NCBI RefSeq assembly: GCF_036365525.1
Contig: NC_090399.1
Span: 8,555,558-8,619,557 of the forward strand
Direction of reading: 5' to 3'
DNA: 64,000 nt
Source: Heterodontus francisci
Taxonomy: Eukaryota
Shown here: positions 1 to 64,000 of the stretch, in pieces
Layout of the letters: the number at the start of each line of letters is the position of its first letter
Numbering within the stretch: the stretch's first letter is position 1
The notes under the pieces: generated by a model
Told to the model about the DNA's origin: nothing
The model's input: the letters and a program-made list of their open reading frames with translations, nothing else
Database searches by the model: none
Position numbers and translations under genes: made by a program

Positions 1-179
1 GGGTCTTTCTTTAATTTGGAAAGTTTAAAAATGATATGTTAGGCAATCTGTGGAGGGACAGGGCTGAATCAACGGTGCGTTTCTCCCACCACAATCAGAA
101 TCGTATATTTTGACTGGGGGCTTTGACTTGAGTGGTCAGTCGTAACAATAGTCAAACTTGCAAAGGAGTTTGGAACAAA

Positions 180-540
180 GGAGATAGAGGGGAGATTTGA
201 TGGAGATGTACAAGATTATGACAGGCTTCGATAAGTTAGAACAAAAGAATTGCTCCCATTAACTGATGGTACAAAGACTAAGGGAGACAGTTTGAAGATT
301 TTGGGTAAGAGATGTAGGGTAAATGAGAGGAATGTAGTAATGACCTGGAACTCTCTTCCCATGAAAGTGGTGGAAGTGCAGACAATTCACGATTTCGAAA
401 GCAAACTGGATGGGCACTTGAAGGAAATAAATTTGCAGGGCTGCAGGGATCGAGCGTGGGAGTGGGATTGGCTTGATTGCTCTGTGGAGACCTGGCATGG
501 ACTTGATGGACAGAATGGCCTCCTTTTGTGCCATATATAA
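180..540 (+). mobile_element. CR1 LINE 3' fragment (decayed)
   Basis: RGDL-x-x-x-YKIM and WNSLP-like coding remnant plus CR1 3'UTR (atggcctcct...tgtgc). Confidence 0.75.
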
Positions 541-899
541 TTCTACCTGCTTCACGGGAGTATTAAATTTAATACTGAGCCTCATGTAGAGATATTAGGA
601 AAAGTGACCATTAGGCAGTTGGTGGATCAAACTTCAAAGCTGTTACGTGTCTCCAAATGTCAAATCAGGGAAGTTTCCTTTTTGAATCTAATTGGTAACT
701 AAGATTTATTAGCTGATCTCCCGTGGCATTGCTCATGTGCAATCTGGAGTCTGGGCTGTAGTTGTGATGTTTAACTGCCAAGGTGAAATTGTGTTTCACT
801 TGGCCTGTCCTTTTAAAGGTACCACTCAACTACTCTCATCAGTGCAGTGGTTTAAGTGGGCGCATGCCGAACTCAATTCGAGGATATTGTCAGGTTCCA

Positions 900-1807
900 C
901 ATGTACACTGATGGCAGCTCTACCTCACCATCGCCTCTCTCAACTCCTCCACCATCTCTGATGCCATGCTGCTTGTCCGACATCTCCTACTAGATGAGCA
1001 GAAATTGCCTCCAACTAAATATTGGGAAGACCGAAGTCATTGACCATCTTTGGACCAGTCACAAATTCTGTTCCCTAGCCACTGACTCTAACCCTCTCCA
1101 TGGTCACTGTCTGAGGCTGAACCAGACCACTCACAACCTTGGTGTTGTATCTGTCCGAGATGAGTTTCTGACCACATATCAGCAAGACATTCCACTTCAG
1201 CCTCCGTAACACTGCCCGTCTCCGCTCCTGCCTCAGCTCTTCTGCTACTGAAACAATCATTCATGCCTTTGCGATCTCTAAACTTGATTATTCCAATGCT
1301 GGCCTGGCCAGCCTCCTATCTTCCACCCGCCATAAATTTAAGCTTATCCAAAACTCTGCTATCTCTCTCCTAACTTGCCCCAACTCCCATTCATCTACCA
1401 CCCAATGCTGAGCTACACTGGCTCCTGGTTAAGCAAAGCCTCGACTTTAAACTTCCCATCCTCATTTTCAAATCCCTCCATGACCTCACCATTTCCTATC
1501 TCTGCAACCTCCTCCAACCCTCTGTGTTAACTGTGCCCCTCCAATTCTGGCCTCTTGAACATCCACCATTGAAGGCCGTGCCTTGTGCTGCAGAGGCCCC
1601 AAGCTCTGGAATTACCTCCCTAAACCTGTCCAGCTCTCCCCTTCCTTTACGACTCCTTAAAATCTTTCTCTTGGCCAAGCTTTTGGTCAGCTGTCCTCAT
1701 ATCTCCTTATGTGGCTCAGTGTCAAATTTTGTTTCACAACTTTCCTGTGAAGTGCCTCGGGACATTTTATTACATTAAAGGTGCTATATAAATGCAAGTT
1801 GTTGTTG
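900..1807 (+). mobile_element. L2-type LINE 3' fragment
   Basis: LQLNIGKTE, ET-x-IHAF and LDYSN remnants; tail ggtgctatataaatgcaagttgttgttg. Boundaries approximate. Confidence 0.75.
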
Positions 1808-2146
1808 TCAATTTCTGAGATCCAGCATATCAAGGTGATATAAAACAACAGTTGGCATTCTTCTTATTTATATGATTTGACGTTGAGATGTGAAGGTCTG
1901 TTAGTGAACATGGTTGGGGAAACAAAACAGATGTAATTGTATTTGCCACATTATATCATATGCCTGATACTGAATAATATTGAAGGAATCAGTCAATGGA
2001 ACTGAATGTCAGGCAGAGTGTTTAACAGCAGACCAGTGCAATACCAGTTTTGTCTCCATGACCACATCCAACTTTACTCTTGAGGATTTTGCTTACTTTA
2101 CAGTCTTTTAACTGGAATAATGTTAAACTGTTACGTATGCTCTTAC

Positions 2147-2266
2147 CTCGAATCTTTTTACGTTTTCTTTTGTGGAATATTATATCAAAAACAACAGCTG
2201 CAATCAGAAGGCCTACAAACACCCAGAAAATTACCAGCCAGGCGTTAACCTTCGGGAAGAATGTTT
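2147..2266 (-). CDS. Butyrophilin-like gene, transmembrane exon (ETFFPKVNAWLVIFWVFVGLLIAAVVFDIIFHKRKRKKIR)
   Basis: Acceptor tttactttacag| and donor |gtaag; 120 nt, phase 1-1, in frame with the IgC exon; hydrophobic stretch followed by a basic stop-transfer cluster. Confidence 0.9.
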
Positions 2267-2372
2267 CTGTAAAGTAAAAAAGAACAGAATCAGTGTCTGA
2301 TTGGAAAGATGGACCTTGGGGACCCAAATTTCTTTGGGGTCTTTAGAGCTATCAGACCCAGACCAGATTTCT

Positions 2373-2470
2373 CAGGTCATTGACCTGAAACATTAACTCT
2401 GCTTCTCTCTCCACAGATGCTGCCTGACCTGCTGAGCATTTCCAGCATTTTCTGTTTTGGTTTCAGATTT
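2373..2470 (+). mobile_element. Short Penelope-type terminal repeat
   Basis: aggtcattgacctgaaacattaactct...ccacagatgctgcctgacctgctgag; related copies at about 21553-21655, 29415-29500 (-), 33410-33485 and 50223-50320. Confidence 0.6.
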
Positions 2471-3290
2471 CGAACTGCTGTCCCAAGGCACCCAGAACCC
2501 CATCAGAAACCCTGAGATAAGGGCATTTACTTAAACTGGGTCACTATCTGCTTTAGGGTTTAAGGAAAATTGGTGTATTAAGGAGCACAGATCAATGCGC
2601 AGTGGTGGGGGAAGGGGGAGGGGGTGGTCACATAATCCCTGCAAGCATTATGGGAAAGGTATCAAATGTAAGGACTTAAACAATACAACCTCAATGGAAA
2701 TATTGCTTGCCAACTGACAAGACTCAAACTTGAGACCATCATATATTGATATTGGTATATCAGGCATTGGTCCCAATACAATTACAATAGGGCAATACAA
2801 GGAAGGCAAACTAGGTCAAAGAAATTGTGCAGAAGGAGAGGAACTTGTGCTTTCCAATGGCTGCTGAACTTGGGAGGATAAAGGAGGCCATACTACTGCA
2901 TTTAAAGATGCTTGCAGCTGCTTATAGCCTAACTGGTAAAATTAGTATGTCAGCAACCCATATGATCATCTGATCCTAGGTTGCATTTCTTGTCTCTGCT
3001 GAGTGAGGAAGTCACAGTCAGGGGAACAGTAGGAGAGACAATACAATTGGCCCGAGGAGGAGAAATACATTAGACAATGCTTCTGGTAGATTGTGACCTC
3101 TGTTGGATTATGTATCTGAATATCAGAAGAGGACAGGATTGAGCTTGGCTGTGGTACCTCAATAGTTGATGAGCTGGCTGTATGGGCCCACGTTTGGCAA
3201 ATAACATCAGGAAGACATACCAGAGCAGAATTAATATCCAGTGACAGTCAGTGCAGTAGTTATAAAATAATGAAAGCTTGGTTCACATAC

Positions 3291-3575
3291 CTGATATCTG
3301 GAGATGGGCCTCTTCATCTTTGTTCAATAAACTGTTCTGCATTAGACAGGAGAATCTGTTCGCAGAATTACTTGTTACATCAATTTGAGATAAAACAGTA
3401 AACAGGCCGCTGGAGTCTTTCTGATGTGTTGTTACAGGTTGTGCTGTCACAACTTTTCCATTCCCATCCAGCCACTGTACATCTGGCTCAGGATACCACC
3501 CATCCGATTTACACACAAGACGAACTCCTTGTCTACTGATTCCCTCCAGCTGAATCCAAGGCTGCTGACCAGTAC
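3291..3575 (-). CDS. Butyrophilin-like gene, IgC exon (GTGQQPWIQLEG...LVCKSDGWYPEPDVQW...GLFTV...FSCLMQNSLL...LQIS)
   Basis: Acceptor cttacag| and donor |gtatgt; 285 nt, phase 1-1; C-x-S-x-GWYP-x-P-x-V-x-W, GLF and SC-x-x-x-N-x-LL motifs typical of BTN/B7 IgC domains. Confidence 0.93.
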
Positions 3576-3732
3576 CTGTAAGTGGAATTTAACTATCAGT
3601 ACGATATTAAGTTTACATGATCAATGGAAATTATTCTCCTCATGTTTACTGTGACAATGCACCATAATTGTAGACCATTAAGTGTTAATATTAAAGCAAT
3701 CAAAGCTCCTCTAACAAAAGGTTAGACTAGAT

Positions 3733-4702
3733 TATAATGTAGTGGTCCGTATAATGTAGAGTTCACTATAATGTAGTGTTAAGTATAATACAGAGTTCAC
3801 TACAATACAGAGTTCAGTATAATCTAGCGTTCACTATAATGCGGCGTTCACTATAATGTAAAGTTCAGTGTAATGTAGAGTTCAGTGTAATGTAGAGTTC
3901 ACTATAATGCAGTGTTCACTACAATTTGGAGTTCAGTATAATGTAGACTTCACTATAATGTAGTGTTCAGTATAATATAATGTAGTGTTCACTATAATGT
4001 AGTGTTCAGTATAATATAATGTTCTTTCTTTTGGGCCTCCTTATCTCGAGAGACAATGGATACGCGCCTGGAGGTGGTCAGTGGTTTGTGAAGCAGCGCC
4101 TGGAGTGGCTATAAAGGCCAATTCTGGAGTGACAGGCTCTTCCACAGGTGCTGCAGAGAAATTTGTTTGTTGGGGCTGTTGCACAGTTGGCTCTCCCCTT
4201 GCGCCTCTGTCTTTTTTCCTGCCAACTACTAAGTCTCTTCGACTCGCCACAATTTAGCCCTGTCTTTATGGCTGCCCGCCAGCTCTGGCGAATGCTGGCA
4301 ACTGACTCCCTATAATGTAGTGTTCACTAAAATGTAGAGTTCACTATAATGCAGTGTTCACTATAATGTAATGTAGTGTTCACTACAAGGTAGTGTTCAC
4401 TACCATACACTATTGTGAACTCTACATTATAGTGCTCACTACAATGTAGTGTTAAGTATAATATAATGTAGTGTTCACTATAATGTAGCGTTCAGTATAA
4501 TATAATGTAGTGTTCACTAAAATGTAGAGTTTACTATAATGCAGTGTTCACTATAATGTAATGTAGTGTTCACTACAAGGTAGTGTTCACTACAATACAT
4601 TATAGTGAACGCTACATTATAGTGTTCACTACAATGTATTGTTAAGTATAATATAATGTAGTGTTCACTACAATGTATTGTTAAGTATAACGTAGTGTTC
4701 AT
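3733..4702. repeat. 17-bp minisatellite (tataatgtagtgttcac) interrupted by an RTE fragment
   Basis: Tandem units are directly visible; some are inverted; a ~190-bp higher-order duplication spans about 4311-4500 and 4501-4690. Confidence 0.9.
4022..4310 (-). mobile_element. RTE-clade LINE 3' end
   Basis: Reverse complement closely matches 44715-45000 and 57045-57325. Confidence 0.85.
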
Positions 4703-4984
4703 TGCTTTATTGGCACATTCACCTTTTCACTAAATTTGACAGCCCAGGAATTGGGATTTTTAAAAAAAGGTTAGTGCCCCACTGTTGATAAATAATGATA
4801 CAATCTTTACAACTCCTGTGGAGGCGGGGGGAGGGGGCGGGTGGTTCTTGTTTGGGACATTTCGATTAAATTAAAGAATAGTCATTTCAACCTCGATAAC
4901 ATAATTACTTCTATCCCCACCTCTTCCTTTTCGTATATCAAACCCTTACTTCTGGATTTCTCTTGACATTCTCCTCAATCTCCT

Positions 4985-5720
4985 CCACAATTCTGCATCA
5001 ACCTCAAACTGGCCCAAAACTGTGTTGTCCCAATCCCATCCTGCACTAAACTGCACTTACCAATCATTCACTTGCCCTCAATGACTTATACTGGCTCCCA
5101 ATCCGACATCTATTAAATTGAGATGCTTCTCATTGCTTTCAAATCCCCCCATGGCCTTTCCTCACCTCCCTCCGCGGCATCTTCCTCGCCTCCCTCCGCG
5201 GCATCTTCCTCGCCTCCCTCCGCGGCATCTTCCTCGCCTCCCTCCGCGGCATCTTTCTCGCCTCCCTCCGCGGCATCTTCCTCGCCTCCCTCCGCGGCAT
5301 CTTCCTCGCCTCCCTCCGCGGCATCTTCCTCGCCTCCCTCCGCGGCATCTTCCTCGCCTCCCTCCGCGGCATCTTCCTCGCCTCCCTCCGCGGCATCTTC
5401 CTCGCCTCCCTCCGCGGCATCTTCCTCGCCTCCCTCCGCGGCATCTTCCTCGCCTCCCTCCGTGGCATCTTCCTCGCCTCCCTCCGCGGCATCTTCCTCA
5501 CCTCCCTCCGCGGCATCTTCCTCACCTCCCTCCGCAGCATCTTCCTCACCTCCCTCCGCAGCATCTTCCTGCCTTGTATTTTCTTCTGCTCCCTTCAGTT
5601 TTCTGTGCATCTGCCCAAACATTTGTGGTACTGCCTAAAATTTTCTCCCTAAAGTTCTCTGCTTCCTTTCCTCTCACTCCGCCTTTTTCAACATGGTTTT
5701 AGTCACCTCTATTAATCTTC
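4985..5720 (+). mobile_element. L2-type LINE fragment containing a 24-bp tandem expansion
   Basis: tacactggctccc...ttttcaaatccctccatggcc-like L2 sequence flanks the array. Confidence 0.6.
5157..5570. repeat. 24-bp GC-rich minisatellite (cctcgcctccctccgcggcatctt) x ~17
   Basis: Tandem units are directly visible; they explain the 8-aa periodic ORFs at 5113-5702. Confidence 0.95.
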
Positions 5721-5751
5721 CCCTTTCTGGCCTGGCCTCCATTCCCTTACA

Positions 5752-6160
5752 GAGCCGTGTCAGCTGTGGCTCAGTTGGTTGTATTCTTGCCTCTCAGTGG
5801 CTTTAAGTCCCACTCCAGAGACTTCTACACATGATCTATGCTGAAGGTGCTGACTTTCAGATGAGGTGCTAAACCAAGGCCCGGTTTACAGTCTAATGTG
5901 AATGTAAAAGTTTCCACGGCAATATTTGCAAGAAAGGGGAGGCATTCCCGGTGTCCTGGTCAATATTTATCCCTCAATCAACATCACAAAAACAGATGAA
6001 CTGGCCATTATCAGACTGCTGTTTGTGGGAGCTTGCTGTGCGTATATTGGCTTCCACATTACATCAGTAATTACACTTCCAAACTACTTCATTGACTGTA
6101 AAGTGCTTTGGGATATCCTGAGGTTGTGAATGGTGCTATAGAAACACAAGGTCGTTCTTT
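5752..6160 (+). mobile_element. DeuSINE (SacSINE1-like)
   Basis: tRNA-like head (tggctcagttggt), Deu-domain-like core (aatatttatccctcaatcaacatcac...gtttgtgggagcttgctgtg) and L2-like tail. Confidence 0.75.
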
Positions 6161-9100
6161 TCCAATTTGTTTCTCTCTCCCAGCCACTGTTGGATTTGGC
6201 ATTTAGTCTTTTTGTTTTGGGATGAGGAATGGCCACATGACTTCAGGTTTGACTGGTTCTGCATCTTCCTGTCCCTCAGGTAAACAGGTAGAAATCCAGA
6301 ATATACATCTCATCTTACATCTCCATTATTCAGAAGCACATTCTATGCAGAATTTTATCACTTTCATCCCTATTTATCCTTCAAGCCAGATATTCATCCA
6401 GTGCTTTTACAAGTTGTTAATCTGCCTTCATTGCCTGTTTTCATGTCCGTCATTCTTTGGGGAAAAGCCACAAATTATTCAATCTCTGTTCCCACTAATT
6501 TAGTTCTGAATCTCTCCAAGGGCTGATTTTCCCTCAGAGGATAGGAAATGGACATCAAGACTATTTCTATGTCCCAATTCCACCCGATTTATGAGGGTGG
6601 CCTGTTAGTTGGCTGGACGGTGGGTTTGGCGGCCAATTAGTGGCCATAAGGGTTGAAATGGAGATGGATCTGAAATGAAAGATTGCAGGCCTGATTTAAA
6701 CAGAACACGGTATTATGGCTGCCGTTTTAGTGCATCAATTTCTGACTTACTGGTGGAGCAGGAAAGGCAGAGTCTGGAACTTGGGGCAGGGCTGCCCCTC
6801 ACTTTTCTGATGCCGACCTGGAGGTCCTCCTCAAGACAGTGAGAGAGAGGAGGGAGGTCCTCTTTCCGGTCCGCCTCAAGACAGTGAGGGAGAGGAGGGA
6901 GATCCTCTTTCCAATGGGTGGCAGGAGAAAGCCACCCTCCCAAAACAAGCAGGCCTGGATCGAGTTGGCAGAGACTGTAAACAGACACAATGTGGTGCAG
7001 GAAAAGGTTCAATGTGCAACACTAGACCCTCAGGGCAGGCGTCTGGGTATTCAGCCTCCAGCAGATACACCAGCTGAGGAGCCTGAGGGTGCATACTGCT
7101 CCTGAAAGTGGGAGTATGTGTATCTAGGGTACCTACTGACCCCTTAGCAAGGCTCAGAACCATAATACATTCAGCTACCCTCACTCAATCAGCCTCTGGC
7201 ATAGGCTATAGAGACTAGCAGTACCTTCTTTCTCTTTCTGTTGTCCTTGTAGGGGAAACAGGCACATAATGCCTGTGAAAGGGCACAGATTGGAGGGGGG
7301 GGGGCGCCATGGAGATCACCAGGTTATCTGACCACCAGTGAGTTATGGAAGGCAAGATGGACATCCCTGGTGGGAGAGGCTGAACAGAGACAGCAATGTG
7401 TAGATGAAAGGGGTGCAATGCACTTCAGCATGCCAAAGACTCAGCTGCATTGGGAAGCCCCAGCACTGTAGAGGATTCTGCTGTCCACAGCTAGTTCTCA
7501 TGATCTCTCCTTGTGTCTCCCACAAGTTCAGACGTTGAGGTGTAAAGACACCAGGCCAAGCGCTGCCAGAAGGCACCTCAGAACAAGCACTGTTACAACT
7601 GCACCCTCCACCAGCTCAGATACAATCACCTTGGCGGGTCCTCGTGTGCACATAGATAGGATGGCACTGGGTTAGCAGCATGTTACGAGTGAGCAGGAGG
7701 AGGTGACAGAGGCAGAGGCAGCTGTGGGCAGTCGCCCTCGGAGGATGGAGGACAGATACAGCCATGCTCAGAAGGTGTAGATGCAGGGCTTCAGGAGTCA
7801 CAAGAGGCTCGAAGATCAGCAGCAACAATGGGTGTGTTCCCACATGTCGGAGTTCCCTGAGGCAGTGTGGGGTCATGGGCTGAGAATGGAGGAATCCATC
7901 AGTTCATGTGCACCACCATGGCTCAGGCCTTTAAGTACATGAGCTCCTTCATTGAGAGAGTGGCCAACCTCATGGACAGCCATATGTGGCAGCACTTTGA
8001 GTACAAGCAGGAACTGCACACTGATGGTCACAGAATGCATGCCTGCTATGTAGTCTGGACCAGTCAGTGATGCTGCTGGCACAGGGATGTTTGGAGGAAA
8101 TGCCAGCTGGTGCTCCCCACCAAACCATCTGGAGTGAAAACCACCGAGGAGGATGAGGGTATCACCCTTCAATGGCCTCCTTGCCCTCTCTGACTGAAGG
8201 ACAATCTGTGCAGCAGAGTCCAGTGACAGAAGCTGCCCTTGCACTGACTCCTGTGCAGCAGCCTCTGGAGGGCCCCCCACTGCCCCCGTCCCCCACCAGC
8301 ACCTCCATGACATGGACAACTGCTACCTGCATCTCAGTCTTGAGTAGAAACAAGTGATCAGGCGTCCTCTAGGCGGCCACAAGGGGGGCACCAGGCAGGA
8401 GTGGCCGAGGGCAGAGGTTACCACATCGGGTAGAAGCACTGTGTGGATCAATGCGGTGTGTAACTGCGCACTTTTCCTTTTGTTCAAACGCAATGTAAGC
8501 ATTGACACAACGCCAGATGTGAGAGCTTCCATTTTTTAATGGTGGAATAAGAACAGAGGGATAAAGTCATGGAGGAAAGCAATGTCTTTGAAAGGGCACA
8601 ATGAAACCTCTGGACAGATGTACATCCTTCATTAGTGCAAGAGTGGATCTTTTTCAGGCTGTGTCTTCAATGGAAGAGCTCTCACCGGCAGCTGAAAGAG
8701 AGTTCCAGACCATACTGTCCTCCTGGGTTAGAAGGGCTCAGCTAAAACGTGCCTGGATCAGATGATCCCTAATGTTGATGGTATCCTGATAAGAATCCGG
8801 GGTCCTTCGCTGGACATGGCACCTCATTGTGTAGCCAGGGCACCCCTGTGTTCAGCATCTCCTTCCTCCTCCTGTTCCACCTCCTGCTCCTCCTCTTCCT
8901 CCAATGAGCTGCATTGTTTCAGGGCCTCACCCTGTTCAAGGTCCACACCTCTCTGGAAAGCCATGTTTTGGAAAGTGCAGCAGACCCACTATGATGCATG
9001 AAACCCTTGCAGGAGTGTACTGTAGGGCACCAGAGCACCAGAATCACATCTTCAGACGCCCGATAGCTGCTCAATGATGGTCTTTGTGAGCAGCTGGCTT

Positions 9101-9225
9101 CAGGTGTAGTGTCTTTGTGGCTCCGTCTTGGGGTCGCGTAAAGCGTGAGCAGACATTTCAAGGGATCACTCTTGTGCCCTTGAATTTATCTACGTAGTGT
9201 GGGGGTGAATGAAGAGCTGCAGTAG

Positions 9226-10420
9226 CCTGGACTTCAAGAGCTGAATTCCAGAGGTGAGGTGAGAGTGACTGCCCTTGACATCAAGGCAGCATTTGGCCTT
9301 GTATGGCATCAAGGAGCCCTAGCAAAACTGGAGTCAATGAGAATCGGGGGGAAACCTTCTGTTGGTTGGAGTCATACCTAACGAAAAGGAAGATGGTTGT
9401 GGTTGTTGGAAGTCAATAATCTCAGTCCCAGGACATCACTGCAGGAGTTCCTCAGGGTAGTGTCCTAGACGCAAACATCTTCAGCTGATTCATCAATGAT
9501 CTTCCCTCCATCATAAGGTCAGAAGTGGGGATGTTCGCTGATGATTGCACAATGTTCAGCACCATTCGCAACTCCTCAGATAGTGAAGCAGTCCATGTAC
9601 ATATGCAGCAAGACCTGGACAATATTCAAGCTTGGGTCTGATAAGTGGCAAGTAACATTTGCGCCACACAAGTGCCAGGCAATGACCATCTCCAAAAAGA
9701 GAGAATCCAGCCATTTCCCCTTGACATTCAATGCCATTACCATCTCTGAAACCCCCACTATCAACATCATTGACCAAAAACTGAACTGGACCAGCCACAA
9801 AAATACTGTGTCTACAAAAGCAGGTCAGAGGCTGGGAATTCTGTGGTGAGTAACTCACCTCCTGACTCCCCAAAGCCTGTCCCACCATCTACAGGGCACA
9901 AGTCAGGAGTGTGATGGAATACTCTCCACTTGCCTGGATGGGTGCAGCTCCAACAACACTCAAGAAGCTCAACACCATGCAGAACAAAGCAATCCACTTG
10001 ATTGTTTGTGGATGGGGTGCCATTCACTCCCTCCACCACAGATGCACTGTGGCAGCAGTGTGTACCATCTATAAGATGCACTGCAGCAACTCACCAAGGT
10101 TCCTTCGACAGCACCTTCCAAACCCACGGCCTCTACCACCTCGAAGGACAAGGGCAGCAGATGCAAGGGAACACCACCACTTCAAGTTCCCCTCCAAGCC
10201 ACACACCATCCTGACTTGGAACTATATCATTGTTCCTTCACAGTCGCTGGGTCAAAATCCTGGAACTTCCTTCCCAACAGCACTGTGGGTGTACCTAGCC
10301 CACATGGACTGTAGCAGTTCAAGAAGGCAGTTCACCATCACCTTTTCGCGGGCAATTAGGGATAGGCAATAAATGCTGGCCTGGCCAGTGATGCCCACAT
10401 CCCATGAAATAATTTTTAAA
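9226..10420 (+). mobile_element. CR1/L2-group LINE (here family B), RT and 3' end, nested in the Harbinger
   Basis: GVPQGSVL, FINDLP, MFADD and WQVTFAPHKC remnants; tail ggcaataaatgctggcc...gatgcccacatccc. Confidence 0.85.
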
Positions 10421-11052
10421 AAGATGTCAGGAAAGCGAGCACACACATGCAGGAAACTCTCCTTGTGATTGCAGACCAGTTAAGCATTGAGGGAATGGAA
10501 GCCTTTCCTGTTGAATCTCACTGGACAGTCAGTCAATGCATTGATGGCCACGGAGATGAAATCAATGATGCCCTGCACCTGGGTAAATCCAGCAATGGAG
10601 GTGAATCCCTGCCAGGTCCCATCTGTCCCGACACTGTCCAGTACTGCCCAGCTTTTACCAATAGGGCGTTAGTGACCTGTGGGATGCAATGTTGTGCAGC
10701 TGCTTATGAGATGCCTCCATGGTCCACTGCTCATCCTTGGAAGGAGCCAGAGATGAAGATGTTCAATGGCACATTGACTTTGATGGCTACTGGCAGGGCA
10801 CAGCAAGCAGTGCTGTGAGGTGGGAGGTCTTCCACAATGAGGGCACAAATCTCAGAGACCATCTGCTTTGATGGGTGCGGTGTCCTGTGGCACTGGTTCT
10901 CCGACATGTCTCGGTAGCACATCTTCGGCAGTACAGCCTATGTTGAGGATATGGCCTCCATGTCCTTCCTGCCCCTTGTCCCTCTCCTCTGCCCACTGAT
11001 GCCTGAGTCTGCTCTTCAACAACCTTACCTGGACTCATTAGCGGACCAGCAA

Positions 11053-11930
11053 GCAATTAAGAAGGCTAATAGTATGTTAGCCTTTATCACAAGAGGATTT
11101 GAGTACAGGAGTAGTGAAGTCTTGCTTCAATTGTATAGAACTTTGGTTAGAGCGCACCTGGAGTACTGTGTGCAGTTTTGGTCCCCTTACCTTAGGAAGG
11201 ATATTATTGCCATAGAGGGAGTGCAATGAAGGTTCACCAGACTTATTCCCGGGATGACGGGACTGTCCTATGAGATTGAAGAAACTGGGCCTGTATTCTC
11301 TGGAGTTTCAAAGAATGAGAGGTGATCTCATTGAAACTTACAAAATACTTAATCTACAGCGTAGATGCAGCTAAGATGTTTCCCCTGGTTGGGAAGTCTA
11401 GAAGCAGGGGACACAATTTCAAAATAAGGGGGAAGCCACTGAGGACAGAGATGAGGAGAAATTTCTTTACTCAGAGGGTTGTGAATGTTTGGAATTCTCT
11501 ACGCCAGAGGGCCATGGAAGCTGATTGGGCTGAATTAAAGGCCTGCTACCTGACCCGAACCCGACAGGACGCAACGACATGTGTCAGGTTCGGGTTGGGT
11601 CGGGTTGCACTTCCAGGTCCGGCATTCAGTCTTGGGTCGGACATGCTCTATCACCACCTCCAGTAAGTGGCTTCAATGTTAATATACTTTTGGACTTGAA
11701 AGGTGGTTTTGTTACAGTTATTTTAAGCTTGTGCAGATAAGCAACAAAGCGAAAACGGAAGGTAGATTAACTGATGGTTGGGTCGGGTTGGGCGCGGGAA
11801 AAAATGAAAGGACTCGGGCCGGTTCAGGCTCAGGGTCAGGTGTGGTTCTGTTGGGCTCGGGTCGAGTTTCATTTGCAGACCCGAGCCAGCCTTTAGGCTG
11901 AATGGCCTCCTCCTGTTCCTATGTTCCTGT
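11053..11930 (+). mobile_element. CR1 LINE 3' fragment nested in the Harbinger
   Basis: LQLYRTLVR-x-HLEYCVQFWSPYLRKDI and NFFTQRVVN-x-WNSL; 3'UTR gaatggcctcctcctgttcctatgttcct. Confidence 0.9.
11536..11895. mobile_element. Non-autonomous hAT element (MITE), 360 bp
   Basis: 8-bp TSD GGCTGAAT (11528-11535 and 11896-11903); imperfect TIRs TAAAGGCCTGCT / AGCCAGCCTTTA; many subterminal ACCCGA/TCGGGT motifs. Confidence 0.88.
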
Positions 11931-12579
11931 GCCCTTCCAGCAGAGGATGTTGTTCCTCATCGCCATTGGACCCGAAATCTGAAAATCGAGCTCCAATTGT
12001 CAGCTACTGACTGCCTTGCACTCGGGTGGTCCCCCAATTGTGTCTGGAAGCGTTGCTCTGTCCTTATGCCCCTACGATTCCAGGAGGGCAATGACCTCCG
12101 ACACTGCACACGCGCATGCAAAACACTCTGCCCACAACCTGCACAGACCCGATGACACCTTTATGCCAATGGCTGAGTCACTCTATGAGCCATTTGACCC
12201 TTTTATGCTCCCAACTAATTTGTTGGGGCAGCCATGATTGTGTCCTTGCTGTGTTTCTGCCTCCATGCACCTGCTCTCCCTGACTCAGCGTGCAGTCCAT
12301 ACACTCCCACCAAAATCTCAGTATGTCCCTCAATAATCTCTTCAACAACATTACCTGGATTCATTAGCAGATCAGGCAGATCCTGGGAGCTGGTCCTCTG
12401 CCTTGATAAAACTTGGCAGCGGCAATTGCGATGGGAAACTGGCATGCCAGTCAGCGCCACTTCTTTCACCACTCACCGGCCTCCATTCCCACCTCTGGTG
12501 GGTCCGAAAAATCCAGCCCCAAGTCTCGCAGTAATCCAGGTTACTCTTCTCAGGTGCCTCTTCATTTTTTAAAAATTCT

Positions 12580-12940
12580 ATCATGGGATGTGGGCATCAC
12601 TGGTAAGGCCAGCATTTGTTTCCCATCCCTAACTGTCCTTGACAACTGAGTGGCTTGTTACGCCATTTCGGAGGACTGTTAAGAGTCAGCCACATTGCTG
12701 TAGGTCTGGAATCACATGTAGGCCAGACCAGGTATGGATGGCAGATTTCCTTCCCTAAATGACATTAGTGAACGAGATAGGTTTTTAGGACAATTGATGA
12801 TAGTTTCATGACACCATTACTGAGACTAGTTTTCAATTCCACCAGCTGCCGTGGTGGGATTTGAAGTTGCGTCCCAAGGTCATTAGACTGGGCCTCTGGA
12901 TTACTCGTTCAGTGACATTACCACTATGCCACCATATCAC
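12580..12940 (-). mobile_element. tRNA-derived SINE sharing its 3' tail with LINE family B
   Basis: Reverse complement matches 27778-28155; further copies at 16525-16700 (-) and 48965-49338 (-). Confidence 0.75.
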
Positions 12941-13904
12941 TGTCATCTATGTACAGGGAATGCAATCAAACCAGGAACTGGACCACAGATTTCCAAATTC
13001 CTCTGAAGACAACGTTGTTGCAAGCCATAGGTACACTTTTAAGTACAGCAGTGCTAGCTAGCCACTCCTGTAAGCAGTCCAGGTGCCTTTGTTTAGATAG
13101 GTCCTCTGCTGCCCAGTTTACAACATCATTGCCCAGGATTAAAGCTATAAGACCCCTTGTAATTGGAACTGGATATTGTGTCCTCTGCAAGTGTGTTCCT
13201 CCAATCTTACCAAAGGCGGACTGATTGACTTTAGTGAGATGAGACTAGTGAGAAATCATTGACGTGCTGTCACTTTGATTATCTGCTTCTGAATGGCTCT
13301 GGAGTTGAAATTAACAATTTTTCCCACTTTAAGCCAGACTTTTTTCCCCAGATTGTGCTGGCTAGCTGATTGTCCAAATGTCTCTTTGTCCTTTTCCCCC
13401 CCACTGTATTCCCAGCTGTCCCCCTGACCTTTTTATCCTACTTGGTGATTCACCTGATAAAACTCAGTACCTTTCCTCATGTCTTGGAGTACGTGTTTAA
13501 AATATAGGCCTCCTACAGTTCTCCAAATAAAGAGAGGTCATCCTGGTTTAATAGCCTGGGATGAACCATTTGGCACTCATTGTATTCATTTGAAATAGAT
13601 GGTACGCCGATAAAATTTCACAAACTGGCTCAAATTTGATGTACATGTTGCATAATGGTACTTTTTTCTAAATCCGTGCAAATGCACTGTTTTAAAATAC
13701 TAAACTAATTAATTCCTAAATCCTGTGAAGAAAAATAAAATTGATCAAAAATACTGAAAAGTGTCAAACATATTTACAATGTGATGGCATCATACCTCAT
13801 TGGTTTAGGGATATGATTCTTGCTTAAGGACTTTCAATAAATTAATTTGTGAGAGGTTCCAGGTTCAAATCCTCGGTGAGCTGACATACGTTGTCCCCTT
13901 TTGG

Positions 13905-14070
13905 GATAAAGTCCTGGAACTCCCTCCCTAACAACACTGTGTACCTTCACCACATCGACTGCAGTGGTTCAAGAAGGAGGCTCACCACCACCTTCTCAAG
14001 GGGCAATTAGGGATGAGCAATAAATGCTGGCCTTACTAGCGATGCCCACATCCAATGAAAGAATAGAAAA
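13905..14070 (+). mobile_element. LINE family B 3' end
   Basis: Matches 10255-10415. Confidence 0.75.
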
Positions 14071-14280
14071 AAGTACAAGAGAAAAATTTTTAATTGAACA
14101 CTAGCACAGATTTCCGGGATGCGCAACAAAAGATAGCACGCTGTGATTTATTAACACAAATCTTTAATTTTTAGCTATATCTCTGTGGTTTTTGGTTTTC
14201 CAGGCTCTCTGAGGTTTCTACTTTTTATTTAAAGATATTTTTTAATTGCCATTTTGAATATTGTAACTAAATGGACTAAC

Positions 14281-14628
14281 CTCCAACTTTGAGATTGATC
14301 ACTGCTTCCTCATAGTTTGATTTGGAGTCAATGAAACAAGTGTAGCTCCCCTCATCTGATGATATTATCTTCTTCAGTTTGAGAGAGGCATTTCCATGGG
14401 GAAACTCCTCTTTAAAAAGTTCTGTCCTCCCTTGATAAGCTTTGTCCTGCACTCCGGGTCGATCCTGTCCTTCGGTGTATAAATGAACTGGCAAAGTAAA
14501 GTCTAACTTAAACCATCGAACTTCCAGATTGACCAGGGATGTGTTTGGTACCAGTTGGCACGGTAATACAACATCGTCACTGACAGAGACTATGATGGGA
14601 TGTTCTGGTCCAATGACATGAAACTTTT
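14281..14628 (-). CDS. Butyrophilin-like gene, IgV exon (KFHVIGPEHPIIVSVSDDVVLPC...EVRWF...YQGRTELF...GNASL...SDEGSYTC...YEEAVINLKVG)
   Basis: Acceptor ttttaccag| and donor |gttagt; 348 nt, phase 1-1; F-x-V-x-GP, LPC, EVRWF, Y-x-GRT-x-L, D-x-G-x-Y-x-C and YEEA motifs characteristic of BTN/MOG IgV domains. Confidence 0.95.
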
Positions 14629-15129
14629 CTGGTAAAATATAACATTTCAAACAAAGTCAGCAGTCATAACAGACATATTATAGTTGCAACATCTTAGAAA
14701 ATATTTACAGAAATATAATAAATTTGTTTTATTTATGTTGATCTTTCAAAGATCATTTCTCTAGGAAACACGTTTACATTAATTGGAAAATGAAGAAACA
14801 TTAGATAGATTATACCTGTTACATTTTGGATTATTTACACAATAGCTTGCACAGTACATACAGTGAGCTTAAAATTCCATCAGCCTTGCCACTGATCTCC
14901 GGCCATTGCTTTGACCGGAGATTGGTGGAACCTCCAGAGAAACAGGGTAAATGCCTATTCCTGCCATTGCACTGGGAATTCAAACAGTTTCCTCCCAAAT
15001 TTACAGTGGGAGATTGGGAGAACCTGAGGAATTTCAGAGCTGGTATGTAAAAAAGGCAGGAGTGACTAAGAGGCATTCAGACCTGTAGTAAGAATGGAGG
15101 GGTAAAGTGGTAACAGGTGAGTAGTGGTA

Positions 15130-15470
15130 ACTATCTCTCAGATGAGACATTAAACTGAGGCCCCAGCTGCCTCTCAGGTGAATGTCGAAGATTCCACAGC
15201 CACTCTACCAAAGAAAAGCAGGAGAATTCCCCCCACTGTCCTGACCAATAATTATCCCTTAACCAAAACACTATGACAAAGATTATCTGGTCATTATCAT
15301 TTATAATTTTTATGTTTGTGGGAGCTTGCAGTGTGCAAATTGGCGACTGCATTTCCTACATCACAACAGTGATTGCACTTCAAAAGTAAATAATTGGCTG
15401 TAAAATGCTTTGAGATGTCCTGAGATCATGAAAGGTGCTGTGTATGAATGTAAATCAATCTTTCTTTCTT
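15130..15470 (+). mobile_element. DeuSINE fragment
   Basis: Same core as 55251-55716. Confidence 0.7.
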
Positions 15471-15499
15471 CCTTTCAGTTAACTTTGTTTCTTGACATA

Positions 15500-16520
15500 A
15501 GAACATAATGTAAGAGATAGGAGCAGGAGTAGACCATATGACCCATTGAGCCTGCTCTGCCACTCAATAAGATCTTGGCTGATTTTCTGCCTCAACAACT
15601 TTCCCACCTGTTCCCCATATCCCTTGATTCCCTGAGAGATCAAAAATCTATCTGAGCCTTGAATATACATAACGATGGAGCATCCATGACCCTCTGGGGC
15701 AGAGAATTCCAAAGATTCACAAACCACTGAGTGAAGAAATTTCTCCTCATCTCAGTCCTAAATTGACTCTGTATCCTAAGGCAGTGCAGTGCCCCCATGT
15801 TCTGGATTCCCCAGCCAGGTGAAAAAAACCTCTCAGTGTCTACCTTGTCAAACCCCTTCAGAATCTGATATGTTTCAACGAGATCACCTCTAATTCTTCT
15901 AAACTCCAGAGAGTATATCATTGTCACTACTTCCACCATCCTCAAGGGCAGTGAGTTCCAGGTCATCCCAGGTTAAAAAGTTTGTTCTCATATTCCCCTG
16001 CATCTCTTGCCTAAAACCTTCAATCTATATCGCCTAGTCCTTGTACCATCAGTTACTGGGAACAGTTTTTCCTTGTCTAACTTATTTAAGCCTGTCATAA
16101 TCTTGTGCACCTCTATCAAATCTCCCTTCAATCTTCTTTGCTCCAGGGAGAACAACATCAGCTTTATTGTTTACCACGAGGGGAATTGAATACAAAAGTA
16201 GGGAGGTTATGCTTCAGCTATGCAAGGCATTGGTGAGACCACATCTGGAGTACTGTGTACTGTGGCCTGTCTTACAAGGAAAGATTGGACAGGCTAGGCT
16301 TGTATCTGCTGGAATTTAGAAGAGTAAGAGGCGACTTGTTTGAAACATACAAGATCCTGAGGGATCTTGACAGGGTGGATGTGGAACAGCTGTTTCCCCT
16401 TGTGGGAGAATCTTGAACTAGGGCTCACTGTTTAAAAATAAGGAGTCGCCCATTTAAGACAGAGATGAGGAGAATTTTTTTCTCTCAGAGGGTTGTGAGT
16501 CTTTGGAATTCTCTTCCAAA
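15500..16520. mobile_element. CR1 fragments (minus ~15500-16150, plus ~16160-16520)
   Basis: RGDL-x-ETY, NFFTQ, WNSLP and PHLEYCV remnants in both orientations. Confidence 0.8.
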
Positions 16521-16800
16521 TTGTTTTTTTACAACAATCTGGCAGTTTCATGGTCACCATTATTGAGTCTAGCTTTTTTTCCAGATTTATTTAATTTAAA
16601 TTTCCCAGCCCCTATAGTGGGATTTGAACTCACATCTCTGGATCATTAGTCCTGGCCTACTAAATTACTAGTCTGGTAACATAACGACTATGCTACTGCT
16701 GTTCTCTAAAATGTAAGCTCTAACTTGGTGACACTGCTAAATATGACCAGGAAAATAATAAGACATCAGTAAGATTTACCATAAAAACTCAATTTCTCAC

Positions 16801-16858
16801 CTGATATTGCAGTTTGAAGAATACTGAATAGAAACAAAACGCTGAAGTATCTTCTCAT
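16801..16858 (-). CDS. Butyrophilin-like gene, signal-peptide exon (MRRYFSVLFLFSILQTAIS)
   Basis: ATG at 16858-16856 in acaaagATGa context; donor |gtgag gives phase 1, matching the IgV exon; upstream acceptor ttttcttttag| at 16879 implies a non-coding first exon. Not in the ORF track because it is too short. Confidence 0.85.
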
Positions 16859-17299
16859 CTTTGTGAAGGACTGATTACCTAAAAGAAAATCCTTGTTATC
16901 CTTTTTTGAAGAGATATTACTAAAATAATTAATTGCCTTGAAATTAAGTTGTAGGGTGCTACTGTATAAATGATTAATGCAATTTCTGAAATTCCGCTCT
17001 CCTTTTTCAGCAGGGGTGCAACCCCCTTTTGATCAATGATCTCCGATCGTTCATTCCCCATTTCCTTTGCTCCTTGTAAGCTTAGCCCTCCCTTCCTCAA
17101 ACACAATGTGCCTCACTACCCACCACATGCCAATTATCTCAGTAATACAATATGGCTACCACAGTGAGTGGGAAGCTAAACAATGTTGTAACAAGCTGCT
17201 AGTCTCATACTGATCCAATATTACAGTACTGAGAACACACGTTCTCAACATTCAACACTAAGAGCACCTCCACGGTGGCTCAGCAAGTATATCCAGTGA

Positions 17300-18050
17300 C
17301 CAAATGACCATCTCTAACAACAGAGGATCTAAACATCTCCCCTTGATGTTCAATGACACTGCCATTGCTGAATCCCCCATTATCAATACCCTGGGTGTCA
17401 CCATTGACCAGAAACTAAACTGGACCAGCCACATAAATGCTGTGGCTACAAGGCAGGTCAGAGGCTAGGAATTCTGTGGTGAGTAACTCACTTCCTGACT
17501 CCCCAAAGCCTGTCCACCATCTACCATGCATAAGCCAGGAGTGTGATGGAATACTCTCCATTTTCCTGGATGAGTACAGCTCCAACAACACTCAAGAAGC
17601 TCGACACCATCCAGGACAAAGCAGTCTGCTTCATTGGCACCCCATCCACAAACATTCACTCCCTCCACCACCGACGCACAGTGGCAGCTGTGTGTACCAT
17701 CGACAAGGTGCACTGCAGCAACTTACCAAGGCTCCCTCAACAGCATCTTCCAAACCTGTGACCTTTACCACCTAGAAAGACAAGGGCAACAATCGTATGG
17801 GAACACCACCACCTGCATTTTCCCCTCCAAGCCACACACCATCCTGACTTGGAACTATATCATCATTCCTTCACTGTTGCTGGGTCAAAATCCTGGAAAT
17901 CCCTTCCGAACAGCACTGTGAGTGTACCTAAACACCAATGACTGTAGCGGTTCAAGAAGGCAGCTCACCATCACCTTCTCAAGGGCAATTATGGATGGGC
18001 AATAAATGCTGGCCTTGCCAGTGATGCCAACATCCCCCAAACAAAAAAAA
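17300..18050 (+). mobile_element. LINE family B 3' part
   Basis: MEYSP-x-x-WM-x-x-APTTLKKLDTIQDKA and the family B tail. Confidence 0.85.
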
Positions 18051-18244
18051 AACAAACAGACCAGGAAAGTGCCAAGTTTAATCCTTGGCCTGTAATGTGT
18101 TGTCTAACATCAGGCAGGACTGCAGGTGCAGCAGCATTACTGGCCTCACTGCTCCTACATTATTGACAGCATATCGCACACCTACATACCTCACCAAGCT
18201 CAAGCACATCCCTCAGCACGTAGACCTGGACCTTGGCGTACAGC

Positions 18245-19395
18245 CATGATGAAACCGAAACTGACTAAGTGGCGCATCACTCCGTCTCCATTGTGGATAA
18301 GAACCCAGTTAGCAGGTATGAGGTGCGCTCAGTGTTGCTGTACGTGGCGCAGGTCTGGCCCATACCTCATTCCTGCACCATGGTGGTCACACGAGCCATC
18401 TTCCGCTTTATCTGGAGATCGAAAATGGACCATGTCCACAGGGACATCATGCACAAATCTCTAGATAAAGGTGTCACTACATACTGAGGTTCTATCTGTC
18501 TTTAGTGTTGTGAAGGATGGGTCCGGCCACACTGCTGTGGAACGCTCCATTCAGTTAGACCATGCCACATCACCTATTCCTCATGGAAATGTTTATGCAG
18601 CAAAATATCTTTGACCACAAGTCCACCTGGCAGTGGTTTACAGTTAATGTCCTTGAGGCCTTGTGGGAAATGGAGATGGTGGATCCTGTTGAATGGTTCC
18701 CTGAGCAGATTGTCAAACCCATTTGGCAGAACACCTCATCGCCAGAACTTTCAAATACCAAGATGTAGCTTGGCTGGCAGCGAGAAGGGCTTTCATGAAC
18801 ACCCACAGTCTCGTGAACACTCCTTGAGGCTGCTGCGGTGGGGAAAAGACCGTCATCCACCTCCTTGGAATGTGCCTTTGCAAAGATGGTCTGGAAAGAG
18901 ATGCAGTGGTTTTTGCCAAGGTTCATCCCGAGCAGCTCCATAACACATTACTCTGTGCCCAGGGACACACACCAAGATAAACATCAACTGCTGGTGGAGG
19001 ACCATCAACTCAGCGAAAGAGGCTTTTTTTTGTCTTCCCAAAACTTGCTGGTCTTCCAGTGCAAAGAGCTGTCCACAACCGAGTGTTGCAGACTGGCACA
19101 TTCCAAGGTCCAGGTCTACATTCTAAGGGATGTGCTTGAGCTTGGGGTGGCTGCTGCAAAGGCTCAATTGGGCCAGAGTCTAAGGCCCTACTATCATAGT
19201 AAACCGAGGGGCTGGAACCCACGCAAAATCCCTCTGGCTGTATGCACCAAAGAGTGCTGGACATTAAATGTATAATAGAGAATGCCACGTACTGTACTGA
19301 AAGACACTGAACTGTATTGCACCTTGTCGTGTCAAATTTGAAATTATGTAATGTACTGCTACAAATGTTATGAATAAAGTAAATTTTTTTTTAAA
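18245..19395 (+). mobile_element. L1/Tx1-clade LINE 3' part (decayed)
   Basis: SVLLYVAQVW, AIFRFIW, M-x-KSLDKG and ECAFAK-x-VW zinc-knuckle remnants; ends in aataaagta and a T-run. Confidence 0.65.
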
Positions 19396-19464
19396 AAGTC
19401 CGACATTAGTGAGCAAACAATCAGTCAATATGTCGAGTCCCAATCAATGTCTTTCACCTGTGCC

Positions 19465-19915
19465 TGGGCTGGAGCATTTCAGCGTTGAAGAGAGACTGGA
19501 TAGGCGAGGGTTGTTTTCCTTAGAGCAGAGAAGGTTGAGGGGGGACCTGACTGAGATATACAAAATTATAAGGGGCATAGATAGGGTGGTTAGGAAGAAA
19601 CATTTTCCCTTAGTGGAGGTGTCAATAACCAGGGGGCATAGATTTAAGGTAAGGAGCAGGAGGTTTAGAGGGGATCTGAGGAAAGATTTTTCACCCAGTG
19701 GGTGGTTGGAGTCTGGAACACACTGCCTGAAGAGGTGGTAGAGGCAGGAACCCTCACGACATTTAAGAAGTATTTAGATGAGCACTTGAAACGCCATAGC
19801 ATACAAGGCTATGGGCCAAGTGCTGGAAAATGAGATTAGAACAGATAGATGCTCGATGGCTGGCACAGACACAATGGACCGAAGGGCCTGTTTCTGTGTT
19901 GTATAACTCTATAAC
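19465..19915 (+). mobile_element. CR1 (HER1-like) 3' fragment
   Basis: GLFSLEQRRLRGDL-x-E-x-YKI; tail ccgaagggcctgtttctgtgttgtataactctataact. Confidence 0.85.
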
Positions 19916-20379
19916 TTGTGGACTCTGGGTGAAATCAGGGTCAAATTTGGCTGTGATTTTCACACAAACAAATAAGCTTTGACCTCACCGTCAGGACGAT
20001 ATGTAAATAATGGGCATTTGGGTGAGATGCTGCAAACACTGAGCAACTACATCACAACAAGGGAAGGGAGAAAACGGATGGGAAAAAAAACCCTGGTCAT
20101 TGATGAGCAAGGAAAAGTACAGAACCATGTGTTCACAAAATGTACCTTTACTGTAAAACATGATATTATTGGTAATAAAAACGCTGATTGTGGGACAAGA
20201 GGTAACTACATCTGATTGGCATTGCACAAGCAAGTTGTAACAGCCGTGGGGCAATAGAAGACTGGGATTTCTCAAGCTTGTTCTGTCATATTTGTTGCCT
20301 AATTCAGTGTTCAACAAAGCCTTCACCTACCCAATGATAGAATGTTGCAACTCATTTAATAGTGAAACCCTTTCACTTG

Positions 20380-21025
20380 CTCCTGGCCTCAGTAAAGATC
20401 CTGAGATGAGCTTCTGACCACATATCCGTGCCATCACAAAGACTTCCTATTTCCACCTCTATAATATTGCCCAATTCTGTCCATGCCTCCACTCATCTGC
20501 TGCTGAAACCCTCATCCATGCCTTTATTACCTCTGGACTTGACAATTCCAACATATTCCTGGCCAGCTCATGTCCTGTTCATCTGTCACCCCTGTACTTA
20601 GTGACCTATAGTGGTGCCCAGTTATGCAATGCCTTGATTTTAAAATTCTCATTCTTGTTTTCAAATCCGTCCATGGTCTGACCCTCTCCCTATCTTTATA
20701 ACATCCCCCAGCCCCACAACCCTCTGGGATATCTGTGGTCCTCCAATTCCGGCCTCTTGAGCATCCCCAATTATAATTGCTGCATTACTGGCAGCCACTC
20801 CTTCAGCTGCCTGGGTCCTCAGCTCTGGAAGTCCCTCCCTAAACCTCTCTGTGTCTCTTTCCTCCTTTAAAATCTATACTTAAGACCAGGATTTTTTTGA
20901 CCAAGATTTTAGTCATCGACATGAATATCTGTTGTGGCTCAGTGTCAAATTTTGTTGATAAAGCTCCTGTGAAGCACCCTGGGATATTTTACTACATTAA
21001 GGGTGCTATATAAATATAAATTGTT
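20380..21025 (+). mobile_element. L2-type LINE 3' fragment
   Basis: Colinear with 1150-1807. Confidence 0.75.
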
Positions 21026-21552
21026 AAGTTTTACATTGATAAATATGAGCCTTTGCCTGTTATATAAAGGGCAGCAGATCCAAGATCACCCGTTATAAGC
21101 TACCACCTAGAGTTAAAATTACCCCCAACCTGTCCACTCATCATGCAGCAGCAAATAAAGAAAAGCAAATCAAATGCTGAACTAGACAGAGCCAAACAGT
21201 CGAGAACAAGCTGGGCAAAGTCTTGGACAAACCATATTGCACTCTGATCAGACCACAGACCTTCAATAGTGTGTCCAGTTCCAGCCATCAAAACCTGAAG
21301 GAAACATTCAGGCCTTGAAGGCAGTCAGAGAAGAGGCACAAGACTGTCCCATGGAGTCAGAGGATGGAATTAAAAGAAGCAACTTCAGATACTTGGGCAT
21401 CTCAGCTTGAAATAGAAGACAACTGAAAGATCACCACAAAGAGGGGACTGCAATTAATATGCAGCAAAGTTGAATCAGCAAGTTAAGCAAACTTAAAGAG
21501 CTAAACTGTGAGTAGGACAACAGTTCAAAATACCAGGTCTCATTCGTTTCCT

Positions 21553-21655
21553 CAGCTCTGATGAAAGGTCATTGACCTGAAAAGTTAACTCTGTTTCTCT
21601 GTCCACAGATGCTGCCAGACATGCTGAGTATTTCCATCACTTCCTGTTTTTATAC
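21553..21655 (+). mobile_element. Penelope-type short repeat with a minimal hammerhead-like motif
   Basis: agct CTGATGA a aggtc att gacct GAAA agtt aact (21554-21590). Confidence 0.6.
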
Positions 21656-21679
21656 GAGGTCGCAGTTTTGCTTCAGTGT

Positions 21680-22045
21680 TATTCTCCTGTCTCTGGCAGA
21701 AGGTTCTGGGTTCAAGTCCCACTCTCGGAACTTAAGCACACAAATTGAGGCTGACGCTCCCAGGGCAGTGCTGAGGGAGTGCTGCACTGTCGGAGGTGCT
21801 GTCTTTTAGGTAAGACATTAAACTGAGGTTCCATCTGCCTTCTCATGTAAAAGATCCCACGGCACTATTTTGAAGAAGAACAAGGGAGTTCTCCCACATT
21901 GTCCTGGCCAATGTGTACCCCTCAATCTATATTAGTGTTAAAAAAAGATTAACTGGTCATTACCTCACTGCTGTTTGTGGGATCTTGCTATGTGTAAATT
22001 GGCAGCCTGTTTCCTACATTACCACAGTAACTACACTTCAGAACT
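21680..22045 (+). mobile_element. DeuSINE
   Basis: B-box ggttcaagtccc and Deu-like core. Confidence 0.7.
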
Positions 22046-22089
22046 TCTGTACTTCATTGGGGTGTGGTGAGGGCACAAACAGCGCTCAA

Positions 22090-24000
22090 TGTTTTGAATC
22101 CACCCAGGATTACAGGTATCTCCGAGAAATACAACATTCCTCGGACTGCTGTTCTCACCACATCCTGAGATCCACACTCAGTGCCATGCACCACCACATG
22201 TACACACTGAACCTCTCTCTCCAGAAGCACCATCTCACCTTATCTCAAAGCTGTTCTACTCTGCAATTTCATTTCATCCTTCGTCTTATCCGACGCATTA
22301 ACAAAAAACGTTTTTTCTTCCTTTCAGATGTTAAGGAACGCAAGCTCCAGCAGCTGATGAGGACTAATGTCCCTCCAGATCCTTCTTCCCCTTCACTTCC
22401 CTCTGACCCCTTGCCGACTATAACCTCTGACCTTTCCCTCTCTGACGCTGAATGTTCTGTACTCAGCAAAGGACTCAGTTTTATGCCCCCTCCTCAATGA
22501 ATTTCATGCTCGGCATGACGTTGAGCTCTTCTTCTGTCACCTTCGTCTCTGGGCTCACTTCTTTGACTAAGAGTTCTCCCCCAGACCAGGAGACCTATTC
22601 AATCGCCTCCAGCATTCTCCCTCCACCTGGACCCCTCCCTCTGGCCTCTTACACACTCTTGATCTTTTCATTGAAAACTGTCGGCGAGACATTGTCCATC
22701 TCAATTTCTCTGCCACCACCCCCTCCCCCCTCACTCACTCTAACCTGTCTCCCTCTGAACTTGTTGCACTCCTTTCTCTCGGGTCTAACCCCGACATGGT
22801 CATCAAACCTGCAGACAAGGGTGGTGCTGTTGTTGTCTGGCGTACCGACCTCTACCTTGCAGAAGCTCAGCGCCAACTCACAGACACTTCTTCTTACTTC
22901 CCCCTGAACCATGACCCCACCACCGAACATCAAGCGACTGCCCACAGGACTGTCAATGACCTCATCTGCTTTGAAGATTCCCCTCCACAGTTTCTAACTT
23001 CATAGTCCCACAACTCTGGACAGCCCGCTCAACCTCCTTCCTAAAATCCACAAACAGGACTGTCCCGGCAGACCCATTGTTTCAGCCTATTCCTGCCCCA
23101 CTGAACATATTTCTTCCTATCTTGACTCGATCTTTTCTCCCCTGGTCCCGTCTCTTCCCACCGACATCCGTGTCTCTTCTGATGCCCTACATCATTTTGA
23201 CAATTTCCAGTTTCCTGGCCCCAACCGCCTCCTCTGCACTATGGACGTCCAATCTCCTACACCTCCATCTGCCACCAGGACGGTCTGAGGGCTCTCCGCT
23301 TCTTCCTTGAACAGAGGCCCAATCAGTCCCCATCCACCACCACCCTCCTCTGCCTGGCTGAACTTGTTCTCACATTGAACAACTTCTCCTTCAACTTCAC
23401 TCACTTCCTTCAAGTAGAAGGTGTTGCTATGGGTACCCGCATGGGTCCTAGTTATTCCTGTCTTTTTGTGGGATATGTCGAACATTCCTTCTTCCAGTCC
23501 GACTCAGGCCCCCAAACCCAACTCGTTTTCCGGTACATTAATGACTGTATCGGTGCCGTTTCCTGCTCCCACCCCGAACTTGAAAACTTTACCAACTTTG
23601 CTTCTAATTTCCACCCTTCTCTCACCTTTACATGGTCCATCTCCAACACTTCCCTTCCTCGACTTCTCTGTCTCCATCTCTGGGGATAGGCTCTCTACTA
23701 ATATTCATTATAAGCCCACCAACTCCCACAGCTACCTCAACTACACTTCTTCACACCCTGCCTCCTGTAAGGACTCCATTCTATTCTCCCAGTTTCTCAG
23801 TCTCCAACGCAAGTGCTCTGATGATGTTACCTTCCATGACAGCGCTTCCGATATGTCTTCCTTTTTCCTCAACCAAGGATTCCCCACCCCACTGTTGTTG
23901 ACAGGGCCCTCAGCCGTGTCCGGTCCATTTCCCACACCCCTTCACCCTCCCTCCCAGAACCGCGTCAGGGTTCCCCTTGTCCTCACTTCCAACCCCACCA
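22090..24000 (+). mobile_element. Penelope-like retroelement RT region (frameshifted)
   Basis: VLSKGLSF, VIKPADKGGAVVVW, LPKIHK, GVAMGTRMGPSY, FRYIND, LPFLD and YKPT-x-x-H-x-YL motifs of Penelope RTs. Confidence 0.88.
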
Positions 24001-24179
24001 GCTTTTATTATATTTCTATATCAATGCAAGTCTTTCTGACAAAAAAGGCTATTTTAGTTATGTCACAGATGTTCACATAGAGGCGAATGGGCTTCTAGAC
24101 ATTTATAAAGCAACAATTCGGCTTTCTTCCTGGATAGATATGTTAGAATGGGCCGAATAGCCTTATCATCCGCCATAAT

Positions 24180-24670
24180 TTGAGGAAGTTCCTCATTCAC
24201 GGAGCGAAAGGGCGGGACAGGACACCGGGTTTCACACTCACTCCCCGGTGATAAATCCCAAAGTGAACCCTTTGACCCAGTGATTCTCACTCAACTCCCG
24301 GTGCGGTGAAATATTCCTGAAGCCACTGACCTGTTTAACACTTTGAGCAGCCGCTTTCCATCTGCAGGGTCCCTCCTCACCCAGAACTTCCTGTCGGCAA
24401 CTTGTCCCCACTCAGCTTCGGTGAGTTTGTAACCTGGACACAGTAAACACTTGGTAATAAACTGGATCAGAGTGAGTCTCTCTCTTTAATGTGAACTCAG
24501 AACAGGAAGGAAAACACCAGCCACTCGGGGGAGAAACCAGAGAAATGTTAAGTCTCTACAAAATGGAGATTAAAAAGGTGGAACCGAGAAAGTGAAACTG
24601 TGTAAAAGACTGGACCATACAGTGTTGTATGTGTTTAAATCGCAAATCATCAATTACAGGAAGTACAAGC
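24180..24670 (-). promoter_or_regulatory. Candidate promoter and non-coding first exon of the butyrophilin-like gene
   Basis: Non-repeat, locally CpG-enriched segment; ISRE GAAAGTGAAACT at 24588-24599; ETS cores ACAGGAAGT at 24656-24664 (+) and 24386-24394 (-); candidate minus-strand donors gtgagt (24241-24236) and gtgag (24290, 24380). Confidence 0.5.
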
Positions 24671-24744
24671 AGTTATAAAACTGAAAAAAACCGCCCTTTG
24701 CTCAAGTACCGAGTCGGTGCAAAGCAGCAATAACAGGCTGGCCA

Positions 24745-25325
24745 ACATAGAAAATAGGAGCAGGAGTAGGCCATTCGAGCCTGCTCCGCCATTCATTATG
24801 ATCATGGCTGATCATCCAACTCAGTAACCTGTTCCTGTTTTCACCTCATATCCTTTGATCCCTTTAGACCCAAGAGCTATATCTAACTCCTTCTTGAAAA
24901 CATACAATGTTTTGGCCTCAACTGCTTTCTGTGGTAGTGAATTCCACAGGCTCACCACTCTCTGGGTGAAGAAATTTCTCCTCACCTCAGTCCTGAAAGA
25001 TTTACCCCGTATCCTTTTAACTATGAACCCTGGTTCTGGACTCCCCCACCATTGGGAACATCCTTCCTGCATCTCCCCTGTCAAGTCCTGTTAGAATACT
25101 GTAGGTTTCTATGAGATCCTCCCTCACTCTTCTGAACTCCAGTGAATATAATCCTAACCGACTCAATCTCTTCTCATACGTCAGTCCCACAATCCCAGGA
25201 ATCAGTCTGGTAAACCTTCGCTACACTCCCTCTATAGCAAGAACATCCCTCCTCAGATAAAGAGACCAAAACTGCACACAATATTCCAGGTGTAGCCTTA
25301 CCAAGGCCATGTATAATTGCAGCAA
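24745..25325 (-). mobile_element. CR1 3' fragment
   Basis: RRNFFTQRVVSLWNSLP and CR1 3'UTR. Confidence 0.85.
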
Positions 25326-25479
25326 GGTTAGATAGAGCCTATGGAGTAAAAGGGACAGTGGCAGCACAGATAGAGAACTGGCTGGGTGATAGGAAATAGA
25401 GAAGTGGTGAATGGTTTTTTTTGGACTGGCGATAGATATATAATGACCCAGAGGTCAGCTTTTCTTGATTTATTTTACG

Positions 25480-26210
25480 TTCCTTAATGGGAAGTGGGCG
25501 TCACTGGCTAGGCCAGCATTTATTGTCCATCCCTAATTGCCCTTGTGAAGGTGGTGGTGAGCTGCCTTTTTTGAACCGCTGCAGTCCATGTGGGGTGGGT
25601 ACATCCATAATGCTGTTAGGAAGGGAGTTCCAGGATTTTGCCCCAGCGATAGTGAAGGAACGGCGATATAGTTCCAAGTCAGGATGGTGTGTGACTTGGT
25701 GGCGTTCCCATGAATTTGCTGCCCTTGTTCTCCCAGGTGATAGAGGTCATGGGTTTGGAAGGTGCTGTCTAAGGAACCTTGGTGCTTTGCTGCAGTGCAC
25801 CTTGTAGATGGTACACACTGCTGCCACTGTGTGTCAGTGGTGGAGGGAGTGAATGTGTGGATGGTGTGCCAATCAAGTGGGCTGCTTTGTCCTGGATGGT
25901 GTCGAGCTTCTTGAGTGTTGTTGGAGCTGCACCCATCCAGGCAAGTGGAGAGTATTCCATCACACTTCTGACTTGTGCCTTGTAGATGGTGGACAGGCTT
26001 TGGGGAGTCAGGAGGTGAGTTACTCGCCACAGGATTCCTAGCCTCTGACCTGCTCTTGTAGCCACATTATTTATATGGCGACTGCAGTTCAGTTTCTGGT
26101 CAATGGTAGCCCCTAGGTTGTTAATAGTGGGGGATTCAGCAATAGTAATGCTATTGAATGTCAAGGGGAGATGGTTAGATTCTCTCTTGTTGAAGATGGT
26201 CATTGCCTGT
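25480..26210 (-). mobile_element. LINE family B 3' part, inserted into an older CR1 fragment
   Basis: IYKAQVRSVMEYSPLAWMGAAPTTLKKLD; CR1 RT remnants flank both sides (~25330-25460, ~26210-26300). Confidence 0.85.
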
Positions 26211-26664
26211 ATATGTTAATGACCTAAACATGGGTGCATAGGCACAATTTCAAAATTTGCGGATGACACAAAACTTGAAAGTATTGTGAACTGTGAGGAG
26301 TATAGAACAGGATTATCCAACATATGGCCTGCGGACCAGGAACTGGCTCATCAAACATTTTCCTCTGGCCTGAAGATGTAAACTGATCCTGGGGCCGTTC
26401 CTCATCATCACCAGGACTGGAGATGAGGAAATTCCCTTTAACTTATTGCGCTGTCAGTTTTCACAGGTGACAGCCGCTGAAATTGGGAACAGCCATTTCC
26501 CAAAAGGTTCCACGTTTACTGGTGGGTTCTGACTTTTTTTTAAAAAGCCGGCTGGGAAACCTCAAGTCTGTTGGGAAGCACCTGTCACCTGTGAAATTGA
26601 CAGTGATCTCTTTTCAAAGAACTTTAAAAGAACGCTCCACTTACTGCAACTGTGTGAGAGAGAC

Positions 26665-27778
26665 AGTGCGGAGGAGGAGGAGGGGAGGGGAAACAGGGAG
26701 AGAAGGGGAGGGGGGAAACGGGGAGAGAAGGGGACGGGGGAAACGGGGAGGGGAGGGGAGGGGGAGTTGGGGGAGGGGAGGGGGAACAGGGGAGGGGAAA
26801 CATGGGGGTGAGGGGGGAAGGGTAGGGGGTGATGGGGGAAGGGTAGAGGGGTAAGGGGAACGGGGGCGGGGGAATGGGGTGGGAAGGGGGAAACAGGAGA
26901 GGGGGAAAACGGGAGTGGAGAGGAGAGGGAAAATGGGAGAGGGAGAAAACAGGGGAGGGGAGGGGAGGGGAGGGTGGGGGAGGGTAGGCGGAAACAGGGA
27001 AGGGTAGGGTGGGAGGGGAGGGGAGGGAAGAGGGGTCGGGGGAAACGGAGGGAAGGGTAGGGGGAAACTGGGAGGGGAGGATAAGGGGAGGGGGAAGGGG
27101 AGAGGAAACGGAGGGGAGGGGAAGGGGTGAAAAGTAGGGGGAAATGAGGAGGGGAAGGTAGGGGGAAATGGGGAGGGGAGGTATGGCAGAAGGGGGAAAT
27201 GGGGGAGAGGAGGGGGTAACGGGAGGGAGGGCGGGGGAACAGGGGAGGTGGGGGGAAACAGGTGGGGGTAACAGGGAGGGGGGAACAGGGTGGGGGAGGT
27301 AGTGAGAGGGGGAACAGGGAGGGAGGGGAGGGAGGAAGGGGAAACAGGAAGGGAGGAAACAGGGAGGGGTGGGATTGAGGGGGAGAACATGGAAAGGAGG
27401 GGAGGGAACAGGGAGGGGAGGGGAGGGAGGGGGAGAACATGGAAAGGAGGGAGGGAGGCGGAGAACAGCAAGGGGAGGGGGGGAGGGGGAGGGGGAAACG
27501 GGGGGGAGGGAAGGAGGGGAGGGGGAAACGGAGGGGAGGTAGGGAGAGGGGGAAACGGAGGAGTGGTAGGGTGGGAGGGGGAAACAGGGAGGGGAGGGGA
27601 GGTGGGGGGAAACAGGGAGGGGAGGTAGGCAGGGACAGAAATGGAGGAGAGGTAGGGAGGGACAGGGAAACAGGGAAGGGAGGCAGATAGGGAGGGGGGA
27701 AACAGGGAGCGGGAGGGGAAGTAGGGAGGTGAGAAACAGGGAGGGGGGAACATGGCGGGGAGGTAGGGAGGGAGGAGA
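26665..27778. repeat. 1.1-kb G/A-rich low-complexity tract (degenerate gggggaaacagggagggg units)
   Basis: Nearly all purines on +, with dozens of G3-G7 runs. Confidence 0.9.
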
Positions 27779-28155
27779 GCCGGTGGCGTAGTGGTAATGA
27801 CACTTGACTTGTAATCCAGAGGCCTGGGCTGATGCCTTGGGGACACGGGTTCAAATCCCACCTCGGCAGCTGGTGGAATTTAAATTCAATTAATTAAAAA
27901 CCTGGAACTGAAAGCTAGTCTCAGTAATGGTGCCATGAAACTATCATCGATTGTTGTAAAAACCCATCTGGTTCACGAATGTCCTTTAGGGAAGGAAATC
28001 TGCTGTCCTTACCTGGTCTGGCCTACATGTGACTCCAGATCCACAACAATGTGGTTGACTCTTAACTGCCCTCTGAAATGGCTTAGCAAGCCACTCAGGT
28101 CAAGGGCAATTTGGGATGGGCAACAAATGCTGGCCTTGCCAGCGATGCCCACAAA
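27778..28155 (+). mobile_element. tRNA-derived SINE with LINE family B tail
   Basis: A-box ggtggcgtagtggt, B-box gggttcaaatccc, tail ggcaacaaatgctggccttgccagcgatgcccac. Confidence 0.8.
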
Positions 28156-28164
28156 CAGCAATGT

Positions 28165-28425
28165 GATAATGACCATTGTCTTTTTTAGTGATGTTGGTTG
28201 AGAGATCAACATTATTCAGAACGTCAGACGGAACTCCCATGCTCTTCTTCAAAATGGTGCTGTGAGATCACCTGGGAGGGCAGATGTAACCTGGGCTTAA
28301 CGTCTTAAACGAAAGACGGCATTTCTGGCAGTGTAGCATTCCATCAGTACTGCATTCGAGTTACAACCTGGATTTTGTGCTCAAGTCTCTGGAGTGGGAC
28401 TTGAACTCATGACCTTCTGACTCCC
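28165..28425 (-). mobile_element. DeuSINE fragment
   Basis: Reverse complement matches the DeuSINE head and core. Confidence 0.6.
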
Positions 28426-29534
28426 CAAGTACCTTCCTGTCGTCTCACTTGGTCTTATAAACTTAACCAACTGTGCTCTCCTTTAATTTAGATTGTGCCA
28501 GTCTCTTTGTGATTGCTGTACCTGATTGGTTTATCTGTAGCTTCAAGTTATCTTGTTCATCAAAGCTTTTTTTTTTCAATTAAGTGTAATATATGGCTCC
28601 TTTGTGGGAGACCATCGGTTAAAAATCTAGAGTGTAATTTTGTTACCAGGAAAACTGTTCGACTGAAACCTACTGCTTTCACTGGAAACAAAATTGCTTT
28701 TGGTCATTCTCAGGTACTTTATAATGTGTTACGTTGTGTAGTTATTGGCAGGCTGCTAATTTTTTAAAACTCAAGCCTCATTGGAAATGGAGGCCCCATT
28801 TGATAGACTGGGGGCAATTTTAACTAAACCCGTCCAGTGAAAGCTGACCAGTTTGGGTGGAATGTTGGTTTTACCTGATTTTATTGTCCATTAAAGTAAA
28901 TTTTCATTTGAATGAATGAATACCAACAGCCACACCATCTTCCTCAGGAATCTGTTTCGTAGATTGACCACTCACTCACTGAAATATTGTTTCCGCAGAT
29001 TAGTTTTGATATCTTCGGTGGCACTTCCCAAACTCGTGGCTTCCACCACCTTGAAGGACAAGGGCAGCAGATACACAGGAATATCACCACCTCCACGACG
29101 CCCCCTCACAAGTCACACACAGCCTTGGAGATATATCACCATTCCTACATCATCTCTGGGTCCAAATCCTGGAACTCCCTGGCTCATGATCAGAACTGGA
29201 AACTGAAAGAGGAGCAAGATATTTTATAGAATTAAACAGAAAGTCAGGTTTTCCATTGGTTAACATAGAGCAGCAATTAATCATCTTCGAGTAGGTAGTT
29301 TAAGAAGCTGCCGAGGTGAAAAAGTGCTGGGTGAGGCATATCTCAATAAGGCAACCAGATGCATTAAAAAGGGGAATGGAAAAAAATGCTGAGCATGGAA
29401 AGGGTAGAGGGTAAAATCAGAGAACAGTGAAAATGCTCAGCAAGTCAGGAGGGATCTGAGGGAAATGTGAATGTTTCAGGTCTATAACTCATCAGAATTG
29501 GAAGATGAACAGGTCAACAGTTTATTAGAAGGAT

Positions 29535-32500
29535 CAGAACATAAGAAATAGGAGCAGGAGGAGGCCATTCGGCCCCTCGAGCCTGCTCCACAATTCAATA
29601 AGATCATGGCTGATCCAATTGTGGCCATAAGTCCACTTTCCTGACTGCCTCCCATAACCCTTGACTTCCTAGTCAATCAAAAATCTGTCCTTGAATATAT
29701 TCAATGACCCAACCTTCTCTGCTCTCTGGGGAAGAGAATTCCAAACACTAACAATCATCTGAGAGAAGAAATTCCTCCTCATCTCTGTCTTAAATTTGAA
29801 ACTGTACCCCCTAGTTCTAGATTTCCCCCATGAAGGGAAACATTCTCTCAGCTCTACCCTCTCAAGCCCCCTTGGAATCTCATACTTTTCAATCTTCCAA
29901 ACTCCAATGAGTATAGGCCCAACCTGCTCAACCTTTCCTCATAAGACAAACCCCTTTCATCCCAGGAATCATCCTGGTGAACCTCCTCTGAACTGCTTCC
30001 AATGCAAGTATAATTTTCCTTTAAATAAGGAGACCAAAACTGTACACAGTATTCTCATTGCAGTCTCACCAATGCCCTGTACAGATGTAGCAAGATTTCC
30101 CTACCTTTATACTCCATCTTCCTGCAATAAATGCAGACCTTTCATGTGCTTTGCTGTACCTGTATGCTGACATTTTGTGATTCAAGTACAAGGACACCCA
30201 GGTCCTGCTGTACTGCAGCATTCTGCAGTCTCTCTCCATTTGAAGAATAATCTGCTTTTCTATTCTTCCTGCCAAAGTGGACAACCTCACATTTTCCCAC
30301 ATTATACTATATCTGCAAAATTTGTTGCCCACTCACAACCTATGTATATCTCTGCAAACTCTGTGCATCCTCCTCAGAACTTGTTTTCCTACCTATCTTT
30401 GTATCGTTGACAAATTTGGCTACAATACCGTTGATGCCTTCATCCAAGTCATTAATATAGATTGTAAATAGTTGAGGCCTCAGCACTGATCCCTGTGATA
30501 CTCTACGAGTTACAATTTGCCATCCTGAAGTTTACCCATTTTATCCCAACACTCTCTGTTTCCTGTTAGTTAACCAGTCCTCTATCCATGTAATATATTA
30601 CCCCCAACACCATGAACTCTTATCTTCCATATAATCTTTTATGTGGCACCTTGTAGAATGCCTTTGAAAATCAAATGCAGTGCATCTACTGGTTCCCTTT
30701 TATCCAACCTGCTTGTTACATCCTCAAAGAACTCTTAATTCAATTTGTCAAACATGATTTCCCTTGCACAAAAACATGTTGACTCTGCCTAATTGTATTG
30801 TGATTTTCTACTACCTCCTTAATAATTAATTTTTCCAATGACAGACGTTGGGCTAACTGGCCTATCGTTTCCTGCTTTCTGTCCCCCTCCTTTCTTGAAC
30901 AGTGATGTTTGAGGTTTCCAGTCCGCTGGGACCTTTCCAGAATCTAGGGAATTTTGGAGTCTTACAACCAATGCATCCACTATCTCTAAACTAGCTTCCT
31001 TTAAGACCCTCGGATGCAGGCCATCAGTTCCAGGGGACTTGTCAACCTTTAGTGCCATTAGTATTCCCATTACTTTTTCTCTAGTAATAGTGATTGTTTT
31101 AAGTTCCTCCCTCCCTTTTGCCTCCTGATTTTCTACTGTTGGGATGCTTTTTGTGTCTTCTACTGTGAAGACAGATACAAAATATGTGGTAGAGACAGGA
31201 ACCCCTCACAACATTTAAGAAGTATTTAGATGACCACTTGAAACGCCATAGCATACAGGGCTATGGGCCAAATGCAGGAATATGGGATTAGAATAGTTGG
31301 GTGCTGTATGGCCGGCACAGACACGAAGGGCTGAAGGGTCTGTTTCTGTGCTGTATAACTCTATAACTCTAAAATACTTGTTCAAAGTCTCTGCTATTTC
31401 CTTGTTTCCCATTATTAATTCGCCAGTTTCACCTTCTAAGGGATCAACAATAACTTTAGCTACTCTTTTCCTTTTTATATACTTGTAGAAGCTTTTACTG
31501 TCTTGCTAGTTTTCTCTCATACTCGTTTCTCCCTCTCTTTTTTTAGTCATCCTTTGCTGGTTTCTAAACTTTTCCTGATCTTCTGGCCTATCACTAATCC
31601 TTACAGCAGTAAACAGCTTTTCTTTCAATTTGATACTACCCTTTAGTTAGCCGTGGATGGTGCATCTTCCTGGTTAGTCTTTCTTCCTCAATTGAATATA
31701 TTTTTCTTGAGAGTTATGAAATATCTCCTTTAAATGTCTGTCACTGCTTCTCTACGACCTTACCTTTTTAACTTATTTTCCCAGTCCACTTTAGTGAACT
31801 CTTGTCTTCATACCCTTGAAATTGCATTTATTTAACAGAACAAGGGAGAGGGTAGTGGGAGAAGAAAAAAAAAATCACCACATAAAAACATAGAAAGATT
31901 TACTGTGAAGAAGGAGACCCTTCAGCCCATCATGTTGGTGACAGCTGAAAAAGAGCTAATGCCGATTGTAACTCTTGGTCCGTAGCCCTGTGGGTTATAG
32001 CACCTCAATTGAATATCCATATTTTTTTAATGCGAAAAGTGTTTCAGCCTCTACCACCCTGTCAGGCAGTGAGTTCCAGACCCCACCACTCTATGGGTGA
32101 ACAAAATACTCCTCAACTCCCTTCTCATCCTTCTGTCAATTACTTTAAATCCATGCCCCCACCCCCACCTTAGTTATTGACCTTTCTGCAAACCTTTCTA
32201 TCCACTCTATCTAGGCCCTTTATCATTTTATACACCCCCATTAAATCTTCTCTGTTACAAAGAAAACAAACTTAGCCTATCCAGTCTTTCCTCATAGCCA
32301 AAATTCTTCATTCCTTGCAACATTATTGAAATCTTTTCTGTAATGTAGTGACCAGAACCGTACACAGTACTCTAGCTGCGGTCTACCTTGTGTTTTATAC
32401 AGTTCTAGCATTACCTTCCTGCTTTTATACTCTGGGCCTCGATCAATCAAGGAAAGTATCCGGTGTGTCTTCTTGACCACCTTATCTACCTGTCCTTCTA

Positions 32501-33060
32501 CCTTCCGGGGATCTGTGGACATGCATGCGAGCAGTGGAGGCTGGGTCATTGAATATATTCAAGGCTGAGTTGGACAGATTTTTGATTGACAAGGGATTCA
32601 AGGAAAGGGGAGTTAAGGCCACAATTAGATCAGCTGCGATCTTATTGAATGGCAGAGCAGGCTTGAGGGGCTGAATGGCCTACTCCTGCTGCTATTTCTT
32701 GCTTTCTTAAGTTCAGAACTGCCCCTTCTCTTATTGGGCTTGCCACGTATTGGCTAAAAAGGCTCTCCTGCATAAATTTTAGGAATTCTGTGTCCTTTAT
32801 ACCTTTTATAATGAATTTATCCGGTTAATGTTAGGGTTGTTGAAATCCCCTACTATTACTGCTCTTTTGTTCTCAGCAATCTGCCTACATATTTGCTCTT
32901 CTATCTCCATCTGATTGTTTAAGGTCTATAGGGCACTCCCAGCTGTGTAAATGCCCCTTTGTTATTCCTCAGTTTAACACATATGGCTTCATTTGATGCT
33001 CCTTCTGGCATATCATCCCTCTTCACCATTGTGCTTGTTTGTTTAACCATAGTGTGTCCC
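29535..33060 (-). mobile_element. Cluster of decayed CR1 fragments (mostly minus; plus-strand 3' ends at ~31186-31370 and ~32530-32705)
   Basis: KSPG-x-DG-x-HPRVLKE, RPQLEYCV-x-FW and endonuclease-like remnants; several CR1 3'UTRs. Confidence 0.75.
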
Positions 33061-33584
33061 CTCCCCCTCTCTATCCAGTCAGAAAACTCTGTAATCATAA
33101 AAGAATGAACTAGAAAGTGTTTGGGTGGAGAAGAGGAAATGATTAAAGGATAGACCTGATAATAGCATGAGATTAAAAAGAAAGCACAGAGAGAAATTGG
33201 AAAAAATAAAAGAGAGACACAGGACTCAAAGTGTGAGTGAATAGTTAAAGCAGAATAGCGAAGGGGGAAGGAACCATGAAAAAAAAACTGGAAAAGCAGA
33301 GCAGGCTGCAGTAACCCCGGAATGTGGTGGAAGGAAAACAGTCGGATAAACACCAGAGGTGTAGTGTATTCTCCGATCATGTTTTCCAGTTCAAAGGCCA
33401 CAAGACCCTTTCTCCACAGATGTTTCCTCACCTGCTGCGAATTTCCAGTATTCTCAGTTTTAGTTTCGGATTACCAGCATCTGCACTTTTTAGCTCTTTT
33501 AGTCAAGGATAATGAGAGAAGACAGTTACAGTATAAAGTGGGTGAGGTCACTGTTTAGAACAGAGAACTGGAAAGTGATCAAGA

Positions 33585-35536
33585 TCATAAGAACTAGGAG
33601 CAGGAGTAGGCCGTCCGGCCCCTCGAGCCTGCTCCGCCATTCAATAAGATCATGGCTGATCTTTTCGTGGACTCAGATCCACTTACCCGCGCTCCCACCG
33701 TATCCCTCAATTCCTTTATTGTTCAAAACGATATCTACCTTAGCTTTAAAGACGTTTACTGAAGAAGCGTCAACTACTTCACTGGGCAAGGAATTCCATA
33801 GATTAACAACCCTCTGGGTGAAGAAGTTCCTTCTTAATTCAGTCCTAAATCTGCTCCCTCTAATCTTGAGACTATGCCCTCTTGTTCTAGCTTCACCTGC
33901 CAGTGGAAACATCCTCTCTACTTGTATCTTATCTATTCCCTTCATGATTTTATATGTTTCTATAAGATCCCTCCTCATTCTTCTGAACTCCAATGAATAT
34001 AATCCCAATCTACTTAGTCTCTCCTCATAAACCAACCCCCTCAACTCCGGAATCAACCTAGTGAACCTCCTCTGCACCCTCTCCAGTGCCAGTATATCCT
34101 TTCTCAAGTAAGGAGACCAAAACTGCACACAGTACTCCAGGTGCGGCCTCACCGGTACCTGATACAGCTGCAACATAACCTCTCTGCTTTTAAACTCAAT
34201 CCTTTTAGCAATGAAGGACAAAATTCCATTGCCTTCCTAATTACTTGCAGACCATCCTTCTGCGATTCATGCACAAGGACACCTAGGTCCCTCTGCATAG
34301 CAGCATGCTGCAACTTTTTACCATTCAAGTAATAATCCTTTTTCCTGTTACTCCTACCAAAATGAATGACTTCACATTTATTAACATTGTATTCCATCTG
34401 CCAGACCTTTGCCCACTCACTCAATGTATCTATGTTCCTCTGCAAAGTTTCACAGTCATCTGCACACTTTGCTCTGCCACTCATCTTAGTGTCATCTGCA
34501 AACTTTGACACCCAACAAGTGGTCCCCAACTCCAAATCATCTATATAAATTGTAAATAATTGCGGTCCCAACACCGATCCCTGAGGCATACCACTAGTGA
34601 CTGATTGCCAACCAGAATAGCACTCCTTTATCCCCACTCTCTGCTTCCTGTTAGTCAACCAATTCTCTATCCATGCTAATACTTTACCCCTGACGCCATG
34701 CATCCTTATCTTATGCAGCAGCTTCTTGTGCGGCACCTCGTCGAAGGCCTTTTGGAAATCTAGGTACACCACATCCACTGGGTCCCCATTGTCCACCTTG
34801 CTCGTAATGTCATCATAGAATTCCAGAAGATTTGTCAAGCATGACCTGCCCTTCATGAACCCATGCTGTGTCTGCCCAATGGGACAATTTCTATTGAGAT
34901 GCCCTGCTATTTCTTCCTTGATAATAGACTCAAGCATCTTCCCCACTACAGAGGTTAAGCTAATCGGTCTATAATTCCCCATCTTTTGTCTACCTCCCTT
35001 TTTAAACAGTGGCGTCACATCTGCTGTTTTCCAATCAACTGGGACTACCCCAGAGTCCAGCGAATTTTGGAAAATTACTGTCAGTGCACCTGCTATTTCT
35101 CCCGCCATCTCTTTTAGTACCCTGGGATGCATTCCATCAGGGCCAGGAGACTTATCAATCCTTAGCTCCATTAGCTTGCCCAACACTACCTCTTCCGTAA
35201 TAATGATTGTTCCCAGGTCCTCACCTACGTTCGTCTCTTTGTCAATTACTGGCATGTTATTAATGTCCTCCACTGAGAAGACCGATACAAAATACCTGTT
35301 CAATGCCTCGGCCATTTCGTCATATCCCATAACTAAATTCCCCTTCTCATCCTCTAAAGGACCAAGCACAGGACCCTGGTATTGGATTTTATCTTCACAC
35401 TCTCCATCTGTATTCTAAATTCAACCATACTGTGATCACTCCTTCCAAGAGGATCCCTAACCATGAGGTCATTAATTATTCCTGTCTCATTACACAGTAC
35501 TAGATCTAGGATAGCTTTCTCCCTCGTCGGTTCCAT
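33585..35536 (-). mobile_element. Young CR1 LINE, 5'-truncated and internally deleted, with a 406-aa RT ORF
   Basis: KSPGPDGMHPRVLKE, YRPISLTS, YLDFQKAFD, PQGSVLGP and FADD; complete 3'UTR. Confidence 0.95.
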
Positions 35537-35552
35537 CAAGAGAAAGAGAAAG

Positions 35553-35930
35553 TCTGGTGACTGGCTATAACGCCCAGTCTTTGTGACCAGTCTCTGTGAC
35601 CGGCTGTAACGCCCAGTCTTTGTGACCAGTCTCTGTGTCTGGCTGTAACGCCCAGTCTCTGTGACTGACTGTAACGCCCAGTCTCTGTGACTGACTGTAA
35701 CGCCCAGTCTCTGTGACTGACTGTAACGCCCAGTCTCTGTGACCAGTCTCTGTAACCAATCTCTGTGACAGGCTGTAACGCCCAGTCTCTGTGACAGGCT
35801 GTAGCTTCCGGTCTTTGTGACCAGTCTCTGTGACCGGCTATGACACCCATTCTTTGTGACCAGTCTCTGTGACCGGCTGTGATGCCCTCACCACTGCACC
35901 GGGTGTAACGCCCTCAATGCTGTGACCAGC
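35553..35930. repeat. 26-bp-based minisatellite (gtctctgtgactgactgtaacgccca)
   Basis: Tandem units are directly visible and abut the CR1 5' truncation point. Confidence 0.85.
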
Positions 35931-36074
35931 TGAGTCAGCTAAATGAACACAGGTTACAGATTGAAACGTCCCTTTCATGGTTTGTCGAGGTCAGAACTGC
36001 ACCTTTCAGTGCATCGAGAGAAGTTTACAATTATACTTTGCAATGTCTTTAGTATCAGCAAATTTAAATATTTG

Positions 36075-36555
36075 GCCTCAGCTGGAGTATTGTGAACAAT
36101 TCTGGGCACCACACTTCAGGGAAGATGTAAGGTGATTAGAAAGGGTTCAGAGGAGGTTTATCTGGGTGTTATAAGGGTAAGAAGAGGTTGGAAAGTTCGG
36201 ACTGTTCTTGGAATGTTACGAGGTGACCTAATAGACAGTTTCAAGATCATGAAAGGTTTTGATAGAGAAAAAAGATTCCCTCTGATGAGATGGTCAATAC
36301 TAGAGGTCATAGATTTAAAATCATTGGCAAAAGATGCAGAGGGGAGGGCTCTCAGGATCTGGAACATTGTGTGAAAAGGCGATAGAAGCTGATTCCTAGC
36401 AATCATTAATTAATAAGAGTTGGATAAATACTTGAAGATGAGGAATTTACAGGGTTAGGGGCAGGGTGTGGGACTAAGCACGATTGCTCTTTCAAAGACC
36501 AGCGCAGACACGATGGGCTGAATGGTCTCTTTCTATGCTATAGGTTTCTATGATT
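36075..36555 (+). mobile_element. Old CR1 3' fragment
   Basis: QLEYCEQFW and LRGDLI remnants plus 3'UTR. Confidence 0.7.
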
Positions 36556-36794
36556 CTACAAAGCCTCATGCGATCACAGAATAGGAACCGACTGCAAACT
36601 AGAGGGAGATGAAGGTGTTCCCCGCCCCTCCCCCCCCTCCTCCTCATTAAGCTCCAACCATGCAAACTGCTTCATGTACCAACAGGAATGGACATCACCA
36701 ACCATCTCCTCCTGAGCCTCAATGTATTTGTTAGGATGGAACAAGCTTACAATCTCATGCTGGAAGCCAAGCTCAAGTTCCCCAATTATTCTCA

Positions 36795-37550
36795 ATTATA
36801 CAGTAAATGGAAAAGTCCTGGGGAAAATTGATGTCCAGAGAGATTTGGGTGTTCAGGTCCACTGTTCCCTGAAGGTGGCAACGCAGGTAAATAGAGTGGT
36901 CAAGAAGGCATACGGCATGCTTTCCTTCATCGGACGGGGCATTGAGTACAAGAGTTGGCAGGTCATGTTACAGTTGTATAGGACTTTGGTTCGGCCACAT
37001 TTGAAATACTGCGTACAGTTCTGGTCGCCACATTATCAAAAGGATGTGGATGCTTTGGAGAGGGTGCAGAGGAGGTTCACCAGGATGTTGCCTGGTATGG
37101 AGGGCGCTAGCTATGAAGAGAGGTTGAGCAGATTAGGATTATTTTCATTAGAAAGACGGAGGTTGAGGGGGGACCTGATTGAGGTGTACAAAATCATGAG
37201 AGGTATCGACAGGGTGGATAGCAAGAGGCTTTTTCCCAGAGTGGGGGTTTCAATTACTAGAGGACACGAGTTCAAAGTGAAAGGGGAAAAGTTTAGGGGG
37301 GATATGCGTGGAAAGTTCTTTACGCAGAGGGTGGTGGGCACCTGGAACGCATTGCCAGCGGAGGTGGTAGATGCGGGCACGATGGAGTCTTTTAAGATGT
37401 ATCTAGACAGATACATGAATGGGCAGGAAGAAAAGAGATACAGAACCTTAGAAAATAGGCGACATGTTTAGAGAGAGGATCTGGATCGGCGCAGGCTTGG
37501 AGGGCCGAAGGGCCTGTTCCTGTGCTGTAATTTTCTTTGTTCTTTGTTCT
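36795..37550 (+). mobile_element. Young CR1 (HER1-like) 3' part
   Basis: Uninterrupted ORF (RDLGV...LYRTLVRPHL-x-YCVQFWSP...WNALP); tail ccgaagggcctgttcctgtgctgtaattttctttgttctttgttct. Confidence 0.92.
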
Positions 37551-37639
37551 ATACATTAGCATTCAAAAACACCAAAATCATTAAAATTAGATACATATAC
37601 AATAAATGGGGGAAGAGAAAAAATAGTTGCAAGAAACTA

Positions 37640-37645
37640 TTTATT
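37640..37645 (-). terminator. Candidate polyadenylation signal of the CRAT-like gene
   Basis: AATAAA on the minus strand about 1 kb past the stop codon, at the end of a repeat-free AT-rich 3'UTR-like stretch and followed by T-rich sequence. Confidence 0.55.
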
Positions 37646-38631
37646 TAAAATGCTGTTACATCTCATTACTTTTTGTTAATGGTAGAATAGTGTTCATAAT
37701 ACTGGCAAGAACCAACATGCCGCAGTACAGCAATGTGTCTGAATATTCGCATGAAAAAAATATACTTCAAACGTCAAACAGTGTTACTGAGAAAACTATT
37801 TGAAACATTCCATTTTAAGGGATGGTGACTATCACCTTCTTTGGGATTGAATGTCAAATTTAACCCACAAACATAGGATGAACTTCAGTGGCTGGCTGAG
37901 CTCCAAAGTAATGGCAGTAACAATCCAGATGCTTGTACAGAGGGATTCACAATACACAAAAACACAGAAACATTACTGCAAGTGAAATGAGAGGGTCTAA
38001 GGTGATAGCGGTGTGTGGCAAGATCTCAATAATATAGTGTACAATGCTTGGTTAGACCTTAACATCTTTAGACTGTGAACATGAGAGACAGTTACGAGAT
38101 GCTGAAAGAAAGCAAAAAGACAAATCATTGCATTTAACATAAAATTGTAACAGGCTTATATTGCACGTGTATATTGACCTACACAATGAAATCTGTACCC
38201 TCGTGTTAATGTGCCAGAGAAGACATCAGTCACCAAATATGTTACGCAAGGGAGTCCAACAGAAATAATAAATGAAGCCCATCTCTTGCATCCACACAAA
38301 TACACCTCATTTGTAAACAGAAGACACCATATTTTTTTTTTTTTAACGGGACAGACTGAAACTTGGGTTTCATCAGACACATTGAAAAGAAGAACATTAC
38401 ACTTTGACCTTTGAATACAAGGACTGATAGCAGATTTTTGGTCTTAAACAGTCTCCAGCATCTTGCAAGTAGACATTATGGTGAGTACCGACTAACAATT
38501 CAGTGGTTGGGACATCTGGATTGAACAGACATCTGCCTCAACCAAACAATTTGGTTCAGTTTGCAAGGTGACTTCTCGATAAAGGTTGTATTGTGTTCCT
38601 CGCACAGGAGGATGACTTATGCCGAATTCCC

Positions 38632-38847
38632 CTATGCAGTCTGCCTCGATGTCTCTAAAACTAAGTTTTGCATGTCTGACAGAGCAGTCTCCAGAGATTT
38701 TGAAAACCATTCTGCATTAGTCTCTTCACAGCAGTTGAAGGCAGAGACCGAGAAATTGATATGGTCTTCTAGGGGATTGTACCAGACGCCATATCCATCT
38801 GGCACCATGGGACCAAAGCACATCACGCAGTCTGCTCGGGCGGCCAC
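38632..38847 (-). CDS. Carnitine O-acetyltransferase-like, terminal exon (VAARADCVMCFGPMVPDGYGVWYNP...LETSRQTA*)
   Basis: Acceptor cctgtacag|; 216 nt including TAG; DCVM-x-FGP-x-VPDGYGV-x-YNP motif of CrAT. Confidence 0.95.
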   Translation of the reverse strand: MAARADCVMCFGPMVPDGYGVWYNPLEDHINFSVSAFNCCEETNAEWFSKSLETALSDMQNLVLETSRQTA

Positions 38848-39329
38848 CTGTACAGGAGAAAAGATTCAACATTAAGGCCAATCTTTTAGCATCAAAACAA
38901 CTAACACATGCACAGTACATGAACTTACCTCCACCTCCACCAGACTCACCATTTTGGACTCTCAGCCCAGGAAATGAAAACCACACATTTCTATTGCCAC
39001 GCCATCCTCACAGCTTTACTCCTTACCATGAGTAAGAGATGAAGCCTAGGTCAAAGTGTCTGATCCTGAATGACTACAGAGGCTGCCAGGATTAATCATA
39101 GATGTTGCTTCAGTAAATCAGACCATCCAAAGCTTGTAAGTCAGTGGGAGGATTCAAGGGTGATCAATGTGAGATGCACTGGTTGAGTTGGAGTTCACAA
39201 GATGCCAAAAGGATAAAACTACACAGCTCAATATACCAATACTGAGTTCTGATTGAACCAGAAAGTTAGAGGCATACAAATTAGGAACATGCGTTGACTG
39301 GGAGGGGCAGTACCTTCGTCTGCAACGTA

Positions 39330-40215
39330 GCTGGGCTCCGTTCAGAGTCAGAAGATAATGAGTCCAAGCTCTGACCCCAGAACCAAATATAGTCTAGGCT
39401 GACAGTCCAGTACTGAGTGGGTGCTGCACTGTCAGGGTGAGATGTTAAACCAAGCTCTCAGCTCTTTTTCACTAGTTCTCCCAATGCTCTGGTCAACATT
39501 CCACCAACACCACTAAAAATAGGTGAAGTCATCATTTACCTCATTCTTGTTCATGGGATCATGCTATGCACAAAATGCCTGCCATTTTCAAAGTAATTGT
39601 GTTGAGACATGGATGTGCTGAGGCATCTCTGACCAAAGTGATAGATGCTATATAAATGCAGGACTCTCTTTTCCTACCTCTGCTGTCCTCCAATTGTGCA
39701 TGGCCAACAATTCCAACCTAATTTAGTGCCTAGAAATACACATAAAGATTAGACTGGATTTCCTGGTTATTGACAGCCAAATCCAACAAAAAAAAAACAA
39801 TTGCTCCACGTGTACCGAGACCTTTCATCTCTTTAAGCATTTGTCCAGTAAAGTTTAATTTCAGTGATAATTTTAACTTCAACTATTCTGTCAGATAGCA
39901 TGGTTCTGCATGATGACTGTAATCTGTAAATGATCTTCCCTCATATTCTGTACATTTTCCTCTGATTTTGCAAGTTCCCCTCCCAGACCTTAACTCTCTC
40001 CTGTGAGTCAAAAGGTTGAACACACAGGTCCCATCCAAACTCGAGTGCTAAATCTAGGTTGACACTTCAATGCTGTACCATAGGAAGTCTACCTCAGTGT
40101 TATTACTGAGGGAGTGCTGCATTGTTGAAGGTGCTGTCTTTTGGATGAGATGTTAAATCGAGTCTCTGCCTACCTGTTCAGGGGGAGCTAAAATATCCTA
40201 TGGCATTATTTGAAG
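39330..40215 (+). mobile_element. Two old DeuSINE fragments (~39330-39670 and ~40000-40215)
   Basis: gagtcagaag...gtgctgcactgtc...gagatgttaaac core. Confidence 0.55.
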
Positions 40216-40249
40216 AGTGGGACAGCAGGTACAGAGATAGTGAATGAAT

Positions 40250-42150
40250 TCCCTAGACTTTCAATTGGTCCCAGCAGTATGGAAGGTAGCAAACACAGTA
40301 CCACTATTCGAGAAAGGAGGGAGAGAGAAAACACAGGGAACTATAGGCCAGCTAGTCTGACATCAGTAATAGGCAAAATGCTAGAATCTATTATTAAGGA
40401 TGTGGTAAGAGGGCACTTAGAAAATCATAAAATGATTAGGCAGAGTTCACATGGATTTATGCCAAATTGAGGATGTAACTAGTACGATGGATAAGGGGGA
40501 CCCAGTGGATGTAGTGTACGTAGATTTTCGAAAAGCATTCAATAAGATGCAATACAACAGGTTATTACACAAAATTAAGGCACATCAGATGGGGATAATA
40601 TATGAGCGTGGATTGTGGTTGGTTAATGCATAGAAAACAGAGTGGAGGAATAAATGGGTCATTTTCAGGTCGGCAGGTTGTTAACCTTTATTACAAAGGG
40701 ATTGAAATATAAGAGTAAAGAAGTCTTAATATTATACAGGGAATATTGTGTATAGTTTTGGTCTCCTTACCTATGAAAGGATATACTTGCTTTACAGGAA
40801 GTGCATTGAAGGGATGAGGGGATTGTCTTATGAGGAGAGATTGAATAGATGAGGTCTACAGTCCCTAGAGTTGAGAAGAATGAAAGGTGATAATACTGAA
40901 ATATATAAAATTAGAATCATAGAATAGTTACAGCACAGAAGGAGGCCATTCAGCCTGTCAAGACTGTGCCAGCTACTCAGCTAGTTCCACTCCCCTGCCT
41001 TTTACCCATGGTCCTACAATTTTTTTCTCCAAATAATTGTCCAATGCCCTTTTGAAAGCCACAATTGAACCTATCTCCACCACACTCTCAGACAGTGCAT
41101 TCCAGATCCTAACCAGTGTGTAAAAAAAAAAGTTTTTCCTCATGTTGCCTCTCTTTCTTTTGCAACTGCCTTAAACCATATCGTCCTTGCTTTTGTACAT
41201 TAAGCCTTTAGTCTTAAAGCCCAGGATTCCATGTGCCTTATTAACTGCTTTCTCATCCTGCCTTTAATAAGTTGTGCACATATCTTTTAGAATCCCTTCA
41301 GAATTGTACCCTTTAATTTATACTGCCTTTCTATGTTCTTCCTATAAAAATGTATCACTTCACAATTCTCTGCATTAAATTTCATTTGCTATGTGTCCAC
41401 CCATTCCACCAGACTATGTCCTCTTGAAGTTTAGCACTATCTTCCTCACAGTTCACAATACTGCCAAGTTTTGTGTCATCTACAAATTTTTATAGAAATT
41501 GTGCCCTATACACCCAAGTTCAGATCATTAATATAGATCAAGAAAAGTAGTGGTCCCAATACTGACCCCTGGGGAACTCAACTATCTACCTTCCTCCAGC
41601 CTGAAAACAACAGCTCACCAATACTTGCTATTTCCTGTCATTCAGCCAACTTTGTCTACATGCTGCCACTGTCCATTTTGTTCCATGGGCTTCAACGTTG
41701 TGGACAAGCATGTTATGTGGCACTTTTATCAAGGAGCTTTTGGAAGTCCATCTATCCCACATCAACTGCATTACCATCATCAACTATCTCTCTCATTTTA
41801 TCAAAAAACTCAATCAAATTAGTTGAACACAATTTTACCTTCACAATCCATGCTGGCTTTCCTTAATTAATTCACATCCGTCTATGTGACTGTTAATTTT
41901 GTCTGAAATTTCTTCACACAAAGTGTTGTGAATTTTGGAATTCTCTCCCTCAGAAGGCTGTGAATGCTCTGTCATTGAGTCATATTCAAGACAGAGTAAT
42001 AAGATTTTTGAATACTAGGGGAAATCAACAGATATTGGGATACTGTGGGAAGGTGAAGATGAAAAGGAAGATCAGCCATGGTCTTATTGAATGGTGGAGC
42101 AGGCTTAAAAGGGACAAATTGCCTACTCCTGCTCCTATTTCTTATCTTCT
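40250..42150. mobile_element. Decayed CR1 fragments in alternating orientation
   Basis: NYRPASLTSVIGKMLESII and VDVVY-x-DF-x-KAF (+); minus-strand RT at ~40915-41900; plus-strand 3' end at ~41910-42150. Confidence 0.75.
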
Positions 42151-42981
42151 CTAGTGAAATTTTATCCTCATCAACCCCCACCAACGGATTCACCTTAATT
42201 GCTGTTTGAGAGATCTGGCTGCCTTTTCTTCTAGATTACGGGGACTGCCTTTCAAACGTAATTATTTGACTGAAATGCTTTGAGACATTCTGAGAATGTG
42301 AAAGATGCTATATAAATTCATTCTTCCTGTCACTGCCCCCACTCCTCCCCTGAGAACAACAAAGCAGATCTACGAAAGACTTTAGTAAAGGCTTTAATAA
42401 AAATGTCTGTAATTCTTCTGTCTTTGAGGACAGAGAAAGCCCATTTAAACCATGTGATTTTAACCATATGATATCACACAGTTAATTGGATGATGCATTT
42501 CAACCAGACATCTCAAAGCACTTCATCTATAAAAGTGCTTTGAATGTTTTAGGCATTCTGTGCACAGCAACATCCCACAAAAAGTAATGAAGTAACAGGA
42601 AACAAATAAAAATAGATTGCTCTTTTCAGGAATAGGGTGCTCTCTTAAATCAGGGACTTAATTTTCCCAGTGTTATTTTCAGTGCACTGTTTAACACATT
42701 TGTGTTCAAATCCAGTCTCTGGATTTTAGGAGTGTGCAAAAAATGACACTAAAAGTAAATTAAAGTTCAATGTTTAATAAGAAGCTAAATGATGAGCTAT
42801 CATTTAACATTTAACTCTAAAGATATTTAGCCCATGTTCATTTCAATTTATTTTTCATTTGAAATCTGTTATGTTCTCCTGAAGTATTATATACACCCAA
42901 CTTAAGAACTACAACCTCAAATGATCATAGGGTCAGATTGCTCCAGAAAGTCTGAATATATAGAAGGGTAAATTTTCCAAG

Positions 42982-43762
42982 TGTCAGGCAAACCCCCCAC
43001 CCAAGACAGAGGTACACATTATTTTGCCTCATGAACATTAAAACTTAAAAATTGCAAGTTCCTGACTGGAAAGACATTTTCATCGTACCAGACAATGTGG
43101 AAACAAAGGAAGCCAGTCCCTGCCCCCAATACACAGAAAGAGACCGGTCAAACCAGTCGGTCACGTGACCACCTCCTGGCCAACTCGGGAAGTTTTAAAC
43201 TGGACAAACAGATTTTGAACTCAGAACACCGTGTGCTGATGAACTGAGAACATGTCCTCGCCTGTCTGCCTGCTTCCATCTGCTTTCCATGGAACTGAAT
43301 CTTGTGAAAACATGTGAAACACAAAGAGAGAAAGGTTTCCTACATGAACAAGATTTTAAGAAGACTACTGGGCCCCAATGAAAAGCAGGACTACTTACAA
43401 AACGACTACAGTGAGCTCAAAGCACCGTGACAAGACAGTGCCTCAAACTGTTCCACCTTATCTTTTCTGTCCCTATTTGCATATGTATACCGCGTGTGCA
43501 TGCTAGCGTGGGTGTGTCATATATCCGTAGGCGTGAACCATATTACAGTTTAAGCTTTAAGTTTTAATAAAATTTCATCTTCTTTCAACTTGAGAAAGCC
43601 TGTGTGAATTGGTTTCTTTGTCTTATAATTGGAAAACGGTGAACAAGGATTCACAAAGGGGGGAGCTCAAAACACAGTGTGTTTAAAATTAAACCCTGTT
43701 ACAATAAGTCCAGGTGAAGATAGTAACAGACCCCTAGACACCTTTCGCACCTGGTCATAACA
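42982..43762 (+). mobile_element. Solo LTR (probably Gypsy-type), ~780 bp
   Basis: TGTCAGG...GTCATAACA termini; internal TATA-like ttttaaa (~43193) and AATAAA (43566-43571); TSD imperfect (caag / aagg). Confidence 0.65.
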
Positions 43763-43988
43763 AAGGCACCACACCACAGGCTGGACCTTGCACACAGCTA
43801 CATATTTCAGAAAATCATGGGCATGCTACCTGCAATTGTACAATAAGCACTGGACAGAGGGCCTTTGAAATGAGACAGTGAAGAATATCTGGGTGTGACT
43901 GCTGTGTGGTAATCCCATTGACAATTCAGGAGATACTGTAATTATTATTATTCCCTGACATTATTCCCTGTTCCCAGTTTAGACATAC

Positions 43989-44126
43989 CTGTCCTGTTGA
44001 GAGCCTCCAGTGTGTCGCCACAGCAAAAGATGTGTCCATGAAGATCTCTGGCACACTCAGACCTTCTTCAATAGCCTGCAGCTTCAGGCCCAGCAAGTGC
44101 CTGTCAATCGCCATTCCTTTAAGTGC
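43989..44126 (-). CDS. CRAT-like exon (ALKGMAIDRHLLGLKLQAIEEGLSVPEIFMDTSFAVATHWRLSTGQ)
   Basis: cacag| ... |gtatgt; 138 nt; DRHLLGLK motif; the STS motif reads STG. Confidence 0.95.
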
Positions 44127-44344
44127 CTGTGAGTAAAATAGAACAAGTATGTTCTTTGAAAGTAAAAGATTCTGTTCAAATTCCTCAGATAGTTAATGAG
44201 CGCTTACTGCTTCAATTATCCTATCCAGTTATCTGTATAATGCTAGGTTTAATAATAGTCCCTAATTGCACAGTCGATACTTGAGCTATGAAGTGTGTTA
44301 AACCATCATAGACACTACTATTTTCATCAACCATAACCTATATT

Positions 44345-45004
44345 GTATCAGGCCTGTGTCCTCAGTACCTTGCTCTTTGACAGCGAGGCCTGGACAACGT
44401 ATGTCAGCCAAGAGCGACGTCTCAATTCATTCCATCTTCGCTGCCTCCGGAGAATACTTGGCATCAGGTGGCAGGACCGTATCTCCAACACAGGAGTCCT
44501 CGAGGTGGCCAACATCCCCAGCTTATACACACTACTGAGTCAGCGGCGCTTGAGATGGCTTGGCCATGTGAGCCGCATGGAAGATGGCAGGATCCCCAAA
44601 GACACATTGTACAGCGAGCTCGCCACTGGTATCAGACCCACCGACCGTCCATGTCTCCGCTTTAAAGACGTCTGCAAACGCGACATGAAATCCTGTGACA
44701 TTGATCACAAGTCGTGGGAGTCAGTTGCCAGCGTCCGCCAGAGCTGGTGGGCAGCCATAAAGGCGGGGCTAAAGTGTGGCGAGTCGAAGAGACTTAGTAG
44801 TTGGCAGGAAAAAAGAGAGGCGCAAGGGGAGAGCCAACTGTGTAACAGCCCCGACAAACAAATTTCTCTGCAGCACCTGTGGAAAAGCCTCTCACTCCAG
44901 AATTGGCCTTTATAGCCACTCCAGGCGCTGCTTCACAAACCACTGACCACCTCCAGGCGCTTATCCATTGTCTCTCGAGATAAGGAGGCCGAAGAAGAAG
45001 AAGA
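44345..45004 (+). mobile_element. Young RTE-clade LINE 3' part with TSD
   Basis: YQACVLSTLL, RCLRRILGI-x-WQD and RLRWLGHV-x-RM-x-DGRIPK; (GAA)n tail; 12-bp TSD ATAACCTATATT (44333-44344 and 45005-45016). Confidence 0.93.
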
Positions 45005-45604
45005 ATAACCTATATTCCAACAACATAGATCAAGTCCCTCTTGTAACATTCTCTTATATAATAAGGTTTACCTAAAGTCTCATGGCCACGCACAGATTGA
45101 AATACTAACCAACATCCCAATAATAATGGGAAAAAGGATTAACAGCTATAATACCGTACATACCAAAATGTCAAAATTATCAGCAGTTCCCTCTGCTTTC
45201 TTCAATATGAAGCCATGGCCACTACCTTGCCCTTAACACTACTTACACATTCCCTTAACTGATTTACATCCTCAGATTCATAGAATCCTTTTGTACTTCA
45301 TCATTCATCTCATTTCAGAAATGTCTTATTCTGCTCTCTTTTCTATAGCTTGTGATATTCTGTATTCTGAGACTTTCTCCTCTCACAAATGTCATCTACC
45401 ATTTTCTCACTCAATTCTATCTCGAGAAGCTCATAGAAGAAACAATCTTTCAGACCATTAGGTTAATTGGAATTACATTGGCCATTGATCTTACCCTCTC
45501 CCAGGAAATTGGATCACAAAGTCTCAACAAAAAAAGCCAAACCACTACCAGAACTGGCATGCAACAGATTTCATGGAACAGTTTGGATTCAGATTCCCTC
45601 TTAC

Positions 45605-45667
45605 CATGTCTGTGTAAGCACCATGGCAATCGACAGCTTTCCTCAATGCTGCTATCTTCTGGCCCAA
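45605..45667 (-). CDS. CRAT-like 63-nt exon (LGQKIAALRKAVDCHGAYTDM)
   Basis: ttccttgaataacag| ... |gtaag; 63 nt, phase 0-0; aligns to CrAT EHQKVELLRKAVQAHRGYTDR. Not in the ORF track. Confidence 0.92.
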
Positions 45668-45880
45668 CTGTTATTCAAGGAAGAGAAAAGTATATAATGT
45701 TAATCATGGTGAACTGCACAATATCAAAAATGCATTCAGAAAAAGGTTGGTTTGCAATCATTTGCTTTGTAACATGTTAGAGTGATTTCCCTCACATGGT
45801 AAAACTGCATGTGATCAGTTTGTCTCTGCCTGGTTGGCCCTTGGTATCTTGAAGATACTATTTAATGCTGGTGTCATTGC

Positions 45881-47217
45881 AATCAGTGAGTATGGTCCTC
45901 CAGTCAGGATCAACACTGGGATCAGTGAGTGGGAATCCCCAGTCAGGATCAACACTGGGATCAGTGAGTGGGAATCCCAGTCAGGATCAACACTGGGATC
46001 AGTGAGTGGGAATCCCCAGTCAGGATCAACACTGGGATCAGTGAGTGGGAATCCCCAGTCAGGATCAACACTGGGATCAGTGAGTGGGAATCCCCAGTCA
46101 GGATCAACACTGGGATCAGTGAGTGGGAATCCCAGTCAGGATCAACACTGGGATCAGTGAGTGGGAATCCCCAGTCAGGATCAACACTGGGATCAGTGAG
46201 TGGGAATCCCCAGTCAGGATCAACACTGGGATCAGCGAGTGAGGATCCCAGTCAGGATCAACACTGGGATCAGTGAGTGAGGATCCCCAGTCAGGATCAA
46301 CACTGGGATCAGTGAGTGGGAATCCCCAATCAGGATCAACACTGGGATCAGTGAGTGGGAATCCCCAGTCAGGATCAACACTGGGATCAGTGAGTGGGAA
46401 TCCCCAGTCAGGATCAACAATGGGATCAGTGAGTGGGAATCCCCAGTCAGGATCAACACTGGGATCAGTGAGAGAGGATCCCCAGTCAAGATCAACCCTG
46501 GGATCAGTGAGAGAGGATCCCCAGTCAGGATCAACACTGGGATCAGTGAGTGAGGATCCCAGTCAGGATCAACCCTGGGATCAGTGAGAGAGGATCCCCA
46601 GTCAGGATCAACACTGGGATCAGTGAGTGGGAATCCCCAGTCAGGATCAACACTGGGATCAGTGAGTGAGGATCCCAGTCAGGATCAACCCTGGGATCAG
46701 TGAGAGAGGATCCCCAGTCAGGATCAACACTGGGATGGTGAGTGAGAATCCCAGTCAGGATCAACACTGGGATTAGTGAGTGGGAATCCCCAGTCAGGAT
46801 CAACACTGGGATCAGTGAGTGAGGATCCCCAGTCAGGATCAACACTGGGATCAGTGAGTGGGAATCCCCAGTCAGGATCAACACTGGGATTAGTGAGAGA
46901 GGATCCCCAGTCAGGATCAACACTGGGATCAGTGAGTGAGAATCCCAGTCAGGATCAACACTGGGATTAGTGAGAGAGGATCTCAGTCAGGATCAACACT
47001 GGGATCAGTGAGTGGGAATCCCAGTCAGGATCAACACTGGGATCAGTGAGTGAGGATCCCAGTCAGGATCAACACTGGGATCAGTGAATGAGGATCCTAG
47101 TCAGGATCAACACTGGGATCAGTGAGTGAAGATCCCAGTCAGGATCAACACTGGGATCAGTGAATGAGGATCCTAGTCAGGATCAACACTGGGATCAGTG
47201 AGAGAGGATTCCCAGTG
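45881..47217. repeat. 38/39-bp minisatellite (cagtcaggatcaacactgggatcagtgagtgggaatccc) x ~34
   Basis: Tandem units are directly visible; they explain the 13-aa periodic ORFs. Confidence 0.95.
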
Positions 47218-47349
47218 ATTAGTACTCCCAATGTACAATAAGTTCAGGTATTCCTAAACCAGTTCCGAATGAACTACAAGCCTAGGGCACAAAATGGCCA
47301 ACAATTTGACTGGATGGATAGCTATTGTGGAAAAGTCACAATTCACACT

Positions 47350-47885
47350 TCTTACTTGAGAAAGGATATACTGGCACTGGAGAGGGTGCAGAGGAGGTTC
47401 ACTAGGTTGATTCCGGAGTTGAGGGGGTTGGCTTATGAGGAGAGACTGAGTAGATTGGGATTATATTCATTGGAGTTCAGAAGAATGAGGGGGGATCTTA
47501 TAGAAACATATAAAATAATGAAGGGAATAGATAAGATACAAGTAGAGAGGATGTTTCCACTGGCAGGTGAAGCTAGGACAAGAGGGATTAGCCTCAAGAT
47601 TAGAGGGAGCAGATTTAGGACTGAATTAAGAAGGAACTTCTTCACCCAGAGGGTTGTTAATCTATGGAATTCCTTGCCCAGTGAAGTAGTTGACGCTTCT
47701 TCAGTAAACGTCTTTAAAGCTAAGGTAGATATCTTTTTGAACAATAAAGGAATTAAGGGATACGGTGGGAGCGCGGGTAAGTGGATCTGAGTCCACGAAA
47801 AGATCAGCCATGATCTTATTGAATGGCGCAGCAGGCTCGAGGGGCCGGACGGCCTACTCCTGCTCCTAGTTCTTATGATCTTATT
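47350..47885 (+). mobile_element. Young CR1 3' end, near-identical to 33585-34110 in opposite orientation
   Basis: Nearly the same peptide (...ERMFPLAGEARTRG...GYGGSAGKWI) and 3'UTR. Confidence 0.93.
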
Positions 47886-48574
47886 ACAGCAATATGATTG
47901 AGACTAAATCATTTGGAGGAGCATTGCTCTAAACTGGGCCTTGTCATACCTGACCTGCCAATGGTTGGTGTTAACACCAGGAGCTGATAATGGGAAAAGT
48001 TTGCTCATTCTCATCATTGAAACCTTTCATTTTTAAAAGTGCAAAGACATTTATTTATAGAGTAAAGGACTGTGGCTCTCATGACAGATATAGAGTCAGA
48101 TTGAGAGGTAGGATGCTGTGAACACGTTGAGGCAGAGCTAATTTTCCAAAGGTTTGTAAGCTTCCAGAAGGCTGCATAAACGTTGAGCTAATCTCTACTT
48201 TGGCTATTGTTTTCCTCTGCGGGTTGTATTTTTTTCATGATTTCATTACTAACAGCCAGATATTTGTGCACACGACATCTATCATAGGTTTCGTTGCCTC
48301 TATATTTGTGTCCTATCCTCGAAAGCAATACCATCAGCAAAGTCAGACTCATTGGAAATCTTTTCCCGGCTTTGTTCCTTGACTTTTAGTTGAGTACAGA
48401 ATATGGTATAACTCTGACTGAAGCAATATATAGCCAAATATACACTGCCTACACAGACCAAGTAGAGAAGCTGGTCTGAAAATTCCACTGGAGTTCTCCC
48501 ACCATAACATCATCAGCAAATCGGTGGAGACACAATTTAAATGGCCATTGATGTTGTTGCTATGGAATTTTGGA

Positions 48575-49445
48575 AACCATCCCTGTCTCAGCTCATCTGC
48601 TGGTGAAACCCTCATCCATGCCTTTGTTATCTGTGAAGTTGACTATTCCAACGCACTCCTGTCTGGCCTCCCACATTCGACCCTCTGCCTCGATTTTACA
48701 ATTGTCATCTTTGTTTTCAAATCCCTCCAAGGTCTTGCCCCTCCCCATCTCTGTCACATCCTCCAGCCCCACAACCCTGTGCTTCTGTAATTCTGGCCTC
48801 TTGAACATCCCCAATTTTAATCGCTCCACAATTCGTGGCCATGCCTTCAGTCACCTAGGCTCTAAGTTCTGGAATTCCCTCCCTAAACCTCTTTCCTCCT
48901 TCAAGACACTCCTTAAAACCTACCAAGTGTTTTGGTCACCTGCCCAAATACCGCTTTTTAAAAAATGTGTTCTTGGGATGTGAGCATCACTGGCAAGGCC
49001 AGCATTTATTACCCACCCCTAACTGCCCCTGAGCAGGTGGTGGTGAGCCACCTACAACTGGGCCATTTCAGAGGGCAGTTAAGAGCCAACCACATTAGTG
49101 TGGGTCTGGAGTCACATGTAAGGACAGCAGATTTTCTCCCCCACAGAACATTAGTGAACCAGATGGGTTTTCAGGACAATCGGCAGTTTCATAATCACTA
49201 TTAATGATTCAGATTCGGTCATTAATTGAAATTAAATTTCTCCAGATGCCGTGGTGGGATTTGAACTCCTGTCTCAGGAATATAAGTCTGGGCCTCTAGA
49301 TTACTAGTTCAGTTACATAACCACTGTGCTACTCTCCCCCTTATGTGGCTCGGCATCACATTTTGCCTGATAATGATTCCATGAAGTGCCTTAGGATGTT
49401 TCATTAAGTTAAAGGTGCTATATAAATACAAGTTGCTTTTGTTCT
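48575..49445 (+). mobile_element. L2 fragment interrupted by a minus-strand tRNA-SINE (~48965-49338)
   Basis: ETLIHAFV...DYSNALL; the L2 tail resumes after the SINE. Confidence 0.75.
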
Positions 49446-49615
49446 TTTACTCACTGTCAGTAATGGCCCTGCAAAATTTCAAGACCATTATTATTTAATT
49501 TTACTACAATTGCTCAAATTAAATCTCTATTGCTGCTATTCAAGGGGTTCAGAATTTAGTTTAAGGGAAGGGGGGGGGGGAACATATTTCTATACAATTT
49601 CTAGTGACAAAGTAC

Positions 49616-49751
49616 CTCCTTTTCTGGATCATCCATACTTGTCACAAACTGCAAGGAATCTGTAGATGATGATCGGATTACATCAGTGCGTCCTAGGTGG
49701 AAGTTTCTCAGTGAAACGCTTTCGCATGTGGCACACAGCTCCTTGTACATT
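49616..49751 (-). CDS. CRAT-like exon (MYKELCATCESVSLRNFHLGRTDVIRSSSTDSLQFVTSMDDPEKE)
   Basis: ttttcag| ... |gtact; 136 nt; aligns to CrAT CATYESASLRMFHLGRTDTIRS. Confidence 0.95.
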
Positions 49752-51039
49752 CTGAAAATGACAGTTAAGAGCAGTAACAATAAGAGTAATGGGGAGGGTT
49801 GAGTAACCAGCAATTGTATAAACAAACTCAGACTAGATCACTTCAAAGCAAAACTGACATTTTTGCTGCAAGTTAAAAACTACAATCTATACCTTCATAA
49901 TAAAATCCAACTTTGTCTAAACAGAATACTTATCCAACTTTGAAATGAAACTTCAGAACACGTCCTAGTACAGAAACATGGGAGCCAATAATGCAGCCTT
50001 GGTTTCCAACTGTTAGAACTGCTTTGTGTTCTCAGGCATGAAGGCCTACTTCAACACTCCATGTGCAGTGCATGTAAACATGGCCCCGAATAACTTCATG
50101 TGCACAGAGGCTCGTGAAGCCCCAGTGTTTTAAGCTGGTGGGGGGGGGGGGGGGGGGATGTCCCATTATGTTCAGACACTACAGGCAGAACACTCCAGAT
50201 GCTCAGTCCCAAGGCTAAACAAGGTTCTGATGCACAGTCCTCAACCTGAAATGTTAAATCTTTTTCTCTCTCCACAGATGCTGTCAAACCTACTCAGCAT
50301 TTCTGGCATTTGCTGTTTTGAATGAAACAAAAGGAAGCCAATGGAAAAATTCCATGAGTAATTGCTGGCTATCTTCTCCAAGTAGAACCATGCCTCACTC
50401 AGCATGAATGGGCCTCCAAATGGGCTTACTTAGCTTAAAAACAAAATACAGGTACAGCCTTTTGAGAGCAGCTGCAGCTGGATAGGCACGCCCGCACTTC
50501 CCCACCACTCTACAACCTTGGCATGCTCCAGAGTGTCATGTGCTAATGTTCTGAGATGTTAATCTGCCTTATCATGCAAGCAGCCAAGTGCAGAAAGTGT
50601 CATTAGCAATGACAAGATAGTTGGCATGTTAAGGAAATGTAGGTTAACTGGATGGGAATGAAATAGCAGCTCAAGGCACAGGTATGTCCCTTATTCAACT
50701 GGACATCACAGCTCTGATATAATGTTTGTTGTATATCTGAGCACCAGCATTCCAAACTAGCAACGGAAGGACATATTTGGGAAGCGGAAAATGTCAGGGC
50801 AGACTATGAAACAGATTGTCGGAGTCAGACAGCAGCTGCGCTCATCACAGAATGTGAAAGGGTCAGTTAAAAGGCAAATTAAACTAACAGACTGAGGAAG
50901 ATTATTTTTTCTCCCTATTTGCTCTATGCTCTAATCTGGCAGTGAGGATCCAAATTACACCCAGGTCTTCTCCAGAGCACAACACAATATCGAAAAATTG
51001 ATGGTCCAACTGGGTAAGGGAGAAGAATAAAAAAGTGAA

Positions 51040-51480
51040 AAGATTAAACAGGCTGGGTTTCCTTGCTCTGGGAAAGAGAGAAAGCTGAGTGGTGATCTGA
51101 CAGAGGTCTTTCAGATGATGAAAAGGTTTGATTGGGTAGACTTAGAAAAGATGTTTCCACTTGTGAGGGAGACCAGAACTAGGAACCATAAATACAAGAT
51201 AGTCACTAATAAATCCAATGGTGAATTCAGGAGCAACTTCTTTACGACCCAGAATGTGGTGAGAATGTGGAACTCGCTAGCACAGGGGAGTAGTTGAGGT
51301 GGATAGTAAAGATTTATTTACAAGAAGATAGAGACGTACTTGAGAGAGAAAATAATAGAAGGATATGTTAATAGAGTTAGATGGAGAGTGGTTGGAGGAG
51401 GCTCATATGAAGCATGAACATTAGCATGGGCCTGTTGAGCAAAATGGCCTGTTTCTACACTTTGTAACTACTTTGTAATA
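51040..51480 (+). mobile_element. Old CR1 3' fragment
   Basis: KMFPLV-x-ETRTR-x-H and VVRMWNSL remnants. Confidence 0.7.
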
Positions 51481-51965
51481 CTCTGGCTAAAAGGAGCTAA
51501 ACTGGTTGGTACATAGTCAGGGTCATCATTTGACCTCAAGCAACTTCAGTTTACATTTAACTTCGGAAGATGGAATCTTTTTTTTTTAACTAATTTAATA
51601 TGTGCAGCATTCCCAGCTCTCAGTTTCAAGAGGCCTCTAATTCCTGAATTTAAATGTGAACATTACTTCTTTACCTGCCTCTATAAACAGATGTTAGTTA
51701 CAAAGTCTTTAAAAGTTGAACAAAAATTTAAAACAAATGTAAATTTAAACAGGAATCAGAATCTCTGAAGAATCCAATCCAAAGTGCAATTCATCAGTAA
51801 GAAGACAAGACTGAGGGGGGTTAGTACAACTCCAGTAACCTTCAATGAAATTTAATTATGGACTACACCAAATCAATAGCTGGACTCGCACCAGTTATAC
51901 AGTGTTCAATTCAACATCGCCTGAGTGATGGTTTGAGCCCTTTCATTCCATCATTGAGTACGTAC

Positions 51966-52088
51966 CTAAAATAGGCCAATTGTAGTGCCATTTGAACAAA
52001 GGAATCTGGACTCATGCCATGTAGTTTGGGGAAATCTTTGCCAAAGTTCCTGTAGGTGAAGCAGCTGATATCCAAGTCATTAACTAAA
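51966..52088 (-). CDS. CRAT-like exon (LVNDLDISCFTYRNFGKDFPKLHGMSPDSFVQMALQLAYFR)
   Basis: gttacag| ... |gtacgt; 123 nt; FGKDFPK and SPD-x-F-x-QMALQLAY family signature. Confidence 0.95.
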
Positions 52089-52558
52089 CTGTAACAGAAA
52101 TACAGTTTCAGCTGAGTGTGTAATTTACAATTCCACAAGAACTTACTAAGGAAAAACTATGCTCAGATTAAGAATAGGATGGTCTCATTAAAATCCAGGC
52201 CTACATCACAACCAGTACATGAAGAAATCCTTGTTTGGTTTCCATGCTTTGCCAGCAGAATTGGTTTATAACATGATCTTCTGTACTTGCTAAGATACAA
52301 AACTCTACATAGAAACACTTCTGCAGCATGCAAAGCATCTCCTTTATCCAATCATCCCCATTAACCAAACATTATTATCTGCAGGAATGCAGCTGCCTAT
52401 TAATTAAAGGGCTTATTACAGAAACCTGGGAAAATCCATTATGTTTTCCATTAACCGTTCAAGGTTAAGCACAACGGCAAATACTGACCTTAAAGCAGCT
52501 TTCAAATTGTCAGGAGCAATTTCACTGTCTCATTAACTTTATACAATTTGTTATACAT

Positions 52559-53987
52559 GGGGTAGAGTTTCCCTGGTGGCTACAAATCAGTGATCCAGGT
52601 GCAAACGCTGCCAATCTTGAGTAGTGATTTATCCTGGAGTTTCCGTTCAAACTCATTTGCATACCGCCAAACACAAAATTCCTCATCAGCCAGGGCAATC
52701 AGGTACCATTTCAAAATGTTATTGTTGTTTTCAAACTTGCTTCAAAAAATATTTTTTGATATATTTTAAGAGTGGTAACTTGGTGCAATTTTATTAATAG
52801 GGTTCATCACAAAAAATAAGCATTTTAAATCACTAAAAATGACTTTTAAAATATGTATAGGAATATTTGCTAGTTATACTGGTCAGTTTCTTAGTCAGTA
52901 AAAAGTAGCATTTGTGCCACACAAGTGCCAGGCAATGAGCATCTCTAATGAGTGAATCTAACCATCTCCCCTTGACATTCAATTGCATTACCATCGCTGA
53001 ATCCCCCACCATCAACATCCTGGACGTTACCATTGACCAGAAACTTAACTGGACCAACCACATAAGTACTGTAGCTGCAAGAGCAGGTCAGAGGCTGGCT
53101 ATTATGTGGTGAGTAACCCACATCCTGATTCTTCAAAGCCTATCCAGCTACAAGGCACAAGTCAGGAGTGTGATGGAATACTCTCCACTTGCCTGGATGG
53201 GTGCAGCTCCAACAACACTCAAGAAGCTTGACATCATCCAGGACAAAGCAACTCGCTTGATCGACATCCCATCCATCACCTTAAATGTTCACTCCATCCA
53301 CCACCAGTGCACAGTGGCAGCAGTGTGTACCATCTACAAGATGCACTGCAGTAACTTACTGAAACCCCTTCAACAGTACCTCACAAACCCACAACCTCTA
53401 CCACCCAGAAGAGCAAGGGCAGCAGGCACCATCTGCAAGTTGCCCTCCAACTCACACACCATCCTGACTTGGAACTATATCGCCGTTCCTTCACAATCGC
53501 TGGATCAAGATCCTGGAACTCCCTTCCTAACAGCACTGTGACTGTGCCTACACTTGGACCTGGACTGCAGCAGTTCTAAATGGCAGCTCATCACTACCTT
53601 TTCAGGGGCAATTTGGGATGGGCAACAAATGCTGTCCTTGCCGGTGACACCCTCATCCCATGAATGAATAAAAAATAACTTTCAAAAGTGTTCCTATTTG
53701 TATCCTTGCACCCAAAAGAACCAGCTTAATTTTCAGAGCTTCCTGGAAAGCCAGGAAATAGGCGCAATTTGTGGAAACTCCCAATGGTGACCACTTCGTC
53801 CTGCAATCATGGCCAGTTTTATGCATGGGGCCAGCTTCTAGTTCGATGTTTTCTAAACTATTGCCCAAGATTGTGAAAACTTGATTTGTGCTGAATTTGG
53901 AATTCCGTGATCCTTTGGGCTGGTTTAGCCAATTTCATGTCATTGCTCCGGAAAAAAACTCACGTAATAAAATGGAAACTCTACCCC
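52559..53987. mobile_element. Non-autonomous TIR element (Harbinger-like MITE) with a nested family B LINE (~52905-53675)
   Basis: Perfect 14-bp TIRs GGGGTAGAGTTTCC (52559-52572) and GGAAACTCTACCCC (53974-53987); flanks cat / gat. Confidence 0.7.
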
Positions 53988-54321
53988 GATGGCTTCTGGG
54001 CAGACACTCAGTGAGATTTCCTGGTGAGATTTCCTGTGGCAAAATTGTAAGTATATTCTTTATAGACATGGTTACAATTTCACCACACTGAGCGCACAGA
54101 GGAAATCTCCTCTCTGTGAGCTTTTGTGCATTCAGGATTATATTGAATCCATTGTACAGGGTGGAAGCTCACGCTCTGAGAAGGAAGAGGAAAAACTAGA
54201 TTGGACGGTGATGTATAAATAAGACAGTTGAATAGCGGGTTCTAAACATTTAGGCTTTCTTTCATTACATGCATCCAATCCCACAAATACATCAGGCATA
54301 ACTGACAGCTACAATACTCAC

Positions 54322-54441
54322 ATGTCCAGATTCTGTTTGGCGTGCTCAATGTCTCTTTTTATCTCTGGAGTGATGTAAAAATAAAGTTTCTTGGGTAATG
54401 GCAGAGGAATCATGGGAGCTCGAACTGTATCTGGGTCCTTA
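54322..54441 (-). CDS. CRAT-like exon (KDPDTVRAPMIPLPLPKKLYFYITPEIKRDIEHAKQNLD)
   Basis: ctttctag| ... |gtgagt; 120 nt; aligns to CrAT [33 protein letters not shown]. Confidence 0.95.
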
Positions 54442-55250
54442 CTAGAAAGGCCATACATGAATTTAAGGTTTTTATCTTCCATAAACAAGAACATTGATTT
54501 TTTTTTAAAACACAGCACGGCATCAATTAAAAGTTAAGTATTATACAAAGATAATGCTGGACGTTCATTATATACATATCACCTCATTCCCTACAGAGGT
54601 CAAGTGAGCCCGAGTTAAGAAACTGGTTACAGCTGTTGTCCATGTCAGTCAGTGGAGACAGTGGGCAGGGATGTGTTACTGTCGTCCCATCCAGTGGGAG
54701 ATGGAACTAACCTGCCTTACAACTGGTTCCGACCCTTCCAAATCTCACACTGACTTTTGGATTCAGCGCTCCATCCCTGTCTCCATTAAAGCACTGCCCA
54801 GGGGTTTAAACTTACAACCTCCTATTTGGGGTGTTCAGACTGATCATGGAAAACCACAAAGATATACATAGTTCTTCACACATTTCTTACTTTAAACAAA
54901 TTCCATATATTTACCAGATTAAACTGACTTCCAAATGTACCCTGAATAAAAATATCAGATTGTTCTGCCATCTCTGCAGCTATTAAATCACTCCTGACTA
55001 AACAAGAGCCATGTTTATTGTTAAGTAGAGTATAAAAGTACTCGGAATACTATTCAATGGGCTGTACATCTGCAAATTAGATTGAATTGTATCCATCAAT
55101 TAAAAACACAGATAGAAAATATTTGGGTCCAATTTCTACTCAACGCTGCATAGTAATTCTTCAGGGGTGACCATTCATGTCTAGTGTAAAGACTTAATGG
55201 CTTGTGCGAAGTTAAAAATGATGTCTGAATACAATGCTGGTGACATGGAC

Positions 55251-55716
55251 GGGTGTCATTTGTGGCTTAGTTGGTAGCACTCTTGCCTCAGAGTCAGAAG
55301 GTTGTGGGGTTCAAGTCTTACTCCAGGACTTGAACACAAATTAAAACTGACACTCCGGTACAGTCCTGAGGGAGGGCTGCACTGTCGGAGGTGTTGTCTG
55401 TTGACTGAGATGTTAAACCAAGGCCCCATCTAGCCTCTCAGGTGGACGTAAAAGACCCCAAGGCACTATTTTGAAGAAGAGCAGGGGAATTATCCCAGGT
55501 ATCTTAACCAATATTTATCCCTCAATCAACATCACTAAAACAGATTATCTGGTCATTATCACATTGCTGTTTGTGGGAGCTTGCTGTGTGTAAGTTGGCT
55601 ACCATGTATTCTACATTACAACAGTGACGACACTTCGAAAGTATTTCACTGGCTGTAAAGCATTTTGGGTTGTCCTGTGGTTGTGAAAGGTGCTCAATAA
55701 ATGCAAGTCTTTCTTT
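55251..55716 (+). mobile_element. Full-length DeuSINE (SacSINE1-like)
   Basis: A-box tggcttagttggt, B-box ggttcaagtc, Deu-like core and L2-type tail taaatgcaagtctttcttt. Confidence 0.82.
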
Positions 55717-56037
55717 ATTGGTAGACCAGTGCTGAATGCCAAAGATGCTCACTTGACTTTGCTCTGCTGCTATCCTAACAGAGGCCGTAACATAATTGAT
55801 ATAAATAAGTTAATGTCTCTATTCAAATAGCAGACAAAAGCAAACACACTATGCACATCCCCTCTATATCAACAACAGTAATTATCAGTCTTCTGAATTA
55901 AGTCAATTTTCAATCATCTGCATGCTCTCTTAAGCACAGATAATACAAGAGGAGAAAAATGGGGACACATTTAGAAGTTAAACAACATCTTAAGTAAGTC
56001 ACTAAAAAGGATTTTGCTTCATTCTGCACTTTCTTAC

Positions 56038-56138
56038 CAATAATCTAGAACATGATCTAATATGGTGACAATGGGTGGGCCCTCTGCAGAAGACTGTTCA
56101 TATATAACACCACAGGATCCATCCTCCCCGACAATGAA
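56038..56138 (-). CDS. CRAT-like active-site exon (FIVGEDGSCGVIYEQSSAEGPPIVTILDHVLDY); catalytic His replaced by Gln
   Basis: gttacag| ... |gtaag; 101 nt; aligns without gaps to CrAT FIVAEDGSCGLVYEHAAAEGPPIVTLLDYV. Not in the ORF track. Confidence 0.95.
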
Positions 56139-56929
56139 CTGTAACATAATCAGATAATCTTAGATACTCAGGTACAAGAGATATTGCAGGACATTAGTCC
56201 AGCTGGTTTATTTTCTTCATTCATACATGATATACACCAGGTAAAATTAATTTGCATTCAGAATCAGAACTAGGATAAGACAGAAATCTTGGTTACCAGG
56301 ACAACAGGGAACTTGTCAGATCAAACAAACAGATCAAAGTTTTTTTTTGAAAAGTAGAGGCTGCAGGGTTCTAGCATCTGAAGAACAATGGGTTTCACCT
56401 TCCCAGATTTTCAGATTATAAACAAGGAGTCAGGTGATTCTAAAGATGTAAATGTGCATGGTAGCTGGAAACAATGAAAATCTCAGGTGGCTCTGCTGAA
56501 GCCAGACTTGTGGACTTTGCATATTGGAAAAGGATAACAGGCTATTGACTTGTGATTCCAGATAAATGTAACAGATTTTCTGAAGATAGACAGGCTGTAA
56601 GAAAGGAGGACAACTGGCGGTGGCAGTCTTGAGAGAGAGAGGGAACGGCTGCTCTCAGAAGATTCACAGCAAAAGGCTGTGAAGACTCAAACTTGTTCTG
56701 AAAGTTGAAATTTGCAGAGAAGAAAAGACCAACAGGATCACCAGGAATTGCCTCCACAGATGTCCAGGTTGAAAGTGTTCAGAGAAATGAATGAAGAAGA
56801 TATGGATTTTTGAAAAGCTCTGGGCAATCCAACCCATTGCAACTGGGAGGAATTTGGGATTTTTAACCACAAAGATTTTTCCATCAAAGAGGATTGTGTA
56901 ATGCGTAAGTGTGGTTTTCAAGTGTTTTA

Positions 56930-57330
56930 CACATTGTACAGCGAGTTCGCCACTGGTATCAGACCCACCGGCTGTCCATGTCTCCGCTTTAAAGACGTCT
57001 GCAAACGTGACATGAAGTCCTGTGACATTGATCACAAGTTGTGGGAGTCAGTTGCCAGCGTTCGCCAGAGCTGGCGGGCAGCCATAAAGGCAGGGCTAAT
57101 GAGTAGCGAGTCGAAGAGACTTAGCAGTTGGCAGGAAAAAAGACAGAAGTGCAAGGAGAGAGCCAACTGTGTAACAGCCCCAACAAACAAATTTTTCTGC
57201 AGCACCTGTGGAAGAGCCTGTCACTCTAGAATTGGCCTTTATAGCCACTCCAGGCGCTGCTCCACACACCACTGACCACCTCCAGGCGCTTACCCATTGT
57301 CTCTCGAGACAAGGAGGCCAAAGAAGAAAT
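56930..57330 (+). mobile_element. RTE LINE 3' end
   Basis: Near-identical to 44603-45000; C2H2-like C-terminus CSTCGRACHSRIGLYSH. Confidence 0.9.
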
Positions 57331-57689
57331 AAGAAAATACTTTTCTTTGTAAATTGGACGATCAACTACTTCCAAAGTACTACTTAGTTAATGGGGATTT
57401 CTTCTAGTTTAGTTTTTCTAATAAAAGTCTTCAAATATGAAATCTTGTAATTCTTTAAATTGGGCTCCAGGTTCGTAACTCATATTTTAATGTGAATGGT
57501 CTCACTGAGATTGAAACAGTAGTGATTACAGTACTGGACAAGCAACCCAGTGAGTTTAAATTATATCATGACAAGTTCAGAAATTTAGGGAACGATCTGG
57601 CCATTTGTGGGCAGTCCGAGAATGAATGACCATGAAGGGATGCAGAGTGCCATAAAAATTCCACTGGCTCACTGCGAAGGAAACGTGCT

Positions 57690-59480
57690 TTTTTTATTCA
57701 TTCATGGGATGTGGGCATCACTGGCTAGGCCAACATTTATTGCCCATCTCTAATTGTCTTTGAGAAGGTGGTGGTGGTGCCTTATTGAACCGCTGCAGTC
57801 CATGTGGGGTAGGTACACTCACAGTGCTGTTAGGAAGGGTGATCCAGGATTTTGACCCAGGAACGGTGATATAGTTCCAAGTCAGGATGGTGTGTGGCTT
57901 GGAGGGGAACTTGCAGGTGGTGCTGTTCCTATGCATTTGCTGCCCTTGTCCTTCTAGGTGGGAGAGGTCACGGGTTTGGAAGGTACTGCCTGAGTAGCCT
58001 TGGTGAGTTGCTGCAGTGCATCTTGTCAATGTACACTCTGCTGCCACTGTGCGTCATTGGTGGAGGGAGTGAATGTTTGTGGACAGGGAGCCAATCAAGT
58101 GGGCAGCTTTGTCCTGGATGGTGTCGAGCTTCTTGAGTGTATTGCAGCTGCACTCATCCTGGCAAGTGGAGAGTATTCCATCACACTCCTGACTTGTGCC
58201 TTGTAGATGGTGGACAGGCTTTGGGGAGTTAGGAGGTGAGTTACTTGCCGCACGATTCCTAGCCTCTGACCTGCTCTTGTAGCCACGGTATTTATATGGT
58301 TACTCCAGTTCAGTTTCTGGTCAATGGTAACGCCCAGGATGTTGGTAGTGGGAGATTCAGCAATGTTAATGCTGTTGAATGTCAAGGGGGGATGGGTAGA
58401 TTCTCTCTTGTTGGAGATGGTCATTGCCTGGCACTTGTCAGGTGCAAATGTTACTTGCCACTTATCAGCCCAAGCCTGGATATTGTCCAGGTCTTGCTGC
58501 ATTTCTACACGGACTGCTTCAGTATCTGAGGAGTCGTGAATGGTGCTGAACATTGTGCAATCATCAGCGAACATCCCCACTTCTGACCTTATGATTGAAG
58601 GAAGGTCATTGATGAAGCAGCTGAAGATGGCTGGGCCTAGGACACTACCCTGAGGAACTCCTGCAGTAATGTCCTGGTGACCTCCACCAACCATAATCAT
58701 CTACTTTTGTGCTAGGGATGACTCCAAACAGTAGAGAGTTTTCCCCCTGATTCCCATTGACTCCAGTTTTGCTAGGGCTCCTTGATATCATACTCAGTCA
58801 AATGCTGCCTTGATGTCAAGGGCAGTCACTCTCACCTCACCTCTTGAGTTCAGCTCTTTTGTCCATGTTTGAACCAAGGCTGTAATGAGGTCAGGAGCTG
58901 AGTGGCCCTGGCAGAACCCAAATTGAGCGTCACTGAGCAGATTATTGCTAAGCAAGTGCCGCTTGATAGCACTGTCAACGACACCTTCCATCACTTTACT
59001 GATGATTGAGAGTAGACTGATGGGGCAGTAATTGGCCAGGTTGGATTTGTCCTGCTTTTTGTGTACAGGACATACCTGGGCAATTTTTCACATTGTCAGG
59101 TAGATGCCAGTGTTGTAGCTGTACTGGAACAGCTTGGCTAGGGGCGCAGCAAGTTCTGGAGCACAAGTCTTCAATACTGTTGCTGGAATTTTGTCAGGGT
59201 CGTAGCCTTTGTAGTATCCAGTGCCTTCAGTCATTTCTTGACATCATGTGGAGTGAATCCAACTGGCTGAAGACTGGCATCTGTGATGCTGGGAACTTCA
59301 GGAGGGGGGCCGAGATGGATCATCCACTTGGCACTTCTGGCTGAAGATTGTTGCAAATGCTTCAGCCTTATCATTCGCACTGATGTGCTGGGCTCCCCCA
59401 TCATTGAGGATGAAGATATTTGTGGAGCCACCTCCTCCAGTTAGTTGTTTAATTGTCCACCACCATTCACGACTGGATTT
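57690..59480 (-). mobile_element. LINE family B, longest copy (RT domain to 3' end)
   Basis: AQFGF, ALDIKAAFD, GVPQGSVLGP and MFADD; family B tail. Confidence 0.9.
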
Positions 59481-60124
59481 CTACCAGGTCTGGCCTAGTC
59501 ATGACTCTAGTCCCACTGTCAGGTTGATGCTCTCGGTTGTAAAAAAAAAACAAGTCGGCAAGGCAACTAGGGACGAGGGTAATAAATGTGACCTTGGCAT
59601 CATTGTTCACATCCCAAGGATAAATTATTTTCAAAAATATTCCCTGGACTATCCAATCATCTCTTATCAATTATTTATCCCCAACCTTTACATTCTACTC
59701 AACCGGATATCAATCTACTCTTATTTTTGTGAAGAACCCAATGAACACAGTAAACAAAGTCTATATGTCCCCGCACTCCTGGTGTAAGAAGAGTGTAAAC
59801 GGTACAAATTGTGTGCCCGGCAGAGGAGCCATTATCTTCATGCAAGGAATGATAAAACAGCTAGTATTCATTTATCTAACTTCGCACATGCAGCAAGCAT
59901 GTAACTAGCACACACTTCCTGTACAAATCACATTGAGCTCCCACATGTAATAGCTCCCAGCACTGGATCGATATGGAATTTAATGCTTTAAGACATTGTA
60001 AATAATAATACTTCTGAATGCTCAATGCAATTTCTTTATGGAAAGCATTTCACTGAGGGCATCAAGGAACTACACCTCTTTTTACAGTATAATGAGTTCA
60101 GCGTGCTGCCTCGGTCTCTTGTAC

Positions 60125-60303
60125 CTGCAGAGTTTTGTCAAACCAACGGTTTCCACTGTTCGAGTAGCTTCCTCCTCCATGCAGCATCTGAGCTGCCATG
60201 CGGCTGGTGTACTTCTCCTCAGAGATCTTCAGGACTGGAGAATCGAGACACACGGTGAAAATACTCTTCTGAATGGCCCGCACCGATTCTCTGTTCAGTT
60301 TGT
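60125..60303 (-). CDS. CRAT-like exon (DKLNRESVRAIQKSIFTVCLD...QMLHGGGSYSNSGNRWFDKTLQ)
   Basis: tcctcag| ... |gtac; 179 nt; LHGGG and NRWFDK motifs. Confidence 0.96.
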
Positions 60304-60354
60304 CTGAGGAAGATATCAATTGCTGTGTTACAGAAGGGAAAGTAAAAAATAAAG

Positions 60355-60720
60355 GAATGTGAGGAGGCCATTCAGCCACCTGAGCCTATTTCACTATTTA
60401 ACCAGATCACGGGTGGTGTGTAACTCAACTCCATTTACATGCCTTTGACCTACATCACTTCCCTTAACATCCTTACCAGTCTCAGTCTTAGAAAGTTCAA
60501 TTGGCCCCTAGCATCCACAGCCATTTGGGGGGTTGGGAGGGGAATGGCAGGGGAAAGAGTTCCAGATTTTCACTTCCCTTTGTTTGACAAAGTACTCCCT
60601 GATTTTGTTTTTGAACGGCCGAGCTCGAATTTTAAATTTGTGCACTCTTGTTCTTGATTTGCCCACCAGAGGAAATAAAATCTCTGTGTCTACTGTGTCA
60701 AATCCTTTCATCATTTTAGA
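60355..60720 (-). mobile_element. Old CR1 3' fragment
   Basis: MKGFD-x-VD-x-E-x-LFPLVG-x-SRTR-x-HKFKI. Confidence 0.7.
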
Positions 60721-60899
60721 CACATCAAGGAGCACATTGTACATTATATATACAGGAACTGTATGTACATTATATTTGTAGGAACAGTATCCAATACAAG
60801 GTAACTCTCTATCTAAATTAAATGTTCACTTATCCTCCAGTTCTAGTTCTTGCGAATGAGCCATTACACATTGTATTCCTGACATACAGTCCTTAACGT

Positions 60900-61850
60900 A
60901 TGGAGCATAAAATACTGCCAACAGTAGGAAGTTATGGTGAGCCTTTATAAAACACTGGTTCGGCCACATCTGGAGTACTCTGTCTAATTCTGGGCACCAC
61001 ACTTTCAGAAGGATGTGAAGGTTTTCGGGAGGGCGGCACAGTGGCGCAGTGGTTAGCACTGCAGCCTCACAGCTCCAGGGACCCGGGTTCGATTCTGGGT
61101 ACTGCCTGTGTGGAGGTTGCAAGTTCTCCCTGTGTCTGCGTGGGTTTTCTCCGGGTGCTCCGGTTTCCTCCCACAAGCCAAAAGACTTGCAGGTTGGTAG
61201 GTAAATTGACCATTATAAATTGTCACTAGTATAGGTAGGTGGTAGGGAAATATAGGGACAGGTGGGGATGTTTGGTAGGAATATAGGATTAGTGTAGGAT
61301 TAGTATAAATGGGTGGTTGATGGTCGGCACAGACTCGGTGGGCCGAAGGGCCTGTTTCAGTGCTGTATCTCTAATCTAATCAAAAGATTTACGAGAATGG
61401 TTGTAGGGATGAGGGACTTCAGTTCTGTGGACAGATTGGAGAAACTGGGGCTATTTCTCCTGAGAAAAGGTGAGAGCAGATTTGAGGGAGATGTTCAAAC
61501 CCATGAGGGGTCTAGATAGATTAGAGAGCAAAATGTTCCCCTTAGCAAAAGAGTCAAGAACCAGAGGACACAGGTTTAAAGTGATTGGCACAATAACTAA
61601 AGGCAACATGAGGAAAAACTTGTCTATTCAGAAAGTGGTGTGGTTAGGATGTGGAAATACACTACCTGAGAGAGTGGTGGAGGCAGATTCAATCAGGGCT
61701 TTCACAGGAGAATTGGGTAAGCAGTTGAGGGAAAACATCTGCAAAGCTCTGGAGACAGGGCAGGGGAGTGGGACTAACTAAACCGTACTTGCAGTGAGCC
61801 AGCACAGGCTCAATGGGCAGACTGGCCTCCTTCTGTGCTGTAACCATTCT
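60900..61850 (+). mobile_element. CR1 fragment interrupted by a V-SINE
   Basis: LYKTLVRPHLEY before the SINE and RFTRMV-x-GM after it. Confidence 0.75.
61031..61380 (+). mobile_element. V-SINE (HE1-type elasmobranch SINE)
   Basis: tRNA head (gtggcgcagtggttagc / gggttcgattc); V-domain gtctgcgtgggttttctccgggtgctccggtttcctcccaca; CR1-type tail gggccgaagggcctgtttc. Confidence 0.88.
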
Positions 61851-62449
61851 CACAGAATTGGTGACAAAAGAGAAAAATTTAAAGGCCTTTAACCAGAATG
61901 GAAGGAAATCCCAATTCAAAAATAACACTGTGGGGAAAACAATCTTCACAGATCAGGTGTAAAACCATATTTCATTTGTGCTACATGAATAGTGGGGATT
62001 CTTCAGAAAACTGGGCAGTGACACATCTTTCCTATTGTAGTTTTCCGTAATACCTTTTCCACTCTTCCCTCAAAAATCTGGATCTTCTTAAATTGGGTAA
62101 TGTTCCCTGACAGGATGGCTGAGATGTCCTAAGCCTTCTTGGTGATCTGAGTCAGTCCTATCCCTGCTTCATCTTCAGGTCGACTGTACGTACTAATACT
62201 GATGATCTTTGCCATTTCTTTCTCAAACTCTCCCCCAAACCCAACAGCTTCCTCCACTTAGTGGTGCACTTGACAACATTGAATCAGTCTTAAATAACTC
62301 TGGGCTCAATTGAGTTAACTTGTGGAAGCTTTATCGAGATTAAAATTGAATCATGATATTACAAACCAGTCATCTATTTCTCACAATTTAGTTTAAAAAC
62401 CAAATGGGTTCATCCCCTTTCCAGCATTGCAATCATTCCTAGATTCTAC

Positions 62450-62624
62450 CTTTCATGAGGGTATTGTAGGCCTGTCCCCACGTGTTCCTGTGATCACTGG
62501 TGAGCACACCCAGTGGCTCCTTGTCCGTTTTCCAAGAAAGATTCCGGATACGCTGCAACTGCATGTGAATCTGATCCACAGTTAGAGGGGAGCCATCACT
62601 GTTATACACATCCAGGTGAAAGAA
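62450..62624 (-). CDS. CRAT-like exon (FFHLDVYNSDGSPLTVDQIHMQLQRIRNLSWKTDKEPLGVLTSDHRNTWGQAYNTLMK); upstream exons lie beyond the window
   Basis: ctctttgcag| ... |gtaga; 175 nt; aligns to CrAT FFVLDVYHSDGTPLT...EPVGILTSNHRNSW. Confidence 0.95.
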
Positions 62625-62669
62625 CTGCAAAGAGAGTTAGTGACAACCATCAACAGCATCAGTGAAACC

Positions 62670-64000
62670 CAAAGAATTCCATTGCAACAGAGCCTCAGAA
62701 TAAGCAATAATTCCCACAGAATTACACTGTAACACAGCCTCAGAATAAGCAATAAATCCCACAGAATTACACTGTAATACAGCCTCAGAATAAGCAATAA
62801 ATCCCACAGAACTACACTGTAACACAGCCTCAGAATAAGCAATAAATCCCACAGAACTACACTGCAACACAGCCTCAGAATAAGCAATTGACCCCACAGA
62901 ATTACACTGTAACACAGCCTCAGAATAAGCAATAAACCCCACAGAATTACACTGTAACACAGCCTCAGAATAAGCAATAAATCCCACAGAACTACACTGT
63001 AACACAGCCTCAGAATATCCAATAAATCCCACAGAATTACACTGTAACACAGCCTCAGAATAACCAATAAACCCCACAGAAGTACACTGTAACAGCCTCA
63101 GAATAAGCAATGAATCCCACAGAATTACACTGTAACACAGCCTCAGAATAAGCAATAAATCCCACAGAATTACACTGTAACACAGCCTCAGAATATCCAA
63201 TAAATCCCACAGAATTACACTGTAACACAGCCTCAGAATAACCAATAAACCCCACAGAAGTACACTGTAACAGCCTCAGAATAAGCAATAAATCCCACAG
63301 AATTACACTGAAACACAGCCTCAGAATAAGCAATAAATCCCACAGAACTACACTGTAACACAGCCTCAGAATAAGCAATAAATCCCACAGAACTACACTG
63401 CAACACAGCCTCAGAATATCCAATAAATCCCACAGAATTACACTGTAACACAGCCTCTGAATAAGCAATAAATCCCACAGAATTACACTGTAACAGAGCC
63501 TCAGAATATCCAATTGACCCCACAGAATTACACTGTAACACAGCCTCAGAATATCCAATAAATCCCACAGAATTACACTGTAACACAGCCTCAGAATAAG
63601 CAATAAATCCCACAGAATTACACTGTAACACAGCCTCAGAATATCCAATAAATCCCACAGAATTAGCCTGTAACACAGCCTCAGAATAAGCAATAAATCC
63701 CACAGAATTACACTGTAACACAGCCTCTGAATAAGCAATAAATCCCACAGAATTACACTGTAACAGAGCCTCAGAATATCCAATTGACCCCACAGAATTA
63801 CACTGTAACACAGCCTCAGAATATCCAATAAATCCCACAGAATTACACTGTAACACAGCCTCAGAATATCTAATTAACCCCACAGAATTACACTGTAACA
63901 CAGCCTCAGAATATCCAATAAACCCCACAGAATTACACTGTAACACAGCCTCAGAATATCCAATTGACCCCACAGAATTACACTGTAACACAGCCTCAGA
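62670..64000. repeat. 45-bp minisatellite (cacagcctcagaataagcaataaatcccacagaattacactgtaa) x >=29, running off the window
   Basis: Tandem units are directly visible; they explain the 15-aa periodic ORFs. Confidence 0.95.

Follow-up and report, generated by a model that had tools for sequence, protein, structure and literature searches.

Gene structure

What might a carnitine acetyltransferase (CRAT) gene still do once glutamine has taken the place of its catalytic histidine? The question is raised by a gene on the minus strand of the 64,000-nucleotide stretch of Heterodontus francisci DNA analyzed here (the window). Its nine coding exons were found as the initial annotation had described them in number, size, and GT-AG borders (AG at 9/9 acceptors, GT at 8/8 internal donors). 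In coding order, and all on the minus strand, they occupy positions 62450..62624 (175 nt; CRAT residues 211–269; the first exon in the window), 60125..60303 (179 nt; residues 269–328), 56038..56138 (101 nt; 329–362), 54322..54441 (120 nt; 362–402), 51966..52088 (123 nt; 402–443), 49616..49751 (136 nt; 443–488), 45605..45667 (63 nt; 489–509), 43989..44126 (138 nt; 510–555), and 38632..38847 (216 nt; 556–626 and the TAG stop codon). Joined, they give 1251 nt, or 416 amino acids plus TAG in one stop-free frame; the other two frames contain 22 and 18 stops. The model covers CRAT residues 211–626, with residues 1–210 lying past position 64000.

The zebra-shark protein P0004, to which the model is 95% identical, matched 9/9 exons in a tblastn search (E values from 7e-5 to 1e-37). 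Identity to ray proteins is 90–91%, with no stops or frameshifts. The claim that the 416-residue frame follows CRAT 211–626 also held, since 416/416 positions align to bat CRAT P0131 (65% identity). Over the stretch present in the window, P0004 aligned without gaps to the CRAT chains of the human and mouse crystal structures, and the last exon alone matched CRAT chains at E 6e-23. Exons 62450..62624 and 60125..60303 together correspond to a 118-residue unit that is duplicated in the bat model. The 2.6 kb scanned 3' of the stop contained a single match to AATAAA/ATTAAA, a weak candidate poly(A) signal (AATAAA, 37640..37645, minus strand, 986 nt past the stop). Of 22 sequencing runs in which the last exon plus 3' flanking sequence occurs, none was listed as an RNA run, which says nothing on expression either way. 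The only neighbor shown in the window is a downstream butyrophilin-like gene.

Orthology and origin

Judged by its sequence, the window gene belongs to CRATB (cratb), a carnitine acetyltransferase paralog, as one of its shark members. CRATB forms a 100/100 clade (33 rows in the tree) that is sister to canonical CRAT, and the proteins named carnitine O-acetyltransferase b group monophyletically with the window gene within it. The gene lies outside the CRAT/crata orthogroup: it did not group with bat and frog CRAT, and the C-terminal AKL is absent. Resolved CRATB branches track the species tree, and the stem is longer than that of CRAT (0.28 vs. 0.12). The PF00755 profile matched ortholog P0004 with an E value of 1.6e-179 (598.7 bits; cut-off 22.3). 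One highly diverged protein lacking both CoA lysines, P0364, groups inside CRATB, a placement that may be a composition artefact.

CRATB occurs in sharks and rays, in bony fish together with lungfish and coelacanth, and in amphibians and reptiles; no mammalian CRATB was found. Both paralogs are present together in 11/11 teleost species compared, and a separate crata is listed on a holocephalan scaffold. Published gene tables list a CRAT-like gene within MHC class III and assign crata to chromosomes paralogous to the MHC, which suggests that a genome duplication gave rise to CRATB, in MHC class III. The sawfish and reedfish tables give the order PPT2 - CRAT-like - PRRT1, the CRAT-like gene being assigned by gene name alone; in reedfish it and CRAT/crata are on different chromosomes. 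A bichir gene model with Gln343 is fused to SKIV2L. CRAT was not mentioned in an Anolis MHC paper (text and two supplements) or in the text of an axolotl MHC paper.

Loss of active-site residues

His343 was absent in 112 of the 123 scorable CRATB rows and present in 85/85 canonical rows. In the window, the codon at this position (56094..56096, minus strand, in exon 56038..56138) is CAG, so that the histidine is indeed missing, as initially annotated. Gln is found in 6/6 other shark and ray proteins; it is common to 7/7 chondrichthyan rows and most bony-fish and tetrapod orthologs, and the anole and snake proteins have it in the alignment. Two further active-site changes had been overlooked. 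Ser554, the oxyanion-hole residue of the STS motif, is replaced with Gly in the window (GGA, 43994-43992, minus strand, in exon 43989..44126) and in 122/122 CRATB rows, while it is Ser in 87/87 canonical rows. Tyr452 is replaced with Cys (TGC, 49726-49724, minus strand, in exon 49616..49751); the tyrosine was retained in 1/124 CRATB rows, and Cys452, found in 100/124, was lost in reptiles, lungfish, and gar.

The residues seen at CRATB position 343 are Q, A, P, and H, a variation unlike that of a catalytic residue. The 11 CRATB rows with His343 are explained by two nested reversions (in Cypriniformes and a mormyrid), each a one-base change from Gln codons, and these rows keep C452 and G554. 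His/non-His at this position required 3 changes on the tree, or 7 when all states were counted; with the outgroup root, the pattern can be read as one loss of His343 followed by two nested regains.

H343 is the general base of CRAT (PMC11852590), and the H473A substitution of the equivalent histidine makes CPT1A inactive while leaving its fold intact (PMC5826573). With neither a general base nor the hydroxyl of the oxyanion hole left, acyl transfer would be lost, and CRATB very probably lacks normal transferase activity. The replacement of Ser554 and Tyr452 thus appears to place the non-catalytic role proposed in the initial annotation on firmer ground than was recognized there.

Conservation of the ligand site

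The initial annotation had named seven retained residues, along with the preserved exon architecture, in support of possible CoA binding and purifying selection, and 7/7 are present in the window: E347 and D356 (exon 56038..56138), K419, K423, and D430 (codons 52039-52037, 52027-52025, and 52006-52004, minus strand, in exon 51966..52088), E453 (exon 49616..49751), and M564 (last exon). However, the window protein keeps 223/270 conserved CRAT positions, and the chance that all seven would survive anyway is 0.26. Across CRATB, conservation of the CoA site did not exceed that of conserved positions drawn at random (P 0.61 with four residues, 0.37 with six). The list was therefore rejected as evidence of CoA binding, although binding itself is compatible with the data. 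K423 is likewise not exceptional, as about 8/20 other window lysines are as invariant (7 at 100%). D430 was kept in 31/122 and E453 in 37/123 CRATB rows, with D430 changed to N and E453 to D in most ray-finned fish. In a review, these two residues are presented as a structural pair, hydrogen-bonded together (PMC11852590). S454 and S552 are variable across CRATB.

In a 38-row panel, the tunnel was nevertheless largely kept: W102 in 37/37 rows, K423 and Q555 in 38/38, S456 and T553 in 37/38, K419 and T465 in 36/38, and R518 in 34/38. The carnitine contacts of CRAT are Y452, S454, T465, R518, and F566. Of these, the window gene keeps 4/5, Y452 being Cys (S454 and T465 are in exon 49616..49751, R518 in exon 43989..44126). 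Preferential erosion of the carnitine side was considered and rejected (P 0.23 vs. background). The 343/554 pair gave P 0.011, but was picked after the data had been seen. At 21 positions, CRATB and the canonical set are each fixed for a different residue, a count inflated by the latter consisting mostly of one teleost copy; the CRATB-specific invariant residues are D128, W132, R237, W241, K242, D244, and Y382.

Constraint, fold, targeting, and expression

Comparison of orthologs at the protein level supports strong constraint and purifying selection on CRATB; this part of the initial proposal stood, while the residue list did not serve as its basis. In teleosts, the rate ratio of CRATB to the His-bearing paralogs was 1.01 (11 species) and 1.02 (10 species). 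At deep splits, which were not species-matched, CRATB was ca. 2.2-2.5-fold faster than CRAT (0.99 vs. 0.40, 0.78 vs. 0.35, and 1.30 vs. 0.55). The AlphaFold model of the ray ortholog P0003 has a pLDDT of 91.6 and superimposes on human CRAT 1nm8 with an rmsd of 1.0 Å (TM 0.92/0.98), canonical sequences being part of the input alignment. The two-domain CRAT fold is thus predicted to be unchanged.

The PTS1 tripeptide is missing from the last window exon and was absent in the 123 CRATB rows checked. The first 30 residues of 14 CRATB N-termini contain 3-7 basic and 0-1 acidic residues, and the protein is predicted to be imported into mitochondria. Full-length orthologs lie on sequencing-run contigs of 2-4 kb (e.g., P0006, 631 amino acids on 2,207 bases), which points to spliced CRATB mRNA.

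Possible functions of CRATB

About half of our confidence goes to CRATB being a ligand-binding mitochondrial pseudoenzyme that likely acts as a metabolic regulator. Without His343, Ser554, and Tyr452, the protein is likely to be catalytically dead; acyl-CoA or acylcarnitine would still occupy its tunnel but would not be turned over. In the most speculative step, the state of the ligand might be relayed to a partner via D128, W132, R237, W241, K242, D244, and Y382. A fuller version, which we consider tentative and rather doubtful, is that CRATB is a dedicated mitochondrial sensor of acetyl-CoA/CoA or acylcarnitine in non-mammalian jawed vertebrates, i.e., a CRAT duplicate in MHC class III from which the base and the oxyanion serine were removed, which gained a new partner surface, and which was lost in mammals. 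The stoichiometric CoA/acyl-CoA buffer suggested in the initial annotation is unlikely, since matrix CoA pools far exceed protein levels.

Alternatively, a catalytically dead CRATB could serve, e.g., CRAT or another complex of the matrix as a scaffold or allosteric partner, a role that needs the fold and a new surface but no small-molecule ligand. This is possible but somewhat unlikely. The fixed differences from the canonical set, several of them now aromatic (W132, W241, Y382), the background-level conservation of the CoA set, and the diverged P0364 would all fit, as would yeast Yat2, for which an inactive regulator is among the proposals (PMC4959659). Yet the number of such differences is inflated, and an unused tunnel would not clearly need the invariance of Gly554, W102, Q555, and K423 seen in the panel. 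Unlikely, to a greater degree, is an active enzyme of altered chemistry that, with Cys452 as a nucleophile or His117 as a base, would for example hydrolyze acyl-CoA or transfer the acyl group to a different acceptor. His117 does not vary within the CRATB panel (Tyr in canonical CRAT), Cys452 is widespread, Gly554 is invariant, and residue 347 stays E or D. That the base has migrated to His117 is made less likely by the presence of this residue in 16/126 distant family representatives, most of them with His343, as would be expected of a tolerated structural residue; Cys452 is gone from three lineages, and even the carnitine-independent succinyltransferase activity of CPT1A requires the histidine (PMC5826573).

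A very slow ordinary carnitine acetyltransferase, its activity regained where His343 returned, seems very improbable. Sharks do retain most substrate contacts (S454, T465, R518, S552), and the histidine came back twice, but Cys452 and Gly554 stayed in those rows, position 343 tolerates Ala and Pro too, and a normal His/Tyr/Ser paralog exists in the same species in 11/11 teleost pairs. Least credible of all is that the duplicate is decaying or already a pseudogene, or that the Gln codon reflects an error in the sequence or a private variant. The 5' third of the gene does lie outside the window, but the sharing of Gln343 among chondrichthyans, bony fish, and tetrapods and the uninterrupted similarity to rays speak strongly against it.

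Relation to known proteins

The ligand-binding pseudoenzyme favored here resembles CRAT/crata (PDB 1nm8, 1ndb) in its PF00755 domain, predicted fold, CoA lysines, and at least two common exon boundaries, and differs in the three active-site residues, the missing AKL peroxisomal signal, and the separate clade. Another family member, CPT1C, is regarded mainly as an acyl-CoA (malonyl-CoA) sensor; it keeps its catalytic His, is weakly active, bound to the ER membrane, and known from mammals only. The parallel with CPT1C drawn in the initial annotation is thus a loose analogy, CRATB being different in kind: His-less, predicted to be soluble and mitochondrial, and not found in mammals. Yeast Yat2 is, like CRATB, a carnitine acetyltransferase homolog, with undetectable activity and a role in vivo (PMC4959659), but it belongs to an unrelated fungal lineage and is classed as cytosolic.

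If our reading is correct, this His-less twin of a core metabolic enzyme, retained from sharks to reptiles, would be the clearest pseudoenzyme among vertebrate carnitine acyltransferases and would imply that mitochondrial acyl-CoA is regulated at a further, as yet unstudied level. The carp and mormyrid proteins, in which the histidine has naturally returned, offer a ready-made assay comparison. The gene itself is already annotated as cratb or "carnitine O-acetyltransferase-like" of non-mammalian vertebrates, names that imply an enzyme; its missing histidine is apparently unreported, as no report was found in a literature search that was partly obscured by unrelated matches. Fish transcriptome studies score cratb as an enzyme: in the relevant excerpts of PMC8919083 and PMC11463132, it is handled as an ordinary carnitine acetyltransferase, with no mention of the histidine. 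In tilapia liver, cratb was increased ca. 10-fold under hypoxia (PMC11463132).

A CRAT paralog without the catalytic histidine

Nine minus-strand exons of the sizes proposed in the initial annotation were recovered, with AG at 9/9 acceptors and GT at 8/8 internal donors. Splicing yielded 1251 nt encoding the 416 residues proposed followed by TAG, the remaining two frames containing 22 and 18 stops. Codon 343 (CRAT numbering) is CAG, so that the catalytic His is absent, as had been claimed, and Gln stands in its place; the seven residues named as retained (K419, K423, D430, E453, E347, D356, and M564) were all found. Two further active-site changes, Ser554Gly and Tyr452Cys, had gone unnoticed; in CRAT, Ser554 serves in the oxyanion hole and Tyr452 contacts the carnitine carboxylate. 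Judged by His343 and Ser554, neither of which is present, the window protein is not an active CRAT. Each of the nine exons was matched by the zebra-shark CRATB protein P0004 (95% identity), and the window model aligned with a bat CRAT model, P0131, at 416/416 positions (65% identity). The alignment of P0004 with human and mouse crystal chains over the same stretch was gapless, as expected from the initial annotation, and the Gln faces the catalytic His (His322 in the crystal chain compared, a numbering offset of 21, as in PMC11852590).

The bat model contains an internal two-exon duplication, itself a database error, whose 118-residue period equals the first two window exons combined; thus, at least two exon boundaries are common to the window gene and a mammalian CRAT. 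Conserved intron positions are normal between vertebrate paralogs and, taken alone, are weak evidence of selection.

Phylogeny and sampling

Two protein searches gave 223 proteins, the second contributing the best 120 of 1134 matches. After removal of 13 proteins shorter than 440 residues, the other 210 and the window model were sorted by identity, with diagnostic columns left out: among the matches listed, 124 rows were CRATB-like and 87 were canonical, many of them isoforms or from close species. Among these listed matches, residue 343 was Q in 107, H in 11, A in 3, P in 2, and a gap in 1 of the CRATB rows, versus H in 85 and gaps in 2 of the canonical rows, while residue 554 was Gly in 122/122 CRATB rows and Ser in 87/87 canonical rows. 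Distant family representatives had His343 in 114/126 cases and Ser554 in 114/126.

In a maximum-likelihood tree of 44 rows, the window model was placed next to zebra shark within a 33-row CRATB clade (support 100/100), sister to canonical CRAT (100/98) under a root that depends on three long-branched representatives. The clade included sharks, rays, bichir, paddlefish, gar, bowfin, teleosts, coelacanth, lungfish, caecilian, axolotl, lizards, one snake, and turtles. By sequence, the gene belongs to PF00755 and to the cratb orthogroup; the gene itself is already annotated. Three changes on the tree are needed to explain where His343 is present or absent, read as one stem loss followed by returns in Cypriniformes and in one mormyrid. 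The His is back in P0114, P0138–P0140, P0142, P0143, P0146, P0149, P0150, P0161, and P0167, with C452 and G554 unchanged. Zebrafish was not among the rows sampled in this comparison; if it shares the regained His343, the best-known cratb would resemble an ordinary enzyme. No mammalian CRATB occurred among the best 120 of 1134 matches, and the gene was probably lost in mammals.

Several rows were unusual. P0257, P0301, and P0364 are His-less and very rich in Gly/Ala/Arg/Pro (50–54%); P0257 and P0364 form a long branch adjoining turtle CRATB, and may be orthologs from birds or be placed there by their biased composition. P0239, a diverged CRATB-like gene model without central exons, possibly from a frog, is a long branch among tetrapod CRATB. 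P0217, a grouper CRATB, carries the erroneous database name "catalase".

CoA and carnitine sites

In a panel of 38 CRATB rows picked across lineages, K423 (38/38), K419 (36/38), S456 (37/38), and Q555 (38/38) were kept, while D430 and E453 were kept in 17/38 and 19/38. K419 and K423 are assigned to the CoA 3'-phosphate, and D430 and E453 are hydrogen-bonded to each other (PMC11852590). Against 270 conserved CRAT positions, CoA residue sets were unremarkable (P 0.61 and 0.37); the seven-residue list, offered initially as evidence for CoA binding, was no better kept than background (P 0.37). Eight of the 22 window lysines were invariant in the panel. Carnitine-side W102, Y107, T465, R518, and T553 were conserved about equally, making acylcarnitine an equally good candidate ligand. 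P0364, which groups with turtle CRATB, is missing both CoA lysines. Taken together, these results leave CoA binding by CRATB as a possibility.

D430N, E453D, S454I, and S552R were common in ray-finned CRATB, where Arg552 might fill the trimethylammonium pocket. Shark and ray CRATB (P0003–P0007) had Cys at 110 and Met at 569, the latter including the window residue; these are the residues found in two human variants of CRAT that have been tied to Leigh syndrome (PMC11852590). Canonical teleost rows usually carry Met569 as well, so it is probably not specific.

Constraint, expression, and possible function

The window protein was 90–91% identical to those of four rays. Across 11 teleost species carrying both genes, distances averaged 0.182 for CRATB versus 0.181 for the His-bearing copy, mostly the teleost copy without the C-terminal AKL signal (ratio 1.02 once the mormyrid was left out). 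At deep splits, in a comparison that was not species-matched, CRATB evolved ~2.2–2.5 times faster than AKL-type CRAT. The purifying selection proposed earlier is thus supported by strong protein-level constraint, looser though than on CRAT. Full-length orthologs were called on short contigs from sequencing runs: P0006 has 631 aa within 2,207 bases, whereas the part of the gene inside the window already covers 24 kb. This implies spliced transcripts in relatives, and in tilapia liver cratb rises about 10-fold in hypoxia (PMC11463132). A pseudogene is scarcely credible.

Mutation of the equivalent His in CPT1A (H473A) removes both known activities and leaves the fold intact (PMC5826573), so CRATB, having lost this general base, should be unable to transfer acyl groups. 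We are largely confident that CRATB is without normal transferase activity; residual CRAT activity, for all the His regained in some fishes, is very improbable. Q, A, P, and H are all tolerated at 343, which shows that this position is done with chemistry. An enzyme of changed chemistry, acting through Cys452 or His117, is unlikely. The CRAT fold is predicted to be intact, the model of the ray ortholog (pLDDT 91.6) having an rmsd of 1.0 Å to human CRAT. Twenty-one positions are fixed differently in CRATB and the canonical set, among them D128, W132, R237, W241, K242, D244, and Y382, a candidate new interface. Gly554, W102, Q555, and K423 are invariant, which suggests that the tunnel is still in use. 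We consider a pure scaffold doubtful. That CRATB is a ligand-binding regulator, the reading we prefer, has about an even chance of being right. CRATB may work like CPT1C, yet is separate from it. The same applies to yeast Yat2 (PMC4959659).

CRATB N-termini are basic and almost without acidic residues, and PTS1 was found in 0/123 CRATB rows among the matches listed; zebrafish Cratb likewise has none (PMC8919083). These features suggest location in the mitochondrial matrix. We found no report of the missing His in the open literature; subscription journals, bioRxiv supplements, or database annotation notes may contain one.

Genomic setting

Downstream of CRATB, on the same minus strand, lies a butyrophilin-like gene with an IgV exon (PF07686 profile match, about 14281–14628), separated by an 11-kb intron from a butyrophilin-type IgC exon (PF22705, about 3294–3575, E 2e-23), and a transmembrane exon (about 2147–2266). 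Supplementary gene tables of PMC10751288 place, by gene name, a CRAT-like gene in MHC class III: sawfish chr34 and reedfish chr1 alike list PPT2(−), CRAT-like(+), then PRRT1(+) and TMEM268(−), with butyrophilins near the sawfish gene. A gene named crata appears on chr9 in reedfish and chr12 in lungfish, in sheets that have columns for MHC paralogs, and on one scaffold of a holocephalan; a term search of the main text returned no mention of CRAT. A Gln343 bichir gene model is fused to SKIV2L helicase, a class III gene. Taking the tabulated genes by name, CRATB would have arisen by vertebrate genome duplication, as the copy of CRAT on the MHC side.

Tandem repeats (units of 45, 39, 24, 17–39, and 13–39 bp) and a purine-rich tract occupy 62668–64000, 45900–47216, 5158–5574, 3733–4701, 35557–35887, and 26673–27746, the first two lying inside CRATB introns. 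A minus-strand LINE fragment at 34149–35414 encodes a reverse transcriptase domain (PF00078, E 5e-33) in an open frame of 421 codons, and many fragments similar to it fill the window.

Follow-up and report, generated by a model that had tools for sequence, protein, structure and literature searches.

In canonical carnitine acetyltransferases (CrATs), we take Ser554, the second serine of the STS motif, to stabilise the oxyanion; we likewise assume CoA-site roles for Ser456, Arg464, Arg504 and Gln555, and carnitine-site roles for Tyr452, Ser454, Thr465, Arg518, Phe566 and Val569. The mouse CrAT double mutant S554A/M564G (PDB ID 2H3W), which lacks the Ser554 hydroxyl, was crystallised with bound acylcarnitine, presumably with CoA bound as well. 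Because this structure is titled as a hexanoylcarnitine complex, ligand binding can be reconciled with a missing Ser554 hydroxyl. Another point of comparison is CPT1C, which keeps its catalytic histidine. A report on CPT1C describes a vertebrate paralogue that has only residual activity, binds malonyl-CoA and is a proposed sensor; it belongs to the CPT1 branch, resides in the ER and is expressed in mammalian neurons, and it sets an example within the family of an inactive protein that binds acyl-CoA (PMC5934389). For CrAT itself, PMC11852590 gives His343 as the general base, Lys419 and Lys423 as contacts of the CoA 3'-phosphate, and Asp430 and Glu453 as shaping the pantetheine site.

The gene analysed here, cratb, is already named, has database records and is not new as a gene. 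In PMC8919083 and PMC11463132 it is handled as an ordinary peroxisomal or carnitine-pathway gene, and its missing residues go unremarked there. The same papers describe zebrafish Cratb as lacking the peroxisomal signal PTS1 (PMC8919083) and list cratb among the hypoxia-induced genes of tilapia liver, up at 6 h (PMC11463132). The supplements of PMC8919083 contain no cratb row. No paper noting the loss of catalytic residues in cratb or its MHC location was found in the literature searched, and subscription papers may have noticed either. The same literature yielded no activity or binding measurement of cratb.

The stretch of DNA analysed (the window) comprises 64,000 nucleotides of Heterodontus francisci (contig NC_090399.1, forward-strand positions 8,555,558 to 8,619,557). 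A motif scan and splice-site inspection identified nine exons between 62624 and 38632 (Table 1), all bounded by AG and GT, with 416 codons and no internal stop. They encode residues 211-626 in the numbering of human CrAT (PDB ID 1NM8), within which Gln343, Cys452, Gly504, Gly554 and Met569 were read; residues 1-210 fall outside the exons identified in the window. The 416 residues are 100% identical to RefSeq XP_067865496.1 (P0398), which carries a Heterodontus francisci label. That protein matches PF00755 over profile positions 1-573 with 635 bits, and the window exons match PF00755 too. Contigs from all four runs skip four introns at CT..AC ends; the joints coincide with introns, and that the runs are RNA is a guess. 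The sample behind runs X1 and X3 is possibly the window's own source. The 3' UTR lies under contigs as far as 38200, the edge of the stretch compared, and the nearest AATAAA is at 37645. Inspection by eye showed short units repeated in tandem within introns, in two arrays at about 45900-47000 and 62700-64000. Outside these arrays the window holds many fragments of what we take to be LINE-type reverse transcriptases.

Table 1. Coordinates of cratb features in the window
Feature	Position	Strand	Remark
GGA codon, Gly554	43992..43994	-	Ser554 in canonical CrAT
Coding exon, S-T-G-Q end and Arg518	43989..44126	-	PF00755 match; both sides spliced in 4/4 runs
CAG codon, Gln343	56094..56096	-	Catalytic His343 in canonical CrAT
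Coding exon, YEQ-x-x-x-EG motif	56038..56138	-	Splice-site model; absent from listed contig pieces
Cys452 codon	49724..49726	-	Tyr452 in canonical CrAT
First coding exon within the window, residues 211-268; clade-specific Arg237, Trp241, Lys242	62450..62624	-	
Coding exon with HGGG and NRWFDK	60125..60303	-	
Coding exon with clade-specific Tyr382	54322..54441	-	Within spliced X3 contig
Coding exon, CoA-side Lys419, Lys423, Asp430	51966..52088	-	Spliced in contigs
Coding exon, Cys452, Glu453, Ser454, Ser456, Arg464, Thr465	49616..49751	-	Spliced in contigs
63-base coding exon, Gly504	45605..45667	-	Arg in canonical CrAT; contig joints both sides
Last coding exon: Met564, Met569, stop	38632..38847	-	C-terminus QTA, without PTS1

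The exon carrying the STG motif ends in H-W-R-L-S-T-G-Q, followed by a GT donor. Position 554 was assigned to its glycine by a gapless alignment of the ray orthologue to 1NM8 and a count from His343. The contig of run X3 has no differences from this exon, and that of run X14, from a related organism, has one, whose place was not given. GGA is at least two bases away from any serine codon, and therefore a single-base error cannot yield Gly554. An earlier note had read STG in place of STS at this codon and had considered a single sequencing error an unlikely explanation for H343Q. The STG reading was borne out on the minus strand and is unchanged in the spliced X3 contig, and sequencing error is excluded: two base changes would be needed, and contig and RefSeq protein concur.

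When the STG exon was used as a query, the top matches were shark and ray 'CrAT-like' proteins and bony-fish 'carnitine O-acetyltransferase b' proteins. Because this query is biased to glycine, a caecilian orthologue of full length served as the second query, and the best 120 of its 1520 matches, all 120 from vertebrates, supply the main counts. Sorting these 120 by their identity as a whole, six site columns being masked, gave 39 canonical CrATs and 81 cratb proteins. In the tree, the cratb clade had support of 100/99 (99 in a second tree) and the canonical clade 99/97, each roughly tracking the species tree. The window gene fell outside the canonical CRAT clade. Zebrafish Cratb (NP_001004594.2) fell within the cratb clade; it clusters at 90% with P0142, itself sorted into cratb. 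Its tree position makes the window gene orthologous to zebrafish cratb, and so the shark member of an ancient jawed-vertebrate paralogue distinct from CrAT itself. The idea in the earlier note of a lesion in a damaged CrAT thus has to be given up, as the trees place the gene beside an intact canonical CrAT. Judged by its sequence, the window protein belongs to the choline/carnitine acyltransferase family and the cratb orthogroup, and is probably not an active CrAT. Its nearest solved relatives were CrAT (849 bits) and, far behind, CPT2 (231 bits), and the trees were built without any CPT1.

The cratb gene was seen in sharks, rays, ray-finned fishes, coelacanth, lungfish, caecilian, salamanders, frogs, squamates and turtles, and bird cratb formed a long branch. 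A hagfish copy, with Arg343, Ser452 and Asn554, joined cratb with support of only 73/51; its placement with CRAT was rejected (p-AU 0.015), and its position as outgroup to CRAT and cratb was not (p 0.37). No mammalian or crocodilian cratb occurred among the matches listed (best 120 of 1520; 150 of 7192, 16 of them named; 120 of 1139), which is a weak indication of loss. To our knowledge, humans have no cratb gene. A grouper cratb (P0177) has been deposited in error as 'catalase'.

The shark protein resembles zebrafish Cratb in sharing its clade, Gly554, Cys452 and the lack of PTS1, with 65% identity over 416 residues. The two differ at positions 343 (His in zebrafish, Gln in the shark), 552 (Arg, Ser), 430 (Asn, Asp) and 454 (Ile, Ser). 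With canonical CRAT/Crata (PDB IDs 1NM8, 1NDB and 2H3P) it shares PF00755, the fold (TM 0.92), about 60-65% identity, and Lys419, Lys423, Asp430, Glu453, Ser454, Thr465, Arg518, Met564 and Phe566. It departs from them by H343Q, Y452C, R504G, S554G and V569M, by the lack of PTS1 and by its separate clade. Compared with the mouse mutant in 2H3W, it lacks the Ser554 hydroxyl as well, whereas the mutant retains His343 and Tyr452 and has alanine rather than glycine at position 554. CPT1C is the closest functional precedent for CratB. Unlike CPT1C, CratB is CrAT-derived and has no catalytic histidine, no membrane anchor was noticed in it, and it was not found in mammals among the matches listed.

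Constraint was assessed in a lineage-balanced set of 47 jawed-vertebrate cratb proteins from nine lineages, with birds and hagfish left out. In this set, 132 of 586 positions were invariant. Orthologue identity was 67% between shark and gar, 73% between shark and caecilian and 67% between shark and lizard, and the window protein was 94-97% identical to nine other-shark proteins. The cratb protein thus appears to be subject to purifying selection. Across eight species pairs, cratb identity was 61-85% versus 76-91% for CRAT, with a different shark in each column; cratb is accordingly the faster-evolving gene in all eight, yet is not decaying. This faster pace, and the highly divergent bird copies, some of them in records flagged as low quality, speak for Gly554 being a sequencing error or the mark of a decaying pseudogene. 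We regard this as next to impossible, given the two base changes required, the agreement of spliced contig and RefSeq protein, the frame open across nine exons and the full-length orthologues in nine lineages. For sharks it is refuted by the intact exons, the spliced contig, the clade-wide Gly554 and the RefSeq identity. Bird cratb often lies on small scaffolds, yet many copies have full-length frames. The bird orthologues (P0245, P0352, P0289, P0382 and P0463-P0481) are 36-42% identical to the window protein, and the CoA lysines are absent from them.

The ray orthologue was modelled with AlphaFold from a 65-sequence alignment; the model had a pLDDT of 90.3 and superposed on human CrAT 1NM8 with a TM score of 0.92 and an rmsd of 1.1 Å. 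The first 32 residues contained 2-7 Arg or Lys and 0-2 Asp or Glu in all 33 cratb leaders compared, a region of low model confidence. A PTS1-type C-terminus (SKL or AKL) was found in none of the 33 cratb proteins, compared with 16 of 16 canonical ones. From its composition, the leader would be of mitochondrial type, and mitochondrial import is inferred.

All 39 canonical CrATs had His343, Tyr452, Arg504 and Ser552-Thr553-Ser554. Among the 81 cratb proteins (best 120 of 1520 matches for both groups), position 554 was Gly in 79, the other two lacking the exon. A contrast of 79/81 with 0/39 is not due to chance. Position 343 in the same 81 was Gln in 66, His in 11, Ala in 2 and Pro in 2; Tyr452 was never found (Cys, Ala, Ser, Thr, Asn or Phe instead), and Arg504 was present in one. 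A co-occurrence of STG with YEQ, a check that the earlier note had proposed, was seen in 64 of these 81 proteins, with His343 and Ser554 together in 39 of the 39 canonical CrATs. In the balanced set, Gly554 was present in 47/47, residue 343 was Gln in 42, His in 3, Ala in 1 and Pro in 1, and Tyr452 remained in one protein, from a turtle. Departures from Gly554 were found only in birds (Val or Leu) and in the hagfish copy; all eight birds compared combined Pro343 with Val554 or Leu554. In the wider family, clustered at 50% identity, 135 of the best 150 of 7192 entries were readable at both sites, and these comprised 119 with His and Ser, one with His and Gly, one with Gln and Gly, and 14 others.

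Three teleost lineages, each surrounded in the tree by Gln343 relatives, had His343 independently of one another, and Pro343 (in Prochilodus, in perch, grouper and tuna, and in birds) was about as frequent; this pattern looks like relaxed constraint at position 343. In zebrafish Cratb the histidine has come back. Since Gly554 was invariant in 47/47, it is by contrast a substitution that has become fixed and defines the clade, rather than a relaxed lesion. Ten further positions were likewise invariant in cratb yet unlike CRAT (114, 121, 132, 237, 242, 260, 382, 403, 511 and 594; 11 with 554). The proposal that catalysis had been released from selection therefore holds for position 343, with its Gln, His, Ala and Pro, and for position 452 with its six residues, and fails for position 554.

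The His343 proteins raise the possibility that CratB is a slow but useful carnitine acetyltransferase, at least in lineages such as zebrafish. Besides the 11 of 81 (best 120 of 1520 matches) from three separate teleost lineages, sharks retain Ser454, Thr465, Arg518, Ser552 and Phe566, and two members (P0220 and P0356) of a teleost group derived from canonical CRAT pair histidine with Gly554 too. We consider such an enzyme improbable. Pro343 arises about as often as His343, and both are one base away from Gln codons, a pattern suggestive of drift; the His343 members still have Cys452, Ile454 or Ser454, Arg552 and Gly554; and His343, replaced in most cratb proteins, is the general base (PMC11852590). 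As to whether STG is common in His-containing, active CrATs, which would have undermined the earlier note, His343 with Gly554 was seen in those 11 zebrafish-type proteins among the 81 of cratb (best 120 of 1520 matches), for which no activity assay was found. The note is not undermined by this, although the outcome lies nearer to its refuting case than had been expected.

The CRAT-derived teleost group (P0220, P0225, P0269, P0313, P0356 and P0482) is a separate, fast-evolving one. His343 is retained in it, Tyr452 is gone, and Gly554 appears in some members. The site may thus have been remodelled a second time, independently, in this group.

The window protein retains four of four CoA-site residues (Lys419, Lys423, Asp430 and Glu453) and has lost Arg504. 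On its carnitine side, Y452C and V569M are altered, and Ser454, Thr465, Arg518 and Phe566 are retained, as is Ser552 in sharks; the altered site near Thr465 is 467. At the catalytic positions it has STG and Gln343. Across cratb, lineage-weighted retention of canonical residues was 0.01 for the two catalytic positions, 0.54 for the carnitine side and 0.80 for the CoA side, against a background of 0.77 over all 307 CRAT-invariant positions. Because 0.80 is not above this background, CoA-side retention may reflect structure and not binding. The canonical residue was lost at 5 of 19 site positions versus 29 of 288 other invariant positions, a marginal enrichment (Fisher p 0.046) that depends on site lists resting in part on assumed roles.

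CratB may have kept its fold for a protein partner as a scaffold or regulator without a CoA ligand, the old site being structural. The eleven cratb-invariant, CRAT-different positions lie mostly outside known sites, the CoA side is retained at background level, and it is eroded in frogs and birds; outside birds, most teleosts have Asn and frogs have Gly in place of Asp430, and Lys423 is Gln in four of six frogs. We find this quite unlikely, as Lys419 is kept in 77 and Lys423 in 80 of the 81 cratb proteins (best 120 of 1520 matches), and a structural role would not obviously need them.

A different possibility is that CratB is active with changed chemistry, using another acceptor (e.g., an amine, requiring less base catalysis) or hydrolysing acyl-CoA, with Gly554 reshaping the pocket. 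The strict fixation of Gly554 can be read as easily as tuning toward a different reaction, since a dead site might drift. Glu/Asp347, Arg464, Thr/Ser465, Gln555 and Met564 are retained in cratb (best 120 of 1520 matches), and the carnitine side has been remodelled by lineage, as with Arg552 in teleosts. The likely orthologue in sawfish and reedfish also stands head to head with PPT2, an acyl-thioesterase gene (PMC10751288). We nevertheless consider a new reaction unlikely. Position 343 is Gln, His, Ala or Pro, and Arg in hagfish, and at the known site positions no substitute for the catalytic residue has become fixed. Acceptor-side residues vary between lineages at 454 (Ser, Thr, Ile, Val, Met, Ala or Gly), 518 (Arg, Gly, Cys or His) and 552 (Ser, Arg, His, Leu or Phe), so that no single new substrate fits.

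At residue 112 of P0398 (human 107, outside the window), Cys replaces an otherwise conserved Tyr107, which we take to be a carnitine-side aromatic. Cys110 is native in shark and ray CratB (seen in P0004 and P0398), and Met569 occurs in nearly all of these proteins (13 of 13 in one comparison). In PMC11852590, the human CRAT variants Y110C and V569M are linked to Leigh syndrome.

Downstream of cratb in the window, also on the minus strand, lies a butyrophilin-like gene with an IgV exon at 14656-14279 (PF07686), an IgC exon of butyrophilin type at 3588-3286 (PF22705) and a probable transmembrane exon at 2342-2025. This neighbour, the only one that the window shows, fits an MHC-region setting. 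PMC10751288 shows, in sawfish and reedfish, a CrAT-like gene among those of MHC class III, arranged head to head with PPT2 and followed by PRRT1 and TMEM268; we assigned these loci to cratb by name and species, not by identifier. It places canonical crata/CRAT on other chromosomes and, in a holocephalan, on a scaffold of MHC-paralogue-9 hallmark genes; CRAT is not mentioned in the main text. That cratb is the MHC-side CRAT duplicate from the early vertebrate genome duplications is a well-supported inference from loci matched in this way. A bichir gene model (P0014) erroneously fuses the SKI2 helicase to cratb.

Probably, to judge from the residues at its active site, CratB lacks normal CrAT activity. 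The reading we favour, with moderate confidence, is that shark CratB is a conserved pseudoenzyme of mitochondria, which would bind CoA or a short acyl-CoA yet leave the acyl group untransferred. The basic, acid-poor leader would direct mitochondrial import. Lys419, Lys423, Ser456, Arg464 and Gln555 would still hold CoA in the old tunnel, and bound acyl-CoA would not be turned over, Gln343 providing no general base and Gly554 no oxyanion-stabilising hydroxyl. CratB could then buffer or sense matrix acyl-CoA, with Trp132, Arg237, Lys242, Tyr382 and other newly fixed residues forming a putative partner surface that relays the acyl-CoA signal. Selection may then have favoured Gly554, whether for an unreactive site or for the shape of the pocket. 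Counting against this reading are His343 in 11 of 81 proteins (best 120 of 1520 matches), Tyr452 in the one turtle protein, the almost universal loss of Arg504, the changes at Asp430 in teleosts and frogs and at Lys423 in frogs, CoA-side retention at background level, the marginal site enrichment, and the birds, which lack most ligand-site residues yet keep an open reading frame. Only tentatively, and as a doubtful history taken as a whole, do we suggest that cratb encodes an undescribed pseudoenzyme, which arose in the genome duplications as the MHC-side twin of CRAT, was possibly disarmed before the split of hagfish and jawed vertebrates, became a mitochondrial acetyl-CoA sensor with its own protein partner in fishes, amphibians and reptiles, and later decayed in birds and disappeared from mammals.

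The cratb gene is carried by most sampled non-mammalian jawed vertebrates and is annotated as an active enzyme. If CratB is inactive, the enzyme and pathway readings of this gene would be wrong, and a conserved non-catalytic acyl-CoA role would await description. The natural series of His, Gln and Pro at position 343 on a constant Gly554 separates the effects of both catalytic residues. With CRAT and cratb, the MHC paralogous regions would also gain a metabolic pair.

Follow-up and report, generated by a model that had tools for sequence, protein, structure and literature searches.

Carnitine and choline acyltransferases are textbook examples of histidine-dependent enzymes, and we know of no described natural member of either group that lacks the histidine. 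A gene of the horn shark, Heterodontus francisci, that resembles carnitine acetyltransferase (CrAT) encodes glutamine at this position. This raises the question of whether the locus is a decaying duplicate, an enzyme with altered chemistry or a protein that has turned the CrAT fold to another use. The gene lies within a 64,000-nucleotide stretch of DNA, referred to here as the window, which contains zero N. The locus itself is not new, being annotated by NCBI and UniProt as 'CRAT-like' or 'cratb'. It is the horn shark ortholog of an ancient CRAT paralog that is transcribed and spliced, has kept its fold and is under selection. Judged from its residues, the protein most likely represents a CrAT fold that selection has maintained in a non-catalytic or re-purposed form.

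The catalytic-loop exon and its gene

The catalytic-loop exon (exon c) is 101 nt long and lies on the minus strand at 56138-56038, reading FIVGEDGSCGVIYEQSSAEGPPIVTILDHVLDY and supplying residues 334-366 of the database protein P0485 (XP_067865496.1, 'carnitine O-acetyltransferase-like isoform X1', Heterodontus francisci, 631 aa). The flanking sequence ends in ttacag upstream and begins with gtaaga downstream. The preliminary description of this DNA had the coordinates of the exon right and gave no strand. The plus-strand reading of 56038-56138 contains only stops and was rejected, the gene being on the minus strand. The codon CAG at 56096-56094 (minus strand) encodes Gln at residue 348 of P0485, opposite the catalytic His343 of CrAT. 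When compared by phmmer, the 33 residues of exon c align end to end with residues 308-340 of human CrAT and 300-332 of mouse CrAT in crystal numbering (E = 2.7e-11). The Q stands opposite the H of YEH, which is residue 343 in the 626-residue mammalian CRAT. The glutamine at the catalytic position, as originally proposed, is thus confirmed by both the minus-strand translation and the alignment. Exon c alone also matches Pfam PF00755 (22.1 bits, E = 6.6e-5). The general-base His343 of the E-H-x3-[DE]-[GA] loop is absent from the horn shark protein, which has Gln instead and which fits the PROSITE-type signature of the family at every other position.

Nine minus-strand exons of the gene are present in the window, with canonical AG/GT sites, compatible phases and about 416 unbroken codons leading to a TAG stop. 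All nine whole-codon exon peptides are exact substrings of P0485 and together span residues 216-631. The earlier statement that the rest of the gene is intact holds for this part, where the frame is unbroken and the match to P0485 exact; about 215 N-terminal codons fall outside the window, beyond its end at 64000. The window was searched exon by exon, and the whole-protein analyses used P0485. The first CrAT-like exon inside the window, exon a (62624-62450, 175 nt, FFHLDVYNSDG...NTLMK, residues 216-273), has the acceptor cag before TTC and the donor gtagaa after G. It is followed on the same strand by exon b (60303-60125, 179 nt, KLNRESVRAIQKS...RWFDKTLQ, residues 275-333) and, beyond exon c, by exon d (54441-54322, 120 nt, KDPDTVRAPMIPLPLPKKLYFYITPEIKRDIEHAKQNLD, residues 368-406). 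Exon e (52088-51966, 123 nt, LVNDLDISCFTYRNFGKDFPK...LAYF, residues 408-447) holds the CoA 3'-phosphate lysines K419 and K423 (CrAT numbering). Exon f (49751-49616, 136 nt, MYKELCATCESVSLRNFHLGRTD..., residues 449-493) has Cys (TGC, 49726-49724) in place of the carnitine-binding Tyr452, and exon g (45667-45605, 63 nt, LGQKIAALRKAVDCHGAYTDM) supplies residues 494-514. Exon h (44126-43989, 138 nt, ALKGMAIDRHLLGLKLQ...HWRLSTGQ, residues 515-560) has Gly (GGA, 43994-43992) in place of Ser554 of STS. The terminal exon i (38847-38632, residues 561-631) encodes ...CFGPMVPDGYGVWYNP...LVLETSRQTA before the stop codon TAG at 38634-38632 and is without the peroxisomal -[AS]KL signal.

The window also contains several repeats and other elements. 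An intronic minisatellite at 45900-47216, composed of 34 copies of 39-bp units with 93% matches, lies between exons f and g. Another, with about 30 copies of 45-bp units, occupies 62668-64000 upstream of exon a and runs off the window end; both give long spurious ORFs. At 5158-5574, 17 copies of a 24-bp unit (97% matches) follow one another in tandem; four frames are open through this array, which yields repetitive pseudo-ORFs. Fragments of LINE-type reverse transcriptases and of related retroelements are located in introns and downstream, on the minus strand at 34149-35369 and 58095-58700 and on the plus strand at 36722-37471 and 44343-44915. On the strand of the CRAT-like gene and some 24 kb downstream of it, an open exon-like stretch at 14276-14650 (minus) matches the immunoglobulin V-set (Pfam PF07686, E = 5e-12) and has a butyrophilin or B7-like look; it could help synteny or paralogon analysis. 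At 56.9-59.5 kb, read depth is in the millions in all four of the runs described below.

Four public read runs, comprising DNA and RNA from three organisms (A, B and C), were compared with positions 54320-60310. Two RNA contigs, one of 1086 nt from organism A (record 24, depth 211) and one of 2526 nt from organism B (record 17, depth 395), run exactly from 60125 into 56138 and from 56038 into 54441, which links exon c to exons b and d; neither has a single differing letter in the catalytic exon. Organism B differs from the window at exon positions 54400, 60179, 60206 and 60254, and because of these differences it represents an independent source. The DNA contig of organism A spans 55683-56301 and may derive from the assembly's own sample. 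The DNA contig of the more distant organism C has 7 differences in the catalytic exon, 56068 being the one listed. The gene is therefore transcribed and spliced at the predicted sites. The confirmation of CAG in reads that the preliminary description had called for is provided by DNA and by the spliced RNA of two organisms. Because CAG stands in spliced RNA too, there is no RNA editing back to His.

Distribution and ancestry of the paralog

A search of a 50%-clustered protein library with the single exon returned mostly fragments; the CrAT-like proteins included four YEQ representatives and one YER representative, and one of the former was the Salmo trutta 'carnitine O-acetyltransferase b'. 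The paralog appears in the sources as 'CRAT-like', as 'cratb' in ray-finned fishes and as 'CACP acetyltransferase'. The possibility had been raised that related sharks all have His, but Gln occupies the site in 12/12 shark and 4/4 batoid orthologs. Among teleost cratb sequences (n=119), the His343 site is Gln in 102, His in 10 (cypriniforms and a mormyrid), Pro in 3 and Ala in 2, with Ala or Pro occurring in some percomorphs. Elsewhere, the paralog was found with Gln at the site in bichir, paddlefish, sturgeon, gar, bowfin, coelacanth, lungfish, caecilian, squamates (lizards and a snake) and turtles, with Ala in salamanders, and also in birds. Dozens of species have intact orthologs, and of the jawed-vertebrate classes only mammals are not represented among them. 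Protein searches revealed no member in mammals or frogs, which is absence of evidence only.

The window copy shares 92-100% identity per well-aligned exon with the copies of other sharks and about 61% with canonical shark CRAT. Individual species have both the paralog and a canonical CRAT, the latter with His343, Tyr452, S-T-S and -[AS]KL at its C-terminus. For sharks this rests on five species other than the horn shark, namely Stegostoma, Hemiscyllium, Heptranchias and two Chiloscyllium. The two types are also found together in Rhinoraja, gar, bowfin, coelacanth, caecilian, salamander, turtle and lizard.

A careful maximum-likelihood tree of 50 rows (LG+C20+F+G4 by PMSF; supports are ultrafast bootstrap/SH-aLRT) was built without bird sequences and without the three longest invertebrate rows. 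P0072 and P0089 were rejected as invertebrate outgroups and removed from this tree, as they are divergent bird orthologs. The paralog forms a clade (B) with 100/100 support, and the window's protein falls inside its shark/ray subclade (100/99). The 'YEQ clade' that the preliminary description had envisaged thus exists, is monophyletic and is far larger than expected. Canonical CRAT forms clade A (95/87), and a quick tree of 78 rows agrees with the careful tree. Both clades largely follow the species tree, with cartilaginous fishes branching first. Because A and B mirror the species tree in this way, the duplication is older than the split between cartilaginous and bony vertebrates. The loss of the catalytic residues dates to more than 400 million years ago.

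Some members of the clade depart from the common pattern. The bird 'CRAT-like' orthologs (P0072, P0089 and P0430-P0444) are extremely divergent, with a stem branch of about 1.85 changes per site. They are rich in G, R, P and A; the His site is Pro, within YDP, and STS is replaced by CTV or CTL. This divergence may reflect GC-biased evolution or relaxation in archosaurs. Cratb proteins of cypriniforms and a mormyrid (P0466 from Danio rerio, P0228, P0238, P0254 and P0252) have His at the site in an otherwise B-type context, with LYEHATAEGPPI, RTG and no Tyr452. By parsimony, the cypriniform and mormyrid histidines would represent two independent reversions from Gln. The zebrafish is atypical of its clade at this site.

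The 'CRAT-like' proteins of cyclostomes (lamprey P0278 and P0279, hagfish P0270 and P0280, and their cluster mates) have Arg at the His position in 16/16 sequences checked. Two paralogs per species are found in three lamprey and two hagfish genera. In common with the jawed-vertebrate paralog, these proteins lack both the catalytic His and Tyr452, and they are sister to B in the careful tree (100/96), although their branches are long and the grouping may be an artefact. They differ in having Arg rather than Gln and two copies per species, and one lamprey paralog keeps STS. No His-type cyclostome CRAT was found in protein searches. Should there be none, CrAT activity in these animals might have to come from the forms without His.

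Fold, active site and constraint

P0485 matches Pfam PF00755 above the gathering score, with 635 bits over profile positions 1-573 of 574. Its AlphaFold2 model, calculated from a 71-sequence alignment, has a pLDDT of 83.4 and a pTM of 0.85, with residues 1-37 disordered. Superposition of the predicted model on human CrAT 1NM8 gives TM scores of 0.91/0.97, an RMSD of 1.7 A and 63% identity. The best Foldseek matches are the CrAT structures 1NM8 and 1NDB (TM 0.90-0.97), followed by ChAT, CrOT and CPT2. According to the model, the complete two-domain CrAT fold with its central tunnel is kept. The C-terminus, ...SRQTA, carries no PTS1 (-[AS]KL), and PTS1 is missing in clade B. The absence of PTS1 from zebrafish Cratb is the only trait of the paralog that was found published (PMC8919083). 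Arg/Lys occur 5 times and Asp/Glu not at all in the first 45 residues of P0485, a composition resembling that of a mitochondrial presequence, and it is from this N-terminal composition only that a mitochondrial location is suggested.

The carnitine carboxylate ligands of CrAT are Tyr452, Ser454, Thr465 and Arg518. In the CrAT structure papers of the Tong laboratory, Ser554 reportedly stabilises the transition state (oxyanion) and Tyr452 is said to be a carnitine-carboxylate ligand. The Foldseek matches include, by its title, an S554A/M564G mutant structure of CrAT (PDB 2H3W). H343 acts as the general base, K419 and K423 bind the CoA 3'-phosphate, and D430 and E453 lie at the pantetheine arm (review PMC11852590). 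The equivalent His473 is described as essential in CPT1 (Morillas 2001, as cited in PMC6092487).

These sites were tabulated in mouse numbering for 26 rows of canonical clade A and 41 rows of paralog clade B. His343 is invariant in A (26/26), while B has Q in 32 rows, H in 4, A in 4 and P in 1. Tyr452 is present in 25/26 rows of A and is never Tyr in B, which has C in 30, S in 4, A in 3, T in 3 and N in 1. Ser554 is likewise invariant in A (26/26) and is replaced by Gly in 41/41 rows of B, a residue that is invariant in the clade outside birds. Position 454 is S in 26/26 rows of A and variable in B (S/T/I/V/M), position 552 is S in 24 rows of A and variable in B (R/S/L/H), and position 569 is V in 23 rows of A and L, M or Q in B, with Met in the window's protein. 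In contrast to these replacements, B retains W102, Y107, E347, K419, K423, S456, T465, R518, T553, Q555 and M564. Among the CoA-binding residues, K419 is kept in 38/41 rows and K423 in 40/41, position 430 is D or N and position 453 is E or D. Among the positions that bind the carnitine carboxylate, 452 has changed from Tyr to Cys here and 454 is variable, while Thr465 and Arg518 are kept. By alignment, then, the horn shark gene has lost His343 (to Gln), Ser554 (to Gly), Tyr452 (to Cys) and PTS1.

The differences between A and B at these sites indicate that the CoA side of the tunnel is preserved and that its carnitine and reaction-centre side has been remodelled. On the 78-row tree as a whole, 8 changes are required at site 343; B accounts for at least 6, and two returns to His are among them. 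Since the site may be Q, A, P or H within B, no particular side chain appears to be needed there, and a new chemical function of Gln is accordingly less likely. The residues around the site remain under constraint, as would be expected if ligands are still bound.

Constraint is also evident over the whole protein. In pairwise comparisons across 13 matched taxa, identity averages 69.6% in B vs 79.9% in A, and the divergence of B relative to CRAT is mostly 1.3-1.6 and about 1 among sharks. Among 586 core columns, 196 are invariant in B vs 275 in A. At 13 positions, a residue that is invariant in A has been fixed to another in B: G121A, M152K, H207R, L241W, Q242K, N244D, R382Y, N384Y, A431S, I511L, L531G, S554G and S594C. 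Among the exon differences listed for organisms B and C, 10/13 are synonymous, a proportion that is indicative only. Taken from such comparisons, purifying selection on the paralog is clear. The view of the preliminary description that this is not a decaying pseudogene is borne out by the pairwise identity, the invariant columns and the mostly synonymous differences listed.

Possible function and significance

The best explanation as a whole, and probably the correct one, is that this is an ancient, maintained CRAT paralog that has lost its transferase activity and still binds CoA or acyl-CoA. Loss of catalysis is suggested by homology, with mutagenesis in relatives as the guide. Under this explanation, acetyl transfer between CoA and carnitine would no longer proceed at a meaningful rate. 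The preserved residues of the CoA tunnel (K419, K423, S456, T553, Q555 and M564) would still let the non-catalytic protein bind CoA or short acyl-CoA, and the carnitine side of the tunnel would have been remodelled and not simply have decayed. By such binding, the protein might work as a sensor, as a buffer or as a regulator, probably inside mitochondria. A more tentative extension, which may well prove too broad, would unite all members of the cratb/CRAT-like lineage, and perhaps the Arg-type proteins of cyclostomes with them, in one hitherto unrecognised family of CrAT-derived pseudoenzymes with an age of more than 450 million years. Its members would serve as a matrix sensor or buffer of the acyl-CoA/CoA pool, binding acetyl- or short acyl-CoA without turnover, and the family would have been lost in mammals and apparently frogs.

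The conserved E347, T465, R518, T553, Q555 and M564 and the invariant Gly554 could equally indicate a surviving, altered chemistry. The protein would then still be an enzyme, whose remodelled pocket (Gly554; Cys/Ser/Thr/Ala 452; Leu/Met/Gln 569) serves another acceptor or mechanism, for example with a different base, by substrate assistance or through hydrolysis of acyl-CoA. This fits the strong conservation of the reaction-centre neighbours and of both tunnel walls, as well as the 13 clade-specific replacements, which speak for new constraints and not for mere loss. It also fits the cyclostomes, from which protein searches yield only Arg-type proteins. CPT1C provides a precedent within the family for non-canonical activity (PMC6092487), and USP53/54 are described as 'pseudoenzymes' that later proved active (PMC12037411). 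However, the variation of the His-site residue (Q/A/P/H), with its repeated changes within B, means that no single side chain there does the chemistry, and the base and the oxyanion-stabilising Ser are gone together. Moreover, the fixed replacements include no clade-wide new His or Glu, and the only new Lys residues are M152K and Q242K. An altered enzyme is therefore considered unlikely, though it keeps some weight.

The E3-binding protein of pyruvate dehydrogenase, which derives from the E2 acyltransferase of that complex, is a model for yet another fate, that of a structural or scaffolding subunit with a new protein-protein interface and a substrate tunnel that has become irrelevant. The clustering of fixed replacements outside the catalytic motifs, at 241-244 (L>W, Q>K, N>D) and 382-384 (R>Y, N>Y), would suit such a role. 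The retention of K419, K423, S456 and Q555 in 38-41/41 rows is hard to explain with an irrelevant tunnel, and there is no known partner, which makes a scaffold quite improbable. Finally, the gene might be a decaying duplicate, the CAG might be a sequencing or assembly error, or RNA editing might restore His. The loss of catalytic residues and the very long, compositionally odd branch of the bird orthologs are all that speak for these readings. Against them stand the intact frame, the canonical splice sites, the CAG in the spliced RNA of two organisms, the intact orthologs in dozens of species and a divergence just 1.3-1.6 times that of CRAT. Pseudogene, error and editing are effectively excluded.

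The horn shark protein shares with canonical CrAT (human 1NM8, mouse 1NDB) full-length PF00755, the fold, K419/K423, E347, T465, R518, T553, Q555, the acyl-gate residue M564 and a basic N-terminal presequence. It differs in His343 to Gln, Ser554 to Gly, Tyr452 to Cys, Val569 to Met, the lack of PTS1 and its placement in a separate clade (100/100). Teleost cratb (Salmo trutta A0A674EIE8, Danio rerio NP_001004594) belongs to the orthologous clade, with 70-82% identity per exon, and shares with the horn shark gene Q343 (102/119), Cys452, Gly554 and the lack of PTS1. Cypriniforms, including zebrafish, and the mormyrid differ in having His, yet they keep Gly554. CPT1C also has the carnitine-acyltransferase fold, with a canonical activity about 100-fold lower and non-canonical roles, but it keeps the catalytic His470, which is required for its function (PMC6092487). 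Furthermore, CPT1C arose in mammals within the CPT1 branch and is a membrane-bound protein of the ER, whereas the horn shark gene is ancient and has lost the His.

No report of the missing His in cratb or CRAT-like proteins, nor of how old and how widespread the loss of the catalytic residues is, was found in the searched literature, subscription journals lying outside the search. The few papers that name cratb treat it as a peroxisome-pathway gene or a CRAT enzyme gene. Fish transcriptome papers place the paralog in the peroxisome/CRAT pathway despite its lack of PTS1 and its probable lack of CRAT activity. If the pseudoenzyme reading is true, fish 'omics' papers and pathway maps miscount the paralog as CRAT activity. 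In the zebrafish, a standard model, His has secondarily reappeared at the site, and this may be the reason that the trait was overlooked. The same circumstance makes His-type zebrafish and Q-type medaka or salmon a natural contrast. The His, the oxyanion Ser and the carnitine-binding Tyr are all gone, yet the protein is selected from sharks to turtles and expressed, as would be expected of an enzyme fold turned to another use. The paralog is thus a candidate regulator of acyl-CoA metabolism, and one that mammals apparently lack.
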